Assembly (NCBI GenBank): GCA_963809485.1
Contig: CAWEJX010000001.1
Location: 288,001-352,000, forward strand
Length of the DNA: 64,000 nucleotides
Source of the DNA: an uncultured Acidobacteriota bacterium
GTDB lineage: Bacteria; Acidobacteriota; UBA6911
Reading direction: 5' to 3'
Shown: in pieces, positions 1 through 64,000 of the stretch
Numbering within the stretch: position 1 is the stretch's first letter
Layout: each line of letters begins with the position of its first letter
The notes under the pieces: generated by a model
Databases searched by the model: none
What the model was told of the DNA's origin: nothing
Seen by the model: only the letters and a program-made list of their open reading frames with translations
Position numbers and translations under genes: made by a program

Positions 1-1622
<1,622 letters not shown>

Positions 1623-1661
1623 CTTGTGATCAGCATCGCCCGGCATGGTTTTGACTAAACC

Positions 1662-2057
1662 GTGGAGATTGAAAAGATGATTATCAACTGGAAACGCATC
1701 GTGATTGCCGGCATCTGGTCGGAGTTTCTGCTTCTCGCTATATACATGCCGGCCAAGATATATGCGGTTCCGGCTTTTCCTGCCATCGCAATTTTGGCCA
1801 TGCTCGGATCGATGTTTCTGGGTGGGCTGTGGGCTGTGCGAAAGATTGATTCACGGTTCCTGCTGCATGGGGTCCTTGTCGGGATCATCGCCAATGTTGT
1901 GTTTTATGTTCCGCTTTTCACTTTGGTCCCGATCTTTTGGCCCAATGAATCCATCGGAGGACTACTCGAGCATATCTTTGCCGCGGCCATCAAGATACTC
2001 GGAGCCGCGATAGGAAGCTATGTGGGCGGGAGACTCTGGAAAAAATCCGCCGAGTGA
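1662..2057 (+). CDS. Small integral membrane protein (about 4 TM segments)
   Basis: Hydrophobic 131 aa ORF with LHGVLVG and GAAIGSYVGG motifs; start is GTG 1662 or ATG 1677. Confidence 0.75.
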   Translation: MEIEKMIINWKRIVIAGIWSEFLLLAIYMPAKIYAVPAFPAIAILAMLGSMFLGGLWAVRKIDSRFLLHGVLVGIIANVVFYVPLFTLVPIFWPNESIGGLLEHIFAAAIKILGAAIGSYVGGRLWKKSAE

Positions 2058-2557
2058 TTACCTCCGGCTGAGCGAGAAAATCCTCACGCCGCTCCAGCTT
2101 CCCCCTGCGCCGCGGGCCCCACCTGCACGCCGAAGTCCTGCCTGTGCGTGCGCCCGGCTATCAGGTTAAAACCCGTCAACCGCGCCGATCCCACGTTGCT
2201 GTTGTGAACGAGCCAAAGCCCCAGGGCTACTCGGAATCCGAGCATTGCCGGAAGCATGCCGTACGGTGTGCCGGAGTCCGTCCCAAGCTGCTCGCCGTCT
2301 CGTTCGGCATCCCTCCGGTGCCGGAGAAGATGGTCGACAGCATCCCCCAGCTGGCCACAGTTCCTGCAATCAGCGTGCGCGGCCCCCAGTTCTGGGTGAT
2401 CGTGAACAACGCCCCGTTGGCCGGCGATACGTTCTCCGTGTTGTAGTAGATCGTCTAGGGCGCGCCATCGAAGTATTGACCGCCAAAAACAAAAACAGCC
2501 GCAGATTGGACTCTTTCTGCAATCTGCGGCTGTACCCGAACTCGTTGCGATGATGTA

Positions 2558-3331
2558 CTAGGCGGCTTCAACTCCCAGAACACGGCTTGTAACGCTGTAC
2601 AGCTCCGCCGGAGTAAAGGGTTTGGGCATGTAATCGCTCGCGCCTTTCTGTATTGCTTCCTCGGCTGTCTCAATCGATCCATATCCTGTTACGATCACGA
2701 CGCGCAAGCCAGGTTTCTTGGCCTTGATTCTTTGCAGGACATCCATGCCGTTCCCATCCGTCATTTTCAGATCCAGAAGCACAAGATCGTAATTCTGTGC
2801 GAAAACCCGGGTCAGGGCGTCCTTGCAGGTAAATGCCTCCTCCACTGCAAAACCTTTTCTTGAGAGGATTTTCCGGATGCTGTTGGCAACAACGGCTTCA
2901 TCGTCAACGACCAGAACCCTGTTTGGAGCCGGAGCATATTGACCCCAGTGGCCAACCACCGGCATATCGGAAGGGCCAAGCGCCGCAACATAGGCCTCAC
3001 TGGTCAGTGCAGCAACTTCAGAGGCGCTGAAAGGCATATCGACATCGATCGGATCAAACACATATTCTGTTGCAACCGCAGCCCGACCTTTCTTGTTTTC
3101 GGCAGTGACTATCGGGCATTCCTCCTGCTGGCAAACCCCCTTCTTCACGAATTTTTTGCATGAACGCTGGCCCAGAGAGCAGTAATCCTCCGCAGGAATT
3201 GGCCTGGCTGCAATAATTGGGACATCAGACCGCGTCAGGTTCCGGACATAGGCTGCAGAGGTCGCCTTTTCCACCTCTTCAGCATCAAACGGCATATCAA
3301 CGTCAATCGTCCTGGATTCCGTTCCAGCCAC
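2558..3331 (-). CDS. Response regulator receiver with N-terminal duplicated DVDMPF motif and Cys-rich linker
   Basis: C-terminal receiver (LVVDDE, DLKM, TGY, KPF). The best Shine-Dalgarno-linked ATG (3367) is immediately followed by an in-frame TAA. Confidence 0.85.
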   Translation of the reverse strand: MAGTESRTIDVDMPFDAEEVEKATSAAYVRNLTRSDVPIIAARPIPAEDYCSLGQRSCKKFVKKGVCQQEECPIVTAENKKGRAAVATEYVFDPIDVDMPFSASEVAALTSEAYVAALGPSDMPVVGHWGQYAPAPNRVLVVDDEAVVANSIRKILSRKGFAVEEAFTCKDALTRVFAQNYDLVLLDLKMTDGNGMDVLQRIKAKKPGLRVVIVTGYGSIETAEEAIQKGASDYMPKPFTPAELYSVTSRVLGVEAA

Positions 3332-3429
3332 CGCGAGTTCTTCGGTTTTTGACTGTTTCTGTTACATTGCTTTTTCCTCCCGAGATCCTTTGTATTTATT
3401 TATTGCTTCGTTCATAACACCCTCGATAA

Positions 3430-3445
3430 TGCACATTGCGTGCCA
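3430..3445 (-). promoter_or_regulatory. Sigma-54 (-24/-12) promoter
   Basis: TGGCACG-CAAT-GTGCA on the minus strand versus consensus TGGCACG-N4-TTGCA, ~60 bp upstream of the regulator RBS. Confidence 0.7.
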
Positions 3446-3485
3446 GATTTCTTGGTTTGCGCCCCGCGAATGGTAACTGCTTAAA

Positions 3486-3498
3486 AATCAATGAATTG
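3486..3498. promoter_or_regulatory. IHF-binding site
   Basis: AATCAATGAATTG matches WATCAANNNNTTR exactly, in an AT-rich tract just upstream of the sigma-54 site. Confidence 0.55.
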
Positions 3499-3541
3499 CC
3501 TAAATAAGAATAAGTGTTGATTTGTTTTCTGGTGCATATGA

Positions 3542-3555
3542 TTGATATACGTCAA
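3542..3555. promoter_or_regulatory. FNR/CRP-like box
   Basis: TTGAT-ATAC-GTCAA, one mismatch to TTGAT-N4-ATCAA. Confidence 0.35.
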
Positions 3556-4206
3556 ACGCAGGCAACTGCCGAAACTTAAGGAGCGATTGATATGTTTTGT
3601 TGCAATTAAAGAACTTGCAAGGTGCGTATATTTTGTATTCGCCATTTTGGGGCAGATTATGCGGCTGGATATGCGGCCGTTTCCTCGGTCGGTCGCGGCA
3701 GCAACCCGATGCTGCATTATGCCGAGCGATAGGGATGGCGGGGTAAAAAGGTGCAAAGCCGGTGGCTTGAAGACAGACCGCTCAAAGTGATTGGATCAGC
3801 TCCACTCGCTGTGGCCGCTGACATACGACGGCAAGAGCAGGTCCTGTTCGGCAGACGCGATCTTCCCTGATCAATTTCCAGTTTGGTTTCGCGATTCCAG
3901 TAGCTGATAAATTCGCTCTATCGCCAATATGTCAGCACCAGGGCCTTCTATTTCGGGGTAATTCTTCTTGTGATCGGTTAAGTCTGCATTATGTAAACTT
4001 CGGGGCCAAAAATTGCTCCCTTTATCGAATTCGGTGGCATCCTAACCTGAAATTAGGGCTTTTGAAAGGGATTTTGGGCCCATCGGCGCGCACCCGCGCA
4101 CCCTATAGACAGGCACGGATCTTCGCGGCAGAGCCAGGCGACCAACTCCCGGTTCCCGGCTGCAGGAGAGAAATTTCCTTTCTGCAGAGTTCATTGGCAC
4201 GCGGAT

Positions 4207-5013
4207 TCAGTCCGGCGTTTGCATTGTTTGCATTCCCAATCCACTGAACAAATCTGAGATGCCCACCGCTAAACCCGCGAATATCATCGACTCGGCAGTG
4301 TTTCCCCCTTCGAAGGTACGATATTTGTCGATCTCACAATCCTCAAAGCTGTAAACCATGATATTTGCCTGCCGCGGATCGGCGATCCAGTACTCCCGCA
4401 CGCCCGAGAGCCTGTAGGTATTCAGCTTGTCGATCATGTCTTTGCTCCGCGTGCCATCCGAAAGGATCTCCAGGACCAGCGAGGGAGTGCCCATATAGCG
4501 CCCCTTTTCCGTGACATTGTTCGCCAGATCGCATACGACCAGCAAATCCGGCTGCATGACGTCGGTTTCCTTGATCTCCCGCTTGCGAAAATGCACGTCG
4601 AAAGGAGCGAAGTACACGCGGCACGGTTTGCCCTGAAAGTATTTGTTGAAGATTAGATGCAGCCTGCCGAGGATTTCCTGATGCCAGAGATCCGGCGAAG
4701 CCAGCAGGTGGATCTCCCCATTGATGAACTCCATGCGCAGGGTGCTTTTCTCGTATATCTGCATGAATTCTTCGTAGGACACTTTCTTGCCGCCATATTG
4801 ATAATCCAGCGCCCTTTCCCTGACCAGGAAGTACTGCTCGATGTCCGTCACATAAGGAGTCATCCTGGCGATTTTTCCGCCGTTCTTGGTGATGACCACG
4901 TCGTTTTTTCCTTCCACCAGGTCGAGGTACTTTCCAAGATTCTGCTTCAGTTCGGTCGCGCTGATCACAACGCCTTCCCGATATTTAGTGGATACCATGC
5001 TGATTACCTCCAT
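4207..5013 (-). CDS. Phd/YefM antitoxin domain fused to Uma2-family (DUF820) endonuclease
   Basis: N-terminal ISATELKQNLGKYLDLVE..DVVITKNG (Phd-like). C-terminal EFING..H, QPDLLVVCD, PSLVLEILS, KLNTY..GVREYWIADP (Uma2-like). Confidence 0.9.
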   Translation of the reverse strand: MEVISMVSTKYREGVVISATELKQNLGKYLDLVEGKNDVVITKNGGKIARMTPYVTDIEQYFLVRERALDYQYGGKKVSYEEFMQIYEKSTLRMEFINGEIHLLASPDLWHQEILGRLHLIFNKYFQGKPCRVYFAPFDVHFRKREIKETDVMQPDLLVVCDLANNVTEKGRYMGTPSLVLEILSDGTRSKDMIDKLNTYRLSGVREYWIADPRQANIMVYSFEDCEIDKYRTFEGGNTAESMIFAGLAVGISDLFSGLGMQTMQTPD

Positions 5014-5754
5014 GTTTCAGAGCGCCGTCATGTACGAATATTGCCACATTGTCGTGCGACTGGCCAGGCAATTATGTTCGATTTAGGCAGCTCTGTCGAT
5101 CGGTATTTTTTATGACTTTTTCGCGCTCCCGCTGACAGTTGGATTCATGGAGAGAGGCTTTTGCTATTTTCCGTGGCTGTTTTGCTTTGTTGCGGCTTCG
5201 CTGCTCCGGGCTATTCGGGGCAACATGCCCTTTCAGGCGCATACCGGCCCGCCGGAACAGCGGTCGTTCCGGTATCCGGGCCCAGACGCAGGGGCAAAAT
5301 GCAAAAAGTCTTTCTACCTCCGATCAAATATCATTTAATGTAATAATCCGGCGCAGGAATCGAATTGTGAGAATTCAGCGCTGACGGCGGCTCACTGACG
5401 CATAGTCTGATAACCAGAGGAGGTGTTCCCGAAATCCGGCCTTCAGCCCCTTTCCCCTCCTGCGCTTCACGGCTGGTATGGTGTCGTGCCTTCGGCGCTC
5501 AGCGCTCCGTTCGCGGGTACCGGAGGGCCGAAGGCCCGCCTCATATTAGCCTCCAACACGCTGGATGCCGTGTCCTCGCCGGAAGCACCACTCCCGCAGC
5601 ATCGTCGTGCCCATGCCGGGATTGCCGTCGCCCTGAGTTCTTCCGGCAGGTGAATCGTGGAGCAGGTCCCAGGTTTCTTATAGGCGCTGCGGGGCGGTTA
5701 CCGTGTATAATATTTCCTATTCCTAAATATGTTTTCCGAGGGAGGCGTTCAAGC

Positions 5755-6696
5755 ATGAATAATGACTGGGAATATAATCATTCAGGCGTTTTTACCAGAA
5801 ATTTTTGGGAGACAGTTCAGTATTACAAAGATCTGGGGATAGCTGCCGACATTTCTTTGGCGGGACCAGCCCTGGATCCGACAGTGAACGCGGAGATCAT
5901 CGAATTCGATGTTGTCCCCGTGTTTGACATTCCCGAAGGTGAACCTTTCCTTTACCTTTTATATTTCGGCGATTTCGAGATGGAAGTGCTCCATGCCGAA
6001 AATTCCATTCCTCGCGGTGAAATGCTGGCCTACCGGGAAGGTTGCAACCATATCTGCATCAGCGTACCTGACATCAATGCCGAGACAGAAAAACTGGTCA
6101 ACAAGGGCATGCGCGTTATCCAGGACCTCCGTGTGAAGGGTGAGCGCCTGGAGGATTATCTGGATACCCGTGAATCCGGCCACATCCTTCTGTCGCTCAG
6201 GTCTCCCATGAGCGAGGATACGAAAAAGAGGAAAGCCGCTGCCGGCATAGTTCCCTGGAAATTTATCGGTCACACCGCGATAGTCAAAGACCTGGACAAA
6301 ACGGTCAAATTCTATGACTACCTGGAGATCGCCGACTTTCTGCCTGAGAGACAATTCGATACCGGGAAAATGTCCAACGTCCGGATATACGGCAGATCCC
6401 CCAAGGCCGAAGTACAGGCCAGGACGAGGAGATGCCGGATAGGAGATCGATTAATCCTGGAACTGGTTGAGCCGGGTCGATCCGACTTCATCTACAGAGA
6501 GACTCTATACCGCCGGGGAGAAGGGATCATGGACATCATGTTTTCGGTGAAAGACTTGAAGCAGGAAACGGCCAGGTTGACCGAAAAGGGCGTGCCCATG
6601 ATTTTCTGCGGACGGCCTCAGGACGGCGGCGCGTTCGCGGTCTTCGATACCCGGACAAAGGGCGGAGATATCCTGATCAAGCTTATCGAGGAATAA
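5755..6696 (+). CDS. Tandem VOC (glyoxalase/methylmalonyl-CoA epimerase-like) protein
   Basis: GGAGG RBS before ATG 5755. Two related halves (YNHSGVFTRN..EGCNHICISVPDI and FIGHTAIVKDL..EGIMDIMFSVKDL). Confidence 0.75.
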   Translation: MNNDWEYNHSGVFTRNFWETVQYYKDLGIAADISLAGPALDPTVNAEIIEFDVVPVFDIPEGEPFLYLLYFGDFEMEVLHAENSIPRGEMLAYREGCNHICISVPDINAETEKLVNKGMRVIQDLRVKGERLEDYLDTRESGHILLSLRSPMSEDTKKRKAAAGIVPWKFIGHTAIVKDLDKTVKFYDYLEIADFLPERQFDTGKMSNVRIYGRSPKAEVQARTRRCRIGDRLILELVEPGRSDFIYRETLYRRGEGIMDIMFSVKDLKQETARLTEKGVPMIFCGRPQDGGAFAVFDTRTKGGDILIKLIEE

Positions 6697-6731
6697 TAGC
6701 GAGCAGGCAATGTATCGGACCGATGCGCCAT

Positions 6732-7580
6732 TCAGTGCATGAAGAAATTCAAGGCATTTATAAGATAATCGCGCATCTCGCGCCGATCGACGATGGCGTC
6801 AAGCATCCCGTGGTGCAACAGGAATTCGGAACGCTGAAAATCTTTGGGAAGCTTTTGACGTATGGTCTGTTCGATAACCCTGGGACCGGCAAATCCGATC
6901 AGAGCACCCGGCTCGGCGATTATCAAGTCTCCGAGCATCGCATAGCTCGCAGTAACGCCCCCCGTCGTGGGGTCCGTCAATATAGAGACAAAGGGTACGC
7001 CTGATTCATCCAGACGGGCGAGTGCGGCGCTGATTTTTCCCATCTGCATGAGAGACAAGGCCCCTTCGTGCATGCGCGCCCCGCCCGACGCAGACACGAT
7101 AATTAGGGGCAGTTTCCCCCGCGTGGACCTTTCGACAGCCAGGGTGATCATTTCACCGACCACCGAGCCCATGGAACCCCCTATGAAACTGTACTCCATC
7201 GCCGAGATCTGGATATCCCTGCCTCCGAGCGCCCCCCTGGCATTTACCACAGCGTCGTTCAGGCCGGTGGCGCTCCGCGCTGCGGCAAGCTTCTTCGAGT
7301 AAGGTTCCCTGTCGACGAATTTCAGGGGATCCGTTGAAAAAAGGTTGTTATCCAGGGCCTCGTATGTGCCGCTGTCAAACAACATCTGCAGCCGCTCCGA
7401 TGCGTTGATCCTGAAATGATATCCGCACTTCGGACATACTTTCCCGTTGGCATCAAGGTCTTTTTTATATATGAAAGCGCGGCAGCCTTCACATTTGGTA
7501 AACAGGCCCTCCGTCCGGACGGTTCTTTCTTCGTCCCTGGTGTTGGCGATCGGATTCCTCTCTTTTTTAAACCAGCTCAT
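6732..7580 (-). CDS. accD: Acetyl-CoA carboxylase carboxyltransferase beta subunit
   Basis: Zn finger CEGC..CPKC, FIGGSMG, SGGARMHEG, DPTTGGVTASYA, GFAGPRVIEQT. Confidence 0.97.
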   Translation of the reverse strand: MSWFKKERNPIANTRDEERTVRTEGLFTKCEGCRAFIYKKDLDANGKVCPKCGYHFRINASERLQMLFDSGTYEALDNNLFSTDPLKFVDREPYSKKLAAARSATGLNDAVVNARGALGGRDIQISAMEYSFIGGSMGSVVGEMITLAVERSTRGKLPLIIVSASGGARMHEGALSLMQMGKISAALARLDESGVPFVSILTDPTTGGVTASYAMLGDLIIAEPGALIGFAGPRVIEQTIRQKLPKDFQRSEFLLHHGMLDAIVDRREMRDYLINALNFFMH

Positions 7581-7827
7581 AGACTAATATCATAGCGCAT
7601 AATGAAGCTGCTGTGAGCCAAGTTTCTCCTTAGGGGGTCCAGCAGACAATCGTGCTGTTTCGAGACCTGGGCGCGCGGCGCATACTATCTCTGATCCGGC
7701 CCGCGAATGAGCGAATCGTATCAGGTGTTCGGATCAAACTAGCCGCGAAGGGTTTTGGAAGGCCTGAAGCCTAAAACCCGTTTGCATTTGGGGGAGAATG
7801 TCCGCAATATAGCCCTTTGGGATATCG

Positions 7828-8976
7828 ATGATTATTGCAGTCGATGAGGATTTGCCATATCGGGAGGAGGCTTTTGGGGGGCTGGGGGAAATATGCCTTT
7901 TCCCGGGAAGAGCTTTGCGACCCGAGGCAATCCGCCATGCCGACGCTTTGATTGTCCGCTCGGTAACGCGGGTTGATGCGTCGCTGCTGGAGCGGAGTTC
8001 AGTTCGCTTTGTCGCGGGCGCCAGTGCCGGGACTGACAATATCGACCGGAAATATCTGGACGATCGAGGAATCCGCTTCAGCTATGCCGCTGGGTGCAAT
8101 GCGGATGCGGTAGCCGAATATGTAATTACGGCACTTCATATAGCCGCATCCCGTCGCCGATGGGACCTGGCAGCCAAATCCCTGGCCGTTGTAGGCGTTG
8201 GCAATGTAGGGTCGCGGGTGGCGAAAAAGGCTGGCGCTCTTGGAATGAGGGTATTCTTATGTGATCCGCCTTTGCATGACCTGACGGGAGATGCACGATA
8301 TCTGCCCTTCGAAGATATCCTCGGCGCGGACATATTGACGTTCCATGTTCCGCTTGTCTTGGAAGGCCCCTATCCGACCTGGCACATGATGGATGACAGA
8401 CGGCTGAAGCTTCTGTCGCCGGATCAATATCTAATCAATTCCGCCCGAGGTCCGGTGTTCGGCAATCAGGATCTGAAATCGGCGCTTCAAAAAGGAAGGA
8501 TCGGAGGAGCCGTATTAGACGTTTGGGAGGTGGAACCCAAAGTAGACTACTCGCTGCTGGACCTTGTCGATATCGGCACCCCTCATATAGCCGGCACTGC
8601 CCTGGACGGAAAGATTCGGGCTACGGAAATGGTTCGCAATGAGTTTTGCGCGTTTTTCGGCATTCAATCTGCCTGGGACACTGCCTCGCTGTATCCTGCA
8701 AAAAGGACTGTCCGTCCGGCAGAGAAGACGAGGGGACTGGATGCGATTCTGTCCGTTCTCCTTCAGGCCTCCAATATAATGAATTACGATGCCGGGCTTC
8801 GGGAGCTCAAGTCTGCTCCCGCCGAACAGGCTGCTGCTCGATTTGATAGAATGCGCAGCGAAGTTTCGCCGCGTCCTGAATTTCGGCATTTTTTCGTGAA
8901 CCTCTCCGGCGGGAGTGCGGATCTAGCCGGAAAATTCACCGCCATGGGATTCAAGGCGGATGCAGAAAGGCCATGA
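7828..8976 (+). CDS. pdxB: 4-phosphoerythronate dehydrogenase
   Basis: ADALIVRSVTRVD, GCNADAVAEYV, GVGNVG, TFHVPL, INSARG, LDVWE.EP, TPHIAG. Confidence 0.9.
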   Translation: MIIAVDEDLPYREEAFGGLGEICLFPGRALRPEAIRHADALIVRSVTRVDASLLERSSVRFVAGASAGTDNIDRKYLDDRGIRFSYAAGCNADAVAEYVITALHIAASRRRWDLAAKSLAVVGVGNVGSRVAKKAGALGMRVFLCDPPLHDLTGDARYLPFEDILGADILTFHVPLVLEGPYPTWHMMDDRRLKLLSPDQYLINSARGPVFGNQDLKSALQKGRIGGAVLDVWEVEPKVDYSLLDLVDIGTPHIAGTALDGKIRATEMVRNEFCAFFGIQSAWDTASLYPAKRTVRPAEKTRGLDAILSVLLQASNIMNYDAGLRELKSAPAEQAAARFDRMRSEVSPRPEFRHFFVNLSGGSADLAGKFTAMGFKADAERP

Positions 8977-9138
8977 CCGGCCGCAAGAAAGCGCCGTATC
9001 TGCCGACAAACTGTGCCGACAGGCGGCTGTGTTGGTTTTGAATTCGGTACAGGCGTCCCGAAAGGCCTAGGAACACCTGAATCGGAGGGAATGATCAGGA
9101 TGCCGCTCGGGCAGATGGCTGATAAAGCAATATATGCA

Positions 9139-10299
9139 ATGAATTGGATCTTCCTGATACCGGTCCTATGCGGCTCGGTTTATGCAATCCTTTGTGTCGC
9201 CGCAGTTGCCTGGCTTCGGACGCGTCCGGCGGGCCCTGCCGAAGCAGCTGCCGGCCCCTGGCCCCCTGTGACGGTCCTGAAACCCGTCCACGGACTTGAA
9301 AAAAATCAGCGGGAAAATCTACGAAGCACGTGCCTTCAAAACTATCCCGAATACCAGGTTGTGTTTTCCGTCCAGAGCCCTGATGATGCCGCGATTCCTC
9401 TGCTGAAGGAGATTCAGAAGGAATTCGGATCCGCCTGCGTAACGGTTGCAATCGAGGATTGCCGGAAAGGCACCAACGGCAAGATTAACAATATGATCGG
9501 GGGAATGCGGCATGCACGGCATGATCTGTTGGTCATAAGCGACAGCGACGTGCTTCTGAAAAGCGACTATCTGAAAACCATCGTTCAGCCTCTGAATGAT
9601 CCCGGTGTGGGTTGTGCCTGTACTCTATACAAGGCCGCGGGCGCGAAAACGTGGTTTGAAAAAATGGAGCTGTTGACGCTCAATGCGGATTTTATGGCAA
9701 ACGTGCTTTTTGCCTATGTAACCGGCGCATCAAAATTCTGCCTGGGCGCTTCCGCTGCTCTATACCGTTCAACACTCGATCGCATTGGAGGCCTCGAAGC
9801 CCTGTCCGATTATCTGGTTGAGGATTACGAAATGGGAAGGCGAATCTGGACGCTGGGCCGGAAGATCGCAATTATTCCCTATTTTGTGGATACCATTGTG
9901 GATCTTAAAACGCCTTCCCAATGGTGGAACCACCAGGTTTACTGGGATCAGAATACCCGCGCGGCCCGCCCTATTGCATTCTTTGCCACAGCCGTGATAC
10001 GCGCCGTGCCATTTGCGCTCCTTTACGCCGCCGTCCGGTTGGGGGATATCCTCGGATTGGCAACCCTGGCCGGAGCCTGTTTGTTGCGGATAGCAAGCGC
10101 AGCCGTAATCCTGGGTTGGGGATTGCGCGACCGCGAAGGCTTGCGCAGCCTCTGGCTGCTTCTATTCCGGGATGTCGCTTCCCTGGCTACCTGGCTGCTG
10201 GCTTTTCTTAAACGGACGACTGTGTGGCGCGGGACCAGCTTTGTCCTCACGCGGGACGGGCGACTTGTAGCGCAAGAACCCATTCCTGCTGATAAATAG
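9139..10299 (+). CDS. hpnI: Hopanoid glycosyltransferase HpnI-like (GT2 / ceramide glucosyltransferase family)
   Basis: PPVTVLKPVHGLE, NGKINN, ISDSD, LVEDYEMG; adjacent to hpnK. Start is uncertain (9091-9139). Confidence 0.8.
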   Translation: MNWIFLIPVLCGSVYAILCVAAVAWLRTRPAGPAEAAAGPWPPVTVLKPVHGLEKNQRENLRSTCLQNYPEYQVVFSVQSPDDAAIPLLKEIQKEFGSACVTVAIEDCRKGTNGKINNMIGGMRHARHDLLVISDSDVLLKSDYLKTIVQPLNDPGVGCACTLYKAAGAKTWFEKMELLTLNADFMANVLFAYVTGASKFCLGASAALYRSTLDRIGGLEALSDYLVEDYEMGRRIWTLGRKIAIIPYFVDTIVDLKTPSQWWNHQVYWDQNTRAARPIAFFATAVIRAVPFALLYAAVRLGDILGLATLAGACLLRIASAAVILGWGLRDREGLRSLWLLLFRDVASLATWLLAFLKRTTVWRGTSFVLTRDGRLVAQEPIPADK

Positions 10300-10356
10300 C
10301 GTCGAACGAAGCGGGAAACAGGCATCCGCTTTTTCTTCTCAACGCGAAAGGTCGCA

Positions 10357-11208
10357 TTGAAAAGAATTATTATCACTGGAGATGATTTTGGCCTTGCACC
10401 GCCGGTCAACGAGGCGATCGCGCAAGCGCATCGCAACGGCGTCCTTACGGCCGCCAGCCTCATGGTGGCAGCGCCGCACGCACAGGATGCGATCGAGCGC
10501 GCCGGACAGCTCCGTTCCCTCAAGGTAGGCCTGCACCTTGTTCTGGTGGAGGGACAACCGGTTCTCGATCCCAGGCAGATTCCGGACCTGGTCGATTCCC
10601 GCGGGATGTTTTCGGCGCACCTTGCGCGTTCGGGCTTCAAATTCTTCTTCTATCGGGATATTCGAAGGCAGCTGGAGGCGGAGATACGCGCCCAATTCGA
10701 GGCATTTCGTCAAACAGGCCTGCCCCTCGATCATGTGAATGCCCATAACCATATGCACCTGCACCCGACGGTGTTGCGGCTGATCTTAAAAGTGGGACGG
10801 GACTACGGACTAAGGGCAGTCCGGCTGCCCAACGAGCCGCCCATAAGATCCTGGAAAGCTTCGGGGAAATCCCTGCAATCCAGGCTAGCTTCCTGGATTT
10901 TTCTTTACCCCTGGATGCATCTCATGAAACGCATGCTCCGACGGGCCGGCGTGCGTCACAACGACTTTATTTTTGGGATGGCGGACAGCGGATCCGTCAC
11001 GCTGGATCTGGCGCTCGGATTTCTTCGAAACCTTCCCGATGGGGTCACGGAAATATATTTCCATCCGGCCACGCGGCGTTGCGTGGAAATCGATTCCACA
11101 ATGCCGGACTACCGGCACGAGGACGAATTTCGAGCCCTGACCAGCGGGCTTTTACTTGATGCGCTGCGCACGGCTGGAATCCGGGAGATCGCATTCAGCG
11201 ACATCTGA
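10357..11208 (+). CDS. hpnK: Hopanoid biosynthesis-associated deacetylase HpnK (YdjC family)
   Basis: IITGDDFG, GVLTAASLMV, VGLHLVLVEG, DHVNAHNHMHLHP, TEIYFHP. Confidence 0.88.
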   Translation: MKRIIITGDDFGLAPPVNEAIAQAHRNGVLTAASLMVAAPHAQDAIERAGQLRSLKVGLHLVLVEGQPVLDPRQIPDLVDSRGMFSAHLARSGFKFFFYRDIRRQLEAEIRAQFEAFRQTGLPLDHVNAHNHMHLHPTVLRLILKVGRDYGLRAVRLPNEPPIRSWKASGKSLQSRLASWIFLYPWMHLMKRMLRRAGVRHNDFIFGMADSGSVTLDLALGFLRNLPDGVTEIYFHPATRRCVEIDSTMPDYRHEDEFRALTSGLLLDALRTAGIREIAFSDI

Positions 11209-11226
11209 CGGGGACTGGGGGTAACA

Positions 11227-11610
11227 ATGCTGAGAGTCGTAATTGCTATGACCATAGCCGCGGCATCCGCGGCTTTCGGTCAAATTCTTGTCAGGCGCGG
11301 GATGCTGCAGGTCGGCAGTCTGGAGAACTACGCTCCCTGGCCTTTGCTGACCTATTTCTGGCATGCCTTGTGCAATCCCTATGTTATAGGGGGAACCGTC
11401 CTGAACGCGCTGTTTTATTTTCTTTTCCTGGCGGCCCTGTCATGGACCGGAGTCACGGTGGCGCTGCCCATGACGGCTATCGAATACGGATTCGCAGCGC
11501 TCATGGCAGTGATGATATTAAAAGAGAGCGTGCCTCCGGCCCGCTGGATCGGGATTGTACTGGTCATGGTTGGAGTTATACTCATTGCTCGTGGCGGCGG
11601 GGATACTTAG
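11227..11610 (+). CDS. EamA/SMR-type small membrane transporter (ArnE/F-like)
   Basis: 127 aa with 4 TM segments; VALPMTAIEY..LKESVPPARWIGIVLVMVGV. Confidence 0.8.
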   Translation: MLRVVIAMTIAAASAAFGQILVRRGMLQVGSLENYAPWPLLTYFWHALCNPYVIGGTVLNALFYFLFLAALSWTGVTVALPMTAIEYGFAALMAVMILKESVPPARWIGIVLVMVGVILIARGGGDT

Positions 11611-11723
11611 CAGGCTTCAAGAGGTCTGCGTCCGCTTCGCTCCATCGGCCCCGAGGCCGTGCAGGGGCGGGCACAAGAGTACGGGGCAAGCAGGTTGTTT
11701 TTGAGTTACTGAAAGGACTATTC

Positions 11724-12839
11724 ATGATTCAGGTTCCTGCAGCAAAAATTCAGTTTGTGCCCGAAGACAGAATGTGGATTGCGGAACGAATCCAGGAAGT
11801 CCTGGCAACCGGCCAGCTGACTCTCGGCAAGTACGGCGCTCAGTTTGAAGAAGAATTCGCGCGTCTTTGCGGGGTCCGCCACGCCATTGCGGTGAACAGC
11901 GGAACCAGCGCTCTGGAGATAATTCTCCGATCGATTGGAATTGAGGGCCGGGATGTGATTGTCCCCACCAACACCTTTTTTGCCACGGCGGCGGCGGTCG
12001 TGCATGCCGGCGGTTTTCCCGTGCTGGTCGACATGGATCCGGCATCCTTTTCCCTGCATCCGGAGACCGTGGAGCGCTGCCTGACGCCTAAAACCGCAGG
12101 GATGGTAGTCGTGCATATCGGCGGTATCATCTCCGCTCAGATGACGGCACTTCAGGACCTCGCCCGAAGGAGGAATCTCTGGCTGGTCGAGGATGCAGCT
12201 CATGCGCATGGATCTTCACTCGGTTCCGTAAGCGCAGGCGCTTTTGGAATTGCCGGTTCTTTCAGCTTTTATCCCACCAAGGTCATGACGTCTGCCGAGG
12301 GCGGCATGATCGTGACCAACGACGACGCCATCTCAAAAGAATCCCGGATATACCGCGATCAGGGCAAGGCAAGCTTCACGGTGAACGCCCATGTGCGCAT
12401 GGGCTACAACTGGCGCATGTCCGAGCCCCATGCAATCATAGGCCTCAGGCATCTGCAGCGCCTGCGAGCCATGATCGCCGACAGGCAGGCTATCGCTGCC
12501 GTTTATGACAAAGGGCTGGCGGATCTTGAAAATCTTTACCCGCTCCGGATCCCTCCGGATGGGATTTGTAATTATTACAAATATATAGCCGTTCTTCGCC
12601 GGAGGCTTGATCGCAGGCAATTGAAGGCCAATCTTCGGGAACGGCATGGCGTTTCCCTGGCAGGAGAAGTCTACGAAGAACCGCTTCACAAGCAACCGGT
12701 GTTTGAAAAATACGCTCCGGGCTCCCTGCCTGTTGCAGAGGATCTTTGTTCCAGGCACATCTGCCTGCCCGTCTTCTCCGGGATGCAGGAATCCGAAGCT
12801 TTTCAGGTGCTCCGGGCACTGAAGGAAGCTGTCGGGTAA
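11724..12839 (+). CDS. DegT/DnrJ/EryC1/StrS family PLP-dependent aminotransferase
   Basis: AVNSGTSAL, EDAAHAHG, SFSFYPTKVMTSAEGG, GYNWRMSE. Probable start is ATG 11724. Confidence 0.92.
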   Translation: MIQVPAAKIQFVPEDRMWIAERIQEVLATGQLTLGKYGAQFEEEFARLCGVRHAIAVNSGTSALEIILRSIGIEGRDVIVPTNTFFATAAAVVHAGGFPVLVDMDPASFSLHPETVERCLTPKTAGMVVVHIGGIISAQMTALQDLARRRNLWLVEDAAHAHGSSLGSVSAGAFGIAGSFSFYPTKVMTSAEGGMIVTNDDAISKESRIYRDQGKASFTVNAHVRMGYNWRMSEPHAIIGLRHLQRLRAMIADRQAIAAVYDKGLADLENLYPLRIPPDGICNYYKYIAVLRRRLDRRQLKANLRERHGVSLAGEVYEEPLHKQPVFEKYAPGSLPVAEDLCSRHICLPVFSGMQESEAFQVLRALKEAVG

Positions 12840-12980
12840 ACCGCATAGGATTGACGATTTGCCCTTGAGGACGGACGATTTCAAGCATGCATCTGGAGGC
12901 GGAGTTCCATGAAAATCCGTGCAATTTGAACCAGGGATGCATTAACAGCGGCGCAGCGCGATTGAAGAGACAATGAAAAC

Positions 12981-13793
12981 ATGCATAGAAAGATTGCAGA
13001 TATAACGAAGCTCGAGAACCTGGTGGAACGATTGAGAGGGGACGGCGGATGCCCGTGGGACAAAGAACAGACGCGGGAAACTCTGAAACCGATGCTGATT
13101 GAAGAAGCCTACGAAGTGCTTGACGCACTCGACTCCGAGAACCCGGCGGAGCTTAAAGAGGAGCTGGGAGACCTGCTTTTTCAGGTCGTATTTCACGCTC
13201 AGATCGCCGGGGAACGCAACGAATTTGACCTGGCCGACGTCATAGATCGTTCCCATGAAAAAATGGTCCGGCGGCACCCGCACATTTTCGGGGACGCCGA
13301 TCTGCCGACAGCTGTGGATGTGCTTAAGAATTGGGAGGATATCAAAGCGGCGGAAAAAGGAGTTTTGTCCGCCGCGCATCCGGAATCGGAACGATCCCTT
13401 CTGGATGGGATACCCTCAAAACTGCCGGCTTTGCACCGGGCGTACCAGATGACGGCCAAAGCGTCCAGGGTAGGCTTCGATTGGGCTCATCTCGAGGACA
13501 TACTGTTGAAATTGCGGGAGGAGTCCTCGGAGCTGCTGGAAGCTCAATCCAGGCGGGATGCGCAAAAAATAGCGGATGAAGTCGGCGATCTACTTTTTGT
13601 GGCGGTCAACGCTGCCCGTTTTCTGGGTGTAGATCCCGAAACTGCACTCAGGCACAGCAATGATAAGTTTTCCCGCCGCTTCCGGTTTGTTGAATCCTCC
13701 ATCAAGCGCCAGGGGCGGGATATGAAAAGCGCCTCGCTCTCCGAGATGGATGCGCTCTGGGACGAAGCCAAAAATGCCGAGGCCGGCCGCTAG
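12981..13793 (+). CDS. mazG: Nucleoside triphosphate pyrophosphohydrolase MazG
   Basis: GCPWDKEQT, EEAYEV, EELGDLLFQVVFH, RRHPHIF, GFDW. Confidence 0.96.
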   Translation: MHRKIADITKLENLVERLRGDGGCPWDKEQTRETLKPMLIEEAYEVLDALDSENPAELKEELGDLLFQVVFHAQIAGERNEFDLADVIDRSHEKMVRRHPHIFGDADLPTAVDVLKNWEDIKAAEKGVLSAAHPESERSLLDGIPSKLPALHRAYQMTAKASRVGFDWAHLEDILLKLREESSELLEAQSRRDAQKIADEVGDLLFVAVNAARFLGVDPETALRHSNDKFSRRFRFVESSIKRQGRDMKSASLSEMDALWDEAKNAEAGR

Positions 13794-13935
13794 CCCGAAT
13801 CTCTCACGGGATTTTCCTTAGGAGTTCGTATCGGGGCATTTCTTTTGCGGCTGCAGGTTGGAGCTTGCAGGTTCAGGCCTTTATCCTGCAAGCTTCCGCC
13901 TTCAATCGCAAGTGTCCGGGCCCGCATGAACCGCG

Positions 13936-15957
13936 TCAGGTAACAATGTTGAAATGCTCGATATGGAGCGTTGGATCTGCTTTGATGATGACATCCCTGT
14001 TCAAAAGGTGGCGGATTTCCTCCATCACCATTGACTCGGATTCCCGCAGCGCCCGCGCCACATCCGGGTGAACCCGGACCATCAGTTCCGAGCGGTCGTC
14101 CATGTAGTTCCGCATTTTTTCGATTTCGTGGTAAATGCTGCAGCACGTCGTGGCAACCGACTTGACCATTCCGGAGCCGGTGCAATACGGGCATGGCTGG
14201 CACAGTGTGCGTTCCAGGGATTGTTTGACTCTTTTGCGCGTGATGGCGACCAGCCCGAATTCGTTGAACTCCAGGATCTTGCTTGGTGATTTGTCTCGCG
14301 TGATTTCCTCCGACAACGCCTCCATCACCCGCTTGCGATTCTTGCGTTCGTCCATGTCGATGAAGTCGATCACGATGATTCCCCCGAGGTCTCGCAGCCT
14401 GATCTGGCGGACAATTTCCTTGACTGCCTCGATATTCGTTCGGGTGATCGTTTCCTCGAGGCTGTTCCCGCGGCCGACAAACTTGCCTGTATTGATATCG
14501 ATGCTGACAAGAGCTTCGGTCTGGTTGATTACGATGTAACCGCCGGACTTCAGCCAGATCTTCGACTGAAGCAGCTTGTCAATCTCCGGAGAGATTCCGT
14601 ATTCATCAAAAATCGGGTTCTCCTTGGTATACAGCTTGACCCGGTGGACCAGATTGGGATAAATCTTGTCGACGAATTCCACCACGCGCTGATATTCCGT
14701 CTCATCATCAACCCGAACGGCAGCGAATTCGAATGAGAACTGGTCCCGAAGCAGTCTCTGGACAAGGTTCATTTCGGCATGAATCATCGCCGGAGCCGAG
14801 ACTTCTTCCGCCCGCGCATGCATGTCTTCCCAGAGCCTGACGAGGAAATGAAGGTCGTTCACAAGATCTTCCTCGCTATGTTCCTCTGCGGCGGTCCGTA
14901 CGATGACTCCACCGGGAAAAATGTCGCGGTGCTTCAGAATTATGTCTTTCAACCTTGTTCTTTCGGCATCTGAACCGATCTTGCGCGAGACGCCTATATG
15001 CTCCACCGTGGGCATATAAACCAGATAGCGTCCGGGCAGGGCGATGTGGCTGGTGACTCGTGCGCCCTTCTTGCCGATGGGCTCCTTTGCGACCTGGACC
15101 AGAACCTCCTGCCCCTCGCGCAGCATATCGTCGATGGACTGGTGCTCGGTTCGGGGTGTGTGCCGGGCCACCGTATAGCGTTTGCGTCGCGTCGCGGCGC
15201 CGCGGCGGCGTGCGAAGGATACCTTGGAATTCTCCTGGTCGGCTGCAAACGGCAGCCTGTCGGCGTCATCCCGTATCGATGCAGAATCCAGCGGAGCCGC
15301 ATCAGATTCGGAGGAGTTCGCTTCAAAAGCAACCAGGCCAGGCGGATCAGGAGATTCCGGCTGTTCGGTTGTGCCGGGGAGCGCAGACATATCGGGAGCT
15401 TCGCCTGTCGGGGTCTCCGAACCGGAAGCCGGGTATTCAGGACGGATCGAGGGTGTATAAAGGCCATCCGACTCCAGGTGCGATTCGACTTCAACCTCTG
15501 TATCCGCACTGATATTCCAGCGCTCCAAAGGCGCGCCTGGAATTCCTTCGGCCTGAGCCACCTGCGCATTCGCGCTCCGGGAAGTTTCGGCACGATCCCG
15601 GCGCTCCCGCCAGCGGCTGCGCTCTGTTTTCCGGTCCCGGCGCTGCGGGCGCTCCTGAGGCTCCGCTTCGGTAATCGCGTTAGCCATTTGTTCTTCGGCT
15701 GCGGTGTAAACCTGATCACACTCTTCGGTGTCCTCCAGAAAATCCGAAACATAAAGGAAGGCATCCTTTTCCAGGCCGATGTTCACGAAGGCCGATTGCA
15801 TCCCGGGCAGAACTTTGGTGACCTTCCCTTTATAGGTATTCGCCAGAATACTTCGATTGCGGTTGCGCTCAATATAGAGTTCGGCCAGCTGGTCGTCCTC
15901 CAATATGGCGACTTTGGTCTCCAGCGCTGTGCTGGAAACAATCATTTCTTTTATCAT
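13936..15957 (-). CDS. rne: Rne/Rng family ribonuclease with long insertion in the S1 domain
   Basis: KGKVTKVLPGMQSAFVNIG, QVAKEPIGKKGARVT, IDINTGK, RLRDLGGIIVIDFIDM, CPYCTGSG. Confidence 0.93.
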   Translation of the reverse strand: MIKEMIVSSTALETKVAILEDDQLAELYIERNRNRSILANTYKGKVTKVLPGMQSAFVNIGLEKDAFLYVSDFLEDTEECDQVYTAAEEQMANAITEAEPQERPQRRDRKTERSRWRERRDRAETSRSANAQVAQAEGIPGAPLERWNISADTEVEVESHLESDGLYTPSIRPEYPASGSETPTGEAPDMSALPGTTEQPESPDPPGLVAFEANSSESDAAPLDSASIRDDADRLPFAADQENSKVSFARRRGAATRRKRYTVARHTPRTEHQSIDDMLREGQEVLVQVAKEPIGKKGARVTSHIALPGRYLVYMPTVEHIGVSRKIGSDAERTRLKDIILKHRDIFPGGVIVRTAAEEHSEEDLVNDLHFLVRLWEDMHARAEEVSAPAMIHAEMNLVQRLLRDQFSFEFAAVRVDDETEYQRVVEFVDKIYPNLVHRVKLYTKENPIFDEYGISPEIDKLLQSKIWLKSGGYIVINQTEALVSIDINTGKFVGRGNSLEETITRTNIEAVKEIVRQIRLRDLGGIIVIDFIDMDERKNRKRVMEALSEEITRDKSPSKILEFNEFGLVAITRKRVKQSLERTLCQPCPYCTGSGMVKSVATTCCSIYHEIEKMRNYMDDRSELMVRVHPDVARALRESESMVMEEIRHLLNRDVIIKADPTLHIEHFNIVT

Positions 15958-16607
15958 TTAAATACTCCGATTTTCCGAATGAAGGGCGCAACAGGATGGA
16001 GATGTGAGAGAGAAAAAGGATCAAAAGAGATGGCTCGGATCAGGGGCCATCCTTAGTCTGTCTCTTGGACGCAAGCACCAAACTTGTCAGATCCGCTTTT
16101 TCGGGGAAAACACATTGGGTCGGGCGAAAGCCCGCTAACCATACCTCGTGTATTCAGCAATTCGAATGCCCAAGAAACCGCATTCCTATGGACGCCATGC
16201 GCCCCGGTAACGCCAAAAATCCCGCATCAAATCCCGTTTCATCAATGACTGGCACCCGATACCATCGAGTCGCGACCGGCCATGCATAATTAGTTTCAAA
16301 ACTCTTTAAAAATATCCTCATAATGACGGTTTGCCGGATCATGGTTGCTTCCGGCCTGAACCTGTAATGGTAAATGGGTTACAGCCTTAATTCAAGCATA
16401 TCTCCCAGGCATTTGCCATTCAGGGGATCCCTTTTCCGTGCGGCTTCCCTCTCGGGACAATCCCGGCGAGCATTCCCGGGATCCTGTGCAAAATCAGTGG
16501 AGCCGGAAGCCAGGCGCCCTGAATGCTCCCGCTCACGGCTTCTTGCCTTCAGCTCGAGCAACACTCATGAAGCCCGGCTGTCAACGGCCGGTACTAACCG
16601 CTGCGGA

Positions 16608-17702
16608 TCAATTCACATAACGCCGCATCCTTACGCTCATGCATAGGCTCATTGCGGCAAAGTACGATATGAGAGACGAACCACCGGCACTGACCATAGG
16701 CAGAGGGATTCCGGCGATTGGGAGCAGTCCCACCACCATGCCGATGTTGATCGCCACATGGAAAAGCAGCAAAGCCAGAACTCCGACCACGATCAGAGTG
16801 CCGACCTTATCCTTGGCTTCCCGGGCGGCCCGGAACAGCCGGAAGGACACGAAAAGAAAGAGGCCAAGAATAGTAATGCTGCCTATAAAGCCCTTCTCTT
16901 CTGACAGAACAGCAAAGACAAAATCGGTATGCCTGGCAGGCAAAAAGCCAAGATTGCCCTGAGATCCCTGCTTGAAGCCTTTTCCAAGGAACCTTCCCGA
17001 ACCGACCGCAATCTCCGATTGGATTGTCTGATATCCGAGACGATGGGGATCGCTGGAGGGATTGAGCACGGTTTCAATCCGCCCTTTCTGATATCCTCGG
17101 AGCAGAAACCAGGCAGGCGGAGCGGCAACGGCGACGATAATGAGCAGTGCCACAATATGCTTCCGGCGGATCCCGGCCAGGCAGGAAAGTACGGCATAAA
17201 TCGGGAGAAAGGTAACCGCGGTTCCCAGATCTCCCTGAAGAATCACCAGGAACGCCGGAACAAACACGATCAACCCGCCTAGCAGCAGCTCACGGATGCC
17301 GAGATAATCCTGTTCCAGCTCCGAGTAATACCTGGCCACCGCGAGAATCACCAGCAATTTCATAATTTCGGAAGGCTGGAAAGTGAAGATGCCCACGTCA
17401 ATCCAGCTCTTGTTGCTGTGGATGCTGCGGCCGATGATCAGAACCAGGACAAGAATCGCCAATCCGGTGCCATATATGAAACCTATGAAGTCGGTAAAAA
17501 TGTGATAGTCGAAATAGAGCAACGCTATAAAAGCAAAAAGGCCAATGCACAGATAGACCAGCTGTTTCCCGAAATATGAGTTCAGGCTAGTGCCGTCTGT
17601 CGTGCTCCAGATTGCGACAATTCCAGCAGCGGACAGCGCGAGAAGCGCAAGGAACCATAGCCAGTCGAAGCTTAGCAATAGCCGCTGATCCGCCTTAATC
17701 AT
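16608..17702 (-). CDS. rodA: Rod shape-determining SEDS protein RodA
   Basis: FQPSEIMK, QGDLGTA, QSEIAVGSG, HTDFVFAVLSEEKGF, GIPLP; follows mrdA. Confidence 0.96.
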   Translation of the reverse strand: MIKADQRLLLSFDWLWFLALLALSAAGIVAIWSTTDGTSLNSYFGKQLVYLCIGLFAFIALLYFDYHIFTDFIGFIYGTGLAILVLVLIIGRSIHSNKSWIDVGIFTFQPSEIMKLLVILAVARYYSELEQDYLGIRELLLGGLIVFVPAFLVILQGDLGTAVTFLPIYAVLSCLAGIRRKHIVALLIIVAVAAPPAWFLLRGYQKGRIETVLNPSSDPHRLGYQTIQSEIAVGSGRFLGKGFKQGSQGNLGFLPARHTDFVFAVLSEEKGFIGSITILGLFLFVSFRLFRAAREAKDKVGTLIVVGVLALLLFHVAINIGMVVGLLPIAGIPLPMVSAGGSSLISYFAAMSLCMSVRMRRYVN

Positions 17703-17705
17703 GAC

Positions 17706-19580
17706 TCAATCCACCGTGCCGGAAAGCATTCCGGACGAGCCGGCCTCTGGAAGCCCGGAGTCTGCAATCTGGACACCTGGCATCGTTCTCCCCTTGTGTT
17801 TTTCAAAATATGCGGCGAAGATCTGTTTCGCCAAAGGTGCAGCAGTAACTCCTCCGAATCCCCCGTGTTCAACAAATGCGACTACGGCAATCTCCGGTTT
17901 GTCCCTGCTGGAGAAACCCGCAAACCACGAATGGTCCTCGATTTCCTCGCCTTTCTGCAGTTTACTGGATCTGCCCACGACCTGGACGGTCCCGGTCTTG
18001 CCGCATATGTCCATGCCGGGGATTGCCGCGTTGTGCCCCGTACCCCAATTGTTGACGCTTGCCCACATCCCATCACGGATTCTGCGCGCGTTGTTCTCGC
18101 CGATCGGAATATTGCGCACCGGCCATTTCGTTTCATTCCCGGGATTGGTTTCAGCGCGCAAAAATACATGGGGCGTAGTCAGCAGGCCCCCTGTCGCGAT
18201 GGCGCTTACGGCGCGAAGGATCTGCAGCGGCGTTGTGCTGACCGCTCCCTGCCCGATGGAGACTGAGATGGTTTCCCCCGGATACCATTTCGCCCGGCGA
18301 TTCTGCATCTTCCACTCGGGACTGGGCATCACGCCGCTGCGCTCCCCCGGCAGATCCACGCCGGTCCGTTCGCCCAATCCCAGGGCCTGCGCATGTTCAG
18401 CTATCTTGGAGATCCCCAGTCGTTTACCCAGTTCATAGAAAAAAATATTGCACGATTTTGAGATTGCTTCTTCCAGGCGCAACGAACCGTGGCCCCGGCC
18501 GCCATGGCAGTGAAAAACCCGTCCATAATAGGAAACAGTTCCCTTGCAAAGCACCGCCGGATCGTTATCCAGCAGCCCTTCTTCGAGCCCCGCATCCGCC
18601 ATTATGAGCTTGAAGATGGAGCCCGGGGAGTAGCTGTTCTGGATAGCCCGGTTCTGCATGGGGCGATCGCGGTGATTGACTAATGCGCCCCATTCCTTTT
18701 CCGAAATGTGCGTCGAAAAGGCGTTCGGATCGAAAGATGGCGAACTGGCCATCACCAGGATTTCACCGTTTCGCGGATCCATGGCGACAATCGCGCCAAC
18801 CTTATCTTGCAGGGCTGCCTCGGCAGCCAGCTGCAGATCCAGATCGATCGTCAGAAGCAGCTCCGCGCCCATAGTAGGATCCGTCTCGTTCACAAAACCG
18901 ACTTCCCGGCCCATGCTGTCAACCAGAACCTGGCGTTCTCCATCCTGCCCGGTCAGGATCCGGTTGTAGGTTCGCTCAACTCCGCTTTGTCCGACGATCG
19001 AGCCGGATTTTGCGCCGGGTATGGCATTGCTTTTGAGCTCCTGTTCGGAGATTTCGCCGACATATCCCAGGAGATGGGCCGCAACCTTGCCATAATGGTA
19101 CAGGCGGCGGGGCTCAGGGCCCAACTGAATCTCCGGATGATCCCTGCGGTGCGCCTCTATGATGGAGATATCCTCCATGCCGGCATCTTCTTTTATAACG
19201 ATTGGACGATAGAGGCCGCTGCTTTTGCTGCGGCTGAGCATATTTGCCAGATCCTGAGGCTCGATGCCCAGTTTTTCAGTCAGGAACCGCGTCGTCGCAT
19301 CCGGATCTTTTATTGCTTCCCGGTAGAGGAGCACATCGAAAGAGGATCGGTTTTCTGCCAAAGGCGTTCCATTTCGGTCCGCGATTGTGCCTCGGGGAGC
19401 GACAAGTTCAATTGTCCGGATCCGGTTGTGCTCTGCCTTGCGCGCATATTCGGATCCCTGAATGATCTGGAGTTGCCAGAGCCTTGCCGCGAGGATCAGA
19501 AAAATCAGTAGAACCGGGATGCGGAAAAATACCAGCCGTTGCTGGATCAGTTGTCTGTTGGATTCCTGCTGCAGTACCAA
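17706..19580 (-). CDS. mrdA: Penicillin-binding protein 2
   Basis: PGSIFK (SxxK), SCN (SxN), KTGT; located in the mre operon. Confidence 0.96.
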   Translation of the reverse strand: MVLQQESNRQLIQQRLVFFRIPVLLIFLILAARLWQLQIIQGSEYARKAEHNRIRTIELVAPRGTIADRNGTPLAENRSSFDVLLYREAIKDPDATTRFLTEKLGIEPQDLANMLSRSKSSGLYRPIVIKEDAGMEDISIIEAHRRDHPEIQLGPEPRRLYHYGKVAAHLLGYVGEISEQELKSNAIPGAKSGSIVGQSGVERTYNRILTGQDGERQVLVDSMGREVGFVNETDPTMGAELLLTIDLDLQLAAEAALQDKVGAIVAMDPRNGEILVMASSPSFDPNAFSTHISEKEWGALVNHRDRPMQNRAIQNSYSPGSIFKLIMADAGLEEGLLDNDPAVLCKGTVSYYGRVFHCHGGRGHGSLRLEEAISKSCNIFFYELGKRLGISKIAEHAQALGLGERTGVDLPGERSGVMPSPEWKMQNRRAKWYPGETISVSIGQGAVSTTPLQILRAVSAIATGGLLTTPHVFLRAETNPGNETKWPVRNIPIGENNARRIRDGMWASVNNWGTGHNAAIPGMDICGKTGTVQVVGRSSKLQKGEEIEDHSWFAGFSSRDKPEIAVVAFVEHGGFGGVTAAPLAKQIFAAYFEKHKGRTMPGVQIADSGLPEAGSSGMLSGTVD

Positions 19581-19698
19581 TTTTCAGCTCATCATGTCCC
19601 GCCCGGAGATCATCCCGGGCACGGGCAAAAGTTGCAGGCATCGGGTTCGAGAGGCATAGAACAGCCGGAACGACGCCTTTACATTCCTGAACCGCCAC

Positions 19699-20187
19699 CT
19701 AGTGCGCTTTGTTCGCTTGGGTTCGCTTATAGGTTTCCAGGCCTGCAAAAAAGATAATGCCGACACCCGCGGTAATAAACGCCTGCACGATGGACGCGCC
19801 GAGGAAGATCCGTCCTGTGGTGCGCTGCATCAGCCAGAAAAGGAGGAACATGCTCAGCGAATTCAGGCAGGAAGAGACCGCGAGGATCGAAAAGCGCACC
19901 CAGGGTTGTTCCAGGGTATTGAACCTTTTCCAGCATTGGCCGATGAAAAAAGCAGCCAGAGTCTTGCCAAATCCATTGTAGCCGAGGGGCCAGCCCATGG
20001 CTGCGTCCAGAAGCAGTCCGGTCAGCGAACCCACGAAGATTGCCTGAATACGGCTGCGATAGATGGCCCAATAGGCGATAAGGATCAGGGACAAGTCCAG
20101 AAAATTGAAAAGGAAAAAGTTATTCCCCACAATCATCTGGGCGACGATAGCCAGGAATGACGACAATGCAAGAAACAAGTACTTCAT
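19699..20187 (-). CDS. mreD: Rod shape-determining protein MreD
   Basis: Hydrophobic 162 aa ORF between mreC and mrdA; GLLLDA motif. Confidence 0.88.
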   Translation of the reverse strand: MKYLFLALSSFLAIVAQMIVGNNFFLFNFLDLSLILIAYWAIYRSRIQAIFVGSLTGLLLDAAMGWPLGYNGFGKTLAAFFIGQCWKRFNTLEQPWVRFSILAVSSCLNSLSMFLLFWLMQRTTGRIFLGASIVQAFITAGVGIIFFAGLETYKRTQANKAH

Positions 20188-20253
20188 GGCATCTAAAGTG
20201 CTTCAGGAACCCGGCATCCGAATGTTCCCGAGGCTTTGACATATGCGCCGGAT

Positions 20254-21090
20254 CTACGGACTCGATGGCTCCAGAAGCAGCACGGATACTTCTTCAAGTC
20301 GAATAAGGTCGACTCTCGGTTCCACCTTGACGGATCGAAAAACTCCCTTTCCCTTTTGGGAATCGACTACTTTCCCCACCACAAGCCCTTTGGGAAAAAT
20401 CCCATCCAGGCCTGAGCTCAAAACGATATCGCCCACGGCAACCTGCTCCGTGTTATTGATATAACTCAGATCCATGGGGATATCTCCGGATCCCCTCAAG
20501 ACTCCGGGGGTACGCGCCTGCTCCAGCATCACTCCAACGGAAGCATCCGGATTGGTGATCAGCTGAACCTGGGATTGGTGGCCTGAAGCCAGAACTATTC
20601 TCCCGACAATGCCATCTCCCGAAAGCACGGGCGCGTCGATTTTCACTCCGTCTTTGGCCCCCCGGTCTATATAGATCACGTTGGCCAGGAAGCTTGGGGT
20701 CCGGGCGATAATCCTTGCCCCCAATGTCCTGTAAGGAAGGCTTTGGTTCAATGAAACGAGTCGCCGCAGCCTGGTATTTTCCTGCCGGGCCCGTTCGTTG
20801 GAGCGGTTCAAGAGAGAAAGCTGGCGCACAGATTCCCGCAGCCTTTTATTCTCCGCACGCGCGCCAACCGTCCAGACATAGCCGGTCCATACATGGCGGA
20901 TTCCATTGGTGATGGCTGATGAGGCTGCCAGAATGGGCGCCTGAGCGGTGAGGGTCCAGGTCTTGAACAAAAGTGTGCCCGATGCCCCCTCGATTTGCAG
21001 AGAGAGAATAATCAACTGCAGAAGCAGCAGCGGTATGGTTACAAGTACCGCGCGCTCCTTGCTCGATTTCGCGGACAGTTCACTGGACAC
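20254..21090 (-). CDS. mreC: Rod shape-determining protein MreC
   Basis: ENTRLRRL coiled coil, IDRGAKDGV, GIVGRI, SSGLDGIFPKG. Confidence 0.95.
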   Translation of the reverse strand: MSSELSAKSSKERAVLVTIPLLLLQLIILSLQIEGASGTLLFKTWTLTAQAPILAASSAITNGIRHVWTGYVWTVGARAENKRLRESVRQLSLLNRSNERARQENTRLRRLVSLNQSLPYRTLGARIIARTPSFLANVIYIDRGAKDGVKIDAPVLSGDGIVGRIVLASGHQSQVQLITNPDASVGVMLEQARTPGVLRGSGDIPMDLSYINNTEQVAVGDIVLSSGLDGIFPKGLVVGKVVDSQKGKGVFRSVKVEPRVDLIRLEEVSVLLLEPSSP

Positions 21091-22105
21091 AAATTCTCCG
21101 GAACAACTTTAGGTCGGTCAGCATTTTGCTCGTTCCCAGAACCACGGATGAAAGGGGATCTTCCGCAACAAACACCGGAAGCCCCGTCTCGGAAGCCAAC
21201 CGTTTATCAAAACGCTTCAGAAGGGCCCCCCCGCCGGTTAAAACAATGCCCCGGTCCATGATATCCGCCGATAATTCGGGCGGAGTGCGCTCCAGGGCCA
21301 CTTTAATGGCATTTATTATGATCGCGATGCTGTCACTCAGCGCTTCGCGAATTTCTTCATCGGTGACCGTGATCGTTTTGGGAACGCCCTCAATCAGGTT
21401 GCGTCCTTTAATTTCCATCGTCATCGGCCGATCGAGAGGCGCGGCAGAACCCAATTGCATTTTGATCGTCTCCGCGGTGCGTTCTCCGATGAGCAGGTTG
21501 TGCTTGCGCTTGATGTACTGGATAATTGCGTCATCCATCTCGTTCCCGGCAACTCTTACGGAGCGGCTGTACACGATTCCGGATAAAGAAATTACTGCAA
21601 TGTCCGAGGTTCCTCCGCCGATATCCACGATCATATTGCCGCAGGCTTCGGTGATGGGCATTCCGGCTCCAATGGCTGCCACAATCGCCTGTTCGACAAG
21701 ATACACTTCACTGGCCTTGGCGCGCAGCGCCGACTCCTGCACCGCCCGCTTTTCAACCTGCGTGATTTCCGAGGGGATGCCGATCACAATCCGAGGACTC
21801 AACAGATGGTTGCGGCTGTGGGCTTCCTTTATGAAATACTTCAGCATCACTTCCGTTACGTCGAAGTCCGCGATCACCCCATCTTTCATCGGCTTGACGG
21901 CAATGATGTCGGCCGGAGTTCGTCCAAGCATCTCCTTGGCTTCGCGCCCTACAGCAACAACCTTTTTGTTGTTTTTGTCAAGAGCGACAATAGAGGGTTC
22001 GTTCACCACTATTCCCCGCCCTTTTGCGTAAACCAGGGTATTGGCAGTGCCGAGATCGATAGCCAAATCACTGGAAAAGAAACCAAATAATGATCTTAAA
22101 TTCAT
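21080..22105 (-). CDS. mreB: Actin-like rod shape-determining protein MreB
   Basis: IDLGTANT, DGVIADF, VDIGGGT, LTGGGALL. Confidence 0.98.
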   Translation of the reverse strand: MNLRSLFGFFSSDLAIDLGTANTLVYAKGRGIVVNEPSIVALDKNNKKVVAVGREAKEMLGRTPADIIAVKPMKDGVIADFDVTEVMLKYFIKEAHSRNHLLSPRIVIGIPSEITQVEKRAVQESALRAKASEVYLVEQAIVAAIGAGMPITEACGNMIVDIGGGTSDIAVISLSGIVYSRSVRVAGNEMDDAIIQYIKRKHNLLIGERTAETIKMQLGSAAPLDRPMTMEIKGRNLIEGVPKTITVTDEEIREALSDSIAIIINAIKVALERTPPELSADIMDRGIVLTGGGALLKRFDKRLASETGLPVFVAEDPLSSVVLGTSKMLTDLKLFRRICVQ

Positions 22106-22110
22106 AATTC

Positions 22111-23523
22111 CTATACGGCGACTTTGATGCTGTTCCTGGAAAGCTCTTTCGCCCGGTACATGGCTGCGTCCGCTTTCTTGATCAATCCTTCAGCTGTGAG
22201 TGTGTGTTTCGGACAATTTGCCACGCCGAGACTCACGGTTAGGCGTATGCTCAAATTGTGGGCAATGAACTCGCACTCTTCCACCTTCTTCCGGATCCGC
22301 TCGGCTATAACCATCGCCCCATTCAAAGGGGTTTCCGGCAGAACAATCACAAATTCGTCTCCTCCATATCTTCCGACCACATCGGATTCGCGCACTATCC
22401 TTCGGAAAACCTGTCCCATCTCCGCGAGGGCTTGACTCCCGACGAGGTGTCCGAAGGTATCGTTGATCCTCTTAAACCCATCTACATCAATGAACAGCAG
22501 CGATACTTTTTTCCTGTAGCGGAGACAACGCTTAACCTCAGATTCAAGATATTGCATCAGATAGCGGTAATTGTAAAGCTTTGTTAAATCGTCGGTTATG
22601 GTAAGCCGTTCCGCGTCTTCAAACATGTCCACGGTCCGGATGGCAATCGAGAGTGGATTGGCGATCATTTCGATAAGCGCCTGGTCCTCCTGAGTGAAGG
22701 CGCCGGTGATCTTGTTGATGAGCTCGACGACCCCGATTTTCTGCCCCCTGCGATGCAGGGGATAGCAGAGAATCGACCGAATAAAAATGCTTTCTTTGCT
22801 GAAGGGGACCTTCAACTCAAACGAATAATTGTTGTTAAGATAGGGCGTTCCGCTGTTCATTACTTTTTCTATAATGGAAACGTTGGCCTGTTGCTCGAAT
22901 AGATCGATATCCTTGATGTTGCCGGTGCTGTAGGCCCTTTGCAGGGTCGTACACCCCTCCCCATAGAGGTAAAGCACGCATTCCTCGGCTTGAACATGCG
23001 AAAGGATCTTGTTGATAAGCAGGCTCATGCCCAGCTTGCGGTCCAGAACGTCCGAAGAAGATTCAACCGTATTCACAAAAGCGTCGAAAAACTCCTGTAT
23101 CTTCTCGGCGCGCCGCTGCACGAGCGCCAGCTCCCTGCGATGAGATCTGGCAAGATCAAAGCCCTCGAAAAGGCTGTGGGCAAGATAAAGGGGCATGGGC
23201 AACCGGACCGCTACAAATCCGTTCTCATCTCTTGACCAGCTCCGGGCCGGCGCTTTGTCCGAGTTCCGGTAACCGACAAGCTCAGCTCCGGGAAACATAT
23301 TGGAGAGATGGCGCTGAATCTCCGGAGCTTCATTATCCAGGGAAAACAGAACAGCCAGATATCCTTTCAGAGGCAAGATGGGACTGCGGAGGACCTCGTT
23401 TTCCGTGAAAAAATCAAATTTCCAGGGCATCCCCTGGAGCGGAGCATCCAGAACAAGCGCTGGCACCCGGTCCCTGTGAATAACCCCGATCCTGGACGGC
23501 TCAAGCATTCTAATTGTCCCCAT
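22111..23523 (-). CDS. GAF-domain diguanylate cyclase
   Basis: GAF domain (RSILCYPL..GVVELINK) followed by DDLTKLYN, DVDGFKRINDTFGH, RESD I-site and RYGGDEF. Start is uncertain (23508-23541). Confidence 0.9.
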   Translation of the reverse strand: MGTIRMLEPSRIGVIHRDRVPALVLDAPLQGMPWKFDFFTENEVLRSPILPLKGYLAVLFSLDNEAPEIQRHLSNMFPGAELVGYRNSDKAPARSWSRDENGFVAVRLPMPLYLAHSLFEGFDLARSHRRELALVQRRAEKIQEFFDAFVNTVESSSDVLDRKLGMSLLINKILSHVQAEECVLYLYGEGCTTLQRAYSTGNIKDIDLFEQQANVSIIEKVMNSGTPYLNNNYSFELKVPFSKESIFIRSILCYPLHRRGQKIGVVELINKITGAFTQEDQALIEMIANPLSIAIRTVDMFEDAERLTITDDLTKLYNYRYLMQYLESEVKRCLRYRKKVSLLFIDVDGFKRINDTFGHLVGSQALAEMGQVFRRIVRESDVVGRYGGDEFVIVLPETPLNGAMVIAERIRKKVEECEFIAHNLSIRLTVSLGVANCPKHTLTAEGLIKKADAAMYRAKELSRNSIKVAV

Positions 23524-24283
23524 CGTGCGGGTCAAAATCATGAGTGGCGGTCAGAGTGCGCTTCTTGCCTGCAAGATTGGTGGCCTTCATGACTATGAAG
23601 GCTTTTCGCCGGGAAGCAGGAAACGGGCTGGTAAAATGTTTAAAGGATCCGTCTCCTTCCACCTCAACCGCTATATCGTTCACCACCAGGCTGGTTCCGG
23701 CGTCCACTTTACCAATCAGCTCCAGACTTCGGCCAAAAGGAATTATGCGCTGCAGCTCCAGGTAGGGCTCCTCCCTACCGGCGCCCGCATGGCGGGGGAT
23801 GGCCTTATTCGCATTCCCCCCCGAATGGTTCCCCCCAAATGCCGAGGAGCCCGATGCCGCATTCCCCAAATCGGGAGGCGCGCTGATATCCATCTGGCTA
23901 TCTCCCGAGCTTCTAACAGTGAAAACCGTTTGTGCCGGAATGGACACGGTGCTTTCATTGGCATACTTGAGGTAAGCGCTTCCTCCAGGCACGGTTTGTA
24001 TGAGATCTCCTTCAACGAGATGGTCTCCTGCCTGGAGCTCCTGCCAGTCTGAACGGAACTGCCGGCGCACCCATACCGTACCGACCGCGGTGACAAGCTC
24101 GGCTGAGGAAGCCTTCACAGACTGATTCACAGTTTTCACTTTCGAATGCCGCGAGCTGAAATCCGGCATCCACCAAATGCCAGCGATTCCGGAGATGAGC
24201 AGAATTCCCAAAACCGCCCATATCCTCCACTTACGGCCTTCTGAAACAAAAGGATGCGAAGAATCGCTTCGGCTTTTCCACAT
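23510..24283 (-). CDS. Membrane-anchored FecR-like / Ig-like domain protein
   Basis: One TM segment, then GTVWVRR..W..L.EGDLIQT (FecR-like) and a C-terminal beta-rich domain. Probable start is ATG 24283. Confidence 0.6.
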   Translation of the reverse strand: MWKSRSDSSHPFVSEGRKWRIWAVLGILLISGIAGIWWMPDFSSRHSKVKTVNQSVKASSAELVTAVGTVWVRRQFRSDWQELQAGDHLVEGDLIQTVPGGSAYLKYANESTVSIPAQTVFTVRSSGDSQMDISAPPDLGNAASGSSAFGGNHSGGNANKAIPRHAGAGREEPYLELQRIIPFGRSLELIGKVDAGTSLVVNDIAVEVEGDGSFKHFTSPFPASRRKAFIVMKATNLAGKKRTLTATHDFDPHDGDN

Positions 24284-24563
24284 GTCCCGGCAACCGGCCA
24301 GCTTGTGGCCTATGATCTTCCTAGAGTAACAGCCGCTTGGGGCTGCATGAGAACCGGACACACTGCCCGCCTGATCACCGGCAACAGTGCTCTCCCCTTT
24401 CTCATCGGAAAAGCGAAGGGCATTTATTATATAATCTGGGCAGTAAATAGTAAAATAAAACAAATTAGAGCCTTCGTTAGGCCCGTCCTCCCCCCGGAAA
24501 TTCGCAATTTCGGATCCAGCCGATGGGCGAACGCATATCGCAAAGTGAAGCGAGCTTGGACCG

Positions 24564-24966
24564 AGTCAGGCACCTCCGGCAAAGCCGGAGGCTTGAAAGA
24601 TTTGAACCGCTCAAAGCGGTTGGAGGAGTTACGCCGGTCTTGAACGCGGACTTACGCGGGCAAAAGCCGATGAGGCGCTTCCGATCCCCGCAGGGGCCAG
24701 CGCTCCGCGCTGGACAGTTTTCTGCGGCGGCACTGTGGCAAGCGCCGTGAGGCAAGGAAATGAAGGGTACGAGAAACCGGGCATTTGCCACAGTGCCGCC
24801 GCAGAAAACTTCATCGGAAGCGCCTCATCGGCTTTTGCTCGCCGACCCTCGCCGAACAAATCGGCGTTTGTCAGCGCTTTTATCAGCGTTTCTCAGCGTT
24901 TCAAAATACAGAGCCGTCAAACTCTTTGAGTCCCCCGGCAGAGCCGGGGGTTTACCAATGTAATTA
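24564..24966. mobile_element. Non-autonomous IS200/IS605-like element (MITE-like), copy 1
   Basis: ~403 bp, near-identical to 28364-28767 and 57689-58091. Subterminal hairpins CCTCCGGC-AAA-GCCGGAGG, AACCGC-TCAAA-GCGGTT and CCCCCGGC-AGA-GCCGGGGG. No transposase, terminal inverted repeat or target-site duplication. Confidence 0.8.
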
Positions 24967-25212
24967 CCCAGACCGCATCAGAAGACACTCTGCTGCGCTG
25001 GACCGGACGCTCCTGCCGAAGCTGGCCTCATTTTTTCAAAACTGCGGTTGTCACGTGAAAGTTTTGGCAGAACCCGCGGCCACTATTTTCACTCTTTGCC
25101 GGTTCAAACATACCTTGACCGCACCCGGAATCCGGTATCCTGCATCTTCCATTGAATTCATGTGTTATACTTGCCGTTCCTATTTAAACCGGAATGGAGG
25201 CCACTTTTCCCT

Positions 25213-27135
25213 ATGCTGGACCTGATGCGCCGCAAAAAGCGGTTAAAAATCATTCTTTGGCTCGTAATATTCAGTTTAGCCCTCGGCATGCTGCTATTTT
25301 TTGTTCCAGGGGTCAACGTGGGAAGCGTGGCGACCGATACTACCGCAGCCACGGTCGACGGGCAGCCCATTCCAATTAAGGATTTTGTCAACACATACCG
25401 GAAAGTCGTTGAAAATTACAGCAACAACGGGAAAAACCAAACGGATCCCGAGACGCTTAAAGCCTTAGGCCTCACCAAACAGGTGATGGATAACCTTGTT
25501 ACCGGAAAGATTGTCGAAGTAATAGCCAAACGTCTCGGCATTGAGGTCACGCCCAACGAAGTCCGCCAATCCATACAGACTCATCCGTCCTTGCAGGACC
25601 AGGGAAAATTCATCGGAGTTGAGCGTTACAAGGCTCTTCTTGCAGCCAACAATCTCTCCGTCACTGAGTTCGAGGAAGATGTGCGATATATGAGGCTGGC
25701 GAAGAAGGTTGGCGAAATTATCACCGACTCGCTGGATGTGGGTGAAAAAGAGCTGCGCGATGAGTTCGCGCGCAGCAACCAATCGGCCCAGGTGGATTTT
25801 ATAGTCCTGAAGAAAGAGGACTATAAAAAACGCCTCAAGCCCTCCGAAGACGATCTGAAAGCTTATTTCGACGCGCACAAGGAATCCTATCGTGTCAAGG
25901 AAAAGCGCCGCATCCAGTACCTTATGGTGGATGCTACGCGGCTGATGCCATCCATCAAAGTGACCGAACAGGAAATACTTCAGGAATGGAATCAAACGCC
26001 GCACCAGGACACTGTGGATGCATCCCATATCTTGTTCCGAATTGCGGATCCCGCCAAAGAAAGTGAAGTGAAGGCCAGGGCCGAGGCGGTCTTAAAGCAG
26101 GCCAAGGAAGGGAAGGATTTTGCCGATCTGGCCAAGAAACATTCCGAGGACACGGGTTCTGCCGCAGAGGGCGGCTATCTTGGGCCCTTCCAGCGAGGGC
26201 AAATGATCAAGGAGTTCGAGGATGCCGCTTTTTCACTCAAGGCGGGCGAGATATCCGGCCTGGTCAAGACCGATTACGGCTATCACATTATCAGAGTATT
26301 GCGTCACGAGACTCCGACTCTTGAATCCAGACGGAATAACCTGGCAATGTCGGTGCAGTATAAAAAAGCTCGCGAACTGGCCCAACAAAAGGCAGAAGAG
26401 GCCGCGAGGCTCGCCGAAAAGAGCAAAGACTTGGGACTTGCGGCGAAGAATCTGGGAATCGAAACCGAGATCAAAGAGACCGGTTTGTTTGCAAACGACG
26501 AGGGTGCCTTCCAAATCGGCATTTCGCAGGCCATGCGGGATTATGTTTTCCAAATGAAGGAGATCAATTCCACCGGCAAGGCTTTGGAGAATTCCTCGGG
26601 ATATGCGGTTCCGAAGCTGCTTGAGGTCCAGATGCCGAAACCCGGCAATTTCACAGACGCGAAAAGCCAGGTTGAAAAGGACTATCTGGATTTCAAGGCC
26701 AATGAGCTTGTACAGGCTGACGCCAAAAGGATTTCCGAAGACGCGATCCGGCAGGGGAGCCTGGATATTGCAGCCAAAGCCATGGGATTGGGCGTCAAAG
26801 CGAGCCGCCCGTTCAAATTCTCAGAATCCCCCGATCCTGACATCGGCACGAATTCGGCCTTCAATTCAGCCGCTTTCGAGCTGGCGCCGGGTGCGGTGAG
26901 TCCTCCCATTTCGCTGCTGGAGAACTCCGCCGTTCTCCAGGTCAAGTCCCGGACTGCTATTGACGAGCAGGCATTCCAGAAAGAAAGGCCGGAACTGCGG
27001 AAAAAGCTTCTCCAGGCAAAACAGGAACCCTATTTCCAGGACTATGTCCGCAAGGTTACGGAGGAGTTGGAAAAGGCCGGCAAGATTCGTATCAATCCCA
27101 AAGCCCTTGAGATGTCGCAGACTGGATATTACTGA
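25213..27135 (+). CDS. PpiD/SurA-like parvulin peptidyl-prolyl isomerase
   Basis: GGAGG RBS, N-terminal TM anchor, SurA_N region, rotamase motifs ASHILF..FADLAKKHSED..GGYLG..EFEDAAF..GYHII. Confidence 0.9.
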   Translation: MLDLMRRKKRLKIILWLVIFSLALGMLLFFVPGVNVGSVATDTTAATVDGQPIPIKDFVNTYRKVVENYSNNGKNQTDPETLKALGLTKQVMDNLVTGKIVEVIAKRLGIEVTPNEVRQSIQTHPSLQDQGKFIGVERYKALLAANNLSVTEFEEDVRYMRLAKKVGEIITDSLDVGEKELRDEFARSNQSAQVDFIVLKKEDYKKRLKPSEDDLKAYFDAHKESYRVKEKRRIQYLMVDATRLMPSIKVTEQEILQEWNQTPHQDTVDASHILFRIADPAKESEVKARAEAVLKQAKEGKDFADLAKKHSEDTGSAAEGGYLGPFQRGQMIKEFEDAAFSLKAGEISGLVKTDYGYHIIRVLRHETPTLESRRNNLAMSVQYKKARELAQQKAEEAARLAEKSKDLGLAAKNLGIETEIKETGLFANDEGAFQIGISQAMRDYVFQMKEINSTGKALENSSGYAVPKLLEVQMPKPGNFTDAKSQVEKDYLDFKANELVQADAKRISEDAIRQGSLDIAAKAMGLGVKASRPFKFSESPDPDIGTNSAFNSAAFELAPGAVSPPISLLENSAVLQVKSRTAIDEQAFQKERPELRKKLLQAKQEPYFQDYVRKVTEELEKAGKIRINPKALEMSQTGYY

Positions 27136-27419
27136 GCTTCGCTGCAGGGCAGGCATCCATCGGCAGAGCCGTTGGCTGGATCACTGCGGGATCCTCAATG
27201 GAGACTGATCGCGGCCGATAAAACACATAAAAGTTTGGTGCGCCAAAAATACCTTCAGGCATTTTGAACTGCAGAATTTCGAAGTGCTGCGGCTCGACAT
27301 TCGATATCCAAAATTCAGAACATTAGTCTACTTGGCAGAGAACACAGGCAGGGGGCCTGCTCCGGTGTTTGTCAGACCGATGCTGCTTCATCGGAAGAGC
27401 CTGTGGATCTCCCGATGGA

Positions 27420-28130
27420 TCAGGATTCGTGCAGGCTGCCGGCGGCTTCCGGCGCTGCAAGGGACTTGGATGCAGGCGAGGCCTCGGCGACGCGCGGGCC
27501 TGATGGATACGGCTGAGCCTTTTTGCAGAGGGCGAGCGCATACTCATGCAATCTCTCAACAACATCAATGACCTGTTTGAGCTCCACATATACCCGGTCG
27601 ATATCGGCCCGGATTTTTGCAGGGCATGCCGCATTCATGGTAAGCAATTGCGTAAATCCCATCATCACGGCAAGGGGATTATTCAGTTCGTGGCAGATGG
27701 ATCTCAAACAGGCCGAGACCTCCGCAAGGCCTGAATTGTCGCCGCTATCCGGCGACCGCATTATCCCGGTGCTGGAAATCAGCAGGTATCCCGCCACCTG
27801 ATTTTCCTGGCTCAGCAGTGTGGATAAAGCCCCAACCACCTCGATGGGCTTTCCTTCACGCGATTGGTAAACAAGGCCTCCCTCCCAATAGCCCCATTTC
27901 CCTGCAGCGTCCAGTATTTGCGGCAGCTCGAAAGCTGTGTCATCCGCCAGGATTTGAGTAACCGGCCGGTGAAACAGTTCCTGCGGAGTGTAACCCAGAG
28001 TGTTTGCAGCGCGGCTTGATATGGACTTTATTTGATATTCGGGAGATAGAGTGATTGCCAGCCATTGTGATGATCCCCCGACTGATTCGAGCATGCCATC
28101 CATATTGTTGCTTCCTATCGTCATTTTCAC
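27420..28130 (-). CDS. PAS + HisKA domain protein lacking the HATPase domain
   Basis: PAS (LGYTPQELFHRP, WEG.L..REGKPIEV), H-box HELNNPLAVMMGF, then ends without N/G boxes. Confidence 0.75.
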   Translation of the reverse strand: MKMTIGSNNMDGMLESVGGSSQWLAITLSPEYQIKSISSRAANTLGYTPQELFHRPVTQILADDTAFELPQILDAAGKWGYWEGGLVYQSREGKPIEVVGALSTLLSQENQVAGYLLISSTGIMRSPDSGDNSGLAEVSACLRSICHELNNPLAVMMGFTQLLTMNAACPAKIRADIDRVYVELKQVIDVVERLHEYALALCKKAQPYPSGPRVAEASPASKSLAAPEAAGSLHES

Positions 28131-28363
28131 CGTTGTGAGTTAAACAATTTGCACAGAGCGCGCATATCATCGGGCTGGACAGGCGGCACCTTGACCGGTA
28201 CCATCCCGGCTGGGGCTGTTTTCCTGTCGGACAGTTCCGGAGGAAAGATAGGGTGAATTCGCACAGGAGCCTCGCTTGCGCGCTCCATTAGGACCGGCAG
28301 CTGGATCCTGCCTGAAATCGCCATCCGGCCTTTCTCAACAGGATTAGTTGGTGACATGGATAC

Positions 28364-28767
28364 AGTTAGGTACCTCCGGCAAAGCCGGAGGCTTGAAAGA
28401 TTTGAACCGCTCAAAGCGGTTGGACTAGTTACGCCGGTCTTGAACGCTGACTTACGCGGGCAAAAGCCGATGAGGCGCTTCCGATCCCCGCAGGGGCCAG
28501 CGCTCCGCGCTGGACAGTTTTCTGCGGCGGCACTGTGGCAAGCGCCGTGCGGCAAGGAGACGAAGGGTATGAGAAACCGGGCGTTTGCCACAGTGCCGCC
28601 GCAGAAAACTCCATCGGAAGCGCCTCATCGGCTTTTGCTCGCCGATCCTCGCCGAACAAATCGGCGTTTGTCAGCGCTTTTATCAGCGTATGTCAGCGTT
28701 TCAAAATACGGAGCTGTCAAACTCTTTGAGTCCCCCGGCAAAGCCCGGGGGTTTACCAATGTAATTA
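28364..28767. mobile_element. Non-autonomous IS200/IS605-like element, copy 2
   Basis: Direct repeat of 24564-24966 with scattered substitutions. Confidence 0.8.
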
Positions 28768-28871
28768 TGGCCTTATTGACCCATTCTGGTTGCGCATCGC
28801 GCAGCGACGTATAGCGATCGGATCTGCGGCTGGCTACGCATCAGGATCCGCAGGGCAGGGGGAGGATAAAT

Positions 28872-29675
28872 ATGACAAACGCCAGGATGCTGTGGCGGGA
28901 CATTCAAAGGATACGCGAGGAAGCGCCTCTGATTCATAACATCACCAACTACGTGGTCATGAATACCACCGCAAATGCGCTCCTTGCCATCGGGGCATCT
29001 CCCATCATGGCCCACGCCATTGAGGAGGTCGAAGACATAGTCCGGGCAGCCGGCGCCCTGGTTCTCAATATCGGGACGCTGAGCCCTCCCTGGGTGGACG
29101 CCATGATCAGAGCCGGCCGGGAAGCCAGCCGCAGAAATATCCCCGTCGTTCTTGATCCGGTCGGCAGCGGCGCGACACAGTTTCGAACCTCGACCGCGCA
29201 GAGTTTGATCCGTGAAGCGGCTCCCACGTTTATCCGCGGCAATGCATCGGAAATCAGATCCCTTATACTTTCCGAACAGGCCACTAAGGGCGTGGAAAGC
29301 ATCCATTCATCGGACGAAACGGTTGACGCGGCTCGATCTCTTTCTAGGAATTGCCGTTGTGTCGTCTCGGTGAGCGGCGCAACGGACATAGTTGTCGCAG
29401 GGACCTCGAACTTCAGGATTTCAAATGGACACCCTATGATGGCCAAAGTCACCGGCCTCGGGTGTACCGCATCGTCTATGACCGCAGCGTTTGCCGCCGT
29501 GAACTCGTCGCATTTGAGGGCAGCGGCGCACGCGATGGCTCTTATGGGTATTGCGGGAGAAATGGCGGCTGAACGCTCTGAGGGCCCGGGGAGTCTCCAA
29601 ATGCACTTCCTGGATGCCCTTTACCTCATTCAGGAATCCGATATCGAGCAGCGGTTGCGGATGGAATCTTCTTGA
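28872..29675 (+). CDS. thiM: Hydroxyethylthiazole kinase
   Basis: PLIHNITNYVVMNTTANALLAIGASPIMA, LDPVGSGAT, RGNASEI, VTGLGC. Confidence 0.96.
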   Translation: MTNARMLWRDIQRIREEAPLIHNITNYVVMNTTANALLAIGASPIMAHAIEEVEDIVRAAGALVLNIGTLSPPWVDAMIRAGREASRRNIPVVLDPVGSGATQFRTSTAQSLIREAAPTFIRGNASEIRSLILSEQATKGVESIHSSDETVDAARSLSRNCRCVVSVSGATDIVVAGTSNFRISNGHPMMAKVTGLGCTASSMTAAFAAVNSSHLRAAAHAMALMGIAGEMAAERSEGPGSLQMHFLDALYLIQESDIEQRLRMESS

Positions 29676-29786
29676 GCTGGAAACCCGGAAACGGGTTCGG
29701 GTAAGGTTCCTGCGAACCATATCAAAGATCGCGCCGGAGCATTCCCCGGCTTAAGCCCGCCCTCAACCGGATTTTTCCGAAGAATT

Positions 29787-30563
29787 TCACAGGGACTTGT
29801 CTGCATTCATGGTACAGATGATCCGAAGGCCGTCGAGAGTCAGCCAGGGCGCGATAATTGAGATGACGTCCGTCTCTCGAGCGATGATTTCCGCCAGGCC
29901 GCCCGTGGCTATGACTTTGGTCGCGGGACCCAGCTCCGCGCAAAAGCGCGCCACCATGCCTTCAACAAGCCCGACGTAGCCGAAAAGGATCCCCGATTGG
30001 AGCGAGTGAACCATGTTTTTCCCTATCGGCGACGGCGGCCGGTGCAGATCTACCTTGGGCAGCTTGGCAGCGCGTTCAAATAGAGCCTCTGCGGCAATCC
30101 CAATGCCGGGAGCGATGGCTCCCCCGAGATAATCCCCCTCCGGCGAAATCGCGTCGAAGGTGGTGGCCGTCCCGAAATCGATGATGCAGGCCGGGCCGCC
30201 ATAAAGCATGTAGGCTGCCGCAGCATCCACGACTCTGTCGGCACCGACCTGCCCCGGATCATCATACAGCACGCGCACTCCGGTGCGGCTGGTTCCCTCT
30301 ATCACGAGCGGTTCGGATTGAAAATATCGCCTGCATGCTTCCGCCACCAATCCGGTGAGAGGCGGTACGACCGAGGCAATGGCAACCGAGTCGACATCAG
30401 CGGCGGAATAACCGGCATGCCGGATAAGGGCCGACATCAAAAGACCGTATTCGTCCGGCATTTTGTCATGGCCCGTGGCCAGGCGCCAACGCGGCCCCAG
30501 TCTCTCTCCCTGGTACAGACCCAGAGTGATATTTGTATTCCCGATATCAACGGCCAAAAACAT
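29787..30563 (-). CDS. coaX: Type III pantothenate kinase
   Basis: VDIGNTN, SVVP, GADR, IDFGTATT, GGAIAPG, ATGG. Confidence 0.96.
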   Translation of the reverse strand: MFLAVDIGNTNITLGLYQGERLGPRWRLATGHDKMPDEYGLLMSALIRHAGYSAADVDSVAIASVVPPLTGLVAEACRRYFQSEPLVIEGTSRTGVRVLYDDPGQVGADRVVDAAAAYMLYGGPACIIDFGTATTFDAISPEGDYLGGAIAPGIGIAAEALFERAAKLPKVDLHRPPSPIGKNMVHSLQSGILFGYVGLVEGMVARFCAELGPATKVIATGGLAEIIARETDVISIIAPWLTLDGLRIICTMNADKSL

Positions 30564-30575
30564 GATTGCATTCCA

Positions 30576-30610
30576 AATTACGAACTATGAATGACGAATT
30601 ACGAATTGAA
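30576..30610. repeat. Degenerate heptamer tandem repeat (AATTACG-like x5)
   Basis: aattacg aactatg aatgacg aattacg aattgaa. Confidence 0.6.
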
Positions 30611-30689
30611 GCCTGCTCACCTGACCTTTGGCGAAAACCCTACTGATCGCCTGACACTTAATCGATGCCAATTCGACCTTCGCAATCCC

Positions 30690-30884
30690 TCATTCGGCAG
30701 GAGCGGGAGTCCCTGCGGCATCAAAGCCCCCTGTACCGCGGCAGTTCTGGCATTTCCCGCTGCCATGGGGGTAGCATGAAGTGCACACTTTTCCCTTCTG
30801 CAATGCCAGCCGTCCGGTTCCATGACAGGCATGGCATTTACCGGACCCTTTGCAGTGGGAGCATTTTCGACGAGATTCCGGCAT
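30690..30884 (-). CDS. Small DnaJ-type zinc-finger (CxxCxGxG x4) protein
   Basis: AGGAGG RBS; CSHCKGSG, CHACHGTG, CTSCYPHGSG, CQNCRGTG. Confidence 0.8.
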   Translation of the reverse strand: MPESRRKCSHCKGSGKCHACHGTGRLALQKGKVCTSCYPHGSGKCQNCRGTGGFDAAGTPAPAE

Positions 30885-30921
30885 TATGAAAACCTCCTAT
30901 AGCAGACTTGCTCATGCAAAA

Positions 30922-31743
30922 CTACCGCTGGCATTCCGGGCAATAAAATGTACTCCTATTGCCCTGACGCATTCTCTTTATGCATGACCGGCAGCGGACA
31001 CACGGTTGTTGCTCTCTTTGAAAGACCTTGAGATATTTCTGGTTTTCCCCCGGTCTGCCGTTCGAATCCAGAAAATCCGAGAAGCTTGTCCCATGGTTAC
31101 GGATTGCCAGCCTTAACACCGCCTGTATTGAGCGAACCAGCCGGGCGGTTTCCTCGCAGGTGAGAGTCATACAGCGGCGAGCCGGATGTAGCCGCGCCAG
31201 GAACAATGCCTCGCATACGTAAATGTTGCCAAGACCGGCAATCTTGCTCTGGTCAAGCAGGAAGGACTTGATATCCTGACGGCTTTTCTGAAGCAGCGGC
31301 CGGAACCACCTGCTATGGAATCCGCCGCTCAGCGGATCTTTCCCCAGGGCTCTGAGTTCCGGGATATGGCCCGAATGAGTCACTTCATAGACAGCCAGCA
31401 GGCCGAAGCGGCGAGGGTCGCGATATACCAGGCACGTAGAGTCGGCAAATCGAACCATAGCATGTACATGCCGGACCATCTCCTGGGCAGTGGACCGATA
31501 AAGCAACCTTCCGCTCATGCCCAGGTGGATAATCCAGAAGGCTTTCGGCTCCAGTTCCAGGATCAGGTATTTCCCACGCCGCACAACTTCGCGTATTGCA
31601 CGCCCGCCGAGGCTCGCCGCAAACAAATCGGAAATCGGCTTTCGCAGCGACAGGCCGGAAACCTGAACTTCAGAGATGCGCTTCCCGACCACTGCCGTTC
31701 TCAGCATTCGCGCCAAGGTTTCAACTTCCGGCATTTCAGGCAT
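30922..31743 (-). CDS. mutM: Formamidopyrimidine-DNA glycosylase
   Basis: MPEMPEVE, RRGKY, HLGMSG, GLGNIY, C-terminal Zn finger. Confidence 0.96.
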   Translation of the reverse strand: MPEMPEVETLARMLRTAVVGKRISEVQVSGLSLRKPISDLFAASLGGRAIREVVRRGKYLILELEPKAFWIIHLGMSGRLLYRSTAQEMVRHVHAMVRFADSTCLVYRDPRRFGLLAVYEVTHSGHIPELRALGKDPLSGGFHSRWFRPLLQKSRQDIKSFLLDQSKIAGLGNIYVCEALFLARLHPARRCMTLTCEETARLVRSIQAVLRLAIRNHGTSFSDFLDSNGRPGENQKYLKVFQREQQPCVRCRSCIKRMRQGNRSTFYCPECQR

Positions 31744-31799
31744 TTTATTAGCCGAGGGGCGGCACCTGGAAGACTTGTGGACAGATTCGGAAAGCCGTT

Positions 31800-32165
31800 T
31801 TACAGGTCATCCGTGCCGGAACCGCCCGAGCCTCCTATTTCGCCGCCAGCAGCTTCCTGCGCCGCTTCTTCGGCCATCTGGTCGATGTCTTCGCCGCCGA
31901 AATCCTCCCCAAGCTCTTTACCCATCTTCTTCATCCAGCGGGCAACGCTGGAGGGATCGTTTTCATCCAGCCCGGAAAAATTCGAGGGATCCGCCAGGGA
32001 TTCGAGGCGGCTTTCTTCGGATTTGGGAGAGGCAAAACGGGAGAAGAGCTGCTCGAGATCCTCCCCTTTGCAGTACTTGCAGACAGGCCGGAAGGAATCA
32101 ACCGACATCACCAGAAAACTCATCTTCCGTCTGCATTTTTTGCAGGAATATTCATAGATAGGCAT
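31800..32165 (-). CDS. FmdB-family zinc-ribbon protein
   Basis: MPIYEYSCKKC..CKYC followed by an acidic tail. Confidence 0.88.
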   Translation of the reverse strand: MPIYEYSCKKCRRKMSFLVMSVDSFRPVCKYCKGEDLEQLFSRFASPKSEESRLESLADPSNFSGLDENDPSSVARWMKKMGKELGEDFGGEDIDQMAEEAAQEAAGGEIGGSGGSGTDDL

Positions 32166-32223
32166 GGCTGTTTCTCGCGCTATGGAGCATACAAAGTAAA
32201 TAGTTTACCAGAGACTGCGCAGC

Positions 32224-32715
32224 TCAGGAACTGCTTCGCCGATAAAGGCCGCTCTTCCCGCCGCTCTTTTCAAGGAGCTGTATCCTCTCGATCGAGGCTC
32301 CCTTTTCAACGGCCTTGACCATATCGTAGAGCGTCAGGGCAGCTACGGAAGCGGCTGTCAGGGCTTCCATCTCGACCCCCGTAGGTCCGGCGCAGGAAAC
32401 AGTGGCCAGGAAGCGCACGCCTCTGCTGCATGGTTCTCCTTCCACATCCACATGGCTCAGAAGCAGGGGATGGCACAAAGGGATGAGATCGGGAGTTCGT
32501 TTGGCGGCCAGGATCCCCGCCAGCCGCGCTGTTTCCAGGGGATTCCCTTTGGGCAGCCTCCCTTTGCGGAGCAAAGTCATCGTCTTCCGCGAAAGCCGTA
32601 CAAACGATTCTGCAACCGCCCGCCGCGACGTCACGGGCTTCTCCGTAACATCCACCATGCGCGCCCGTCCCTGCGCATCCAGATGCGTCAGTTTTTCAGA
32701 TTTATTTTTGGTCAT
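32224..32715 (-). CDS. moaC: Cyclic pyranopterin monophosphate synthase
   Basis: [34 protein letters not shown]. Confidence 0.97.
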
Positions 32716-32760
32716 GGGATAAACAAAATCATGGATGATTGATATATGCCTCTGGGTTCA

Positions 32761-32795
32761 AATCGTCAATCGTAAATCGTCATTCGTCAATTGTC
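32761..32795. repeat. Degenerate heptamer tandem repeat (AATCGTC-like x5)
   Basis: aatcgtc aatcgta aatcgtc attcgtc aattgtc. Confidence 0.65.
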
Positions 32796-34014
32796 AGCGC
32801 TGCCTGACAAAAAAGTCTGGCAGCAGCATTATTTCCACAGTTTCTCCGCGGGGCAGGAAATCCCTGTTTTTGGGGAAAATGAAGGTTGCATTGGCGCGGG
32901 TAAATCCGATGATATCGGCCGAGCTCTTCCACTGGAGCGGCTCAACCTTCCACCCGCCTGCTTCCCAAGACACCCATGCAGGCATGTATGCCGTCCTGCC
33001 GGGTGACTGCCGCATGTTACCCAGCAGCTCTCCCCTCATCCTCGGCAATTCCGGGCTCGTCATCCCGCACAGCCTCCCCAGCACCGGTCGCACGAAGCAT
33101 TCAAAAGTCACCAGCGCCGAAATCGGATTACCGGGCAAACCGAAGATCAGCTTATCGCCCTTTCGGGCAAAAACCGTGGGCTTGCCAGGCTTGATAGCGA
33201 CTTTGCTGAACAGGATTTCGAGCCCGAGATCGTCGAAGACATCCCGCACAAAGTCGTATTCGCCCATCGAGACCCCGCCGGTAATGATCAGTACGTCACG
33301 ATCGAGGCCTGCGATCATCTTGCTGCGCAGCTCCTCCCGGTCATCCCGCACGATGCCCAGATAGTCCGCCTCCAAATCCATATAGCGCAACTGGCTCAAC
33401 AGGCAATATGCATTCGAGTTTCGAATCTGATCAGCCCGCGGCGGCTGATCGAATTCCACCAGCTCATCACCGGTTGCAAAGATCGCAACGCTCGGCTTTG
33501 CATACACTTTGACACGGTGGTGCCCGAAAGTAGCCATAACTGCAATTTCAGCCGGCCCGACGCGATGACCGCATGGCAGGACAACCTGACCGGTTTGGCC
33601 TTCGGATCCGCGTGGGGCGATGTTTTCATGGACCTTAACCCCTGTCAATATTTTGACTTTCCGGCCATCGGGCGCTATTTGGGTCTGTTCGACAGGCAGA
33701 ACGGTATCCGCGCCCTCGGGAATGGGCGCTCCAGTCATAATGGCCATGGCCTGGCCGGCCTTCAATGCGCCTGGCATTCCCCCACCGGCGCGGCTTTCGC
33801 CCGCAATCTCGAGTTCGATGGGCACATTCACAACATCGGAAGCCAGGACCGCATAGCCGTCCATCGCAGATCTGTGGAAAGGAGGGATATCGCAAGTGGC
33901 GACGAGATCTTCGGCCAGCACGCGGCCCAGAGCCGCCTGGAACCGGACCTCCTCAATTCTGAGTCCCGGCAGGTCTGAAAGCAGAATTTCTAAAGCTTCT
34001 TCCACGCTTATCAT
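32794..34014 (-). CDS. moeA: Molybdopterin molybdotransferase
   Basis: SAMDGYA, IMTGAPIP, TGDEL, GGVSMG, KPGKP, LPGNP. Probable start is ATG 34014. Confidence 0.96.
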   Translation of the reverse strand: MISVEEALEILLSDLPGLRIEEVRFQAALGRVLAEDLVATCDIPPFHRSAMDGYAVLASDVVNVPIELEIAGESRAGGGMPGALKAGQAMAIMTGAPIPEGADTVLPVEQTQIAPDGRKVKILTGVKVHENIAPRGSEGQTGQVVLPCGHRVGPAEIAVMATFGHHRVKVYAKPSVAIFATGDELVEFDQPPRADQIRNSNAYCLLSQLRYMDLEADYLGIVRDDREELRSKMIAGLDRDVLIITGGVSMGEYDFVRDVFDDLGLEILFSKVAIKPGKPTVFARKGDKLIFGLPGNPISALVTFECFVRPVLGRLCGMTSPELPRMRGELLGNMRQSPGRTAYMPAWVSWEAGGWKVEPLQWKSSADIIGFTRANATFIFPKNRDFLPRGETVEIMLLPDFFVRQR

Positions 34015-34073
34015 AAAATCTCCCGGAGTACCTGGCGAATGAAGGGGCAAGAGAACAGGAAGGGAGTTGCCGT

Positions 34074-36584
34074 TTAGCGGCTTTCGGCCTGGGACCGCTT
34101 CGATGCAATTTCCATGCGAATTATCTCTTTGCTCTCACATTCGCCTTTGCCGCAGCCCCCTGATTTGCCTGGGAGCGCCTCTTCCTCTTTGCCGAATTTC
34201 CTCAGGTTCTCGGATAACTCCCTCAAACGCTGTTCGACAAGGTAGTTAACGGTCCCCTCTTCATAGAGATTATGCTCATTCCGCTTTCCGGCCGGAACAC
34301 CTGTAAGTATTTCAATTCCCTCATCGATGGAGCTGACGGCATAGATATGGAATGTTCCGGCAGCCACGGCTTCAACCATGTCGCTTCGCAGCATCAGATT
34401 TCTTACATTCTGTGCCGGAATCATTACGCCCTGCTCCCCGGTCAGGCCTTTGGCTTTGCAGACATCGAAGAAGCCCTCGATCTTTTGATTCACGCCGCCG
34501 ATGGGCTGAACCCGCCCGTTCTGGTCGACGGACCCCGTTACGGCAATGCCCTGCCTGATGGGGATACCCGAGAGGCTTGAAAGCAGCGCGTAAAGCTCGG
34601 TCGAAGAGGCGCTGTCGCCGTCTATCCCCTCATAAGACTGCTCAAAGCAAAGGCTGGCAGCCACAGAAAGGGGTCTCTCCTGGGCGTATCTGGCGCCCAG
34701 GTAGCCGCTCAGGATGAGCACGCCCTTGTCGTAGATCCTGCCGCTCATTTTTGATTCCCGCTCTATATCTATAACCCCGCTCTTCCCGAGATATGTCTTG
34801 GCCGTAATCCGGGAAGGCCTCCCAAACCGGATATCTCCCAGGTCTATGACGGCCAGTCCGTTGACCTGTCCGACCGCTTTTCCCGAAATATCCACAAGCA
34901 GAGTGCCGTCCGTGATGAGGCTCCGGATCTTTTCCTCAAAGAGGCTCGAGCGGTAGTATTTTTCCTCCACGGCCCGCTGGACATGCCCCGCCGAAACGGC
35001 TTCACAGCCCGCGCTCCTGGCCCAGTGGCTCGCTTCCCGGACAATGTCGGCGATGTCGCTGAAGCGTGCCGAGAGCTTTTGCTGATCGTCGACCAGCCAT
35101 GCGCCGTATTCGACGACCCTGGCTACACCTGTCGGATCGAAGTGCAGCAAACCCTCATCGCAGCAGCGGGAGCCGATAAATGCAGCGTAATCATTAAAGG
35201 CCCGGTCATCCCGGGTCATCTCGGAATCGAAGTCTGCCTTGACTTTGAAGATTTTGCGAAAATCCTCATCCAGCCCAAACAGCTCGTGATAAATGAACTG
35301 GTTCCCGATCATGATAACTTTGACATTCACAGAAATCGGGTTTGGCCTCATGCCGGCGACCGGCAGAATGCCGAACTGCTCGCCGAGGTCCTCGATTCTC
35401 ACTTCCTTGTTTTTTACAGTGCGCTTTAGGCTTTCCCAGGCTCCCGGATTCAAAAGAACATCGTGCACGTTGATTACGAGGAATCCGCCATTTGCTCTGG
35501 CACAGGAACCTGCGCGGATCAGGGTAAAGTCTGCCGAAAGGGTTCCGAACTGAGCCCGACGCTCGACGCGTCCGAAAAGGTTGTAATAGGTGGGATTGGT
35601 TTCTATGATTACGGGGGCCCCTTTGAGATCCGTGTTGTCCACAACAATATTGACGCTATATTTTGCAAAGGGATCCGTCGGAGCCTCAAGCCGGATTTGG
35701 GCGGCCCCCGCTGGATCCTGCTTCGAGGAATCCTCGGTGAAATCCTCCAGGTTCGAGAGTATGTGCTCCTGAACATCATTCAGATAGGCAATCACACTTG
35801 GGAACCCGGCATGCTGGTCCCTGATCCCGTCAATCCGTATCCCGACGACATATAGCCCGACTCTCCGGTGCAACTCATTGATCTGGTCACGGCTTTCCTT
35901 GTTGGCGTCACGGACCTGCCGCAGAAAAGCCTGAATATCCTGATCCAGTCCGGACCGGCGCTGGTCAATCTGCTTCTTCGCCTCCGGATCCAGGGATTCG
36001 TATTGTTCGGGCGTAATGGGCTTTCCCTCCAGCATCGGCACCAGGGAGACTCCAACTTTTGTGACCTCAAGCGCAAAACCCTCGCCGCGGGCTTTCTCCG
36101 ACAGCTGGTTAAAGAGCGCCTGCTGCAGCATCTGGTTTTCACGCATGAGCGTGCTGACGCTCTCTTCGTACTCCTTCGATTCAAAGGCCTTGGGGATATT
36201 AATCTTCAGCTGGCGAACCAGCTCTTCCATCTCAGCCTTCAGAACTTTGCCTTGCCCTGCCGGCAGGTTCAGGATGGTGGGGCAGTGGGGATCCCGGAAG
36301 TTATAAACGTAGCACCAGTCATCCGGGCAGGGCATTTGTGCCGCTATTTCTTCCAGGAATGTCTTGATAACGGTTGTTTTTCCGGTTCCGGTCAAGCCGC
36401 TGACATAGATATTGTAGCCCGGAGAAGCGATATCGAGGCCGAAACGAATGGCCCGGGTAGGGCGCTCCTGCTCTATGATGCCTTTCAGCGGAGGCAGCTC
36501 CGCAGTGGTCTTGAATGAAAACACGGAAGGATTACAGTTCCAGCGCAGACTTTCCACCGGCAATTCGTTGCCTTTTTCTGTCAT
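34074..36584 (-). CDS. Lon-like (LonC-type) AAA protease
   Basis: GLTGTGKT Walker A, NPTYYNLFG, ANGGFL, GQVNGL, DGDSAS catalytic Ser, PIGGVNQKIEGF catalytic Lys. Confidence 0.92.
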   Translation of the reverse strand: MTEKGNELPVESLRWNCNPSVFSFKTTAELPPLKGIIEQERPTRAIRFGLDIASPGYNIYVSGLTGTGKTTVIKTFLEEIAAQMPCPDDWCYVYNFRDPHCPTILNLPAGQGKVLKAEMEELVRQLKINIPKAFESKEYEESVSTLMRENQMLQQALFNQLSEKARGEGFALEVTKVGVSLVPMLEGKPITPEQYESLDPEAKKQIDQRRSGLDQDIQAFLRQVRDANKESRDQINELHRRVGLYVVGIRIDGIRDQHAGFPSVIAYLNDVQEHILSNLEDFTEDSSKQDPAGAAQIRLEAPTDPFAKYSVNIVVDNTDLKGAPVIIETNPTYYNLFGRVERRAQFGTLSADFTLIRAGSCARANGGFLVINVHDVLLNPGAWESLKRTVKNKEVRIEDLGEQFGILPVAGMRPNPISVNVKVIMIGNQFIYHELFGLDEDFRKIFKVKADFDSEMTRDDRAFNDYAAFIGSRCCDEGLLHFDPTGVARVVEYGAWLVDDQQKLSARFSDIADIVREASHWARSAGCEAVSAGHVQRAVEEKYYRSSLFEEKIRSLITDGTLLVDISGKAVGQVNGLAVIDLGDIRFGRPSRITAKTYLGKSGVIDIERESKMSGRIYDKGVLILSGYLGARYAQERPLSVAASLCFEQSYEGIDGDSASSTELYALLSSLSGIPIRQGIAVTGSVDQNGRVQPIGGVNQKIEGFFDVCKAKGLTGEQGVMIPAQNVRNLMLRSDMVEAVAAGTFHIYAVSSIDEGIEILTGVPAGKRNEHNLYEEGTVNYLVEQRLRELSENLRKFGKEEEALPGKSGGCGKGECESKEIIRMEIASKRSQAESR

Positions 36585-36614
36585 CGCTTTCCCCCGAACA
36601 TAGAATAGTTCAAG

Positions 36615-37097
36615 TTATCGCTTGTACCCGATCTTTCGCAGAAATTCCCGTCTGGCCTTCACGTCCGGCTCACTTTCCACACCCTTGGGAGAAAAGCCGT
36701 CCACAACGCCCAAAACGCCTCTTCCCTGGCCGGTTTCCGCAATGATGACTTCCAGCGGGTTGGCGGTGGCGCAGAATATGCGGCAAACCTCAGAGCATGA
36801 CTTCACAGCGTTGAGCACATTTATGGGGAACGCCTCCTTGAGCATGATCACAAAGGTGTGGCCGGCTGCCATGCTCATGGCGTTTTCAGAGGCGGTTTTT
36901 TCCAACTCTTCGTCATTCCCTTCAACGCGAATCAGGCAAGGTCCTGAAGCTTCACAGAAAGCTATTCCGAACTTCGCGTGCGGGCAACCGGTTGACAGGG
37001 TTTCAAAAAGGTCCTCAACTGTCTTTATGAAATGACTCTGGCCAACTATGATATTGCAGTTTTCAGGCACGGTCAGCCGGATGCTATGGATTTCCAT
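36615..37097 (-). CDS. Adenosine-specific kinase family protein (DUF355)
   Basis: [43 protein letters not shown]; GGAGG RBS before ATG 37097. Confidence 0.9.
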
Positions 37098-37409
37098 ATT
37101 TAGCCTCCCCCGGGGACGCCAGGTCCCCGGCAGATCGGTTATTGCCACCGGTTGCAGGCGACCTCCGCCAGTGCTATCCGGCTTCAAGCGGACACCGGAT
37201 CGCGGATCAGGGCACAATACAAACAGTTCATGCCTTCTGTTGCCCTGATCCAGGGCATCATCTATAATCGTTGCACGGTACAGAGTCGCCGGCGGGATTG
37301 TAACACAGATATCCATTACTTATGCCTGGGCAAGTGTCTGGCCGATAAGGCAACCGTAGCCCGGGATCCTTCAGGCAATTTCAGCCCAGGCAGGGAGTCA
37401 GAAAGAAAT

Positions 37410-39263
37410 ATGTGCGGCATTGTGGGTTATGTTGGCAAGAAACCGGTTGTTTCCCTTATTGTCAACGGATTGCGAAAGCTGGAATATCGCGGATATGACT
37501 CTGCAGGAATTGCGGTTGTACGAAGCAGGCAGATCCAGGTCCGAAGGGCGCCGGGAAAGCTCGGCAACCTGGTCCGTTCTCTGGCCGCAGAGCCCCTGGA
37601 AGGAGATTACGGAATCGGTCACACCCGATGGGCGACCCATGGGCGGCCCACAGAAGAAAATGCGCATCCCCATCGTGACTGCACCGGAAAAATTGCCGTC
37701 GTCCACAACGGCATCATCGAAAATTATCTCGAGCTGAAAACGAAGCTGCAGCAAATGAACCACCGCTTTGCCACGGAGACCGATACGGAGGTAATCGCGC
37801 ACCTCGTGGAGTCGATGATGCCGGGAAGATCGTTTCCCGAGGCTGCAGGCGCCGCCCTGCAGCAATTGCGCGGAAGCTTTGCCGTTTGCCTGCTTTCCGC
37901 CGAGGATCCGGATACCATCATCGCGGCCCGGAATGGGCCGCCGCTCATCCTGGGCCTCGGAGAAGGCGAGTCCCTCGTAGCGTCCGACGTCCCCGCCCTG
38001 CTAGAGCATACGCGCAGCATGTATTTCATGAGAGACGGAGAAATGGCGGTTCTCTCCCGCGGAAAAGCGGTTCTTCGGGATTTCCACGGCAGGCATTTGC
38101 CGCTTACGCCCCAGGAGGTCCAATGGAGCCCCGAAATGGCCGAGAAGGGAGGCTACAGCCATTTCATGCTTAAGGAAATCCACGAGCAGCCGCGTAGCCT
38201 GCGCGAGACACTCGCAGGGCGGATTTCGCCCGATTTGAAGCGCGTCGTCCTGGAAGAAGCCAACATTCCGGGTGATGCGCTTAAAAAAATCAAGCGGATC
38301 CACATCGTCGCCTGCGGAACATCCTGGCACGCCGCCCTTGTGGGAAAGTTCCTGATAGAGGATTTTGCTCGCATTCCCGTAGAGATCGACTACGGATCGG
38401 AGTTCCGCTATCGCAATCCCCTGGTTGACAAAAGCTCCCTCGTCATCGCCATCAGCCAATCCGGCGAGACGGCGGACACCCTCGCAGCCGTGCGGGAAGC
38501 GCGGGCAAAGCAGGCCAGAATCCTGTCGATCTGCAACGTGGTTGGAAGCATGCTGTCCAGGGAGAGCGACGGCAATCTTTATATACGCAGCGGGCCTGAA
38601 ATCGGGGTTGCCTCGACCAAGGCGTTTACGAGTCAGCTGGCCGTGCTTGTGCTGGTAGCCGTCTATCTGGCGCAAGCGCGAAGGAAGATAGCGCCGGAAC
38701 ACGCAGCTGTCCTGTTGTCGGAGTTGATCCGGGCCCCGCAATGCATTCAGCAGATCCTGGCCCAGAGCCCGGCCTATGAGGAGATCGCCGGAGTAATCTG
38801 CCGCAAGAACAACGCGCTGTACCTCGGGCGTGGCATTCAATACCCCACGGCACTGGAGGGCGCACTGAAGCTTAAGGAGATTTCCTACATACACGCGGAA
38901 GGCTATCCTGCCGGAGAGATGAAGCATGGGCCGAACGCGCTGATTGACCGGAACCTGCCGGTCGTCGCCATCGCTGCCAGGGATCTGCAGAGCTCCAAAT
39001 CGGTACTGCGTTATGAAAAGATGATCAGCAATATCGAGGAAGTGCGCGCGCGTGAGGGAATCATTGTCGCACTGGCCAGCGAAGGGGATACGCAAATCTC
39101 CCATCTGTCCGAGAATATCATCCGCGTGCCGGAAATCACCGACTGCCTGCTGCCGATCCTGTCCATCGTGCCGCTTCAACTCCTGGCGTACCATATTGCG
39201 GTTCTGCGGGGATGCGACGTGGACCAGCCGCGCAATCTCGCCAAAAGCGTTACCGTTGAATGA
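37410..39263 (+). CDS. glmS: Glutamine-fructose-6-phosphate aminotransferase
   Basis: MCGIVG, LEYRGYDSAG, GHTRWATHG, SQSGETAD, PRNLAKSVTVE. Confidence 0.98.
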   Translation: MCGIVGYVGKKPVVSLIVNGLRKLEYRGYDSAGIAVVRSRQIQVRRAPGKLGNLVRSLAAEPLEGDYGIGHTRWATHGRPTEENAHPHRDCTGKIAVVHNGIIENYLELKTKLQQMNHRFATETDTEVIAHLVESMMPGRSFPEAAGAALQQLRGSFAVCLLSAEDPDTIIAARNGPPLILGLGEGESLVASDVPALLEHTRSMYFMRDGEMAVLSRGKAVLRDFHGRHLPLTPQEVQWSPEMAEKGGYSHFMLKEIHEQPRSLRETLAGRISPDLKRVVLEEANIPGDALKKIKRIHIVACGTSWHAALVGKFLIEDFARIPVEIDYGSEFRYRNPLVDKSSLVIAISQSGETADTLAAVREARAKQARILSICNVVGSMLSRESDGNLYIRSGPEIGVASTKAFTSQLAVLVLVAVYLAQARRKIAPEHAAVLLSELIRAPQCIQQILAQSPAYEEIAGVICRKNNALYLGRGIQYPTALEGALKLKEISYIHAEGYPAGEMKHGPNALIDRNLPVVAIAARDLQSSKSVLRYEKMISNIEEVRAREGIIVALASEGDTQISHLSENIIRVPEITDCLLPILSIVPLQLLAYHIAVLRGCDVDQPRNLAKSVTVE

Positions 39264-39586
39264 CGCATCCCGATTTTTGATAACTCCTGCATTGGGCGCT
39301 GCAGCAGTTTCAACCGCTGATCTTAATCCTGAGGATCATCGTTCATCAGCGTTTTTGCGGGCATCTGGCAGCGTAACCTGACCCGGGAGGATTACCCCTT
39401 ACCCGCCGTTTTCCCATCCGCCTCCGCGCGATAGCACCCGATATACCCGAAAATAGCCAGGCTGCCGACCGCATATATTTTTAATTCAATTGGGGCAATT
39501 GACCCACCATTTTGGTTTATTTGGCCATATTTAAGCAAATTTTCCGTCAAGAGCACGGATGCATCCGAGCGTTGGCCAAATAATTG

Positions 39587-39608
39587 TTCATACAAATAGT
39601 TGTATGAA
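39587..39608. promoter_or_regulatory. Palindromic operator candidate
   Basis: TTCATACAA-ATAG-TTGTATGAA, a perfect 9 bp inverted repeat in an AT-rich promoter region. Confidence 0.5.
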
Positions 39609-39655
39609 AATAACTTATAATGTGTATATATTTTTTATTCAGATTTTGAAGCAAT

Positions 39656-39671
39656 TGGAATGGCATGTGCA
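39656..39671 (+). promoter_or_regulatory. Sigma-54-like promoter of the hdr/hyd/mvh operon
   Basis: TGGAATG-GCAT-GTGCA has the correct GG-N10-GC spacing; the operon ends with a GAFTGA activator gene. Confidence 0.5.
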
Positions 39672-39902
39672 TACAAAAAATAGTCGGCAGCAGAACAAGC
39701 CGACATTTATTTCTCCGATCAGTTAGCACGCACACGCTCAAGTTGGCAGTTTGCTCCAATCCGATGATCCAGCTGGGGGAGAGTTAGATCCTCTGGATTT
39801 TGGCCGTTTAACTCGAGCATTACAAGATCAAGGACCAGGGCTCGATCGATCGATCCAACGGGGGATTCAGATTGATTCGGGACGGGGAACCGGAGGCCTT
39901 TC

Positions 39903-40484
39903 ATGAATGGAGTTCAGCAGACGGTGATTTACGAGAAAGCCATGGATCTGCAGTTTCTCAATGAGGTCTATCGCATTCCAGGCGGTGAAAAGATCAAGGA
40001 TTGCATCCAGTGCGGCACCTGCAGCGGATCCTGCCCGGTATCCTGGGCGATGGAGGAAACGCCCCGACAGATATTCGCCATGGTCCGGGCGGGGATGAGG
40101 GATAAGGTATTAGACAGCCTCACGATATGGACCTGTGCGTCCTGCTACCAGTGCATGCATCGCTGCCCTCAGAAGATCAAGATTACAGACATTATGTACA
40201 TGCTTAAGAGAATGGCCATACGGGAGAACCGTCAACGGAGTAAGAATGCGGGCATCATGTCGAGGTCATTCGTGGATATTGTTAACAAGAAAGGCCGCAA
40301 TCACGAGACCTCGCTAATGGTCAAAATCCTGCTGGGCACAAACCCACTTGGGGCGATATCCCTGGCACCTATCGGCATCGGTTTGTACACCCACCATCGC
40401 CTTCCCCTATTCGGGAAAGGAGTTCGCGATATTGTTGGCCTTCGAAAAATCGTTGCCAAAGCTCAAGAATTGGGAGGTGAATGA
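39903..40484 (+). CDS. hdrC: Heterodisulfide reductase subunit C
   Basis: CIQCGTCSGSCP and IWTCASCYQCMHRCP. Confidence 0.92.
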   Translation: MNGVQQTVIYEKAMDLQFLNEVYRIPGGEKIKDCIQCGTCSGSCPVSWAMEETPRQIFAMVRAGMRDKVLDSLTIWTCASCYQCMHRCPQKIKITDIMYMLKRMAIRENRQRSKNAGIMSRSFVDIVNKKGRNHETSLMVKILLGTNPLGAISLAPIGIGLYTHHRLPLFGKGVRDIVGLRKIVAKAQELGGE

Positions 40485-41350
40485 TGCGTTACGCTTATTA
40501 CCCCGGGTGTTCCCTGGAGGCGACTGGGAGACCCTATGAGGAATCGGTGAAAGCAGTTGCCAAGGCGTTGGGGATTGAGCTGGTGGAGCTTGAAGACTGG
40601 AACTGTTGTGGCGCCACGGCCTATATGAGCGTAAATGAAGTTCTCTCTTTCAGTTTGAGCGCCCGCAACCTGACCCAGGCAAAAAAGATAGGGGACACGT
40701 TGGTCACAGCCTGCAGTGCCTGCTATACGAATTTGCGCAAGACAGAAACCTATCTCGCTGATTTCCCGGAAATTAAGGGCAAAGTTGATGCAGCCCTAGC
40801 AGAGGCGGGTTTAAAGTATGAAGGAGGCGTTGTCACAAAGCACTTTCTTCAGACAGTTGTGCAGGACGTCGGGCTGGATCGGATCAAATCCCTCGTGAAA
40901 ATCCCTCTTTCAGGACTTCGGGTAGCTCCCTATTATGGCTGTCAAATAGCCAGACCTTATGGCATAGAGGACGACTCGGATAATCCGACCATGATGGACA
41001 GGCTGATTGAGGCAATCGGCGCAACTCCGACCAACTATCCGATGAAGACGATGTGCTGCGGCGGCTCTTTGATGGGAATACGCAAGGAGGTTGCGCTTCG
41101 CCTCTGCCGTAATTTGCTTCTCTGCGCCCAGCAGTATGGCGCGCAATGCGTTGTAGTAACGTGCCCGCTATGTCAAATGAACCTGGATGCGTTTCAATCG
41201 GCCATTAACAAGGCCTACGGCACGAGCTTCAATCTTCCAATAGTTTATTTCACTCAATTGATGGGCCTTGCGTTTGGACTGGATTCGAGGGGCCTGGGGC
41301 TGAAGGATTGCATCGTCTCGGCGACGGAAGCCATCGCGAAATACGCATAA
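40481..41350 (+). CDS. hdrB: Heterodisulfide reductase subunit B
   Basis: YYPGC, WNCCG, CSAC, YYGC, CCGG, CPLCQMNLD (two CCG domains). Confidence 0.95.
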   Translation: MMRYAYYPGCSLEATGRPYEESVKAVAKALGIELVELEDWNCCGATAYMSVNEVLSFSLSARNLTQAKKIGDTLVTACSACYTNLRKTETYLADFPEIKGKVDAALAEAGLKYEGGVVTKHFLQTVVQDVGLDRIKSLVKIPLSGLRVAPYYGCQIARPYGIEDDSDNPTMMDRLIEAIGATPTNYPMKTMCCGGSLMGIRKEVALRLCRNLLLCAQQYGAQCVVVTCPLCQMNLDAFQSAINKAYGTSFNLPIVYFTQLMGLAFGLDSRGLGLKDCIVSATEAIAKYA

Positions 41351-41359
41351 GGAGATCGC

Positions 41360-42223
41360 ATGAGTACCAAAATTGGCGTCTATGTGTGCCACTGCGGCAC
41401 GAACATCTCCGGCAAAGTGAACGTTGTTGATGTTGCCCAGTTTGCCAGGACCCTGCCCGGCGTGGTAGTAGCCCGGGAGTATAAATTCATGTGCTCGGAT
41501 CCGGGACAGATACTTATTGAGGACGACATCAAAAACCTGGGCCTTGACCGCATCGTGGTGGCCTCATGTTCCCCGCTGATGCACGAACCCACTTTCCGCG
41601 GCGCGTGCGAGAGGGCCAACGTAAACCGCTATCTGTTCCAGATGGCAAATATACGGGAGCATTGCTCGTGGGTAACCGTGGATCCGAACGCGGCAACCGA
41701 AAAAGCCAAGGCTCTGCTTGCCGGTGCAGTCGCCAAAGCCGGCAATCTCCAATCACTGCCGCACAAAACCGTTCCGGTAAATCCAGCGGCTCTTGTGGTG
41801 GGCGCAGGGATTGCGGGGATTCAGGCAGCTCTGGATATCGCCGATGCGGGGCGGACCGTGTATCTGGTCGAAAAACAGCCCTCGATAGGCGGGCACATGG
41901 CCCTGTTCGACAAGACTTTCCCAACCTTGGATTGCGCAGCCTGCATTCTGACTCCCAAGATGGTGCAAGTTGGCAAACATCCGAATATAAAGCTGATGCC
42001 TTCCAGCGAAGTTGAAAAAGTTGAAGGGTTTGTCGGCAACTTCAGTGTAAAGGTCCGACATAAGGCCACTTACGTCGATGCCACCAAATGCACCGGTTGT
42101 GGGCTTTGCTGGGAATCGTGCCCGGCGAGGAAAATCCCTGCAACCCGCGTAATACGCAAAGGCCAACTGGTTATAGGCAGCAGCAAGGGCGGCAACGGAT
42201 TCCTGAAAAGCTCTGTTCGATAA
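41360..42223 (+). CDS. hdrA: Heterodisulfide reductase subunit A, N-terminal half (split gene)
   Basis: IGVYVCHCG, MCSDPGQ, ASCSP..HE, NIREHCSW, GAGIAG, DKTFPTLDCAAC. Ends shortly after CTGCGLCWESCP with TAA TAG. Confidence 0.92.
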   Translation: MSTKIGVYVCHCGTNISGKVNVVDVAQFARTLPGVVVAREYKFMCSDPGQILIEDDIKNLGLDRIVVASCSPLMHEPTFRGACERANVNRYLFQMANIREHCSWVTVDPNAATEKAKALLAGAVAKAGNLQSLPHKTVPVNPAALVVGAGIAGIQAALDIADAGRTVYLVEKQPSIGGHMALFDKTFPTLDCAACILTPKMVQVGKHPNIKLMPSSEVEKVEGFVGNFSVKVRHKATYVDATKCTGCGLCWESCPARKIPATRVIRKGQLVIGSSKGGNGFLKSSVR

Positions 42224-42239
42224 TAGATGAAGGCAAAAA

Positions 42240-42605
42240 ATGACAAGCTCGAAAAGCCCCCATTCGATCACACTCGAAGAAGTGAGAAAGCTGCTGGAAG
42301 CAGAGGTGCTTAACGGCAACGACCTCTCGATAAAAGTCGCGGCTGTCGGAGCTGCGGACTTGCTGAGCGACGTGCTCAATACAAGCAAGACGGGAACACT
42401 GCTTTTAACCGGACTGGTCAGCCCACAAGTAATAAGGACTGCCATCGTGGCTGACCTCTGCGGCGTGGTTTTTGTACGCGGGAAGAAGCCCGGGGATGAG
42501 ATTCTCGCGCTCGCGCGGGAATCGAAAATTCCGGTTCTCGGCACGCGGCTCAAGATGTTTGAAGCCGCGGGGCGCCTATACACGGCAATTTCAGGGAACC
42601 GATGA
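42240..42605 (+). CDS. DRTGG domain protein
   Basis: ADLLSDVL, LLLTGL, VVFVRGKKP. Confidence 0.85.
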   Translation: MTSSKSPHSITLEEVRKLLEAEVLNGNDLSIKVAAVGAADLLSDVLNTSKTGTLLLTGLVSPQVIRTAIVADLCGVVFVRGKKPGDEILALARESKIPVLGTRLKMFEAAGRLYTAISGNR

Positions 42606-43033
42606 TGCATGAGGCATTCGAAAGTGTATATAACGTCCTGGGAAGGGACTTCTCCAATGCCGGAAAGGTTTCCACATCCATCAAGGATACGCTCAAGCGC
42701 CTTGGCGTCAGCCCCACGGTGGTGCGCCGCGTCGCAATCGTGTCCTACGAGGCAGAGATGAACCTGGTCATGTATGCGCATCGGGGAAGGGTCTCGCTCA
42801 GTGTCAGCCCGGATGCGGTGACGCTCAGCATCGACGATGAGGGGCCGGGGATCCCGAATATAGATCTCGCAATGCAGGAAGGCTACTCCACGGCTACTCC
42901 CGAAATGAGGGAAATGGGGTTCGGCGCGGGCATGGGGTTGCCGAACATTAAAAAAAACGCGGATGAATTTGACATCCGCTCCGAAGTCGGTCAAGGCACA
43001 AGCCTTTTCATTCGTGTAAGACAGGCTGCATAG
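42602..43033 (+). CDS. Anti-sigma-factor-like (RsbT-type) Ser/Thr kinase ATPase
   Basis: YEAEMN, DEGPGI..AMQEGYST, GFGAGMGLPN. Confidence 0.88.
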   Translation: MMHEAFESVYNVLGRDFSNAGKVSTSIKDTLKRLGVSPTVVRRVAIVSYEAEMNLVMYAHRGRVSLSVSPDAVTLSIDDEGPGIPNIDLAMQEGYSTATPEMREMGFGAGMGLPNIKKNADEFDIRSEVGQGTSLFIRVRQAA

Positions 43034-43039
43034 ACGATA

Positions 43040-44359
43040 ATGGCCCAATACCATCATTCATTGCGTTTTGATCCCGAAAGATGCGAAGGATGCATGTCCT
43101 GCATGCGCGCCTGCCCGACGGCGGCTGTGCGCATCCGCAAAGGCCGGGCCGTAAAACTAGCGGACCGGTGCATCGATTGCGGCGAGTGCATCCGGGTCTG
43201 TCCGCGGGCGGCGATCGTGCCCCTGACAGACCAGATGGCCGACCTGTCCAATTTCGAGCTGAAGGTGGCAATTCCCTCGCCTGCGTTGTACTCCCAGTTC
43301 GACTCGGAAGTTTTCCCGAGCATGATCTTTTCAGCGCTGAAACAATGCGGCTTCGACGACGTCGAGAGCGTTTCCCCCGCCTGCGACGCCGTGACCATTG
43401 CCACGGAGATTTTCCTGAACGAATATCGCGGCGAATACCCGCTGATTTCATCCTTTTGCCCGACAGTCGTCCGCCTCCTTCAGGTCAAGTATCCCGAGCT
43501 GGTAGATCAGCTTCTGCCCGTGCTGGCGCCCAGGGAAATTTCAGCCCGGGATGCGAAGGCGCGCAAATCCAGGGAAACAGGGCTGCCGTCCGAAAAAATC
43601 GGAGCCATCTACATCACGCCGTGTCCCTCCAAGATCGTCGCGATCCTGGAACATCCGGGGATGCGCCGATCCTACCTCGATGCCGCGGTATCCATAAGCG
43701 ATCTGTTCCAGACTCTGGCCGCTGCCGTGTCAAGGATTCAGGAGACCGAGCCTAACATCGACACTGTAGAATCGGCTTCGGGCCTCAGCTGGTCATTCCT
43801 GGAGAAGTTTCCACGGTCGCTGCCTGCGGAAAACACCCTGTCGGTTGCCGGACTGCCGAACGTCATACGGATCCTGGATGACATCGAAAAGGGGCGGCTG
43901 CGCAAATACCGGTACATTGAATGCCACGCTTGCCCCGAAGGATGCGTGGGAGGATGCCTTACTGTCGAAAATCCCTATCTGGCGCGCGGAAAGGCGATCA
44001 AGCTGCAGCAAAGCCTGCCTGCCGGGTGCATTGTGGACAGGCGCGAGGTCGAAGTTTCCTACCGGAAGAAGGAATTTTTAATGGATGAATACCTCGCAGG
44101 CCGTCCGTTGCGGCCATTGGATGCGGATATTTCGGCGGCCATTCATAAAATGAAGGAGCGGGACCGTATTTATGCAGACCTCCCAAAAATCGATTGCGGA
44201 GCTTGTGGCGCGCCTTCTTGCCGGGCATTCGCCGAAGACGTCGTGCTGGGAGAAGCCGACAAGGCTTCCTGCGTTTTTTTCTGGCAGAGAGATCTTGAGA
44301 ATCGCATTGAGCAGCTTGCCGACTTGGTCAGGACTCAAAAGCGAAGCATCGGAGGGTAA
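43040..44359 (+). CDS. [FeFe]-hydrogenase-like Fe-S protein (putative sensory type)
   Basis: N-terminal 2x[4Fe-4S]; divergent H-cluster motifs SSFCP, TPCPSK, ECHACPEGCVGG; C-terminal DCGACGAPSC FeS domain. Confidence 0.8.
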   Translation: MAQYHHSLRFDPERCEGCMSCMRACPTAAVRIRKGRAVKLADRCIDCGECIRVCPRAAIVPLTDQMADLSNFELKVAIPSPALYSQFDSEVFPSMIFSALKQCGFDDVESVSPACDAVTIATEIFLNEYRGEYPLISSFCPTVVRLLQVKYPELVDQLLPVLAPREISARDAKARKSRETGLPSEKIGAIYITPCPSKIVAILEHPGMRRSYLDAAVSISDLFQTLAAAVSRIQETEPNIDTVESASGLSWSFLEKFPRSLPAENTLSVAGLPNVIRILDDIEKGRLRKYRYIECHACPEGCVGGCLTVENPYLARGKAIKLQQSLPAGCIVDRREVEVSYRKKEFLMDEYLAGRPLRPLDADISAAIHKMKERDRIYADLPKIDCGACGAPSCRAFAEDVVLGEADKASCVFFWQRDLENRIEQLADLVRTQKRSIGG

Positions 44360-44361
44360 CC

Positions 44362-44712
44362 GTGAACATCGCTGATGCCGCAAAAAAGATCGACGGAACC
44401 ATAGTGGCCGGGACCGGAGCTGCCGGTCGTGAGATTCAGGGCGGCTATGCTTCGGATCTGCTCTCGGACGTCATGGGAAACAGCCGGGAGGGCGATATAT
44501 GGGTGACGATGCAGAAGCATGTGAACATCGTCGCCGTCGCCCAGCTGAACGGCCTGGCGGCAATTGTGCTGGTTAACGGGCGGGTGCCTGAGCCGGACAC
44601 GCTGTCCAGAGCCGAAGAAATGGCAATCCCGATCATATCCACTCCGCTGCAGGCTTTTGATGTCATCGGCATTCTATACGGTTTGGATATTCGCGGAAGG
44701 AGGCCCGTCTGA
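44362..44712 (+). CDS. DRTGG domain protein
   Basis: GGYASDLLSDVM, WVTMQKHVNIVAVA. Confidence 0.85.
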   Translation: MNIADAAKKIDGTIVAGTGAAGREIQGGYASDLLSDVMGNSREGDIWVTMQKHVNIVAVAQLNGLAAIVLVNGRVPEPDTLSRAEEMAIPIISTPLQAFDVIGILYGLDIRGRRPV

Positions 44713-44714
44713 GG

Positions 44715-46013
44715 GTGTTCATGGTCGATACACACATTCACACCTGCCTCTCACCTTGTGCGGAGCTGGACATGCATCCGGCGGCGCTGATCGATGCCGC
44801 CGTCTGCGCGGGGCTGGATTCCATCGCCATATGCGACCACAACTCGGCCGAGAACGCCGGTGCGGTTCAGCGCGCCGGGCTTGCGGCGGGGCTGGCCGTC
44901 ATCCCCGGGATGGAAATCACCAGTGCAGAGGAAGTTCACATCCTGGGGCTGCTGCCCGACCTGGAATCCGCAATGGCTCTCCAGTCCAAAGTTTACAGGT
45001 CGCTGCCCGGGCGAAACGACGAAAATACATTCGGGATGCAGGTCGTGGCGAATGAGTTCGCCGAAGTCCTCGGATTCAATGAGCACTTGCTCGCGGGAGC
45101 GACAACTCTGAGCCTCGAGGCGGTTGTGGCGGCGATTCACTCCGTGGATGGACTGGCTGTAGCTTCCCACGTGGACCGGGAAGGTTTTGGAATCATCGGC
45201 CAGCTGGGCTTCATTCCCCCGGAACTGCCCCTGGATGCGATCGAAATATCGCAGCGAATGCCGCTGACCCGGGCGCGGGCAACCTACGCTCCCAGAGGGG
45301 AGCACCCGATTCTCTGCGCATCCGACGCCCATGAACCCAAGGATATCGCACGGGCGGCGACCTATATCCTGATGGAGCAGGCCACTCTGCAGGAACTGCG
45401 CCGGGCCCTGACCGGAGAGGGAGGGCGCACAATTCTCGGCGGAGGAAGGCCCATGGAAGATCTTGCATTGCACATCCTGGATATAGTGCAGAACAGTCTG
45501 GAGGCCGGCGCGGCGATGATCGAGATCGGGATTAGCGAGGATCCAGGGGAAGACCGGATGACGATCGAAGTCCGGGACAACGGACGCGGAATGGATCCGG
45601 AAACCGTCGCGAAAGTCACCGATCCGTTTTTCACCACGCGAACAACCCGCAGGGTCGGCATGGGGCTTCCCCTTCTGGCCGCCGCAGCCAAAGCGGCCGG
45701 GGGAGAGCTTACCGTCGATTCAAAGCCCGGATCGGGGACACTTATCCGCGCGACCTTCCAGCACGGTCACATGGACAGGGCGCCGCTGGGCGATATCGAA
45801 ACGACTCTGATGGTGCTCCTGGCGGGTCAGCCGGACCGGAACATATGCTTCAGGCACCGGGTGAATGACCGGGAATTCGAGCTGGATTCCCGGGATTTCC
45901 TCGCGGCGGACATTGATCTGTCCTCGCCGATCGGGCTGGCGATTTTACGGGAGGCGATCCGTAAAGGCGAGGCCGGCTTGCAGTTTTCCGTACACGGCCG
46001 CCGTGGAGTGTAG
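44715..46013 (+). CDS. PHP-family phosphoesterase fused to HATPase_c domain
   Basis: DTHIHTCLSPC, ICDHN, GMEI..EEVH, SDAH, then MEDLALHILDIVQNS..DNGRGM..FFTTRTTRRVGMG. Confidence 0.85.
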   Translation: MFMVDTHIHTCLSPCAELDMHPAALIDAAVCAGLDSIAICDHNSAENAGAVQRAGLAAGLAVIPGMEITSAEEVHILGLLPDLESAMALQSKVYRSLPGRNDENTFGMQVVANEFAEVLGFNEHLLAGATTLSLEAVVAAIHSVDGLAVASHVDREGFGIIGQLGFIPPELPLDAIEISQRMPLTRARATYAPRGEHPILCASDAHEPKDIARAATYILMEQATLQELRRALTGEGGRTILGGGRPMEDLALHILDIVQNSLEAGAAMIEIGISEDPGEDRMTIEVRDNGRGMDPETVAKVTDPFFTTRTTRRVGMGLPLLAAAAKAAGGELTVDSKPGSGTLIRATFQHGHMDRAPLGDIETTLMVLLAGQPDRNICFRHRVNDREFELDSRDFLAADIDLSSPIGLAILREAIRKGEAGLQFSVHGRRGV

Positions 46014-46090
46014 GAAATGCCATTAACTGCGCCGGACGGAGTCGGCACCCCGTCCTTAGACAGAGCGCGATCAGTGAATCGGAGGCAAAT

Positions 46091-46597
46091 ATGGTTGATG
46101 TTTCGAAGGTAAAGGAAATCCTGGATCGGCACGGTGCGAAGCGCGAGCGCATGATTGCCATACTGCTCGACTGCCAGGAGGAATATTATCACCTGCCACG
46201 CGAAGTGCTGGAAGCAGTCTCGGCAGGAGTCAATATCCCCCTGGCATCGGTCCTGGCGATCGCGACCTTCTTTAAGGCCTTCAGCCTAAAACCAATCGGG
46301 CGCTATCCGATCCGCGTCTGCAACGGTACAGCCTGCAACATCAAGGGCGGACCTCTGCTGGTGGATGCCTTGGAGCGCGAACTGAAGATCAAGAAGGGAG
46401 ACACGACAGCGGACAACCTGTTCGGGCTGGACACGCTGAACTGCGTCGGCTGCTGCGGACTGGCTCCGGTCATCACGGTGGGCCAGGACGTGCACGGGAA
46501 AGTGAAGATATCCTCCATACCCAAGATGGTTAAGCAATACCGTCCGAAGGACCGGACGGATTCGAAGGAGGGGCAAGATGGCGAGACTGTCCATTGA
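46091..46597 (+). CDS. NuoE/HydC-like [2Fe-2S] subunit
   Basis: ATFFKAF, VCNGTAC, CVGCCGLAP. Confidence 0.92.
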   Translation: MVDVSKVKEILDRHGAKRERMIAILLDCQEEYYHLPREVLEAVSAGVNIPLASVLAIATFFKAFSLKPIGRYPIRVCNGTACNIKGGPLLVDALERELKIKKGDTTADNLFGLDTLNCVGCCGLAPVITVGQDVHGKVKISSIPKMVKQYRPKDRTDSKEGQDGETVH

Positions 46598-46961
46598 TGA
46601 CCTGAAGAAAATCCGGGAGGACGCAAAGCGCACATTGACTCTGAGATCGGGCGAAGCGCGCGCCAAGGTTACCATTCACATGGGCACCTGCGGCATTTCC
46701 GCAGGTGCGCGCAATGTCATGGGCGCCCTGCTGAAAGCGATTGAAGACCTCAAAATAACCGACGTGATTGTCACGACTTCTGGCTGCGCCGGACTGTGCA
46801 GCCGGGAGCCGATGGCGACAGTCGAAATTGCGGGTCAGACCCCCGTAAAATACGCGGACCTGAAACCCGAGTCCATCGTGAGAGTGCTCAAGGATCATGT
46901 TCTCGAGGGCAAAATTGTCACCGAGTATGCCCTCGCAAGCGGCTGTGAAACTACCGGCTAG
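46578..46961 (+). CDS. Thioredoxin-like [2Fe-2S] ferredoxin (HydD/HndB-like)
   Basis: HMGTCGISAGA, SGCAGLCSREP. Confidence 0.88.
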   Translation: MARLSIDDLKKIREDAKRTLTLRSGEARAKVTIHMGTCGISAGARNVMGALLKAIEDLKITDVIVTTSGCAGLCSREPMATVEIAGQTPVKYADLKPESIVRVLKDHVLEGKIVTEYALASGCETTG

Positions 46962-46987
46962 ACAGCCGGCTGGGAGGTGTGAATATC

Positions 46988-48829
46988 ATGGCATTCCGCA
47001 CACATGTGTTGGTTTGCGCAGGAACCGGATGCGTTTCCGGCAACTCTTACGCAACGGCAACGGCTCTTGAAACCGAAATTTTTAAAAAAGGCCTCGCACA
47101 GGAAGTACAGGTCATCCGGACGGGTTGCCAGGGATTCTGCGCTGAAGGCCCCATCGTCATCGTGCAGCCGGATGGGGTTTTCTATTGCGGCGTCAAAGCG
47201 AAGGATGCGCCTTTCCTTGTCGAAGAACATCTCGTAAAGGGCCGGCCCGTTAAAAAGCTGATGTATACGCCGCCTGAGACCAAGGGCCCGATTCCGGCAC
47301 TGAAGGAAATTCCTTTCTTCGCCAAACAGAAACTGGTGGTGCTCAGGAACCGGGGCGTCATCGATCCGGAAAAAATCGATGATTACATCGCGGTGGACGG
47401 CTACACGGCGATTGAAAAGGCTTTGTTCCAGATGACTCCGGAACAGATCATCTCGGAGATCAAGCGATCAGGACTGCGCGGCCGCGGCGGCGGCGGATTT
47501 CCGGCCGGTGTCAAGTGGGAGACATGCCGCCATGCCGCACAGCACCGCGGCGTGGAACCGGTGATCGTGTGCAATGCCGACGAGGGGGATCCCGGCGCCT
47601 TCATGGACCGCAGCATTATCGAAAGCGATCCGCATTCTGTGATCGAGGGAATGATCATTGGCGCCCGGGCGATCGGATGCAAGGAGGGATTTGTTTATAT
47701 CCGCCGAGAGTATCCCATCGCACGGGAGCGCCTTCTGAAAGCCCTGGAACAGGCGCGCGCATACGGCCTCCTCGGCACCGATATCCTGGGCAGCGGGATG
47801 GATTTCGACATAGAGATCGTCCAGGGTGCCGGAGCTTTCGTATGCGGCGAGTCCACGGCCCTGATGGCTTCCCTGGAAGGGAATGTCGGGGAGCCGAGAG
47901 CTAAATATATCCATACTGTCGAGTATGGATACAAGAACCGCCCGACAAATCTCAACAACGTGGAAACCTGGGCCAACGTGCCGCTGATCATAAACCGCGG
48001 CGCGCACTGGTTCGGCTCGATGGGAACCGGCAGCGTCGCCGAAAACCCGTGGAGCGGCAGCAGCGGAACAAAAGTCTTCTCGATGGTCGGGAAGATCAAC
48101 AACACAGGCCTGATCGAAGTCCCTATGGGCATCTCGCTGCGCGAGATAATTTTCGACATCGGCGGAGGGATCCCCGGAGGCAGAAAGTTTAAGGCCGTTC
48201 AGACCGGAGGGCCTTCCGGCGGTTGTCTGCCTGAATCCCACCTCGACATGCCCGTCGATTTCGACAGCCTGACGGAAGCGGGTTCCATGATGGGCTCGGG
48301 CGGGATGATCGTGATGGACGACCAGACCTGCATGGTGGATGTGGCCCGCTACTTCATTGCCTTCCTGACAGAGGAGTCGTGCGGCAAATGCTCCCCCTGC
48401 CGTGAGGGACTCAGAACCTCCCTCGATGTCCTCGACCGGATCACCCAGGGCAAGGGAGCGCCGGGCGACATTGAGCTGCTCCAGGAAATTGCAGAGGTCA
48501 TGCAGGACTGCTGCCTCTGCGCCCTCGGGACCTCGGCGCCGAATCCCGTTCTCTCGACCCTCCGCTACTTTAAGGATGAGTACGATGCGCACATCAAAGA
48601 GCATCGCTGCCCGGGTGGAGTCTGCAAGGAACTGATCGAATACACCATCGATCCTGATAAATGCGACGGATGCCACGCCTGCGTGCGGGGTTGCTCGGTA
48701 CAGGCTATTACGGGTGATGTAAAGAAAACTCATACACTGGACAAGGCCAAGTGCATCAAATGCGGGGCGTGTATCGAAGCCTGCAAGCGTGATGCAGTCC
48801 AGAAGGTACCCAGGAGCTATGCGGCATGA
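46988..48829 (+). CDS. NuoF/HydB-like FMN/NADH-binding subunit, long form
   Basis: N-terminal CAGTGC..GCQGFC, GRGGGGFP, CNADEGDPGAFMDR, GGPSGG, ESCGKCSPCREG and C-terminal 2x[4Fe-4S]. Confidence 0.95.
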   Translation: MAFRTHVLVCAGTGCVSGNSYATATALETEIFKKGLAQEVQVIRTGCQGFCAEGPIVIVQPDGVFYCGVKAKDAPFLVEEHLVKGRPVKKLMYTPPETKGPIPALKEIPFFAKQKLVVLRNRGVIDPEKIDDYIAVDGYTAIEKALFQMTPEQIISEIKRSGLRGRGGGGFPAGVKWETCRHAAQHRGVEPVIVCNADEGDPGAFMDRSIIESDPHSVIEGMIIGARAIGCKEGFVYIRREYPIARERLLKALEQARAYGLLGTDILGSGMDFDIEIVQGAGAFVCGESTALMASLEGNVGEPRAKYIHTVEYGYKNRPTNLNNVETWANVPLIINRGAHWFGSMGTGSVAENPWSGSSGTKVFSMVGKINNTGLIEVPMGISLREIIFDIGGGIPGGRKFKAVQTGGPSGGCLPESHLDMPVDFDSLTEAGSMMGSGGMIVMDDQTCMVDVARYFIAFLTEESCGKCSPCREGLRTSLDVLDRITQGKGAPGDIELLQEIAEVMQDCCLCALGTSAPNPVLSTLRYFKDEYDAHIKEHRCPGGVCKELIEYTIDPDKCDGCHACVRGCSVQAITGDVKKTHTLDKAKCIKCGACIEACKRDAVQKVPRSYAA

Positions 48830-50583
48830 AAACCATCAAAATTAAGATCGACGATATCGAAACCGAAGCCGAGGACAGGACACCGATCCTCTCCATTGCG
48901 CAGAAACTCGGGATCAAGATCCCGACCCTGTGTCACCACCCGCTCCTGGAGCCATACGGCGTCTGCCGCATATGTACCGTCGAGGTAAGATCCGGCAAAC
49001 GTGTCCGCATGGTGACGGCGTGCAATTACCCCGCAACCAACGGCATCGAGGTTCTGACGAATTCGCCCCGCGTCCGGCGCGACCGGAGACTGATCCTCGA
49101 GTGGATGATGGCACGCTGCGGGCATGTCAAAGTCATCGAGGATCTGGCTGCAGAGTACGGCATCAAAGAACCCAGGTTCGGGCGCGGCGACGATGACTGC
49201 ATCCTGTGCGGGCTGTGCGTGCGCGTATGTTCTGATGTCGTCGGCGCCAATGTGCTCGGCTTCTTCAACCGCGGAGCGACGCGCGAGGTTTCGACTGCCT
49301 ATGGCGAAACCTCGGACAAATGCATCGCGTGCGGGTCCTGCGCTTTCGTATGCCCGACAGGAGCGATTCAGATAGAAAACGACTCGGCCCTGGTCCGCGA
49401 GGCTCTTCCGCTCGGTCCGCTGACTCCCATTCACGTCCCCTTCCTGCAGGCTGTGCCGCACCAGCCGGTAATCGATCGCGACTCCTGCATCCATTTCAAG
49501 ACCGGTGGATGCAAGGTCTGCGAAAAAGTCTGCGAGGTCAAGGCTGTGAATCATGCCCAGGAGGATGTGATCGAAAATATCGAGGTTGGAGCGGTTATCC
49601 TCGCCACAGGCTTTCAGCAGTTCGATGCCAAAAGAGTCTCGGAATACGGCTACGGCGTCTACCCGAATGTATTGACCGGCCTCGAGTTCGAAAAGATGAA
49701 CAGCGCTTCGGGCCCGACCGGTGGACAGATTATGCTGCAAAACGGGCAGGCGCCGAAAAGCGTGGGCATTATCCACTGCGTCGGAAGCCGCGACGAGCGC
49801 AACAATAAGTACTGCTCCCGCGTCTGCTGCATGTACGCATTGAAGTTCGCCCACCTGATCAAGGAAAAGACCGGAGCGGACGTGTATAACTTTTACATCG
49901 ACATGCGCTGCTTCGGGAAGGGCTACGAGGAATTCTATCACCGCCTGCTCGAGGAAGACGTGCGCTTCATCCGCGGACGCGCCGCGGCGATCACGGATTT
50001 CCCGTTCAACGAGCAGGAAGTCGGCAAACTGATCATCCGTGTGGAAGACACATTGATCGGCCAGGTGCGGCGCGTCCCTGTCGACATGGCCATCCTGGCT
50101 ACCGGCCTTGAGCCGGCGGCGGACGCCACGGATGTCGCCCATACTTTCAACATAAGCTGCGGTGGCGGATTCTTCACGGAACGGCATCCGAAACTTGCTC
50201 CGGTGTCCACCCCAACGGACGGCATATTTATTGCGGGCACGTGCCAGGGCCCGAAAGACATCCCTGATACGGTTGCACAGGCTGGCGCCGCCGCGTCCGC
50301 AGTCCAGTCCCTCATATCCAGGGGGGAGATCGAGGTTGAGTCGGCCACCAGCGTAGTGGATGCGGAAAAGTGCTCAGGCTGCCGACTCTGCAACACTCTC
50401 TGTTCGCTCTCGGCCATCACATTTGACGAAGAGAAAAAGGTCACCGTTATTAATGATGTATTGTGCAAGGGATGCGGCACCTGTGCCGCCGCGTGCCCCA
50501 GCAGCGCCATTCTGGCGCGGCACTTCACCGATGAACAGTTGTTCTCCGAAATAGAAGGGGTGCTGTATGACGTTCGAGCCTAA
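48826..50583 (+). CDS. Fusion of HydA/NuoG-like N-terminal Fe-S domain with HdrA C-terminal half
   Basis: IPTLC..GVCRIC..TAC [2Fe-2S], CILCGLCVRVC, CIACGSCAFVCP. Then HdrA motifs VPFLQAVP, VGAVILATG, GPTGG, HCVGSRD, CSRVCCMYALK, GPKDIP, CKGCGTC. Confidence 0.92.
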   Translation: MKTIKIKIDDIETEAEDRTPILSIAQKLGIKIPTLCHHPLLEPYGVCRICTVEVRSGKRVRMVTACNYPATNGIEVLTNSPRVRRDRRLILEWMMARCGHVKVIEDLAAEYGIKEPRFGRGDDDCILCGLCVRVCSDVVGANVLGFFNRGATREVSTAYGETSDKCIACGSCAFVCPTGAIQIENDSALVREALPLGPLTPIHVPFLQAVPHQPVIDRDSCIHFKTGGCKVCEKVCEVKAVNHAQEDVIENIEVGAVILATGFQQFDAKRVSEYGYGVYPNVLTGLEFEKMNSASGPTGGQIMLQNGQAPKSVGIIHCVGSRDERNNKYCSRVCCMYALKFAHLIKEKTGADVYNFYIDMRCFGKGYEEFYHRLLEEDVRFIRGRAAAITDFPFNEQEVGKLIIRVEDTLIGQVRRVPVDMAILATGLEPAADATDVAHTFNISCGGGFFTERHPKLAPVSTPTDGIFIAGTCQGPKDIPDTVAQAGAAASAVQSLISRGEIEVESATSVVDAEKCSGCRLCNTLCSLSAITFDEEKKVTVINDVLCKGCGTCAAACPSSAILARHFTDEQLFSEIEGVLYDVRA

Positions 50584-51007
50584 AATCGTTGGCATTCTCT
50601 GTAACTGGTGTTCCTACACCGGCGCGGATCTGGCGGGCACATCCCGCATCAAGTATTCACCAAACGTCCGGGTCGTCCGCGTCATGTGCTCCGGCAGGGT
50701 CGATCCCACCTTCATCCTGAAGGCGTTTGCCGACGGCGCGGACGGCGTGCTGGTGGCGGGCTGCCATCCCGGCGACTGCCATTACATCGAAGGGAATTAT
50801 AAGACCATTCGCCGCATGGCCCTTCTGAAGCACATGCTGGCGGACTACGGAATAGAGCCGGAGCGGTTTCGACTGGAATGGGTGTCGGCAGGCGAAGGAG
50901 ATCGTTGGGCTCATGTGGTCAATGCAATCACCGAAGATGTTCGGAAACTTGGGCCTACCAAAATAAAGCCACGGGCCAGAAAAAAGACATCTTCATCAGC
51001 GGCATAA
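50567..51007 (+). CDS. mvhD: Methyl-viologen-reducing hydrogenase delta subunit
   Basis: CNWCSYTGADLAG, RVMCSGRV, GCHPGDCHY..GN. Confidence 0.95.
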   Translation: MTFEPKIVGILCNWCSYTGADLAGTSRIKYSPNVRVVRVMCSGRVDPTFILKAFADGADGVLVAGCHPGDCHYIEGNYKTIRRMALLKHMLADYGIEPERFRLEWVSAGEGDRWAHVVNAITEDVRKLGPTKIKPRARKKTSSSAA

Positions 51008-51023
51008 GGGACATTAAGATGCG

Positions 51024-51058
51024 GTCGCAAGTCGCAAACCTGAGACCTGGGACCTGGG
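51024..51058. repeat. Heptamer tandem repeats between mvhD and mvhG
   Basis: gtcgcaa gtcgcaa acctgag acctggg acctggg. Confidence 0.55.
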
Positions 51059-51084
51059 ACTGAATTTTGAAAGTGGAGGCATGG

Positions 51085-52041
51085 ATGGCAAAACTTAAGC
51101 TGGCATCATATTGGGCTGCAGCCTGCGGAGGATGCGATGTCGCCATCCTCGATTTACACGAGAAAATACTCGACCTCGCCGCCGCAGCGGACATCGTCTT
51201 TTGGCCGATTGCCACGGATTTCAAATACAGCGATGTGGAGGCAATGCCCGACGAAAATATCGACGTAACTCTCTTCCACGGAGCCGTGCGCAACTCGGAA
51301 AATGAGCACCTGGCCCGTCTTTTGAGGGCAAAATCCAAGGTTCTTGTGGCATTCGGATCGTGCGCCCATATCGGCGGAATTCCGGGGCTGGCAAACCTTT
51401 TCACAAAAGAAGAGATTTTCAAGCGCATCTACCACGAAACGCCGTCCACCGTGAATGCGGAGAATTTCGAGCCTCAGCCGAAGCTGGCGGTAGCCGAAGG
51501 AGAGGTGACAATCCCGGAATTCTACAACACGGTCAAGACGCTCGACCAGACGGTGGACGTCGACTATTACATGCCCGGCTGCCCCCCGACGCCCAAGCAG
51601 ATCTGGAATGTCGTCCAGGCGATTGTGGGCGGGCAGCTTCCGCCCAAGGGTTCGGTTATCGGGGCCTCCGAAAAGACCCAGTGTGACGAATGTCCGCGCC
51701 CGAGGAAGGAAAAGAAGATTACGGGTTTCAAGCGGATAGCAACCGCCCAGCCGGATCCGGACACCTGTTTCCTGGAGCAGGGATTTCTGTGCCTGGGTCC
51801 CGTTACGCGAGGCGGATGCGATGCCCGGTGCCAGAATTCCGGCGTCCCCTGCCGAGGCTGTTATGGTTCTCCGGCCGGTGTCCTTGACATGGGGGCCAAA
51901 GCCATATCGGCGATAGCATCGGTCATCGAGGCTAAAGAAGAAGCCGAAGTGGAACGTATCATCCAGCAAATCCCGGATACTCTCCGCAGTTTTAACCGGT
52001 TCGGAATTCCAGCATCACTCATCACAAGGAAAATATCATGA
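51085..52041 (+). CDS. mvhG: Group 3c [NiFe]-hydrogenase small subunit
   Basis: ACGGC, AFGSCA..GG, PGCPP, CDEC, CFLEQG.LCLGP, CRGC. Confidence 0.92.
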   Translation: MAKLKLASYWAAACGGCDVAILDLHEKILDLAAAADIVFWPIATDFKYSDVEAMPDENIDVTLFHGAVRNSENEHLARLLRAKSKVLVAFGSCAHIGGIPGLANLFTKEEIFKRIYHETPSTVNAENFEPQPKLAVAEGEVTIPEFYNTVKTLDQTVDVDYYMPGCPPTPKQIWNVVQAIVGGQLPPKGSVIGASEKTQCDECPRPRKEKKITGFKRIATAQPDPDTCFLEQGFLCLGPVTRGGCDARCQNSGVPCRGCYGSPAGVLDMGAKAISAIASVIEAKEEAEVERIIQQIPDTLRSFNRFGIPASLITRKIS

Positions 52042-53501
52042 AACGCATTTCGATTGATCCCATTACAAGGCTTGAAGGGCATGGAAAGATAGACATCTTC
52101 CTCGCAGACGACGGAAGTGTAGCGAACTGCTACTTCCAGGTGCCCGAGCTGCGCGGATTCGAGAAGTTCGTAGAGGGGATGCCGATAGAGGAAGTCCCGC
52201 GGGTGGTGTCGCGGATCTGCGGCGTCTGACCGGCCTCACACCACCTGGCCTCGGGTAAGGCCGCAGATGCAGTCTACAAGGTCGATCCGCCTCCTGCAGC
52301 AAAAAAGCTCCGCGAGATGTACAACGCGGCAGCCTTCGTTCATAGCCACATCGCCCACTTCTATGCCCTCGCAGCACCGGACTTTGTCTTGGGTCCTGAT
52401 TCCGATCCCGCAAAACGCAACATTTTGGGTGTCGTTGAAAAAGTGGGCATACCGATAGCAGGCGAGGTTTTGAAACACCGCGCCATCGCCCAGGATATCC
52501 AGATTACGGTGGGGGGCAGGTCTACGCATCCCGTGTGGACTCTTCCCGGAGGAGTATCCAAGGGAATAACCGAAGAGCAGCGCAAAGAAATAATAGAAAA
52601 AGCAAAATCCTGCGTGGAGTTCTCAAAGTTCTCCCTGAAGCTGTTCGAAGACGTAGTGCTGAAGAACAAGGCCTACCTGGATATCATCCTGTCCGACATT
52701 TTCGAAATGGACAGCTACTGGATTGGCACTGTCGATTCAAAGAATTGCGTGAACTTCTACCATGGCGATCACAGAATAGTGGATCAAAAAGGCAAGGAAG
52801 TATTCCGGTACAAGGACCACGAGTATCTCGACTTCATCTCGGAGCGCGTGGAGAAATACAGCTATCTGAAATTCCCATATCTGAAAAAGATCGGCTGGCA
52901 GGGGTTTGTGGATGGGCCGTCTTCGGGTGTGTATATGGCAACTCCGCTGTCCAGGCTGAACGCAGCCGATGGCATGGCTACTCCATTGGCCCAGGAAGAG
53001 TATGAAAAAATGTACAGCACTCTGGGAGGCAAGCCCATAAAGAAGCTTATGGCGACGCACTGGGCCAGGCTTGTCGAATTGCTTTATGCAGCGGAAAGAC
53101 TGCTGGAACTGGCACAGGATCCGGAGACAGCTTCGCCCAACATCCGGACGCTTCCCACGGCAACGCCTGAAGAGGGCGTGGGAATCGTGGAGGCGATGCG
53201 CGGAATTCTCACCCATCATTACAAAACGGACAAGAACGGCCTTGTTACGGAAGCCAACCTGATCGTCGGCACGACCAACAACAATGCTCCGATCTCGATG
53301 TCCATCAAACGTGCCGCGCAGAAATTGATCCAGCCGGGCAAGGAAGTCGGACAGGGTCTGCTGAACATGGTCGAAATGGCCTTCCGGCTCTACGATCCCT
53401 GCTTCTCCTGCGCGACGCACTCGCTGCCCGGCCAGATGCCCTTAATCGTGGAAGTGATCAACGCCGACGGAAAAATCATTCATCGGGAGGGCCGGAACTA
53501 G
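52038..53501 (+). CDS. mvhA: Group 3c [NiFe]-hydrogenase large subunit with in-frame UGA (probable selenocysteine)
   Basis: ORFs 52038-52229 and 52317-53501 are in one frame, joined by a single TGA (52227-52229) in RICGV*PASHHLAS. Also TRLEGHG and DPCFSCATH plus a cleavable C-terminal tail. Confidence 0.9.
52245..52266 (+). promoter_or_regulatory. Bacterial SECIS-like hairpin
   Basis: Stem GGCCT/AGGCC with G-rich loop CGGGTA, 22 nt after the UGA. Confidence 0.6.
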
Positions 53502-53661
53502 CGGGCGCAGAGGACCTCCGCCAGGTTGAACGGTTGCACCTTGAACGTTGAAAGAACACCCTGGGTCCACAAGGCGACATGGAAAACCTTTGAGCTCGGA
53601 TACGAACAATCCCGGTCCCGACACCTTGAAATCTGCACGCATTGGCGGGGCGACAAAAACC

Positions 53662-54165
53662 ATGAAGGTCCGCATTATCGGTCTGGGCAACTCGATACTC
53701 ACCGACGACGGCGTTGGCATCTACACCGCCCGCGAGGTGGCAAGACGTCTATCCGCGGCCGGCCTCCGGGACCGCGTGGACATTGTGGAATCGGAAGTGG
53801 CAGGGTTTGCCCTTATGGAACTGATGGCCGGTTGGGATCGCATCATTCTGATCGATTCCGTCCAATTCGAGGGATTGGAATCCGGCACAGTGATCCGTAT
53901 CGCGCCCGAAGATCTTCACACGTCCCTGCGACTGCGTTCCGTGCACGACATCGATCTGCCGACAGCGCTTGAACTGGCCCGACGGATGGGAATCGCCATG
54001 CCCCGCGATCTCATGATTTTCGGCATTCAGGCGGAGGACTGGCTGACGCTCGGCGAATCCCTGACCGATGCGGCAGAACGCGGCATGAAGACAGCCGCAG
54101 ACCTCGTCCTTTCCGAACTGGATCGGGAAGGAGCAATGAATCCGAGATCCGAAATTCGGAACTGA
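53662..54165 (+). CDS. Hydrogenase maturation protease
   Basis: IGLGNSILTDDGVG, ILIDS, SVHD; follows mvhA. Confidence 0.92.
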   Translation: MKVRIIGLGNSILTDDGVGIYTAREVARRLSAAGLRDRVDIVESEVAGFALMELMAGWDRIILIDSVQFEGLESGTVIRIAPEDLHTSLRLRSVHDIDLPTALELARRMGIAMPRDLMIFGIQAEDWLTLGESLTDAAERGMKTAADLVLSELDREGAMNPRSEIRN

Positions 54166-54270
54166 GTGCGGCAATTTAGGGACTGCGGAGATCGGCCCGG
54201 CGGCAAGCGCCTCCAGGCCGATGCGAAGCCCCAACTCTCGAATCGCGCATTTTTAGTCCGGGTGCCGACC

Positions 54271-56265
54271 ATGGTTGCCAGCGACAACATAATCCGATCC
54301 AGCATCAAGGCTCGCCTCATCAAAGTCTTTACCCTCGCCATTCTGATTCCTTCCGTGGTTACCGCCGTCGTTGGCGTATTGATGATCCGCAAACAGGTCA
54401 ATGTCCAGGCTCAGGCCCGGGTCACATCGGATCTGGAGGCGGCCAAGGAGATCTATCAGAACTACCTGGAACGTCTCAAAGATTCCTTGCGGATCCATGC
54501 CACCCGGATGATCGTTTACGGGGCCCTTGAACGGAGGGACCCGTCCGCGCTCGATGCCGAAATGAAGCGGATTCTGAAGGCCGAGCGGCTGGACATCCTC
54601 ACCCTGACGGATGCATCCGGAAATGTGTTCTACCGCACCCGCAATCCTTCCCTCGTGGGCGACGATGACCGCGGGGACATTTTCGTAAAGCACGTGCTGC
54701 GAAATAAGCAGCCGGCTTCGAGTACGGACACGATCCCCCGGAGTGAACTCCTCAAGGAATCGCCGGAGCTGGCAGACCAGGCATCCATGGACATCACGCC
54801 GACCCGGATGGCCGGCCCCTCCGCAAAAACACGGATCCAATCGGGCATGGTGCTGAAAGCCGCCGCACCCGTGTTTACGGCAAGCGGGCGATTTGTCGGG
54901 GTTCTTGTCGGCGGGATCCTTTTGAACAGAGATTACGAGATTGTCGACAGAATACAGACGACCGTATTCAAGGGAGAGTCCTACAAAGGCCAGCCCGTGG
55001 GGACCGCCACGATTTTCCAGGACGACGTCCGGATTTCCACCAATGTCAGGAATGTCGACGGCAGCCGTGCCATCACAACGATTGTCTCCGCCGAAGTTGC
55101 GGACGCAGTCCTGGGACGGGGGGACACCTGGCGCAGCAGGGCGTTCGTGGTGAACGACTGGTACATATCGGCATACACGCCAATCCGTAATCTGGCCGAC
55201 AAAACCATCGGGATGCTTTATGTGGGCATCCTCGAACGGCCTTACAACGACACCCTCTGGAAAAACCTTTCCGTGTTTCTCGGCATCACGCTCCTGGCCA
55301 TGGGTTTGATCAGTGTCGTTGCCATGGTTGTGGCTTATCAGATCTCCCGCCCGATTCGTGCCATGGCCGACGCTGCGAAGAAAATAGCCGAGGGAGACTA
55401 TTCTCAAAAAGTTGAAGTGTCGTCCGACGACGAAATCGGATTTTTGGCGAATAACTTCAACAATATGGTTTCCGAGCTCGTAGGAGCGCATCAGGAACTC
55501 AAGGAGTGGGGCGAAACACTGGAGCGCAAGGTAGAGAAAAGAACAGCCGAGCTGAAAGCAATGCAGGCCCACTTGATTCAATCGGAAAAGCTGGCTGGCG
55601 TCGGGAAGCTGGCTGCCGGCGTCGCCCACGAAATCAACAATCCCCTCACCTGCGTCCTCACCAACACGAGTTTGATGCTGGCGGATCTTCCTCCGGAAGA
55701 TCCCCGGCGCGAAGACCTGCAAACCGTTGTGGATGAAACCTTGCGTTGCCGCAAGATCGTCAAGGGCCTGCTGGATTTCGCCCGGCAGACAAAACCGCAG
55801 AAACAGTCCCTGGACCTCAATAAGGTGGCGGACGATGTTCTCAGCCTGGTTCGGAACCAGGCCTCGTTCCAGAACATAACGATTCGCACGGAGCTGGATC
55901 CGGGGATTCCCACGGTCCTGGCCGATGCGGACCAGATGCGGCAGGTGGTTCTCAATATCATTCTGAATGCAGCCGATGCGATGCCGCAAGGCGGCAATCT
56001 CCGAATCCGAACATGCCAGGAGCCCGGATCCACCAGGGTAATGCTGAAAATCTCCGACACTGGACCGGGAATCCCGGCAGAGATCCAGGACAAACTGTTT
56101 GAACCCTTTTTCACAACAAAAAAGACCGGGACCGGACTGGGACTGGCCATCGCTTACGGAATCATGGAACGGCACAAGGGAGAGCTCAAACTGGAGAGTT
56201 CGCTGGGCCATGGCACCACGGTAAGCGTGATTCTGCCCACCGATGTCCAGGCGATTGATGATTAG
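54271..56265 (+). CDS. Cache-HAMP sensor histidine kinase
   Basis: Two TM segments flank a Cache domain (ATIFQDDVRISTNV); HAMP, AHEINNPL, N box, DTGPGI, PFFTTK, GTGLGL. Confidence 0.93.
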   Translation: MVASDNIIRSSIKARLIKVFTLAILIPSVVTAVVGVLMIRKQVNVQAQARVTSDLEAAKEIYQNYLERLKDSLRIHATRMIVYGALERRDPSALDAEMKRILKAERLDILTLTDASGNVFYRTRNPSLVGDDDRGDIFVKHVLRNKQPASSTDTIPRSELLKESPELADQASMDITPTRMAGPSAKTRIQSGMVLKAAAPVFTASGRFVGVLVGGILLNRDYEIVDRIQTTVFKGESYKGQPVGTATIFQDDVRISTNVRNVDGSRAITTIVSAEVADAVLGRGDTWRSRAFVVNDWYISAYTPIRNLADKTIGMLYVGILERPYNDTLWKNLSVFLGITLLAMGLISVVAMVVAYQISRPIRAMADAAKKIAEGDYSQKVEVSSDDEIGFLANNFNNMVSELVGAHQELKEWGETLERKVEKRTAELKAMQAHLIQSEKLAGVGKLAAGVAHEINNPLTCVLTNTSLMLADLPPEDPRREDLQTVVDETLRCRKIVKGLLDFARQTKPQKQSLDLNKVADDVLSLVRNQASFQNITIRTELDPGIPTVLADADQMRQVVLNIILNAADAMPQGGNLRIRTCQEPGSTRVMLKISDTGPGIPAEIQDKLFEPFFTTKKTGTGLGLAIAYGIMERHKGELKLESSLGHGTTVSVILPTDVQAIDD

Positions 56266-57673
56266 TATGGATGCGCCGAAAGCCCTTGTAGTCGACGACG
56301 AGCCCGCAATCTGCAGATCCTGTGAAAAGATCCTGTCCCGCGAGGGCTACCTGGTAAAAATCGCCTACTCCGGCAAACAGGCAATCCACCTGCTCGAGCA
56401 GGAGCCCTTCGACATTATTTTCACCGACCTGAAAATGGCTGAAATGGGCGGCATGGAATTGCTGGAAACGCTGCGTTCACGCTTTCCCGATGTCGTGCCG
56501 GTGGTTATCACCGGCTACGCCACGATCGCTTCCGCAGTCGAAACAATGAAGATGGGCGCATTCGACTATCTTCCCAAGCCTTTTACTCCCGATGAGATGG
56601 CGGCTGTAGCGAAAAAAGCCTGGGACAAGAGGCAGAACCTGATTGAAAGCCGGGCCATCGCCCACGGGGAAATGCTTCCCGAATTCTGCGGCATTGTGGG
56701 AAAAAGCCCGAAAATCCAGGAAATCTTCCGAATGATCCGCAAAGTTGCGCCCACCTCCAGCACGGTATTGATTGTGGGAGAAACCGGCACGGGCAAAGAG
56801 CTTGTGGCACGGGCGATTCATGCATCAAGCCCGAGGAGCGAGCACCGGTTCTGCGCGGTCGATTGCGGGACCCTTTCCGTCGAGCTCCTCGAAAGCGAGT
56901 TGTTCGGCCATGTCAAGGGAGCGTTCACAGGGGCAGTCGCGAACAAGCAGGGGATCTTTGAAGCAGCCGATGAGGGGACGGTATTCCTGGACGAAATCTG
57001 CAACATTAACCTGGAGATCCAGGGCAAACTGCTGCGCTTCATTCAGGAGCGGGAATTCCTGCCGGTAGGGGGTACGGAAACCAAGCATGTGGACATCCGG
57101 CTGATTTTCGCAACCAACCGGGACCTGGAAAAAATGGTGGCGGAGGGCACATTCCGGGAAGATCTCTATTACAGGCTCTATGTCTATCCGATCCAGCTCC
57201 CTCCGTTGAGAGAGCGCCGGGAGGACATCCCGGTGCTGGCCTATCACCTGCTTTCAAAAATGCAGGCCCAGGACGAAAAAAGAGTGGCGACCATATCCGA
57301 AGCCGCTCTCAAGGTGATCGAGCGTTACGACTGGCCGGGCAACATCCGCCAGCTCGAAAGCACTATTGAGAGAGCCGTCATCACGTGCGAAGGGACTGTA
57401 ATCGAGCCGCACCACCTTCCCCTGGCCGTTACGCGGGCGGGGCTGCCCGAATCCTATCCGGTGCCTCAAAACAACAGGGAGTTTCTTGCGCTGAAGAAAA
57501 AACTGCGGGAGCAGGCAATCGGCGAACTGGAGCGGGAATTCGTTCTCGAGGCTCTGCAGAGGAACGAATGGAACGTCACGCGGGCGGCACAGGAGGTAGA
57601 CATCCAGCGGCCGAACTTCCAGGCGCTGATGCGCAAACACGGGATCCGGTCGGGACGTACCGATTCGGAGTAG
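56258..57673 (+). CDS. Sigma-54-dependent response regulator (NtrC family)
   Basis: Receiver domain, GETGTGKE, ESELFGHVKGAFTGA, FLDEI, WPGNIRQL, C-terminal HTH. Confidence 0.96.
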   Translation: MISMDAPKALVVDDEPAICRSCEKILSREGYLVKIAYSGKQAIHLLEQEPFDIIFTDLKMAEMGGMELLETLRSRFPDVVPVVITGYATIASAVETMKMGAFDYLPKPFTPDEMAAVAKKAWDKRQNLIESRAIAHGEMLPEFCGIVGKSPKIQEIFRMIRKVAPTSSTVLIVGETGTGKELVARAIHASSPRSEHRFCAVDCGTLSVELLESELFGHVKGAFTGAVANKQGIFEAADEGTVFLDEICNINLEIQGKLLRFIQEREFLPVGGTETKHVDIRLIFATNRDLEKMVAEGTFREDLYYRLYVYPIQLPPLRERREDIPVLAYHLLSKMQAQDEKRVATISEAALKVIERYDWPGNIRQLESTIERAVITCEGTVIEPHHLPLAVTRAGLPESYPVPQNNREFLALKKKLREQAIGELEREFVLEALQRNEWNVTRAAQEVDIQRPNFQALMRKHGIRSGRTDSE

Positions 57674-57688
57674 GGAATCCTCCCGGTG

Positions 57689-58091
57689 AGTCAGGTACCT
57701 CCCGCAAAGCCGGAGACTTGAAGGATTTGAACCGCTCAAAGCGGTTGGACTAGTTACGCCGGTCTTGAACGCTGACTTACGTGGGCAAAAGCCGATGAGG
57801 CGCTTCCGATCCCCGCAGGGGCCAGCGCTCCGCGCTGGACAGTTTTCTGCGGCGGCACTGTGGCAAGCGCCGTGCGGCAAGGAGATGAAGGGTATGAGAA
57901 ACCGGGCGTTTGCCACAGTGCCGCCGCAGAAAACTCCATCGGAAGCGCCTCATCGGCTTTTGCTCGCCGACCCTCGCCGAACAAATCGGCGTTTGTCAGC
58001 GCTTTTTTCAGCGTTTCTCAGCGTTTCAAAATACGGAGCTGTCAAACTCTTTGAGTCCCCCGGCAGAGCCGGGGGATTACCAATGTAATTA
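57689..58091. mobile_element. Non-autonomous IS200/IS605-like element, copy 3
   Basis: Direct repeat of 24564-24966, starting 15 bp after the NtrC-family stop codon. Confidence 0.8.
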
Positions 58092-58289
58092 CGCGAGTTG
58101 ATCCATCCGATCCGCGCACATGCTGATTTGGCTTTCGCAGAATTCGCCTGAATTCGCAGGGAAATGCAGAGCGGCACACGGCTCAATGAATCCCGGTTGT
58201 CGGCCTGCGACCTCAAACCTGCGACCCTTAGTCAACAGCATCTGCGCCCGCCAGCGCCGCCTCAGAAAAGAGTGTTGAGAAATCCCGAG

Positions 58290-58775
58290 TTAAGCGAGCT
58301 TTGATCCGCATTGACCGCAAAAGGAACCTGCGACTGCGGGGGCGCCGCACTGAGGGCAGAAACGGCTTGCCGCCGGAGCGGCAGCCTCCGGTTGGGGAGG
58401 CGCATTGGCGGCCTCTCCCGCAGCGGCGTCCGGTGCTTTAGCAGCCTTATCCTCAGCCCTGATGGCCTCAATCTCGGCCCTTTTCTTTGCTATCTCGGCT
58501 TCAGCCGAGGAAATCTGCTGCTCGACACCGGTGATCTGATCGAGCAGCGCCTTCATCTCCGGTGAGTCCAGGGTTTCGGCACGCAGCATTGCGATGGCCA
58601 TTTCGCCGATATTCAGCTTGCTCTGCTGGATCTGGCCCTTGTATTCGCCGATCGTCTTTTCAAAATCGCCGATCTGGCCGTTGATTTTCTGGATCCGCAT
58701 AAATTGATCCACTTCCTTCTTACCGCGATCCACCACATCGCCAACCGCTTTGGTTACACGATCCAGTATCGACAT
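58290..58775 (-). CDS. Coiled-coil protein with C-terminal zinc ribbon
   Basis: GGAGG RBS before ATG 58775; MSILDRVTKAVGD..; FCPQCG..FCGQCG. Confidence 0.82.
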   Translation of the reverse strand: MSILDRVTKAVGDVVDRGKKEVDQFMRIQKINGQIGDFEKTIGEYKGQIQQSKLNIGEMAIAMLRAETLDSPEMKALLDQITGVEQQISSAEAEIAKKRAEIEAIRAEDKAAKAPDAAAGEAANAPPQPEAAAPAASRFCPQCGAPAVAGSFCGQCGSKLA

Positions 58776-58874
58776 CCCACACCTCCTTGTGGGGAATACA
58801 ATACCACGAGATGCACGGCAGCGGATGTCAGACTCTTCTCGCTTTCTAACCTGCTTCCGTGGATAATTGAGATT

Positions 58875-59390
58875 ATGGCATGGGGGGTTAACGACTCTTC
58901 CGGACTGGAAATGCCGCCGGGACAGGGCACGATCCGAATCGATCCGGAAGGGGCATGGTCCTACAAAGGCGTGGAAATTCCGCGGCGCGACCTCATTGCG
59001 TACTTTTACCGGAACCTTCGCCGGGATGAATCCGGACACTACTTCATCGAGATCGGTCGGCAGCGCTGCGACCTGGATGTAGACGATACGGCGTATGTTG
59101 TCTGGGCCGTCCATCGGGACAACAGCCGCGGCGCCGGGGAATCCATCCGGCTGCACCTCTCAGACGACAGCTTCGAGGATCTGGATCCGGGCACGCTCCG
59201 GATTGGACAGGATAATGTCCTTTATTGCAGGGTCAAGCAGTTACTTTTTGAAGCCCGCTTTTCCAGATCCGGCTACTACCAGATCGTCCAACATATCCAA
59301 TATGACCCGGATCGCGATGCCTGTTTTCTTTCGCTCGGCGGACAACGACACTACATCGTCGACAGCGCGCTGGGATTGACCGCGGATTGA
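58875..59390 (+). CDS. DUF1285-like protein
   Basis: IRIDPEGAWSYKG, VDDTAYVV, LYCRVK..ARFSRSGYYQ. Start is uncertain. Confidence 0.75.
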   Translation: MAWGVNDSSGLEMPPGQGTIRIDPEGAWSYKGVEIPRRDLIAYFYRNLRRDESGHYFIEIGRQRCDLDVDDTAYVVWAVHRDNSRGAGESIRLHLSDDSFEDLDPGTLRIGQDNVLYCRVKQLLFEARFSRSGYYQIVQHIQYDPDRDACFLSLGGQRHYIVDSALGLTAD

Positions 59391-59459
59391 GGCACTGGGA
59401 TCCGCCCGGAATGCCGCTACGGGCTGCAGTTACATCCAGGCCGGTTGTGGAAATTGCGT

Positions 59460-59915
59460 CTAACGTCGCGAAGCAAAGAAAGCCTTCAGTATCTGTCCGC
59501 ACTCCTCCTCGAGTATCCCCGGAGTCACCCGGATCCTGTGATTCAGCCAAGAAGAGTCCGCGAGCCGGAAACAGGACTGTATCGCGCCGGCTTTGGGATC
59601 GGCAGCCCCGAAGATGATCTCTTCCACGCGGGCATGGATCAGGGCCCCGACACACATGACGCACGGCTCGACCGTGACGATCAGGACCGAGCCCGGAAGC
59701 CTGTAATTCAGGCTGTTATGGCAGCCCTGGCGCAGGGCGACGATTTCCGCGTGAGCCGTTGGATCATTCAGCCGGATAGAGCTGTTATGACCGCGGCCGA
59801 CAATCTTCTCATTCACCAGAAGCACAGCGCCCACTGGAACTTCTCCCTCGACTTCGGCATTACGCGCCTCTGACAGAGCTTCCCGCATCCAGCATTTTGC
59901 CGTTTCCAAATCCAT
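59460..59915 (-). CDS. tadA: tRNA-specific adenosine deaminase
   Basis: EVPVGAV, DPTAHAEI, EPCVMCVGA, DPKAGA, FFASRR. Confidence 0.95.
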   Translation of the reverse strand: MDLETAKCWMREALSEARNAEVEGEVPVGAVLLVNEKIVGRGHNSSIRLNDPTAHAEIVALRQGCHNSLNYRLPGSVLIVTVEPCVMCVGALIHARVEEIIFGAADPKAGAIQSCFRLADSSWLNHRIRVTPGILEEECGQILKAFFASRR

Positions 59916-60170
59916 GGAATCCCCCAAGGGCATTCATCGCCCGGAACCGGATAGCCACATTTCCCAGGCTTTCTGCTTCAGCACCGGATCCGGGCCGGCT
60001 TGCAGTGTTCAAGGCGCCAGCCTGCAACGGACAGGTCCTGAAATGTTTGTGCCGCCTCGCCGCGAAAATATTTATGCAGAGCGATCCACCCAATGATTTC
60101 ACAAATTTCGCGGAGATTATCAACGGATTTTTGTGAAATCTGCAAGATATATGTTCCATTATCGAATACA

Positions 60171-61175
60171 ATGCGCGACATGGCTGTTCCCAGAACAATG
60201 TTGAGTTTTTTCAAGCTTGCCCTCACCCTGCTGCTTCTGTTTCTCGTTTTCCGCTCCGTCGATATTTCCAGGATCCGCGGGGATCTGCATGCATACGACC
60301 GCGTATCGTTGCTCCTGCTCCTGGTTCTTCTTTGGGCGGGCCAGCTTGTCTGTTCGGAGCGCTGGCGCATCTTTGCCGCATCCTTTCAAATGCGGGGAAG
60401 CTATCTGAGTTTCGTCCAGATGTATTTCACCGGTATGTTTTTTAACATAGGGCTACCCTCACTTATCGGGGGGGATGCGGTTAAAGCTTACATCGTCAGC
60501 AAAAAACACGGCCGGCCTCTGCAGGCAGGATTGGTTTCCGTCCTGCAGGACAGGGCCGTGGGACTGGTTTCGCTTCTCTTTTACGGAACTCTGGCGATCC
60601 TGTTTTGCCCGATCCGGTGGAGAGGCTTCCCTTTGTGGATGGCCTATTTTTTTTCCTGGGCAGCTTTCGGCATCTGTATCTGGGCGGTTTTGAAAGGCGA
60701 AAAATGGCACTCCCGGCTTGTCAAGCAGGGCCGTTCGACCCCCCTGCAGAATATGCTTCAAACCGTCGCGGGATTTCATCGGGATCTGGGGACCTGCCGC
60801 CTGCGGCCGGCTGAAATTTCCTGGATTTCTTTTTATTCATTGCTGAACTCGGCTTTGGTTTTGTGGATCTTCCGGCAGGTGACCGTAGCGGCGGGTCACG
60901 AGGTGCCTATCGTTAGTTTTTCGGCGCTGTATCCGCTCGTCACGCTCGCAACCATGCTCCCTATAACACTCGGCGGGCTGGGCGTGCGCGAGTGGTTTTA
61001 TGTCGAAGCACTGTCTCTCGTGGGAATCCCGGGAGCCCCTGCTCTGGTAATTTCTCTTGCCACATCGGCGCTGATTCTGCTATGCAATCTTGCCGGCTTG
61101 TTTTTTTTGCCCGGCATCCCGATCGATTTTCGGCTTCGGGCCGGGAATCCATCGACGGATAGCGGCCGCCCTTGA
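60171..61175 (+). CDS. Lysylphosphatidylglycerol synthase TM-region (flippase-like) protein
   Basis: ERW, FFNIGLPSLIGGD, LPITLGGLGVRE; multiple TM segments. Confidence 0.88.
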   Translation: MRDMAVPRTMLSFFKLALTLLLLFLVFRSVDISRIRGDLHAYDRVSLLLLLVLLWAGQLVCSERWRIFAASFQMRGSYLSFVQMYFTGMFFNIGLPSLIGGDAVKAYIVSKKHGRPLQAGLVSVLQDRAVGLVSLLFYGTLAILFCPIRWRGFPLWMAYFFSWAAFGICIWAVLKGEKWHSRLVKQGRSTPLQNMLQTVAGFHRDLGTCRLRPAEISWISFYSLLNSALVLWIFRQVTVAAGHEVPIVSFSALYPLVTLATMLPITLGGLGVREWFYVEALSLVGIPGAPALVISLATSALILLCNLAGLFFLPGIPIDFRLRAGNPSTDSGRP

Positions 61176-61230
61176 GAGGACAGGGCATCGAATGTCCTGG
61201 GAGTGATATAATTTGAAAAACAGGTTTACT

Positions 61231-62685
61231 ATGGATAACTCAAACGAAGAACGCCTGAAGATTGCAGTGTTCATCGATTTCGACAACATTGCGATCGGTG
61301 TAAAACAATCCCTCAACCGCAACTTTGATGTCGGCACCGTCCTCGAGGCGATCAAAGAAAAAGGTGAGGTAGTGACAAAAATCGCATACGGGGACTGGAA
61401 ACGCGCGGAGGATTTCAGCCGGGCCATGACCCAGCATGCCGTCCAGATGGTGCAGCGGAATCTCACGCCGGGTGGCGATAAAAACGGGGCCGATATCGCT
61501 CTCGCGCTGGACGCTCTCGAGATGGCCTTCACTCGCGACCATATCAATGCATTTGTCATCGTGGGCGGAGACAGCGACTTCATAGCGTTGGTTGAAAAGC
61601 TGAAGCAATACGACAAAACGGTTTTCGTGGTCGGAGGACGCGCGTTCACAAGCGTCATCCTTCAGAAAAACTGCCACGAGTTCATCTCCTATGAAAACCT
61701 TGTCGGCATTCACACAGGGGCCCGGAAGGCTTCCGGCAAATCCCAGGGTTCCAGCACCTCGTCCCTGGGGAATGCCCTCCCGATTATCCGCAGAGCTCTC
61801 AAGATCCTCTCCGACCGCGAGGTGTCGCCGCAACTGGGATTGCTGAAAAGCACCCTGCTCCAGCTCGATTCGACTTTTTCGGAAAGAGACTATGGAGTCA
61901 GCAGCTTCCGCGATTTCATCCAGAAACTGGCGGACGCCGGACATGTCCACCTGAAACAGGTTGACCGGAGCCTCCTGGTCGAACTCAAAGAAACCGAGGA
62001 AGCGCAAAGGGAAAGGGATGATGCGGAACCCCCCGCAGCCGCACCGGAGCCTTCGCCCGAACCTGCCGCGGCGGCCCCGGAACAACCGGCGAGCTCAGCC
62101 CAGGCATCCGAGGCTATCCGTGTTTTGCAGGACCTCCTCCGGGAATCGAGATTCAAACCACACTGGCCGATGTATTTGCGGACTTTCAAGCAGCTGTTGA
62201 GATCCCTGCAACCGCCCTTCGATGAACACCAGTACGGCTTGTCGAGCACTTACGACCTGGTCCGACAGGCCCAAAAAGACGGGCTTCTCCGCGTCGAACG
62301 CAACCGGCAGGGGATCCTGCGCATCTTCCCGGCCGAAAGGTATCCCAAGCCCTCTCAGGAACAGCCTTCAGAAGAGCAGGCCCCCGTTGAATCGATCCAG
62401 TCCGAATTGGATATGTCAGTTTCGGAAACCGAGAGGCCGATGCCGGAAGCCGTCGGGCCTCTGCCGGAGCCTCCTGCAGAGGCCGCTGAGCCCATTGCGG
62501 CAAAGGAGACAGCCGCCGAAATTCTGCCGGAAGAGGTTAAGCAAACGCCGGCGCAGAAGCCGAAAACAAGGCGCAGGAAGACAGCCTCAACAGCTTCTGC
62601 GAAATCCGGGAAAGGCAAGAAGCGCAGGACGAAGCCTGCGAAAGAAAAAACGAAGGAAAGTCCAAAACTGCCGCGAATGGATTAG
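61231..62685 (+). CDS. NYN-domain (LabA/DUF88) protein with OST-HTH/LOTUS domains
   Basis: FIDFDN, AYGDW, KNGADI, GDSDF, FSERDYGVSSF, and a low-complexity Pro/Glu then Lys-rich tail. Confidence 0.9.
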   Translation: MDNSNEERLKIAVFIDFDNIAIGVKQSLNRNFDVGTVLEAIKEKGEVVTKIAYGDWKRAEDFSRAMTQHAVQMVQRNLTPGGDKNGADIALALDALEMAFTRDHINAFVIVGGDSDFIALVEKLKQYDKTVFVVGGRAFTSVILQKNCHEFISYENLVGIHTGARKASGKSQGSSTSSLGNALPIIRRALKILSDREVSPQLGLLKSTLLQLDSTFSERDYGVSSFRDFIQKLADAGHVHLKQVDRSLLVELKETEEAQRERDDAEPPAAAPEPSPEPAAAAPEQPASSAQASEAIRVLQDLLRESRFKPHWPMYLRTFKQLLRSLQPPFDEHQYGLSSTYDLVRQAQKDGLLRVERNRQGILRIFPAERYPKPSQEQPSEEQAPVESIQSELDMSVSETERPMPEAVGPLPEPPAEAAEPIAAKETAAEILPEEVKQTPAQKPKTRRRKTASTASAKSGKGKKRRTKPAKEKTKESPKLPRMD

Positions 62686-62811
62686 GAATCGATCAAGAGA
62701 ACGCCGGGCCACGGATTGCACGGATCAGCGGATGCTCGCGCATCCGGGCTTGATCTCAGGCAATACTCACCGATTTCCGGAAATTATGTTCCATCGCTCG
62801 AGGGATTTCCT

Positions 62812-63024
62812 ATGAACTGGGAGTGGATCTCCGAAAAAGGCACGAGCTTGATGGCCGGCATTGCCGGGCTTTTTTTTATCGCTGTGGCGTTGCTGGACAG
62901 CCGGTATCGATACTTTTTCCTGTGCGCAGCCGTCATCGCTTTCTACTGTGCCTATAGGCAGTACAAAAAGCGCGACACCCCCTTTGAGAAGCATGAAAGG
63001 GAGATTCGACGCAAGCGTTTGTAG
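62812..63024 (+). CDS. Small membrane protein (2 TM, basic C-terminal tail)
   Basis: GAGGG before ATG 62812; two hydrophobic segments. Confidence 0.6.
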   Translation: MNWEWISEKGTSLMAGIAGLFFIAVALLDSRYRYFFLCAAVIAFYCAYRQYKKRDTPFEKHEREIRRKRL

Positions 63025-63036
63025 CGGAGGGGGAAA

Positions 63037-63065
63037 GGGGGTAAAAGAGTCTTCCCTTTACCCCC
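63037..63065. terminator. Hairpin between convergent genes
   Basis: GGGGGTAAA-N11-TTTACCCCC stem; no clear U-tract. Confidence 0.4.
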
Positions 63066-63091
63066 CCGGGGACCCACCGCGGGCGAAGCGG

Positions 63092-64000
63092 CTACTTGGT
63101 GCGCCGGTTGATCATGATCAGCATATTCTTGGCGCTTTCCAGCTTGGCCTCGTCCTTGCCGGTCTCAACGTATTTTGTCAGCAGTTCCTTGGTGCGGCTG
63201 TCTTTTTCTTTGCCATCCGCATAGTACATCTGCCCAAGATCGAAATAGGCATCCGAATTATCCGGATTTACTTTCAGAAGCCGCTCCAATGCGGCTTCAG
63301 CGAGCTGAGGCTGTTTGTTCTTGGAGCTCGCCGCCAATGCGAGCAGGGTTTGTTCCGGGCTTTGGGATCCTGCCGCCTTCGGATCTGCCAGCACTTCAAC
63401 CGCTTCGTCGTATTTCTTGCCGTCCAGGTAATATTGCGCAAAGGAGTTGCGGTATTCGCTTGCTTTATCGGCGGGAGCAAGCTCGATCGACTTTTTGAAC
63501 GCAGCCACAGCGGCGTCTTCCTGATTCAGCTTGGCATGCGCACGGGCCATCTGCCGCCACAGCGGCGATTGCTTGTCCTGCGCCACCAGGGCTTTGGATT
63601 CCTCATATTTTTTGAGCGCGCCCGCGGCGTCTCCATCCTGAAGCAGCTTGTTCCCTTCGTTCATGAAGGTCTGGGCCTTGTCCAGAACCATGCCTTCTTT
63701 CCTGGCATTAATCTGAGCTTTCAGGTCGGTGTATGCTTTTTCCGTCGGTTTCAGTTTGAGGGCATTTTCCAGAGACGCCAGCGCCTCGTCAAACTGCTTG
63801 GCGTTCGTCAGCGCAATGGCAAGATTGGCATGATATTCGGAATTGTTCGGATCGGATTTGACGGCTTCCTTGAACTGGACAACGGCCTCGTCATATTTCT
63901 GCTGCCTGAGGGCGGATTCCCCCCTGAGCGCCGGCATTCTCTTGAGCAGCTGCTGTGCGTTTTGACTCATCTGTTCGTAGGGATTCGGACCGTTGGGATT
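63092..64000 (-). CDS. Tetratricopeptide repeat protein (5'-truncated by window edge)
   Basis: Repeated TPR motifs (YDEAVVQFKEAVKSDPNN, AYFDLG); frame is open to the window end. Confidence 0.9.
   Translation of the reverse strand, partial: NPNGPNPYEQMSQNAQQLLKRMPALRGESALRQQKYDEAVVQFKEAVKSDPNNSEYHANLAIALTNAKQFDEALASLENALKLKPTEKAYTDLKAQINARKEGMVLDKAQTFMNEGNKLLQDGDAAGALKKYEESKALVAQDKQSPLWRQMARAHAKLNQEDAAVAAFKKSIELAPADKASEYRNSFAQYYLDGKKYDEAVEVLADPKAAGSQSPEQTLLALAASSKNKQPQLAEAALERLLKVNPDNSDAYFDLGQMYYADGKEKDSRTKELLTKYVETGKDEAKLESAKNMLIMINRRTK

Follow-up and report, generated by a model that had tools for sequence, protein, structure and literature searches.

A split hdrA gene with one half fused to a BfuA-like domain in a hybrid hdr-bfu-mvh operon of an uncultured Acidobacteriota bacterium

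In the window analysed here (a stretch of 64,000 nucleotides from an uncultured Acidobacteriota bacterium), an operon of hdr and mvh genes carries hdrA in two pieces, which are separated by 6.6 kb. This raises the questions of whether the pieces are remnants of a broken gene or parts of a working HdrA, and of what enzyme such a locus would encode.

Layout of the locus

The operon occupies positions 39903-54165 of the + strand in the order hdrC, hdrB, hdrA-N, a five-gene regulatory block, bfuC/nuoE, a hydD-like gene, bfuB/hydB, the fusion gene, mvhD, mvhG, mvhA and hycI. The features are as follows:

39263..39902, +, presumed promoter/regulatory region 5' of hdrC (gene-free, 640 bp)
39903..40484, +, hdrC, 2x[4Fe-4S] subunit (Pfam Fer4 dicluster families, best E 1.8e-10)
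40481..41350, +, hdrB, disulfide-reducing subunit with two CCG domains (Pfam CCG x2, E 2.9e-28)
41360..42223, +, hdrA-N, 287 aa (aligned to HdrA 5odc_A residues 5-258, E 1.1e-97)
42240..42605, +, DRTGG-domain protein, regulatory block 1 of 5 (Pfam PF07085, E 1.8e-8)
42602..43033, +, HATPase_c-only protein, block 2 of 5 (Pfam PF02518/PF13581)
43040..44359, +, HydS-like [FeFe]-hydrogenase-like protein, block 3 of 5 (Pfam Fe_hyd_lg_C, E 1.2e-28; FeS PF04060, E 1.6e-13; Fer4)
44362..44712, +, second DRTGG-domain protein, block 4 of 5 (Pfam PF07085, E 6.5e-7)
44715..46013, +, PHP phosphoesterase + HATPase_c protein, block 5 of 5 (Pfam PHP, PHP_C, HATPase_c)
46091..46597, +, bfuC/hydC/nuoE-like [2Fe-2S] subunit (Pfam 2Fe-2S_thioredx, E 3.5e-42)
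46578..46961, +, hydD-like small thioredoxin-like protein, 127 aa (weak likeness to the HydB N-terminal domain, E 2e-5)
46979..48829, +, bfuB/hydB, long bifurcating-type form, 616 aa (Pfam Complex1_51K, NADH_4Fe-4S, SLBB, Fer4)
48826..50583, +, fusion gene, BfuA-like::HdrA-C, 585 aa (residues 1-184 BfuA-like, HdrA C-part from about 185)
50567..51007, +, mvhD, [2Fe-2S] adaptor between hydrogenase and HdrA (Pfam FlpD, E 7.9e-56)
51067..52041, +, mvhG, [NiFe] hydrogenase small subunit (Pfam Oxidored_q6, E 8.8e-26)
52038..53501, +, mvhA, [NiFe] hydrogenase large subunit (487-codon frame with an in-frame TGA at 52227-52229)
53548..54165, +, hycI-type hydrogenase maturation protease (Pfam HycI, E 2.2e-13)
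54166-56265, +, Cache/HAMP sensor histidine kinase (Pfam), directly abutting hycI
56243-57673, +, sigma-54-type response regulator (Pfam), 3' of the histidine kinase

Every gene lies where the initial annotation had placed it. Coordinates, Pfam and alignments all bear out the split hdrA described there, with eight genes between the pieces (DRTGG, HATPase, HydS-like Fe_hyd_lg_C+FeS, DRTGG, PHP+HATPase, NuoE/HydC, HydD-like and long-form HydB) and mvhDGA after them. Its identification of a long-form HydB was likewise correct: the protein has an N-terminal [2Fe-2S] domain, an FMN/NAD(H) site, a [4Fe-4S] cluster and a C-terminal 2x[4Fe-4S] domain, and its residues 5-610 align end-to-end with NiFe-HydB 7t2r_B (E 4.4e-233), including the N- and C-terminal Cys motifs. 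HdrB aligns over its full length with the methanogen HdrB 8rvu_b (E 2.3e-50), and all ten Cys of both CCG motifs fall on Cys. In the HydS-like protein, an H-cluster-type domain is combined with 2x[4Fe-4S] and, at the C-terminus, a 'putative Fe-S' domain; from work on sensory hydrogenases, we presume it to be a H2 or redox sensor. The first DRTGG gene accompanies Bfu genes in other loci too. No Pfam family was found in the HydD-like protein, whose gene is present in 21 of the 26 listed fused loci holding both nuoE and hydB.

Genes of the operon overlap or are separated by gaps of at most 77 nt, and no terminator-like site was found between them on the + strand. The presumed promoter region has a GC content of 0.49 (0.52-0.62 across the operon) and one sigma-70-like site (39604-39632), a number not above chance expectation; no sigma-54 consensus was found on its + strand. 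Judging by gene spacing, the two-component pair at 54166..57673 is possibly co-transcribed with the operon. Support from RNA is weak: what maps to the operon is short contigs of relatives from two metatranscriptome libraries, a kind of library that can contain DNA. Elsewhere the same genome carries a canonical hdr-mvh cluster, a HydABC-like cluster and a BamEFGHI-like cluster; given the first two, the hybrid operon is not a replacement.

The two halves of HdrA

The hdrA-N gene encodes the N-terminal domain of HdrA together with the Rossmann half of the FAD domain, and continues into the inserted ferredoxin domain as far as its first motif (CxxCxxCxxxCP), after which comes a short tail that is conserved. 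In the fusion protein, HdrA resumes at about residue 185 with the other Cys motif of that inserted domain, followed by the remaining half of the FAD domain and, at the C-terminus, a 2x[4Fe-4S] domain; residues 149-581 of the fusion align with residues 230-651 of HdrA 9sfi_A (E 1.6e-116). The junction lies inside the inserted ferredoxin domain, between its two Cys motifs, with almost no linker and with the second BfuA motif in register with the first motif of HdrA itself in the 9sfi_A alignment. At the same site of HdrA, another locus (L030) carries an inserted GltD/NfnB-like NAD(P)H module.

Residues 1-184 of the fusion form a wire with [2Fe-2S] and 2x[4Fe-4S] motifs. The initial annotation had read this domain as HydA whose H-cluster domain was replaced in frame by HdrA. 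The alignments did not support this identity: the closest match is the short Type-2 BfuA of WorABCSL (9mqx_A; residues 5-186, E 6e-38, without large gaps), whereas the alignment with HydA falls into two pieces and the region of the His-ligated cluster is absent. The N-domain is therefore a short wire of the BamI/WorA type rather than a HydA stripped of its H-cluster domain.

Both halves appear to be maintained rather than decaying. In 30 fusion homologues, C36/47/50/66, C125/128/131/135, C166/169/172/176, C221/229/232/236, K340 and C516-C557 are invariant; these include every one of the 16 Cys in the BfuA-like part and the second HdrA motif. The HdrA-N residues C244, C247, C250 and C254 are invariant in the 22 split forms compared. 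The GxGxxG Rossmann motif is on HdrA-N, while K340 in the CCMYALK motif of the fusion aligns with a Lys of 5odc_A, which presumably contacts flavin N5. A Lys of this kind is reported for BamE in the available part of a preprint (10.64898/2026.04.10.717634). From this distribution of motifs, neither half is predicted to work alone, and the survival of a half-motif on each protein is consistent with a ferredoxin domain assembled from both. In the dN/dS test suggested initially, both halves are under purifying selection (dN/dS ~0.02-0.10), with values of 0.027-0.051 for hdrA-N and within 0.022-0.104 for the two fusion halves, similar to the neighbouring genes.

The combination of a Fer2_4/NuoG-N domain with HdrA-C, for which a wider search had been suggested, is widespread, and an HdrA-N neighbour and conserved synteny are found wherever the DNA reaches far enough. 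Among the 120 protein clusters listed, 112 match the fusion over 98% or more of its length, with identities of 57-98%, and stand-alone HdrA-N homologues have a length of 276-295 aa in all 120 clusters listed. The fused arrangement is shared by 30 loci out of the 80 retained from genomes; by their record titles, these 30 derive from Acidobacteriota, Aminicenantes, Fidelibacterota, Planctomycetota, Nitrospirales, Desulfobacterales, a Clostridia MAG and an 'archaeon' MAG, and hence from several phyla. A junction-spanning frame is present in 25 of the 401 sampled genomes of the phylum of the window. In all 22 fused loci whose DNA extends far enough upstream, hdrC-hdrB-hdrA-N precede the fusion, and mvhD is the next gene after it in 28 of the 29 that continue downstream, the exception (L028) having a second hdrA in between. 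Contigs of relatives from other runs (~94-96% identity) span both the hydB/fusion boundary and the junction.

Association of the halves, which the initial annotation had also anticipated, was supported by a complex model with an ipSAE of 0.85 (0.00 for the best of three controls); 58 of 80 solved complexes attain this mark, as do 2 of 110 mismatched pairs. Runs agreed in at least 96% of contacts, with partner pLDDT of at least 88. HdrA structures have already been solved, so this pass may reflect that likeness. The modelled interface, calculated without cofactors or cluster distances, includes HdrA-N 243-275 with fusion 124-175 and 220-243. In this model HdrA-N and the fusion associate, and the BfuA ferredoxin domain packs against the rebuilt inserted ferredoxin domain. 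The initial reading is supported in part: its anatomy is right, and the results on conservation, selection and modelled association favour it, but the replacement of a HydA domain is not supported. A literature search found no published description of the split-and-fused hdrA/Bfu architecture, in line with its having gone unrecognised in that annotation.

Proposed enzyme and electron route

The most economical reading would be that a single complex connects H2, NAD(H), ferredoxin and a disulfide, and we expect with good confidence that the products of the locus do form one complex. A bacterial hdrCBA-mvhDGA operon would have acquired a Bfu-type NAD(H)/ferredoxin module with its regulatory block, inserted inside hdrA between the Cys motifs of the inserted ferredoxin domain. 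HdrA-N would reassemble with the HdrA-C part into a working HdrA, with the FAD site and the inserted ferredoxin domain each built from two chains, and the covalently joined BfuA-like domain would be an iron-sulfur wire to BfuBC, which would bind the fusion. H2 would be oxidised by MvhAG and the electrons carried by MvhD to the FAD of HdrA, where bifurcation would send the high-potential electron via HdrC to the disulfide site of HdrB. The low-potential electron would pass through the inserted ferredoxin domain to BfuA and BfuBC, and not to free ferredoxin, and NAD+ and ferredoxin would receive electrons from BfuBC. The electrical contact point and the direction of flow are likewise proposals. 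Given one complex, the junction and the modelled interface incline us modestly towards output-side wiring; the whole statement (a single Mvh-Hdr-Bfu enzyme, the Bfu wire at the output domain and a H2-to-Bfu route) is offered tentatively, with a little more doubt than belief. If it is one enzyme, it probably joins two different energy-coupling machines, in an operon conserved in soil and sediment bacteria.

The Bfu core usually receives electrons at about the H2 potential, and we know of no precedent for feeding very low-potential electrons into it, which counts against output-side wiring. To our knowledge, class II benzoyl-CoA reductase is the only characterised enzyme joining Bfu and HdrA modules. 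This coupling is documented structurally in the available part of the preprint (10.64898/2026.04.10.717634), so the novelty of the present locus is a variant and not a principle. In that enzyme Bfu feeds HdrA, whereas the reverse order is proposed here; grafting of the Bfu wire at the output ferredoxin domain suggests the opposite wiring. The low-potential output is assigned to the inserted ferredoxin domain there as well (10.64898/2026.04.10.717634, available text), and in methanogen supercomplexes the polyferredoxins MvhB or FmdF, when docked, receive the low-potential electron from HA5 and HA6 (PMC13580544, available text).

Possible, but on the unlikely side, is one complex with Bam-type wiring, in which the BfuA-like domain would sit on the input side of the FAD in HdrA, at the node of the C-terminal ferredoxin domain and MvhD. 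Bfu (NADH and reduced ferredoxin) and Mvh (H2) would share one mid-potential node, which could interconvert H2 and NAD(H) plus ferredoxin, like NiFe-HydABCSL, or use either donor for FAD-based bifurcation to disulfide and free ferredoxin. This is the path of the solved class II benzoyl-CoA reductase, in which, by the available text, BamI, a homologue of BfuA, touches the HdrA-like BamE at its C-terminal ferredoxin domain, the input side reached via BamF/MvhD, and electrons run from BamI cluster I3 to E1/E2 in that ferredoxin-like domain, then to BamF and FAD (10.64898/2026.04.10.717634). In two variant loci, L082 and L083, a BamI appears to be joined to a BamE-like tandem HdrA, with mvhDGA following in L083, and thus Bam-type wiring could hold for the hybrid locus too. 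The BamEFGHI-like cluster of the genome and the closeness of HydB to that of the NiFe bifurcating hydrogenase also point this way, and the role would suit fermenters shedding NADH and reduced ferredoxin as H2, but for H2/NADH/ferredoxin exchange the genome already has the HydABC-like cluster. The fusion point in the inserted (output) domain, almost linker-free and with motifs in register, and the modelled placing of fusion 124-175 on the HdrA-N tail (243-275) also argue against an input-side contact.

Since gene neighbourhood alone is weak evidence of binding, the operon might encode two enzymes, Bfu with some other partner and Mvh-Hdr with a split HdrA, the BfuA-like domain being an appendage that does not bind BfuBC. 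We regard this as improbable: Pfam annotation of the operon genes revealed no other BfuA-type or catalytic partner, and nuoE and hydB lie 5' of the fusion gene in all 26 listed fused loci reaching that far, either directly adjoining it or with only the regulatory block intervening. In addition, all three cluster motifs of the BfuA-like domain, one [2Fe-2S] and two [4Fe-4S], are invariant, and the domain can be aligned from end to end with WorA, a protein bound to WorBC in 9MQX (PMC12318220, available text).

A gene found split in a MAG is often an artefact or a pseudogene, but a broken hdrA, with a mobile hydrogenase-type cassette and decaying pieces or an assembly chimera, is hardly credible here in view of the recurrence of this split and fusion across 30 loci assembled independently and across 112 full-length clusters among those listed, the fixed length of HdrA-N, dN/dS of at most ~0.1 with invariant ligands, and a junction crossed by contigs of other runs.

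A candidate selenocysteine codon in mvhA

The TGA at 52227-52229 occupies the second Cys position of the N-terminal RxCGxC nickel-binding motif of MvhA. With TGA read as U, the protein aligns over residues 2-464 with MvhA 5odc_F (E 4.2e-111). The codon at this site is TGA in 9 loci and Cys in 61 gene copies. Both tRNA-SeC and SelA are present in the genome, and a hairpin lies downstream of the TGA, which probably encodes selenocysteine.

Organization of the operon and its subunits

The operon at 39903-54165 on the plus strand is composed of head-to-tail open reading frames; adjacent genes overlap or are separated by no more than 77 nt. It is preceded (upstream of 39903) by 640 bp without genes and with a GC content lower than that of the operon. 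The gene order derived from Pfam assignments confirms the proposal of the initial annotation that eight genes resembling those of a hydrogenase operon are located between two pieces of hdrA and are followed by mvhDGA.

Genes of the operon and the features on which their assignments are based
39903-40484, plus strand: HdrC (Pfam Fer4 dicluster)
40481-41350, plus strand: HdrB (two Pfam CCG domains)
41360-42223, plus strand: HdrA-N, 287 aa (FAD Rossmann motif and one Fer4 motif)
42240-42605, plus strand: DRTGG protein (Pfam)
42602-43033, plus strand: HATPase_c protein (Pfam)
43040-44359, plus strand: HydS-like protein with Fe_hyd_lg_C, FeS and Fer4 domains (Pfam)
44362-44712, plus strand: second DRTGG protein (Pfam)
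44715-46013, plus strand: PHP and HATPase_c protein (Pfam)
46091-46597, plus strand: NuoE-type protein, BfuC (Pfam 2Fe-2S_thioredx, E 3.5e-42)
46578-46961, plus strand: HydD-like protein, 127 aa (no Pfam family)
46979-48829, plus strand: NuoF-type protein, BfuB, 616 aa (Pfam SLBB; NADH_4Fe-4S, E 1.7e-31; Complex1_51K, E 8.4e-43; C-terminal Fer4 pair)
48826-50583, plus strand: fusion protein, 585 aa (Pfam Fer2_4 and several Fer4 motifs)
50567-51007, plus strand: MvhD (Pfam FlpD)
51067-52041, plus strand: MvhG (Pfam Oxidored_q6)
52038-53501, plus strand: MvhA (Pfam NiFeSe_Hases)
53548-54165, plus strand: HycI (Pfam HycI)

HdrA is not encoded as a single polypeptide with FAD and six [4Fe-4S] clusters, but by two genes 6.6 kb apart, as had been noted from the sequence. 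HdrA-N aligns with residues 5-258 of HdrA 5odc_A (E 1.1e-97), and residues 149-581 of the fusion protein align with residues 230-651 of HdrA 9sfi_A (E 1.6e-116); the cluster motifs of HdrA are complete once both products are counted together. The cut lies inside the inserted ferredoxin domain of HdrA, with HdrA-N ending in the first CxxCxxCxxxCP motif (C244-C254) and a short tail, and the HdrA part of the fusion resuming ahead of the second motif (C221, C229, C232, C236). In the 9sfi_A alignment, the last Cys motif of the N-terminal, BfuA-like domain of the fusion is in register with the first motif of HdrA itself, which leaves almost no linker. HdrA-N carries the GxGxxG of the FAD fold, and the fusion protein carries the Lys of the CCMYALK motif (K340), aligned to a Lys of 5odc_A; a Lys of this type presumably touches flavin N5. 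For BamE of class II benzoyl-CoA reductase, a conserved Lys at flavin N5 is reported in the available part of a preprint (bioRxiv 10.64898/2026.04.10.717634). Judging from these motifs, it would be impossible for HdrA-N or the fusion protein to be a flavoprotein on its own.

The N-terminal domain of the fusion (residues 4-184) aligns with residues 5-186 of the 247-aa BfuA of WorABCSL (9mqx_A, E 6e-38; PDB 9MQX is identified as the WorABCSL structure in the accessible text of PMC12318220), and the alignment with HydA of a bifurcating [FeFe] hydrogenase (8a6t_A) falls into two pieces, skipping residues 94-142. The domain has the cluster motifs of a Type 2 BfuA, a length like that of WorA or BamI and no His-ligated cluster; Type 2 BfuA proteins are described as short three-cluster wires in the available text of PMC9304861. 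Because the HydA alignment lacks the intervening stretch, we assign the domain to these short wires and reject the suggestion that it is a HydA whose H-cluster domain has been replaced in frame by HdrA.

BfuB is of the long form, in line with the initial annotation: residues 5-610 align with residues 3-597 of HydB from a NiFe bifurcating hydrogenase (7t2r_B, E 4.4e-233), with both the N-terminal C13/C18/C50/C54 (CxxxxC...CxxxC) and the C-terminal CxxCxxCxxxC ferredoxin motifs aligned to Cys, so that the extra clusters of the bifurcating form are accounted for. Pfam domains for the FMN/NAD(H) site and the NuoF [4Fe-4S] cluster are present in BfuB, and the gene for the NuoE-like [2Fe-2S] protein BfuC lies alongside. 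Membership in the Bfu family is thus assigned by sequence features, and bifurcation coupling NAD(H) and ferredoxin to a third substrate is predicted. The HydD-like protein shows a weak likeness to the N-terminal thioredoxin-like domain of HydB (E 2e-5).

HdrB contains two CCG domains with the ligands of the non-cubane clusters, is accompanied by HdrC, and can be aligned end to end with HdrB of methanogens (E 2e-50), all ten CCG-domain Cys being in place. The hydrogenase genes encode MvhD, MvhG and an MvhA with the Ni-Fe motifs RxCGxC and DPCxxC (here DPCFSC); residues 2-464 of MvhA align with 5odc_F (E 4.2e-111) when an in-frame TGA (52227-52229) is read as selenocysteine (Sec). This codon occupies the position of the second Cys in the N-terminal motif RxCGxC (RICGVC), where TGA occurs in nine of the loci compared below and TGC or TGT in 61 gene copies. 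A hairpin with a G-rich loop starts about 17 nt past the TGA, with compensatory stem differences in two related loci (L013 and L017), and the genome of the organism encodes tRNA-SeC and SelA. The TGA therefore probably encodes Sec. A selenoprotein review (PMC13188914) places Sec of MvhA/VhuA/VhuU only at the C-terminal UxxC position and [NiFeSe] hydrogenases only in sulfate reducers and methanogens, as far as its available text goes, and the MvhA site may be a separate finding in itself.

Several features lie at the borders of the operon. At 54166-57673, a Cache/HAMP sensor histidine kinase gene begins one base past the hycI stop and overlaps a gene for a sigma-54 response regulator; this pair may be part of the control of the operon. 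The upstream gene at 37152-39263, a glmS-type glutamine-fructose-6-phosphate aminotransferase (GATase and two SIS domains), is ordinary and outside the operon. A pattern scan found no plus-strand sigma-54 promoter in 39263-39902, and the pattern was not in excess across the window (23 matches against 32.6 expected in shuffles); promoter and terminator scans inside the operon gave nothing above chance. The block of five regulatory genes (42240-46013) is probably of a kind typical of HydABC operons; PMC6288185 makes no mention of it.

Conservation, distribution and history of the fusion

The architecture is widespread and maintained by selection. When 5.8 billion proteins were searched for relatives of the fusion protein, 112 of the 120 clusters listed matched it over 98% or more of its length (57-98% identity), and the HdrA-N relatives are 276-295 aa long in all 120 clusters listed. 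A genome scan with one genome per species found 496 relatives, from which 80 loci were kept and annotated by tblastn with 17 window proteins. The BfuA-like::HdrA-C frame, a NuoG-N type domain joined to HdrA-C, is present in 30 of these loci (L001-L025, L027-L029, L071, and L034 with a frame problem); L026 is interrupted by an N stretch. The 49 unsplit HdrA gene copies in the kept loci mostly belong to plain hdrCBA-mvhDGA operons.

Synteny is conserved wherever the DNA reaches. Of the 30 fused loci, 22 have hdrC-hdrB-hdrA-N ahead of the fusion gene, and the other eight stop earlier at a contig edge, so no fused locus with enough DNA is without these genes. Upstream nuoE and hydB are found in all 26 listed fused loci with sufficient reach, and the HydD-like gene in 21 of these. 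The fusion is followed by mvhD-mvhG-mvhA, apart from contig ends and two Desulfobacterales loci with mvhD only. In the latter (L022 and L024), the operon comprises hdrCB, a short hdrA-N, nuoE, hydB, the fusion and mvhD without mvhG or mvhA, and further hdrA and hdrCB genes come after mvhD; this variant would be an Hdr-Bfu assembly without hydrogenase. The regulatory block is an optional and mobile element of the operon. Most Acidobacteriota and Aminicenantes loci have it between hdrA-N and nuoE, six fused loci (L011, L014, L016, L023, L027 and L028) have none, and in the two Planctomycetota loci and in L083 it separates hydB from the fusion gene.

According to their record titles, the fused loci come from Acidobacteriota (several orders), Aminicenantes, Neomarinimicrobiota/Fidelibacterota, Planctomycetota, Nitrospirales and Desulfobacterales, as well as from one Clostridia MAG and one 'archaeon' MAG. 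A 161-residue query across the junction was run against 401 sampled genomes of the phylum of the window; 25 genomes gave matches over its whole length, in frames of 533-618 aa, and three genomes have two copies. The frame was present in two of four sampled genomes of the same genus and in four of seven of the same family, and this patchy distribution fits an accessory, transferable operon.

In a comparison with five relatives (Nei-Gojobori), dN/dS was 0.027-0.051 in HdrA-N; within the fusion, the BfuA-like part gave 0.022-0.091 and the HdrA-C part 0.034-0.104. These values are similar to those of neighbouring genes and are rough, because dS was saturated (>1) in every comparison. Thus, neither half shows relaxed selection. 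In 30 fusion homologues, the 12 Cys of the [2Fe-2S] motif and the two BfuA [4Fe-4S] motifs are invariant, as are the second inserted-domain motif of HdrA, the Cys of its C-terminal ferredoxin domain and K340, and 22 split HdrA-N sequences all retain the orphan first motif (C244/247/250/254). Four four-Cys motifs are thereby kept over two chains, which is enough for two complete 2x[4Fe-4S] domains; we infer from the sequences that the BfuA domain would be formed in cis and the inserted domain of HdrA rebuilt in trans. The C-x7-C-x2-C-x3-C form of the second HdrA motif was rejected as a signature of the fused form, being shared by 19 unsplit bacterial HdrAs.

A quick maximum likelihood tree of the HdrA C-part (86 rows) placed the fused forms in several groups, with at least four changes between the fused and unsplit states and a weakly supported backbone. 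The clade of the window comprises ten fused Acidobacteriota sequences, grouped with unsplit Myxococcota sequences. In a repeat under LG+G4 with 12 rows dropped (six long or aberrant, six of unclear state), the AU test of a single fused clade, a group named after the first tree had been seen, gave p = 0.053. These data neither show nor reject a single origin; the fused forms may go back to one origin, with later transfer and recombination, or to several. A single 780-aa HdrA from a Syntrophobacteraceae MAG (L035, 2811-5153) has an extra 2x[4Fe-4S] segment at the split site of the window, clusters in the tree with the fused forms of Desulfobacterales and could be an intermediate that is still unsplit. 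In five of the related loci (L022, L045, L054, L061 and L078), the HdrA N-part has an in-frame TGA in LDC(S/A)x[TGA]I, at which the window has Cys (LDCAACIL), and their sequences point to a Sec/Cys pair; HdrA is counted as a selenoprotein family in the available text of PMC13188914.

Public sequencing runs were compared with sampled words of 47500-51500. The best run shared 0.24 of the words and none reached half; runs sharing words were labelled as metagenomes of soil, wetland, sediment and freshwater. In one DNA run (X1), contigs cross the hydB/fusion boundary (record 5, 48484-48902) and the fusion junction (record 6, 49206-49641). The junction is also spanned by a metatranscriptome contig (X18, record 12, 49288-49505), and two metatranscriptome libraries contain near-identical short contigs on mvhD, mvhG, mvhA and hycI. 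These contigs, which derive from relatives (mostly 90-95% identity) and from libraries that can contain DNA, are a weak hint of presence, perhaps of expression; bins left uncovered by the contigs are uninformative, and so are the listed 'joints', which have short sides and low likeness.

Assembly and electron transfer

Complex prediction with the fusion protein (30-row alignment) and HdrA-N (22-row alignment) gave an ipSAE of 0.85 against 0.00 for the best of three controls, passing a mark that 58 of 80 solved complexes attain, compared with 2 of 110 mismatched pairs. Contact agreement between runs was at least 96% and partner pLDDT at least 88. The tightest pairs join fusion residues 253-260 with HdrA-N residues 143-148 in a common sheet of the FAD fold, and the interface also includes HdrA-N 243-275, fusion 124-175 (the BfuA ferredoxin domain) and fusion 220-243. 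The model, which the initial annotation had envisaged for a larger set of subunits, suggests that the two chains can rebuild HdrA; its score may stem from likeness, because HdrA structures have already been solved.

In the Mvh-Hdr complex, electrons from H2 pass to the HdrA FAD, from where the high-potential electron continues to HdrB and the low-potential electron moves through HA3 to the HA5/HA6 clusters of the inserted domain and on to free ferredoxin or a docked polyferredoxin (PMC13580544, in part). The inserted ferredoxin domain is also assigned as the low-potential output of benzoyl-CoA reductase, whose BamGH-BamI module feeds the input side of BamE, from I3 to E1/E2 of the C-terminal ferredoxin-like domain and then to BamF and FAD (bioRxiv 10.64898/2026.04.10.717634, available part). 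In the window, the BfuA-like wire is attached precisely at the output domain of HdrA, and the model packs it there too. The same site is occupied in a 1122-aa Myxococcales HdrA (L030, 7709-11077), which groups near the clade of the window in the HdrA C-part tree and carries a GltD/NfnB-like NAD(P)H module between both Cys motifs of the inserted domain.

Because the wire is joined and packed at the output domain, where the L030 protein holds its own module, sequence and model favour an output-side wiring. Electrons from H2 would enter the HdrA FAD, from which one branch would lead to a disulfide and the other through the output ferredoxin domain to BfuA and BfuBC, and thus to NAD+ and ferredoxin. 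By rough standard potentials, a sink of NAD+ plus ferredoxin provides more driving force for H2 uptake than ferredoxin alone; H2 uptake is therefore the favoured direction, and the fully reversed reaction looks unfavourable.

The main rival is an input-side wiring of the Bam type, in which H2 would exchange electrons with NAD(H) and ferredoxin and the FAD would be bypassed. It gains weight from two loci in which a BamI-like wire and a BamE-like tandem HdrA are in one chain: the frames at L082 6366-9593 and L083 3503-6757 (minus strand) encode 1076 and 1085 aa, respectively, in the order BfuA-like::HdrA-C'::HdrA-N::HdrA-C. In L083, hydB and the regulatory block lie upstream and mvhDGA downstream of this frame, and L082 has a short, Rossmann-only hdrA-N piece ahead of nuoE.

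On the favoured output-side wiring, we tentatively propose, with less than even confidence, a two-stage bifurcation cascade in the order opposite to that of benzoyl-CoA reductase. The low-potential output of HdrA would be hard-wired into the flavin/iron-sulfur site of a Bfu core; HdrA would be obligately split, with its FAD site and output ferredoxin domain each built from two chains, and the [NiFe] site would in some lineages contain Sec in its N-terminal motif. If so, disulfide-pulled oxidation of H2 would charge NAD+ and ferredoxin without a diffusible carrier between the bifurcation sites.

The genome of the window also encodes a BamEFGHI-like cluster (G000:C1:477537-485248, minus strand), a canonical hdr-mvh cluster (G000:C6:331596-339730) and a HydABC-like cluster (G000:C7:85729-93021), and the hybrid is therefore an addition to these systems, not a replacement. 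More hdr-like clusters on contigs C3 and C17 mark an organism rich in bifurcating modules.

Relation to known systems

To our knowledge, only four enzyme families bifurcate electrons, a process that lets anaerobes live near the thermodynamic limit. The chaining of modules from different families is, as far as we know, barely understood, with one structure in a 2026 preprint, and class II benzoyl-CoA reductase is the only characterised enzyme known to us that joins a HydBC/Bfu-type to an HdrA-type module. In the Geobacter metallireducens complex, Bam[(BC)2DEFGHI]2, BamGH and the wire BamI are joined to the HdrA-type BamE via the MvhD-like BamF (bioRxiv 10.64898/2026.04.10.717634, available part). 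The principle of coupling Bfu to HdrA is thus already known, as the initial annotation recognized in naming the Bam modules a partial precedent, and the window locus is a variant of it. Both clusters combine a Bfu module, an HdrA-type module and an MvhD-like adaptor, which is a likeness in principle, not membership, and the N-terminal domain of the fusion has the three-cluster make-up of BamI. However, Pfam identified no BamB (tungsten, aldehyde oxidoreductase family), BamC or HdrD-like BamD among the 19 products of 37152-57673, and a [NiFe] hydrogenase and true HdrBC are present instead. In addition, the wire is fused to the output domain of HdrA in the window and docked on the C-terminal domain in Bam, and HdrA is split in the former, whereas BamE is tandem-fused.

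The window locus has all six subunit types of methanogen MvhADG-HdrABC (group 3c; PDB 5ODC, 8RVU and 9SFI) in closely alignable form, retaining the Lys of the FAD site, the clusters of HdrA and all 10 Cys of HdrB, and it shares the hdrCBA-mvhDGA order with most of the 49 unsplit bacterial HdrA copies. In contrast to the methanogen complex, its HdrA consists of two polypeptides, cut inside the inserted ferredoxin domain, with a BfuA-like domain on the C-terminal piece; the two halves are separated by three Bfu genes and, in this lineage, by five regulatory genes as well, and MvhA has a probable Sec in its N-terminal motif. CoM-S-S-CoB is not to be assumed as the disulfide in this bacterial locus. 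In the Mvh/Fdh-Hdr-Fmd supercomplexes (PMC13580544, in part), electrons from HA5/HA6 pass straight into a bound Fe-S wire, the logic proposed here, but there the wire to the CO2-reducing enzyme is a polyferredoxin in its own right (MvhB or FmdF), whereas in the window a fused BfuA-like domain would lead to an NAD(H)/ferredoxin module.

Relative to the Bfu family (NiFe-HydABCSL 7T2R, FeFe-HydABC 7Q4V/8A6T and WorABCSL 9MQX), the window has a BfuB complete in all domains of the bifurcating form, a BfuC and a short Type 2 BfuA best matched by WorA, but this BfuA is attached to half of another bifurcating flavoprotein. It is not a member of the NiFe-HydABCSL group, which has a long HydA-type BfuA bound to the hydrogenase and no HdrABC or MvhD; the window has a short BfuA, an Mvh-type hydrogenase, MvhD and HdrABC. 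In the available main text of Schut et al. 2022 (PMC9304861), Bam-Bfu is the sole Hdr-linked (HdrA-containing) class named; the survey distinguishes 57 BfuB clades, and 17-18 clades are unassigned. A split HdrA with an inserted Bfu module, or an 'Hdr-Bfu' or 'Mvh-Bfu' class, was not found in the full-text literature searched, including the available parts of PMC9304861, PMC11216029, PMC7509429, PMC9469722, PMC8528874, PMC6085437, PMC7325909 and PMC5736913; survey supplements and a 2021 HdrA review may cover such genes. The architecture, which is real, conserved and under selection, is apparently undescribed, and we infer on strong grounds that its products form a single Mvh-Hdr-Bfu complex.

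The locus represents a second, widespread natural combination of HdrA and Bfu, in this case tied to H2. Its carriers belong to Acidobacteriota and other phyla, with the nearest relatives in soil, wetland and sediment metagenomes, and in anoxic soils it may connect H2, NAD(H), ferredoxin and thiol/disulfide pools by a route that has been overlooked. The enzyme makes it testable whether a Bfu core accepts electrons from another bifurcating flavin, and the natural split marks where HdrA tolerates cutting and module grafting, which is useful for mechanistic work and engineering. The L030 HdrA has the identical insertion site and likewise a pyridine-nucleotide-linked module, but in that protein a simple flavoprotein module is contained in one polypeptide, as opposed to a split gene with a three-subunit bifurcating module, and the L030 protein presumably resembles the 'HdrL'-type proteins of sulfate reducers.
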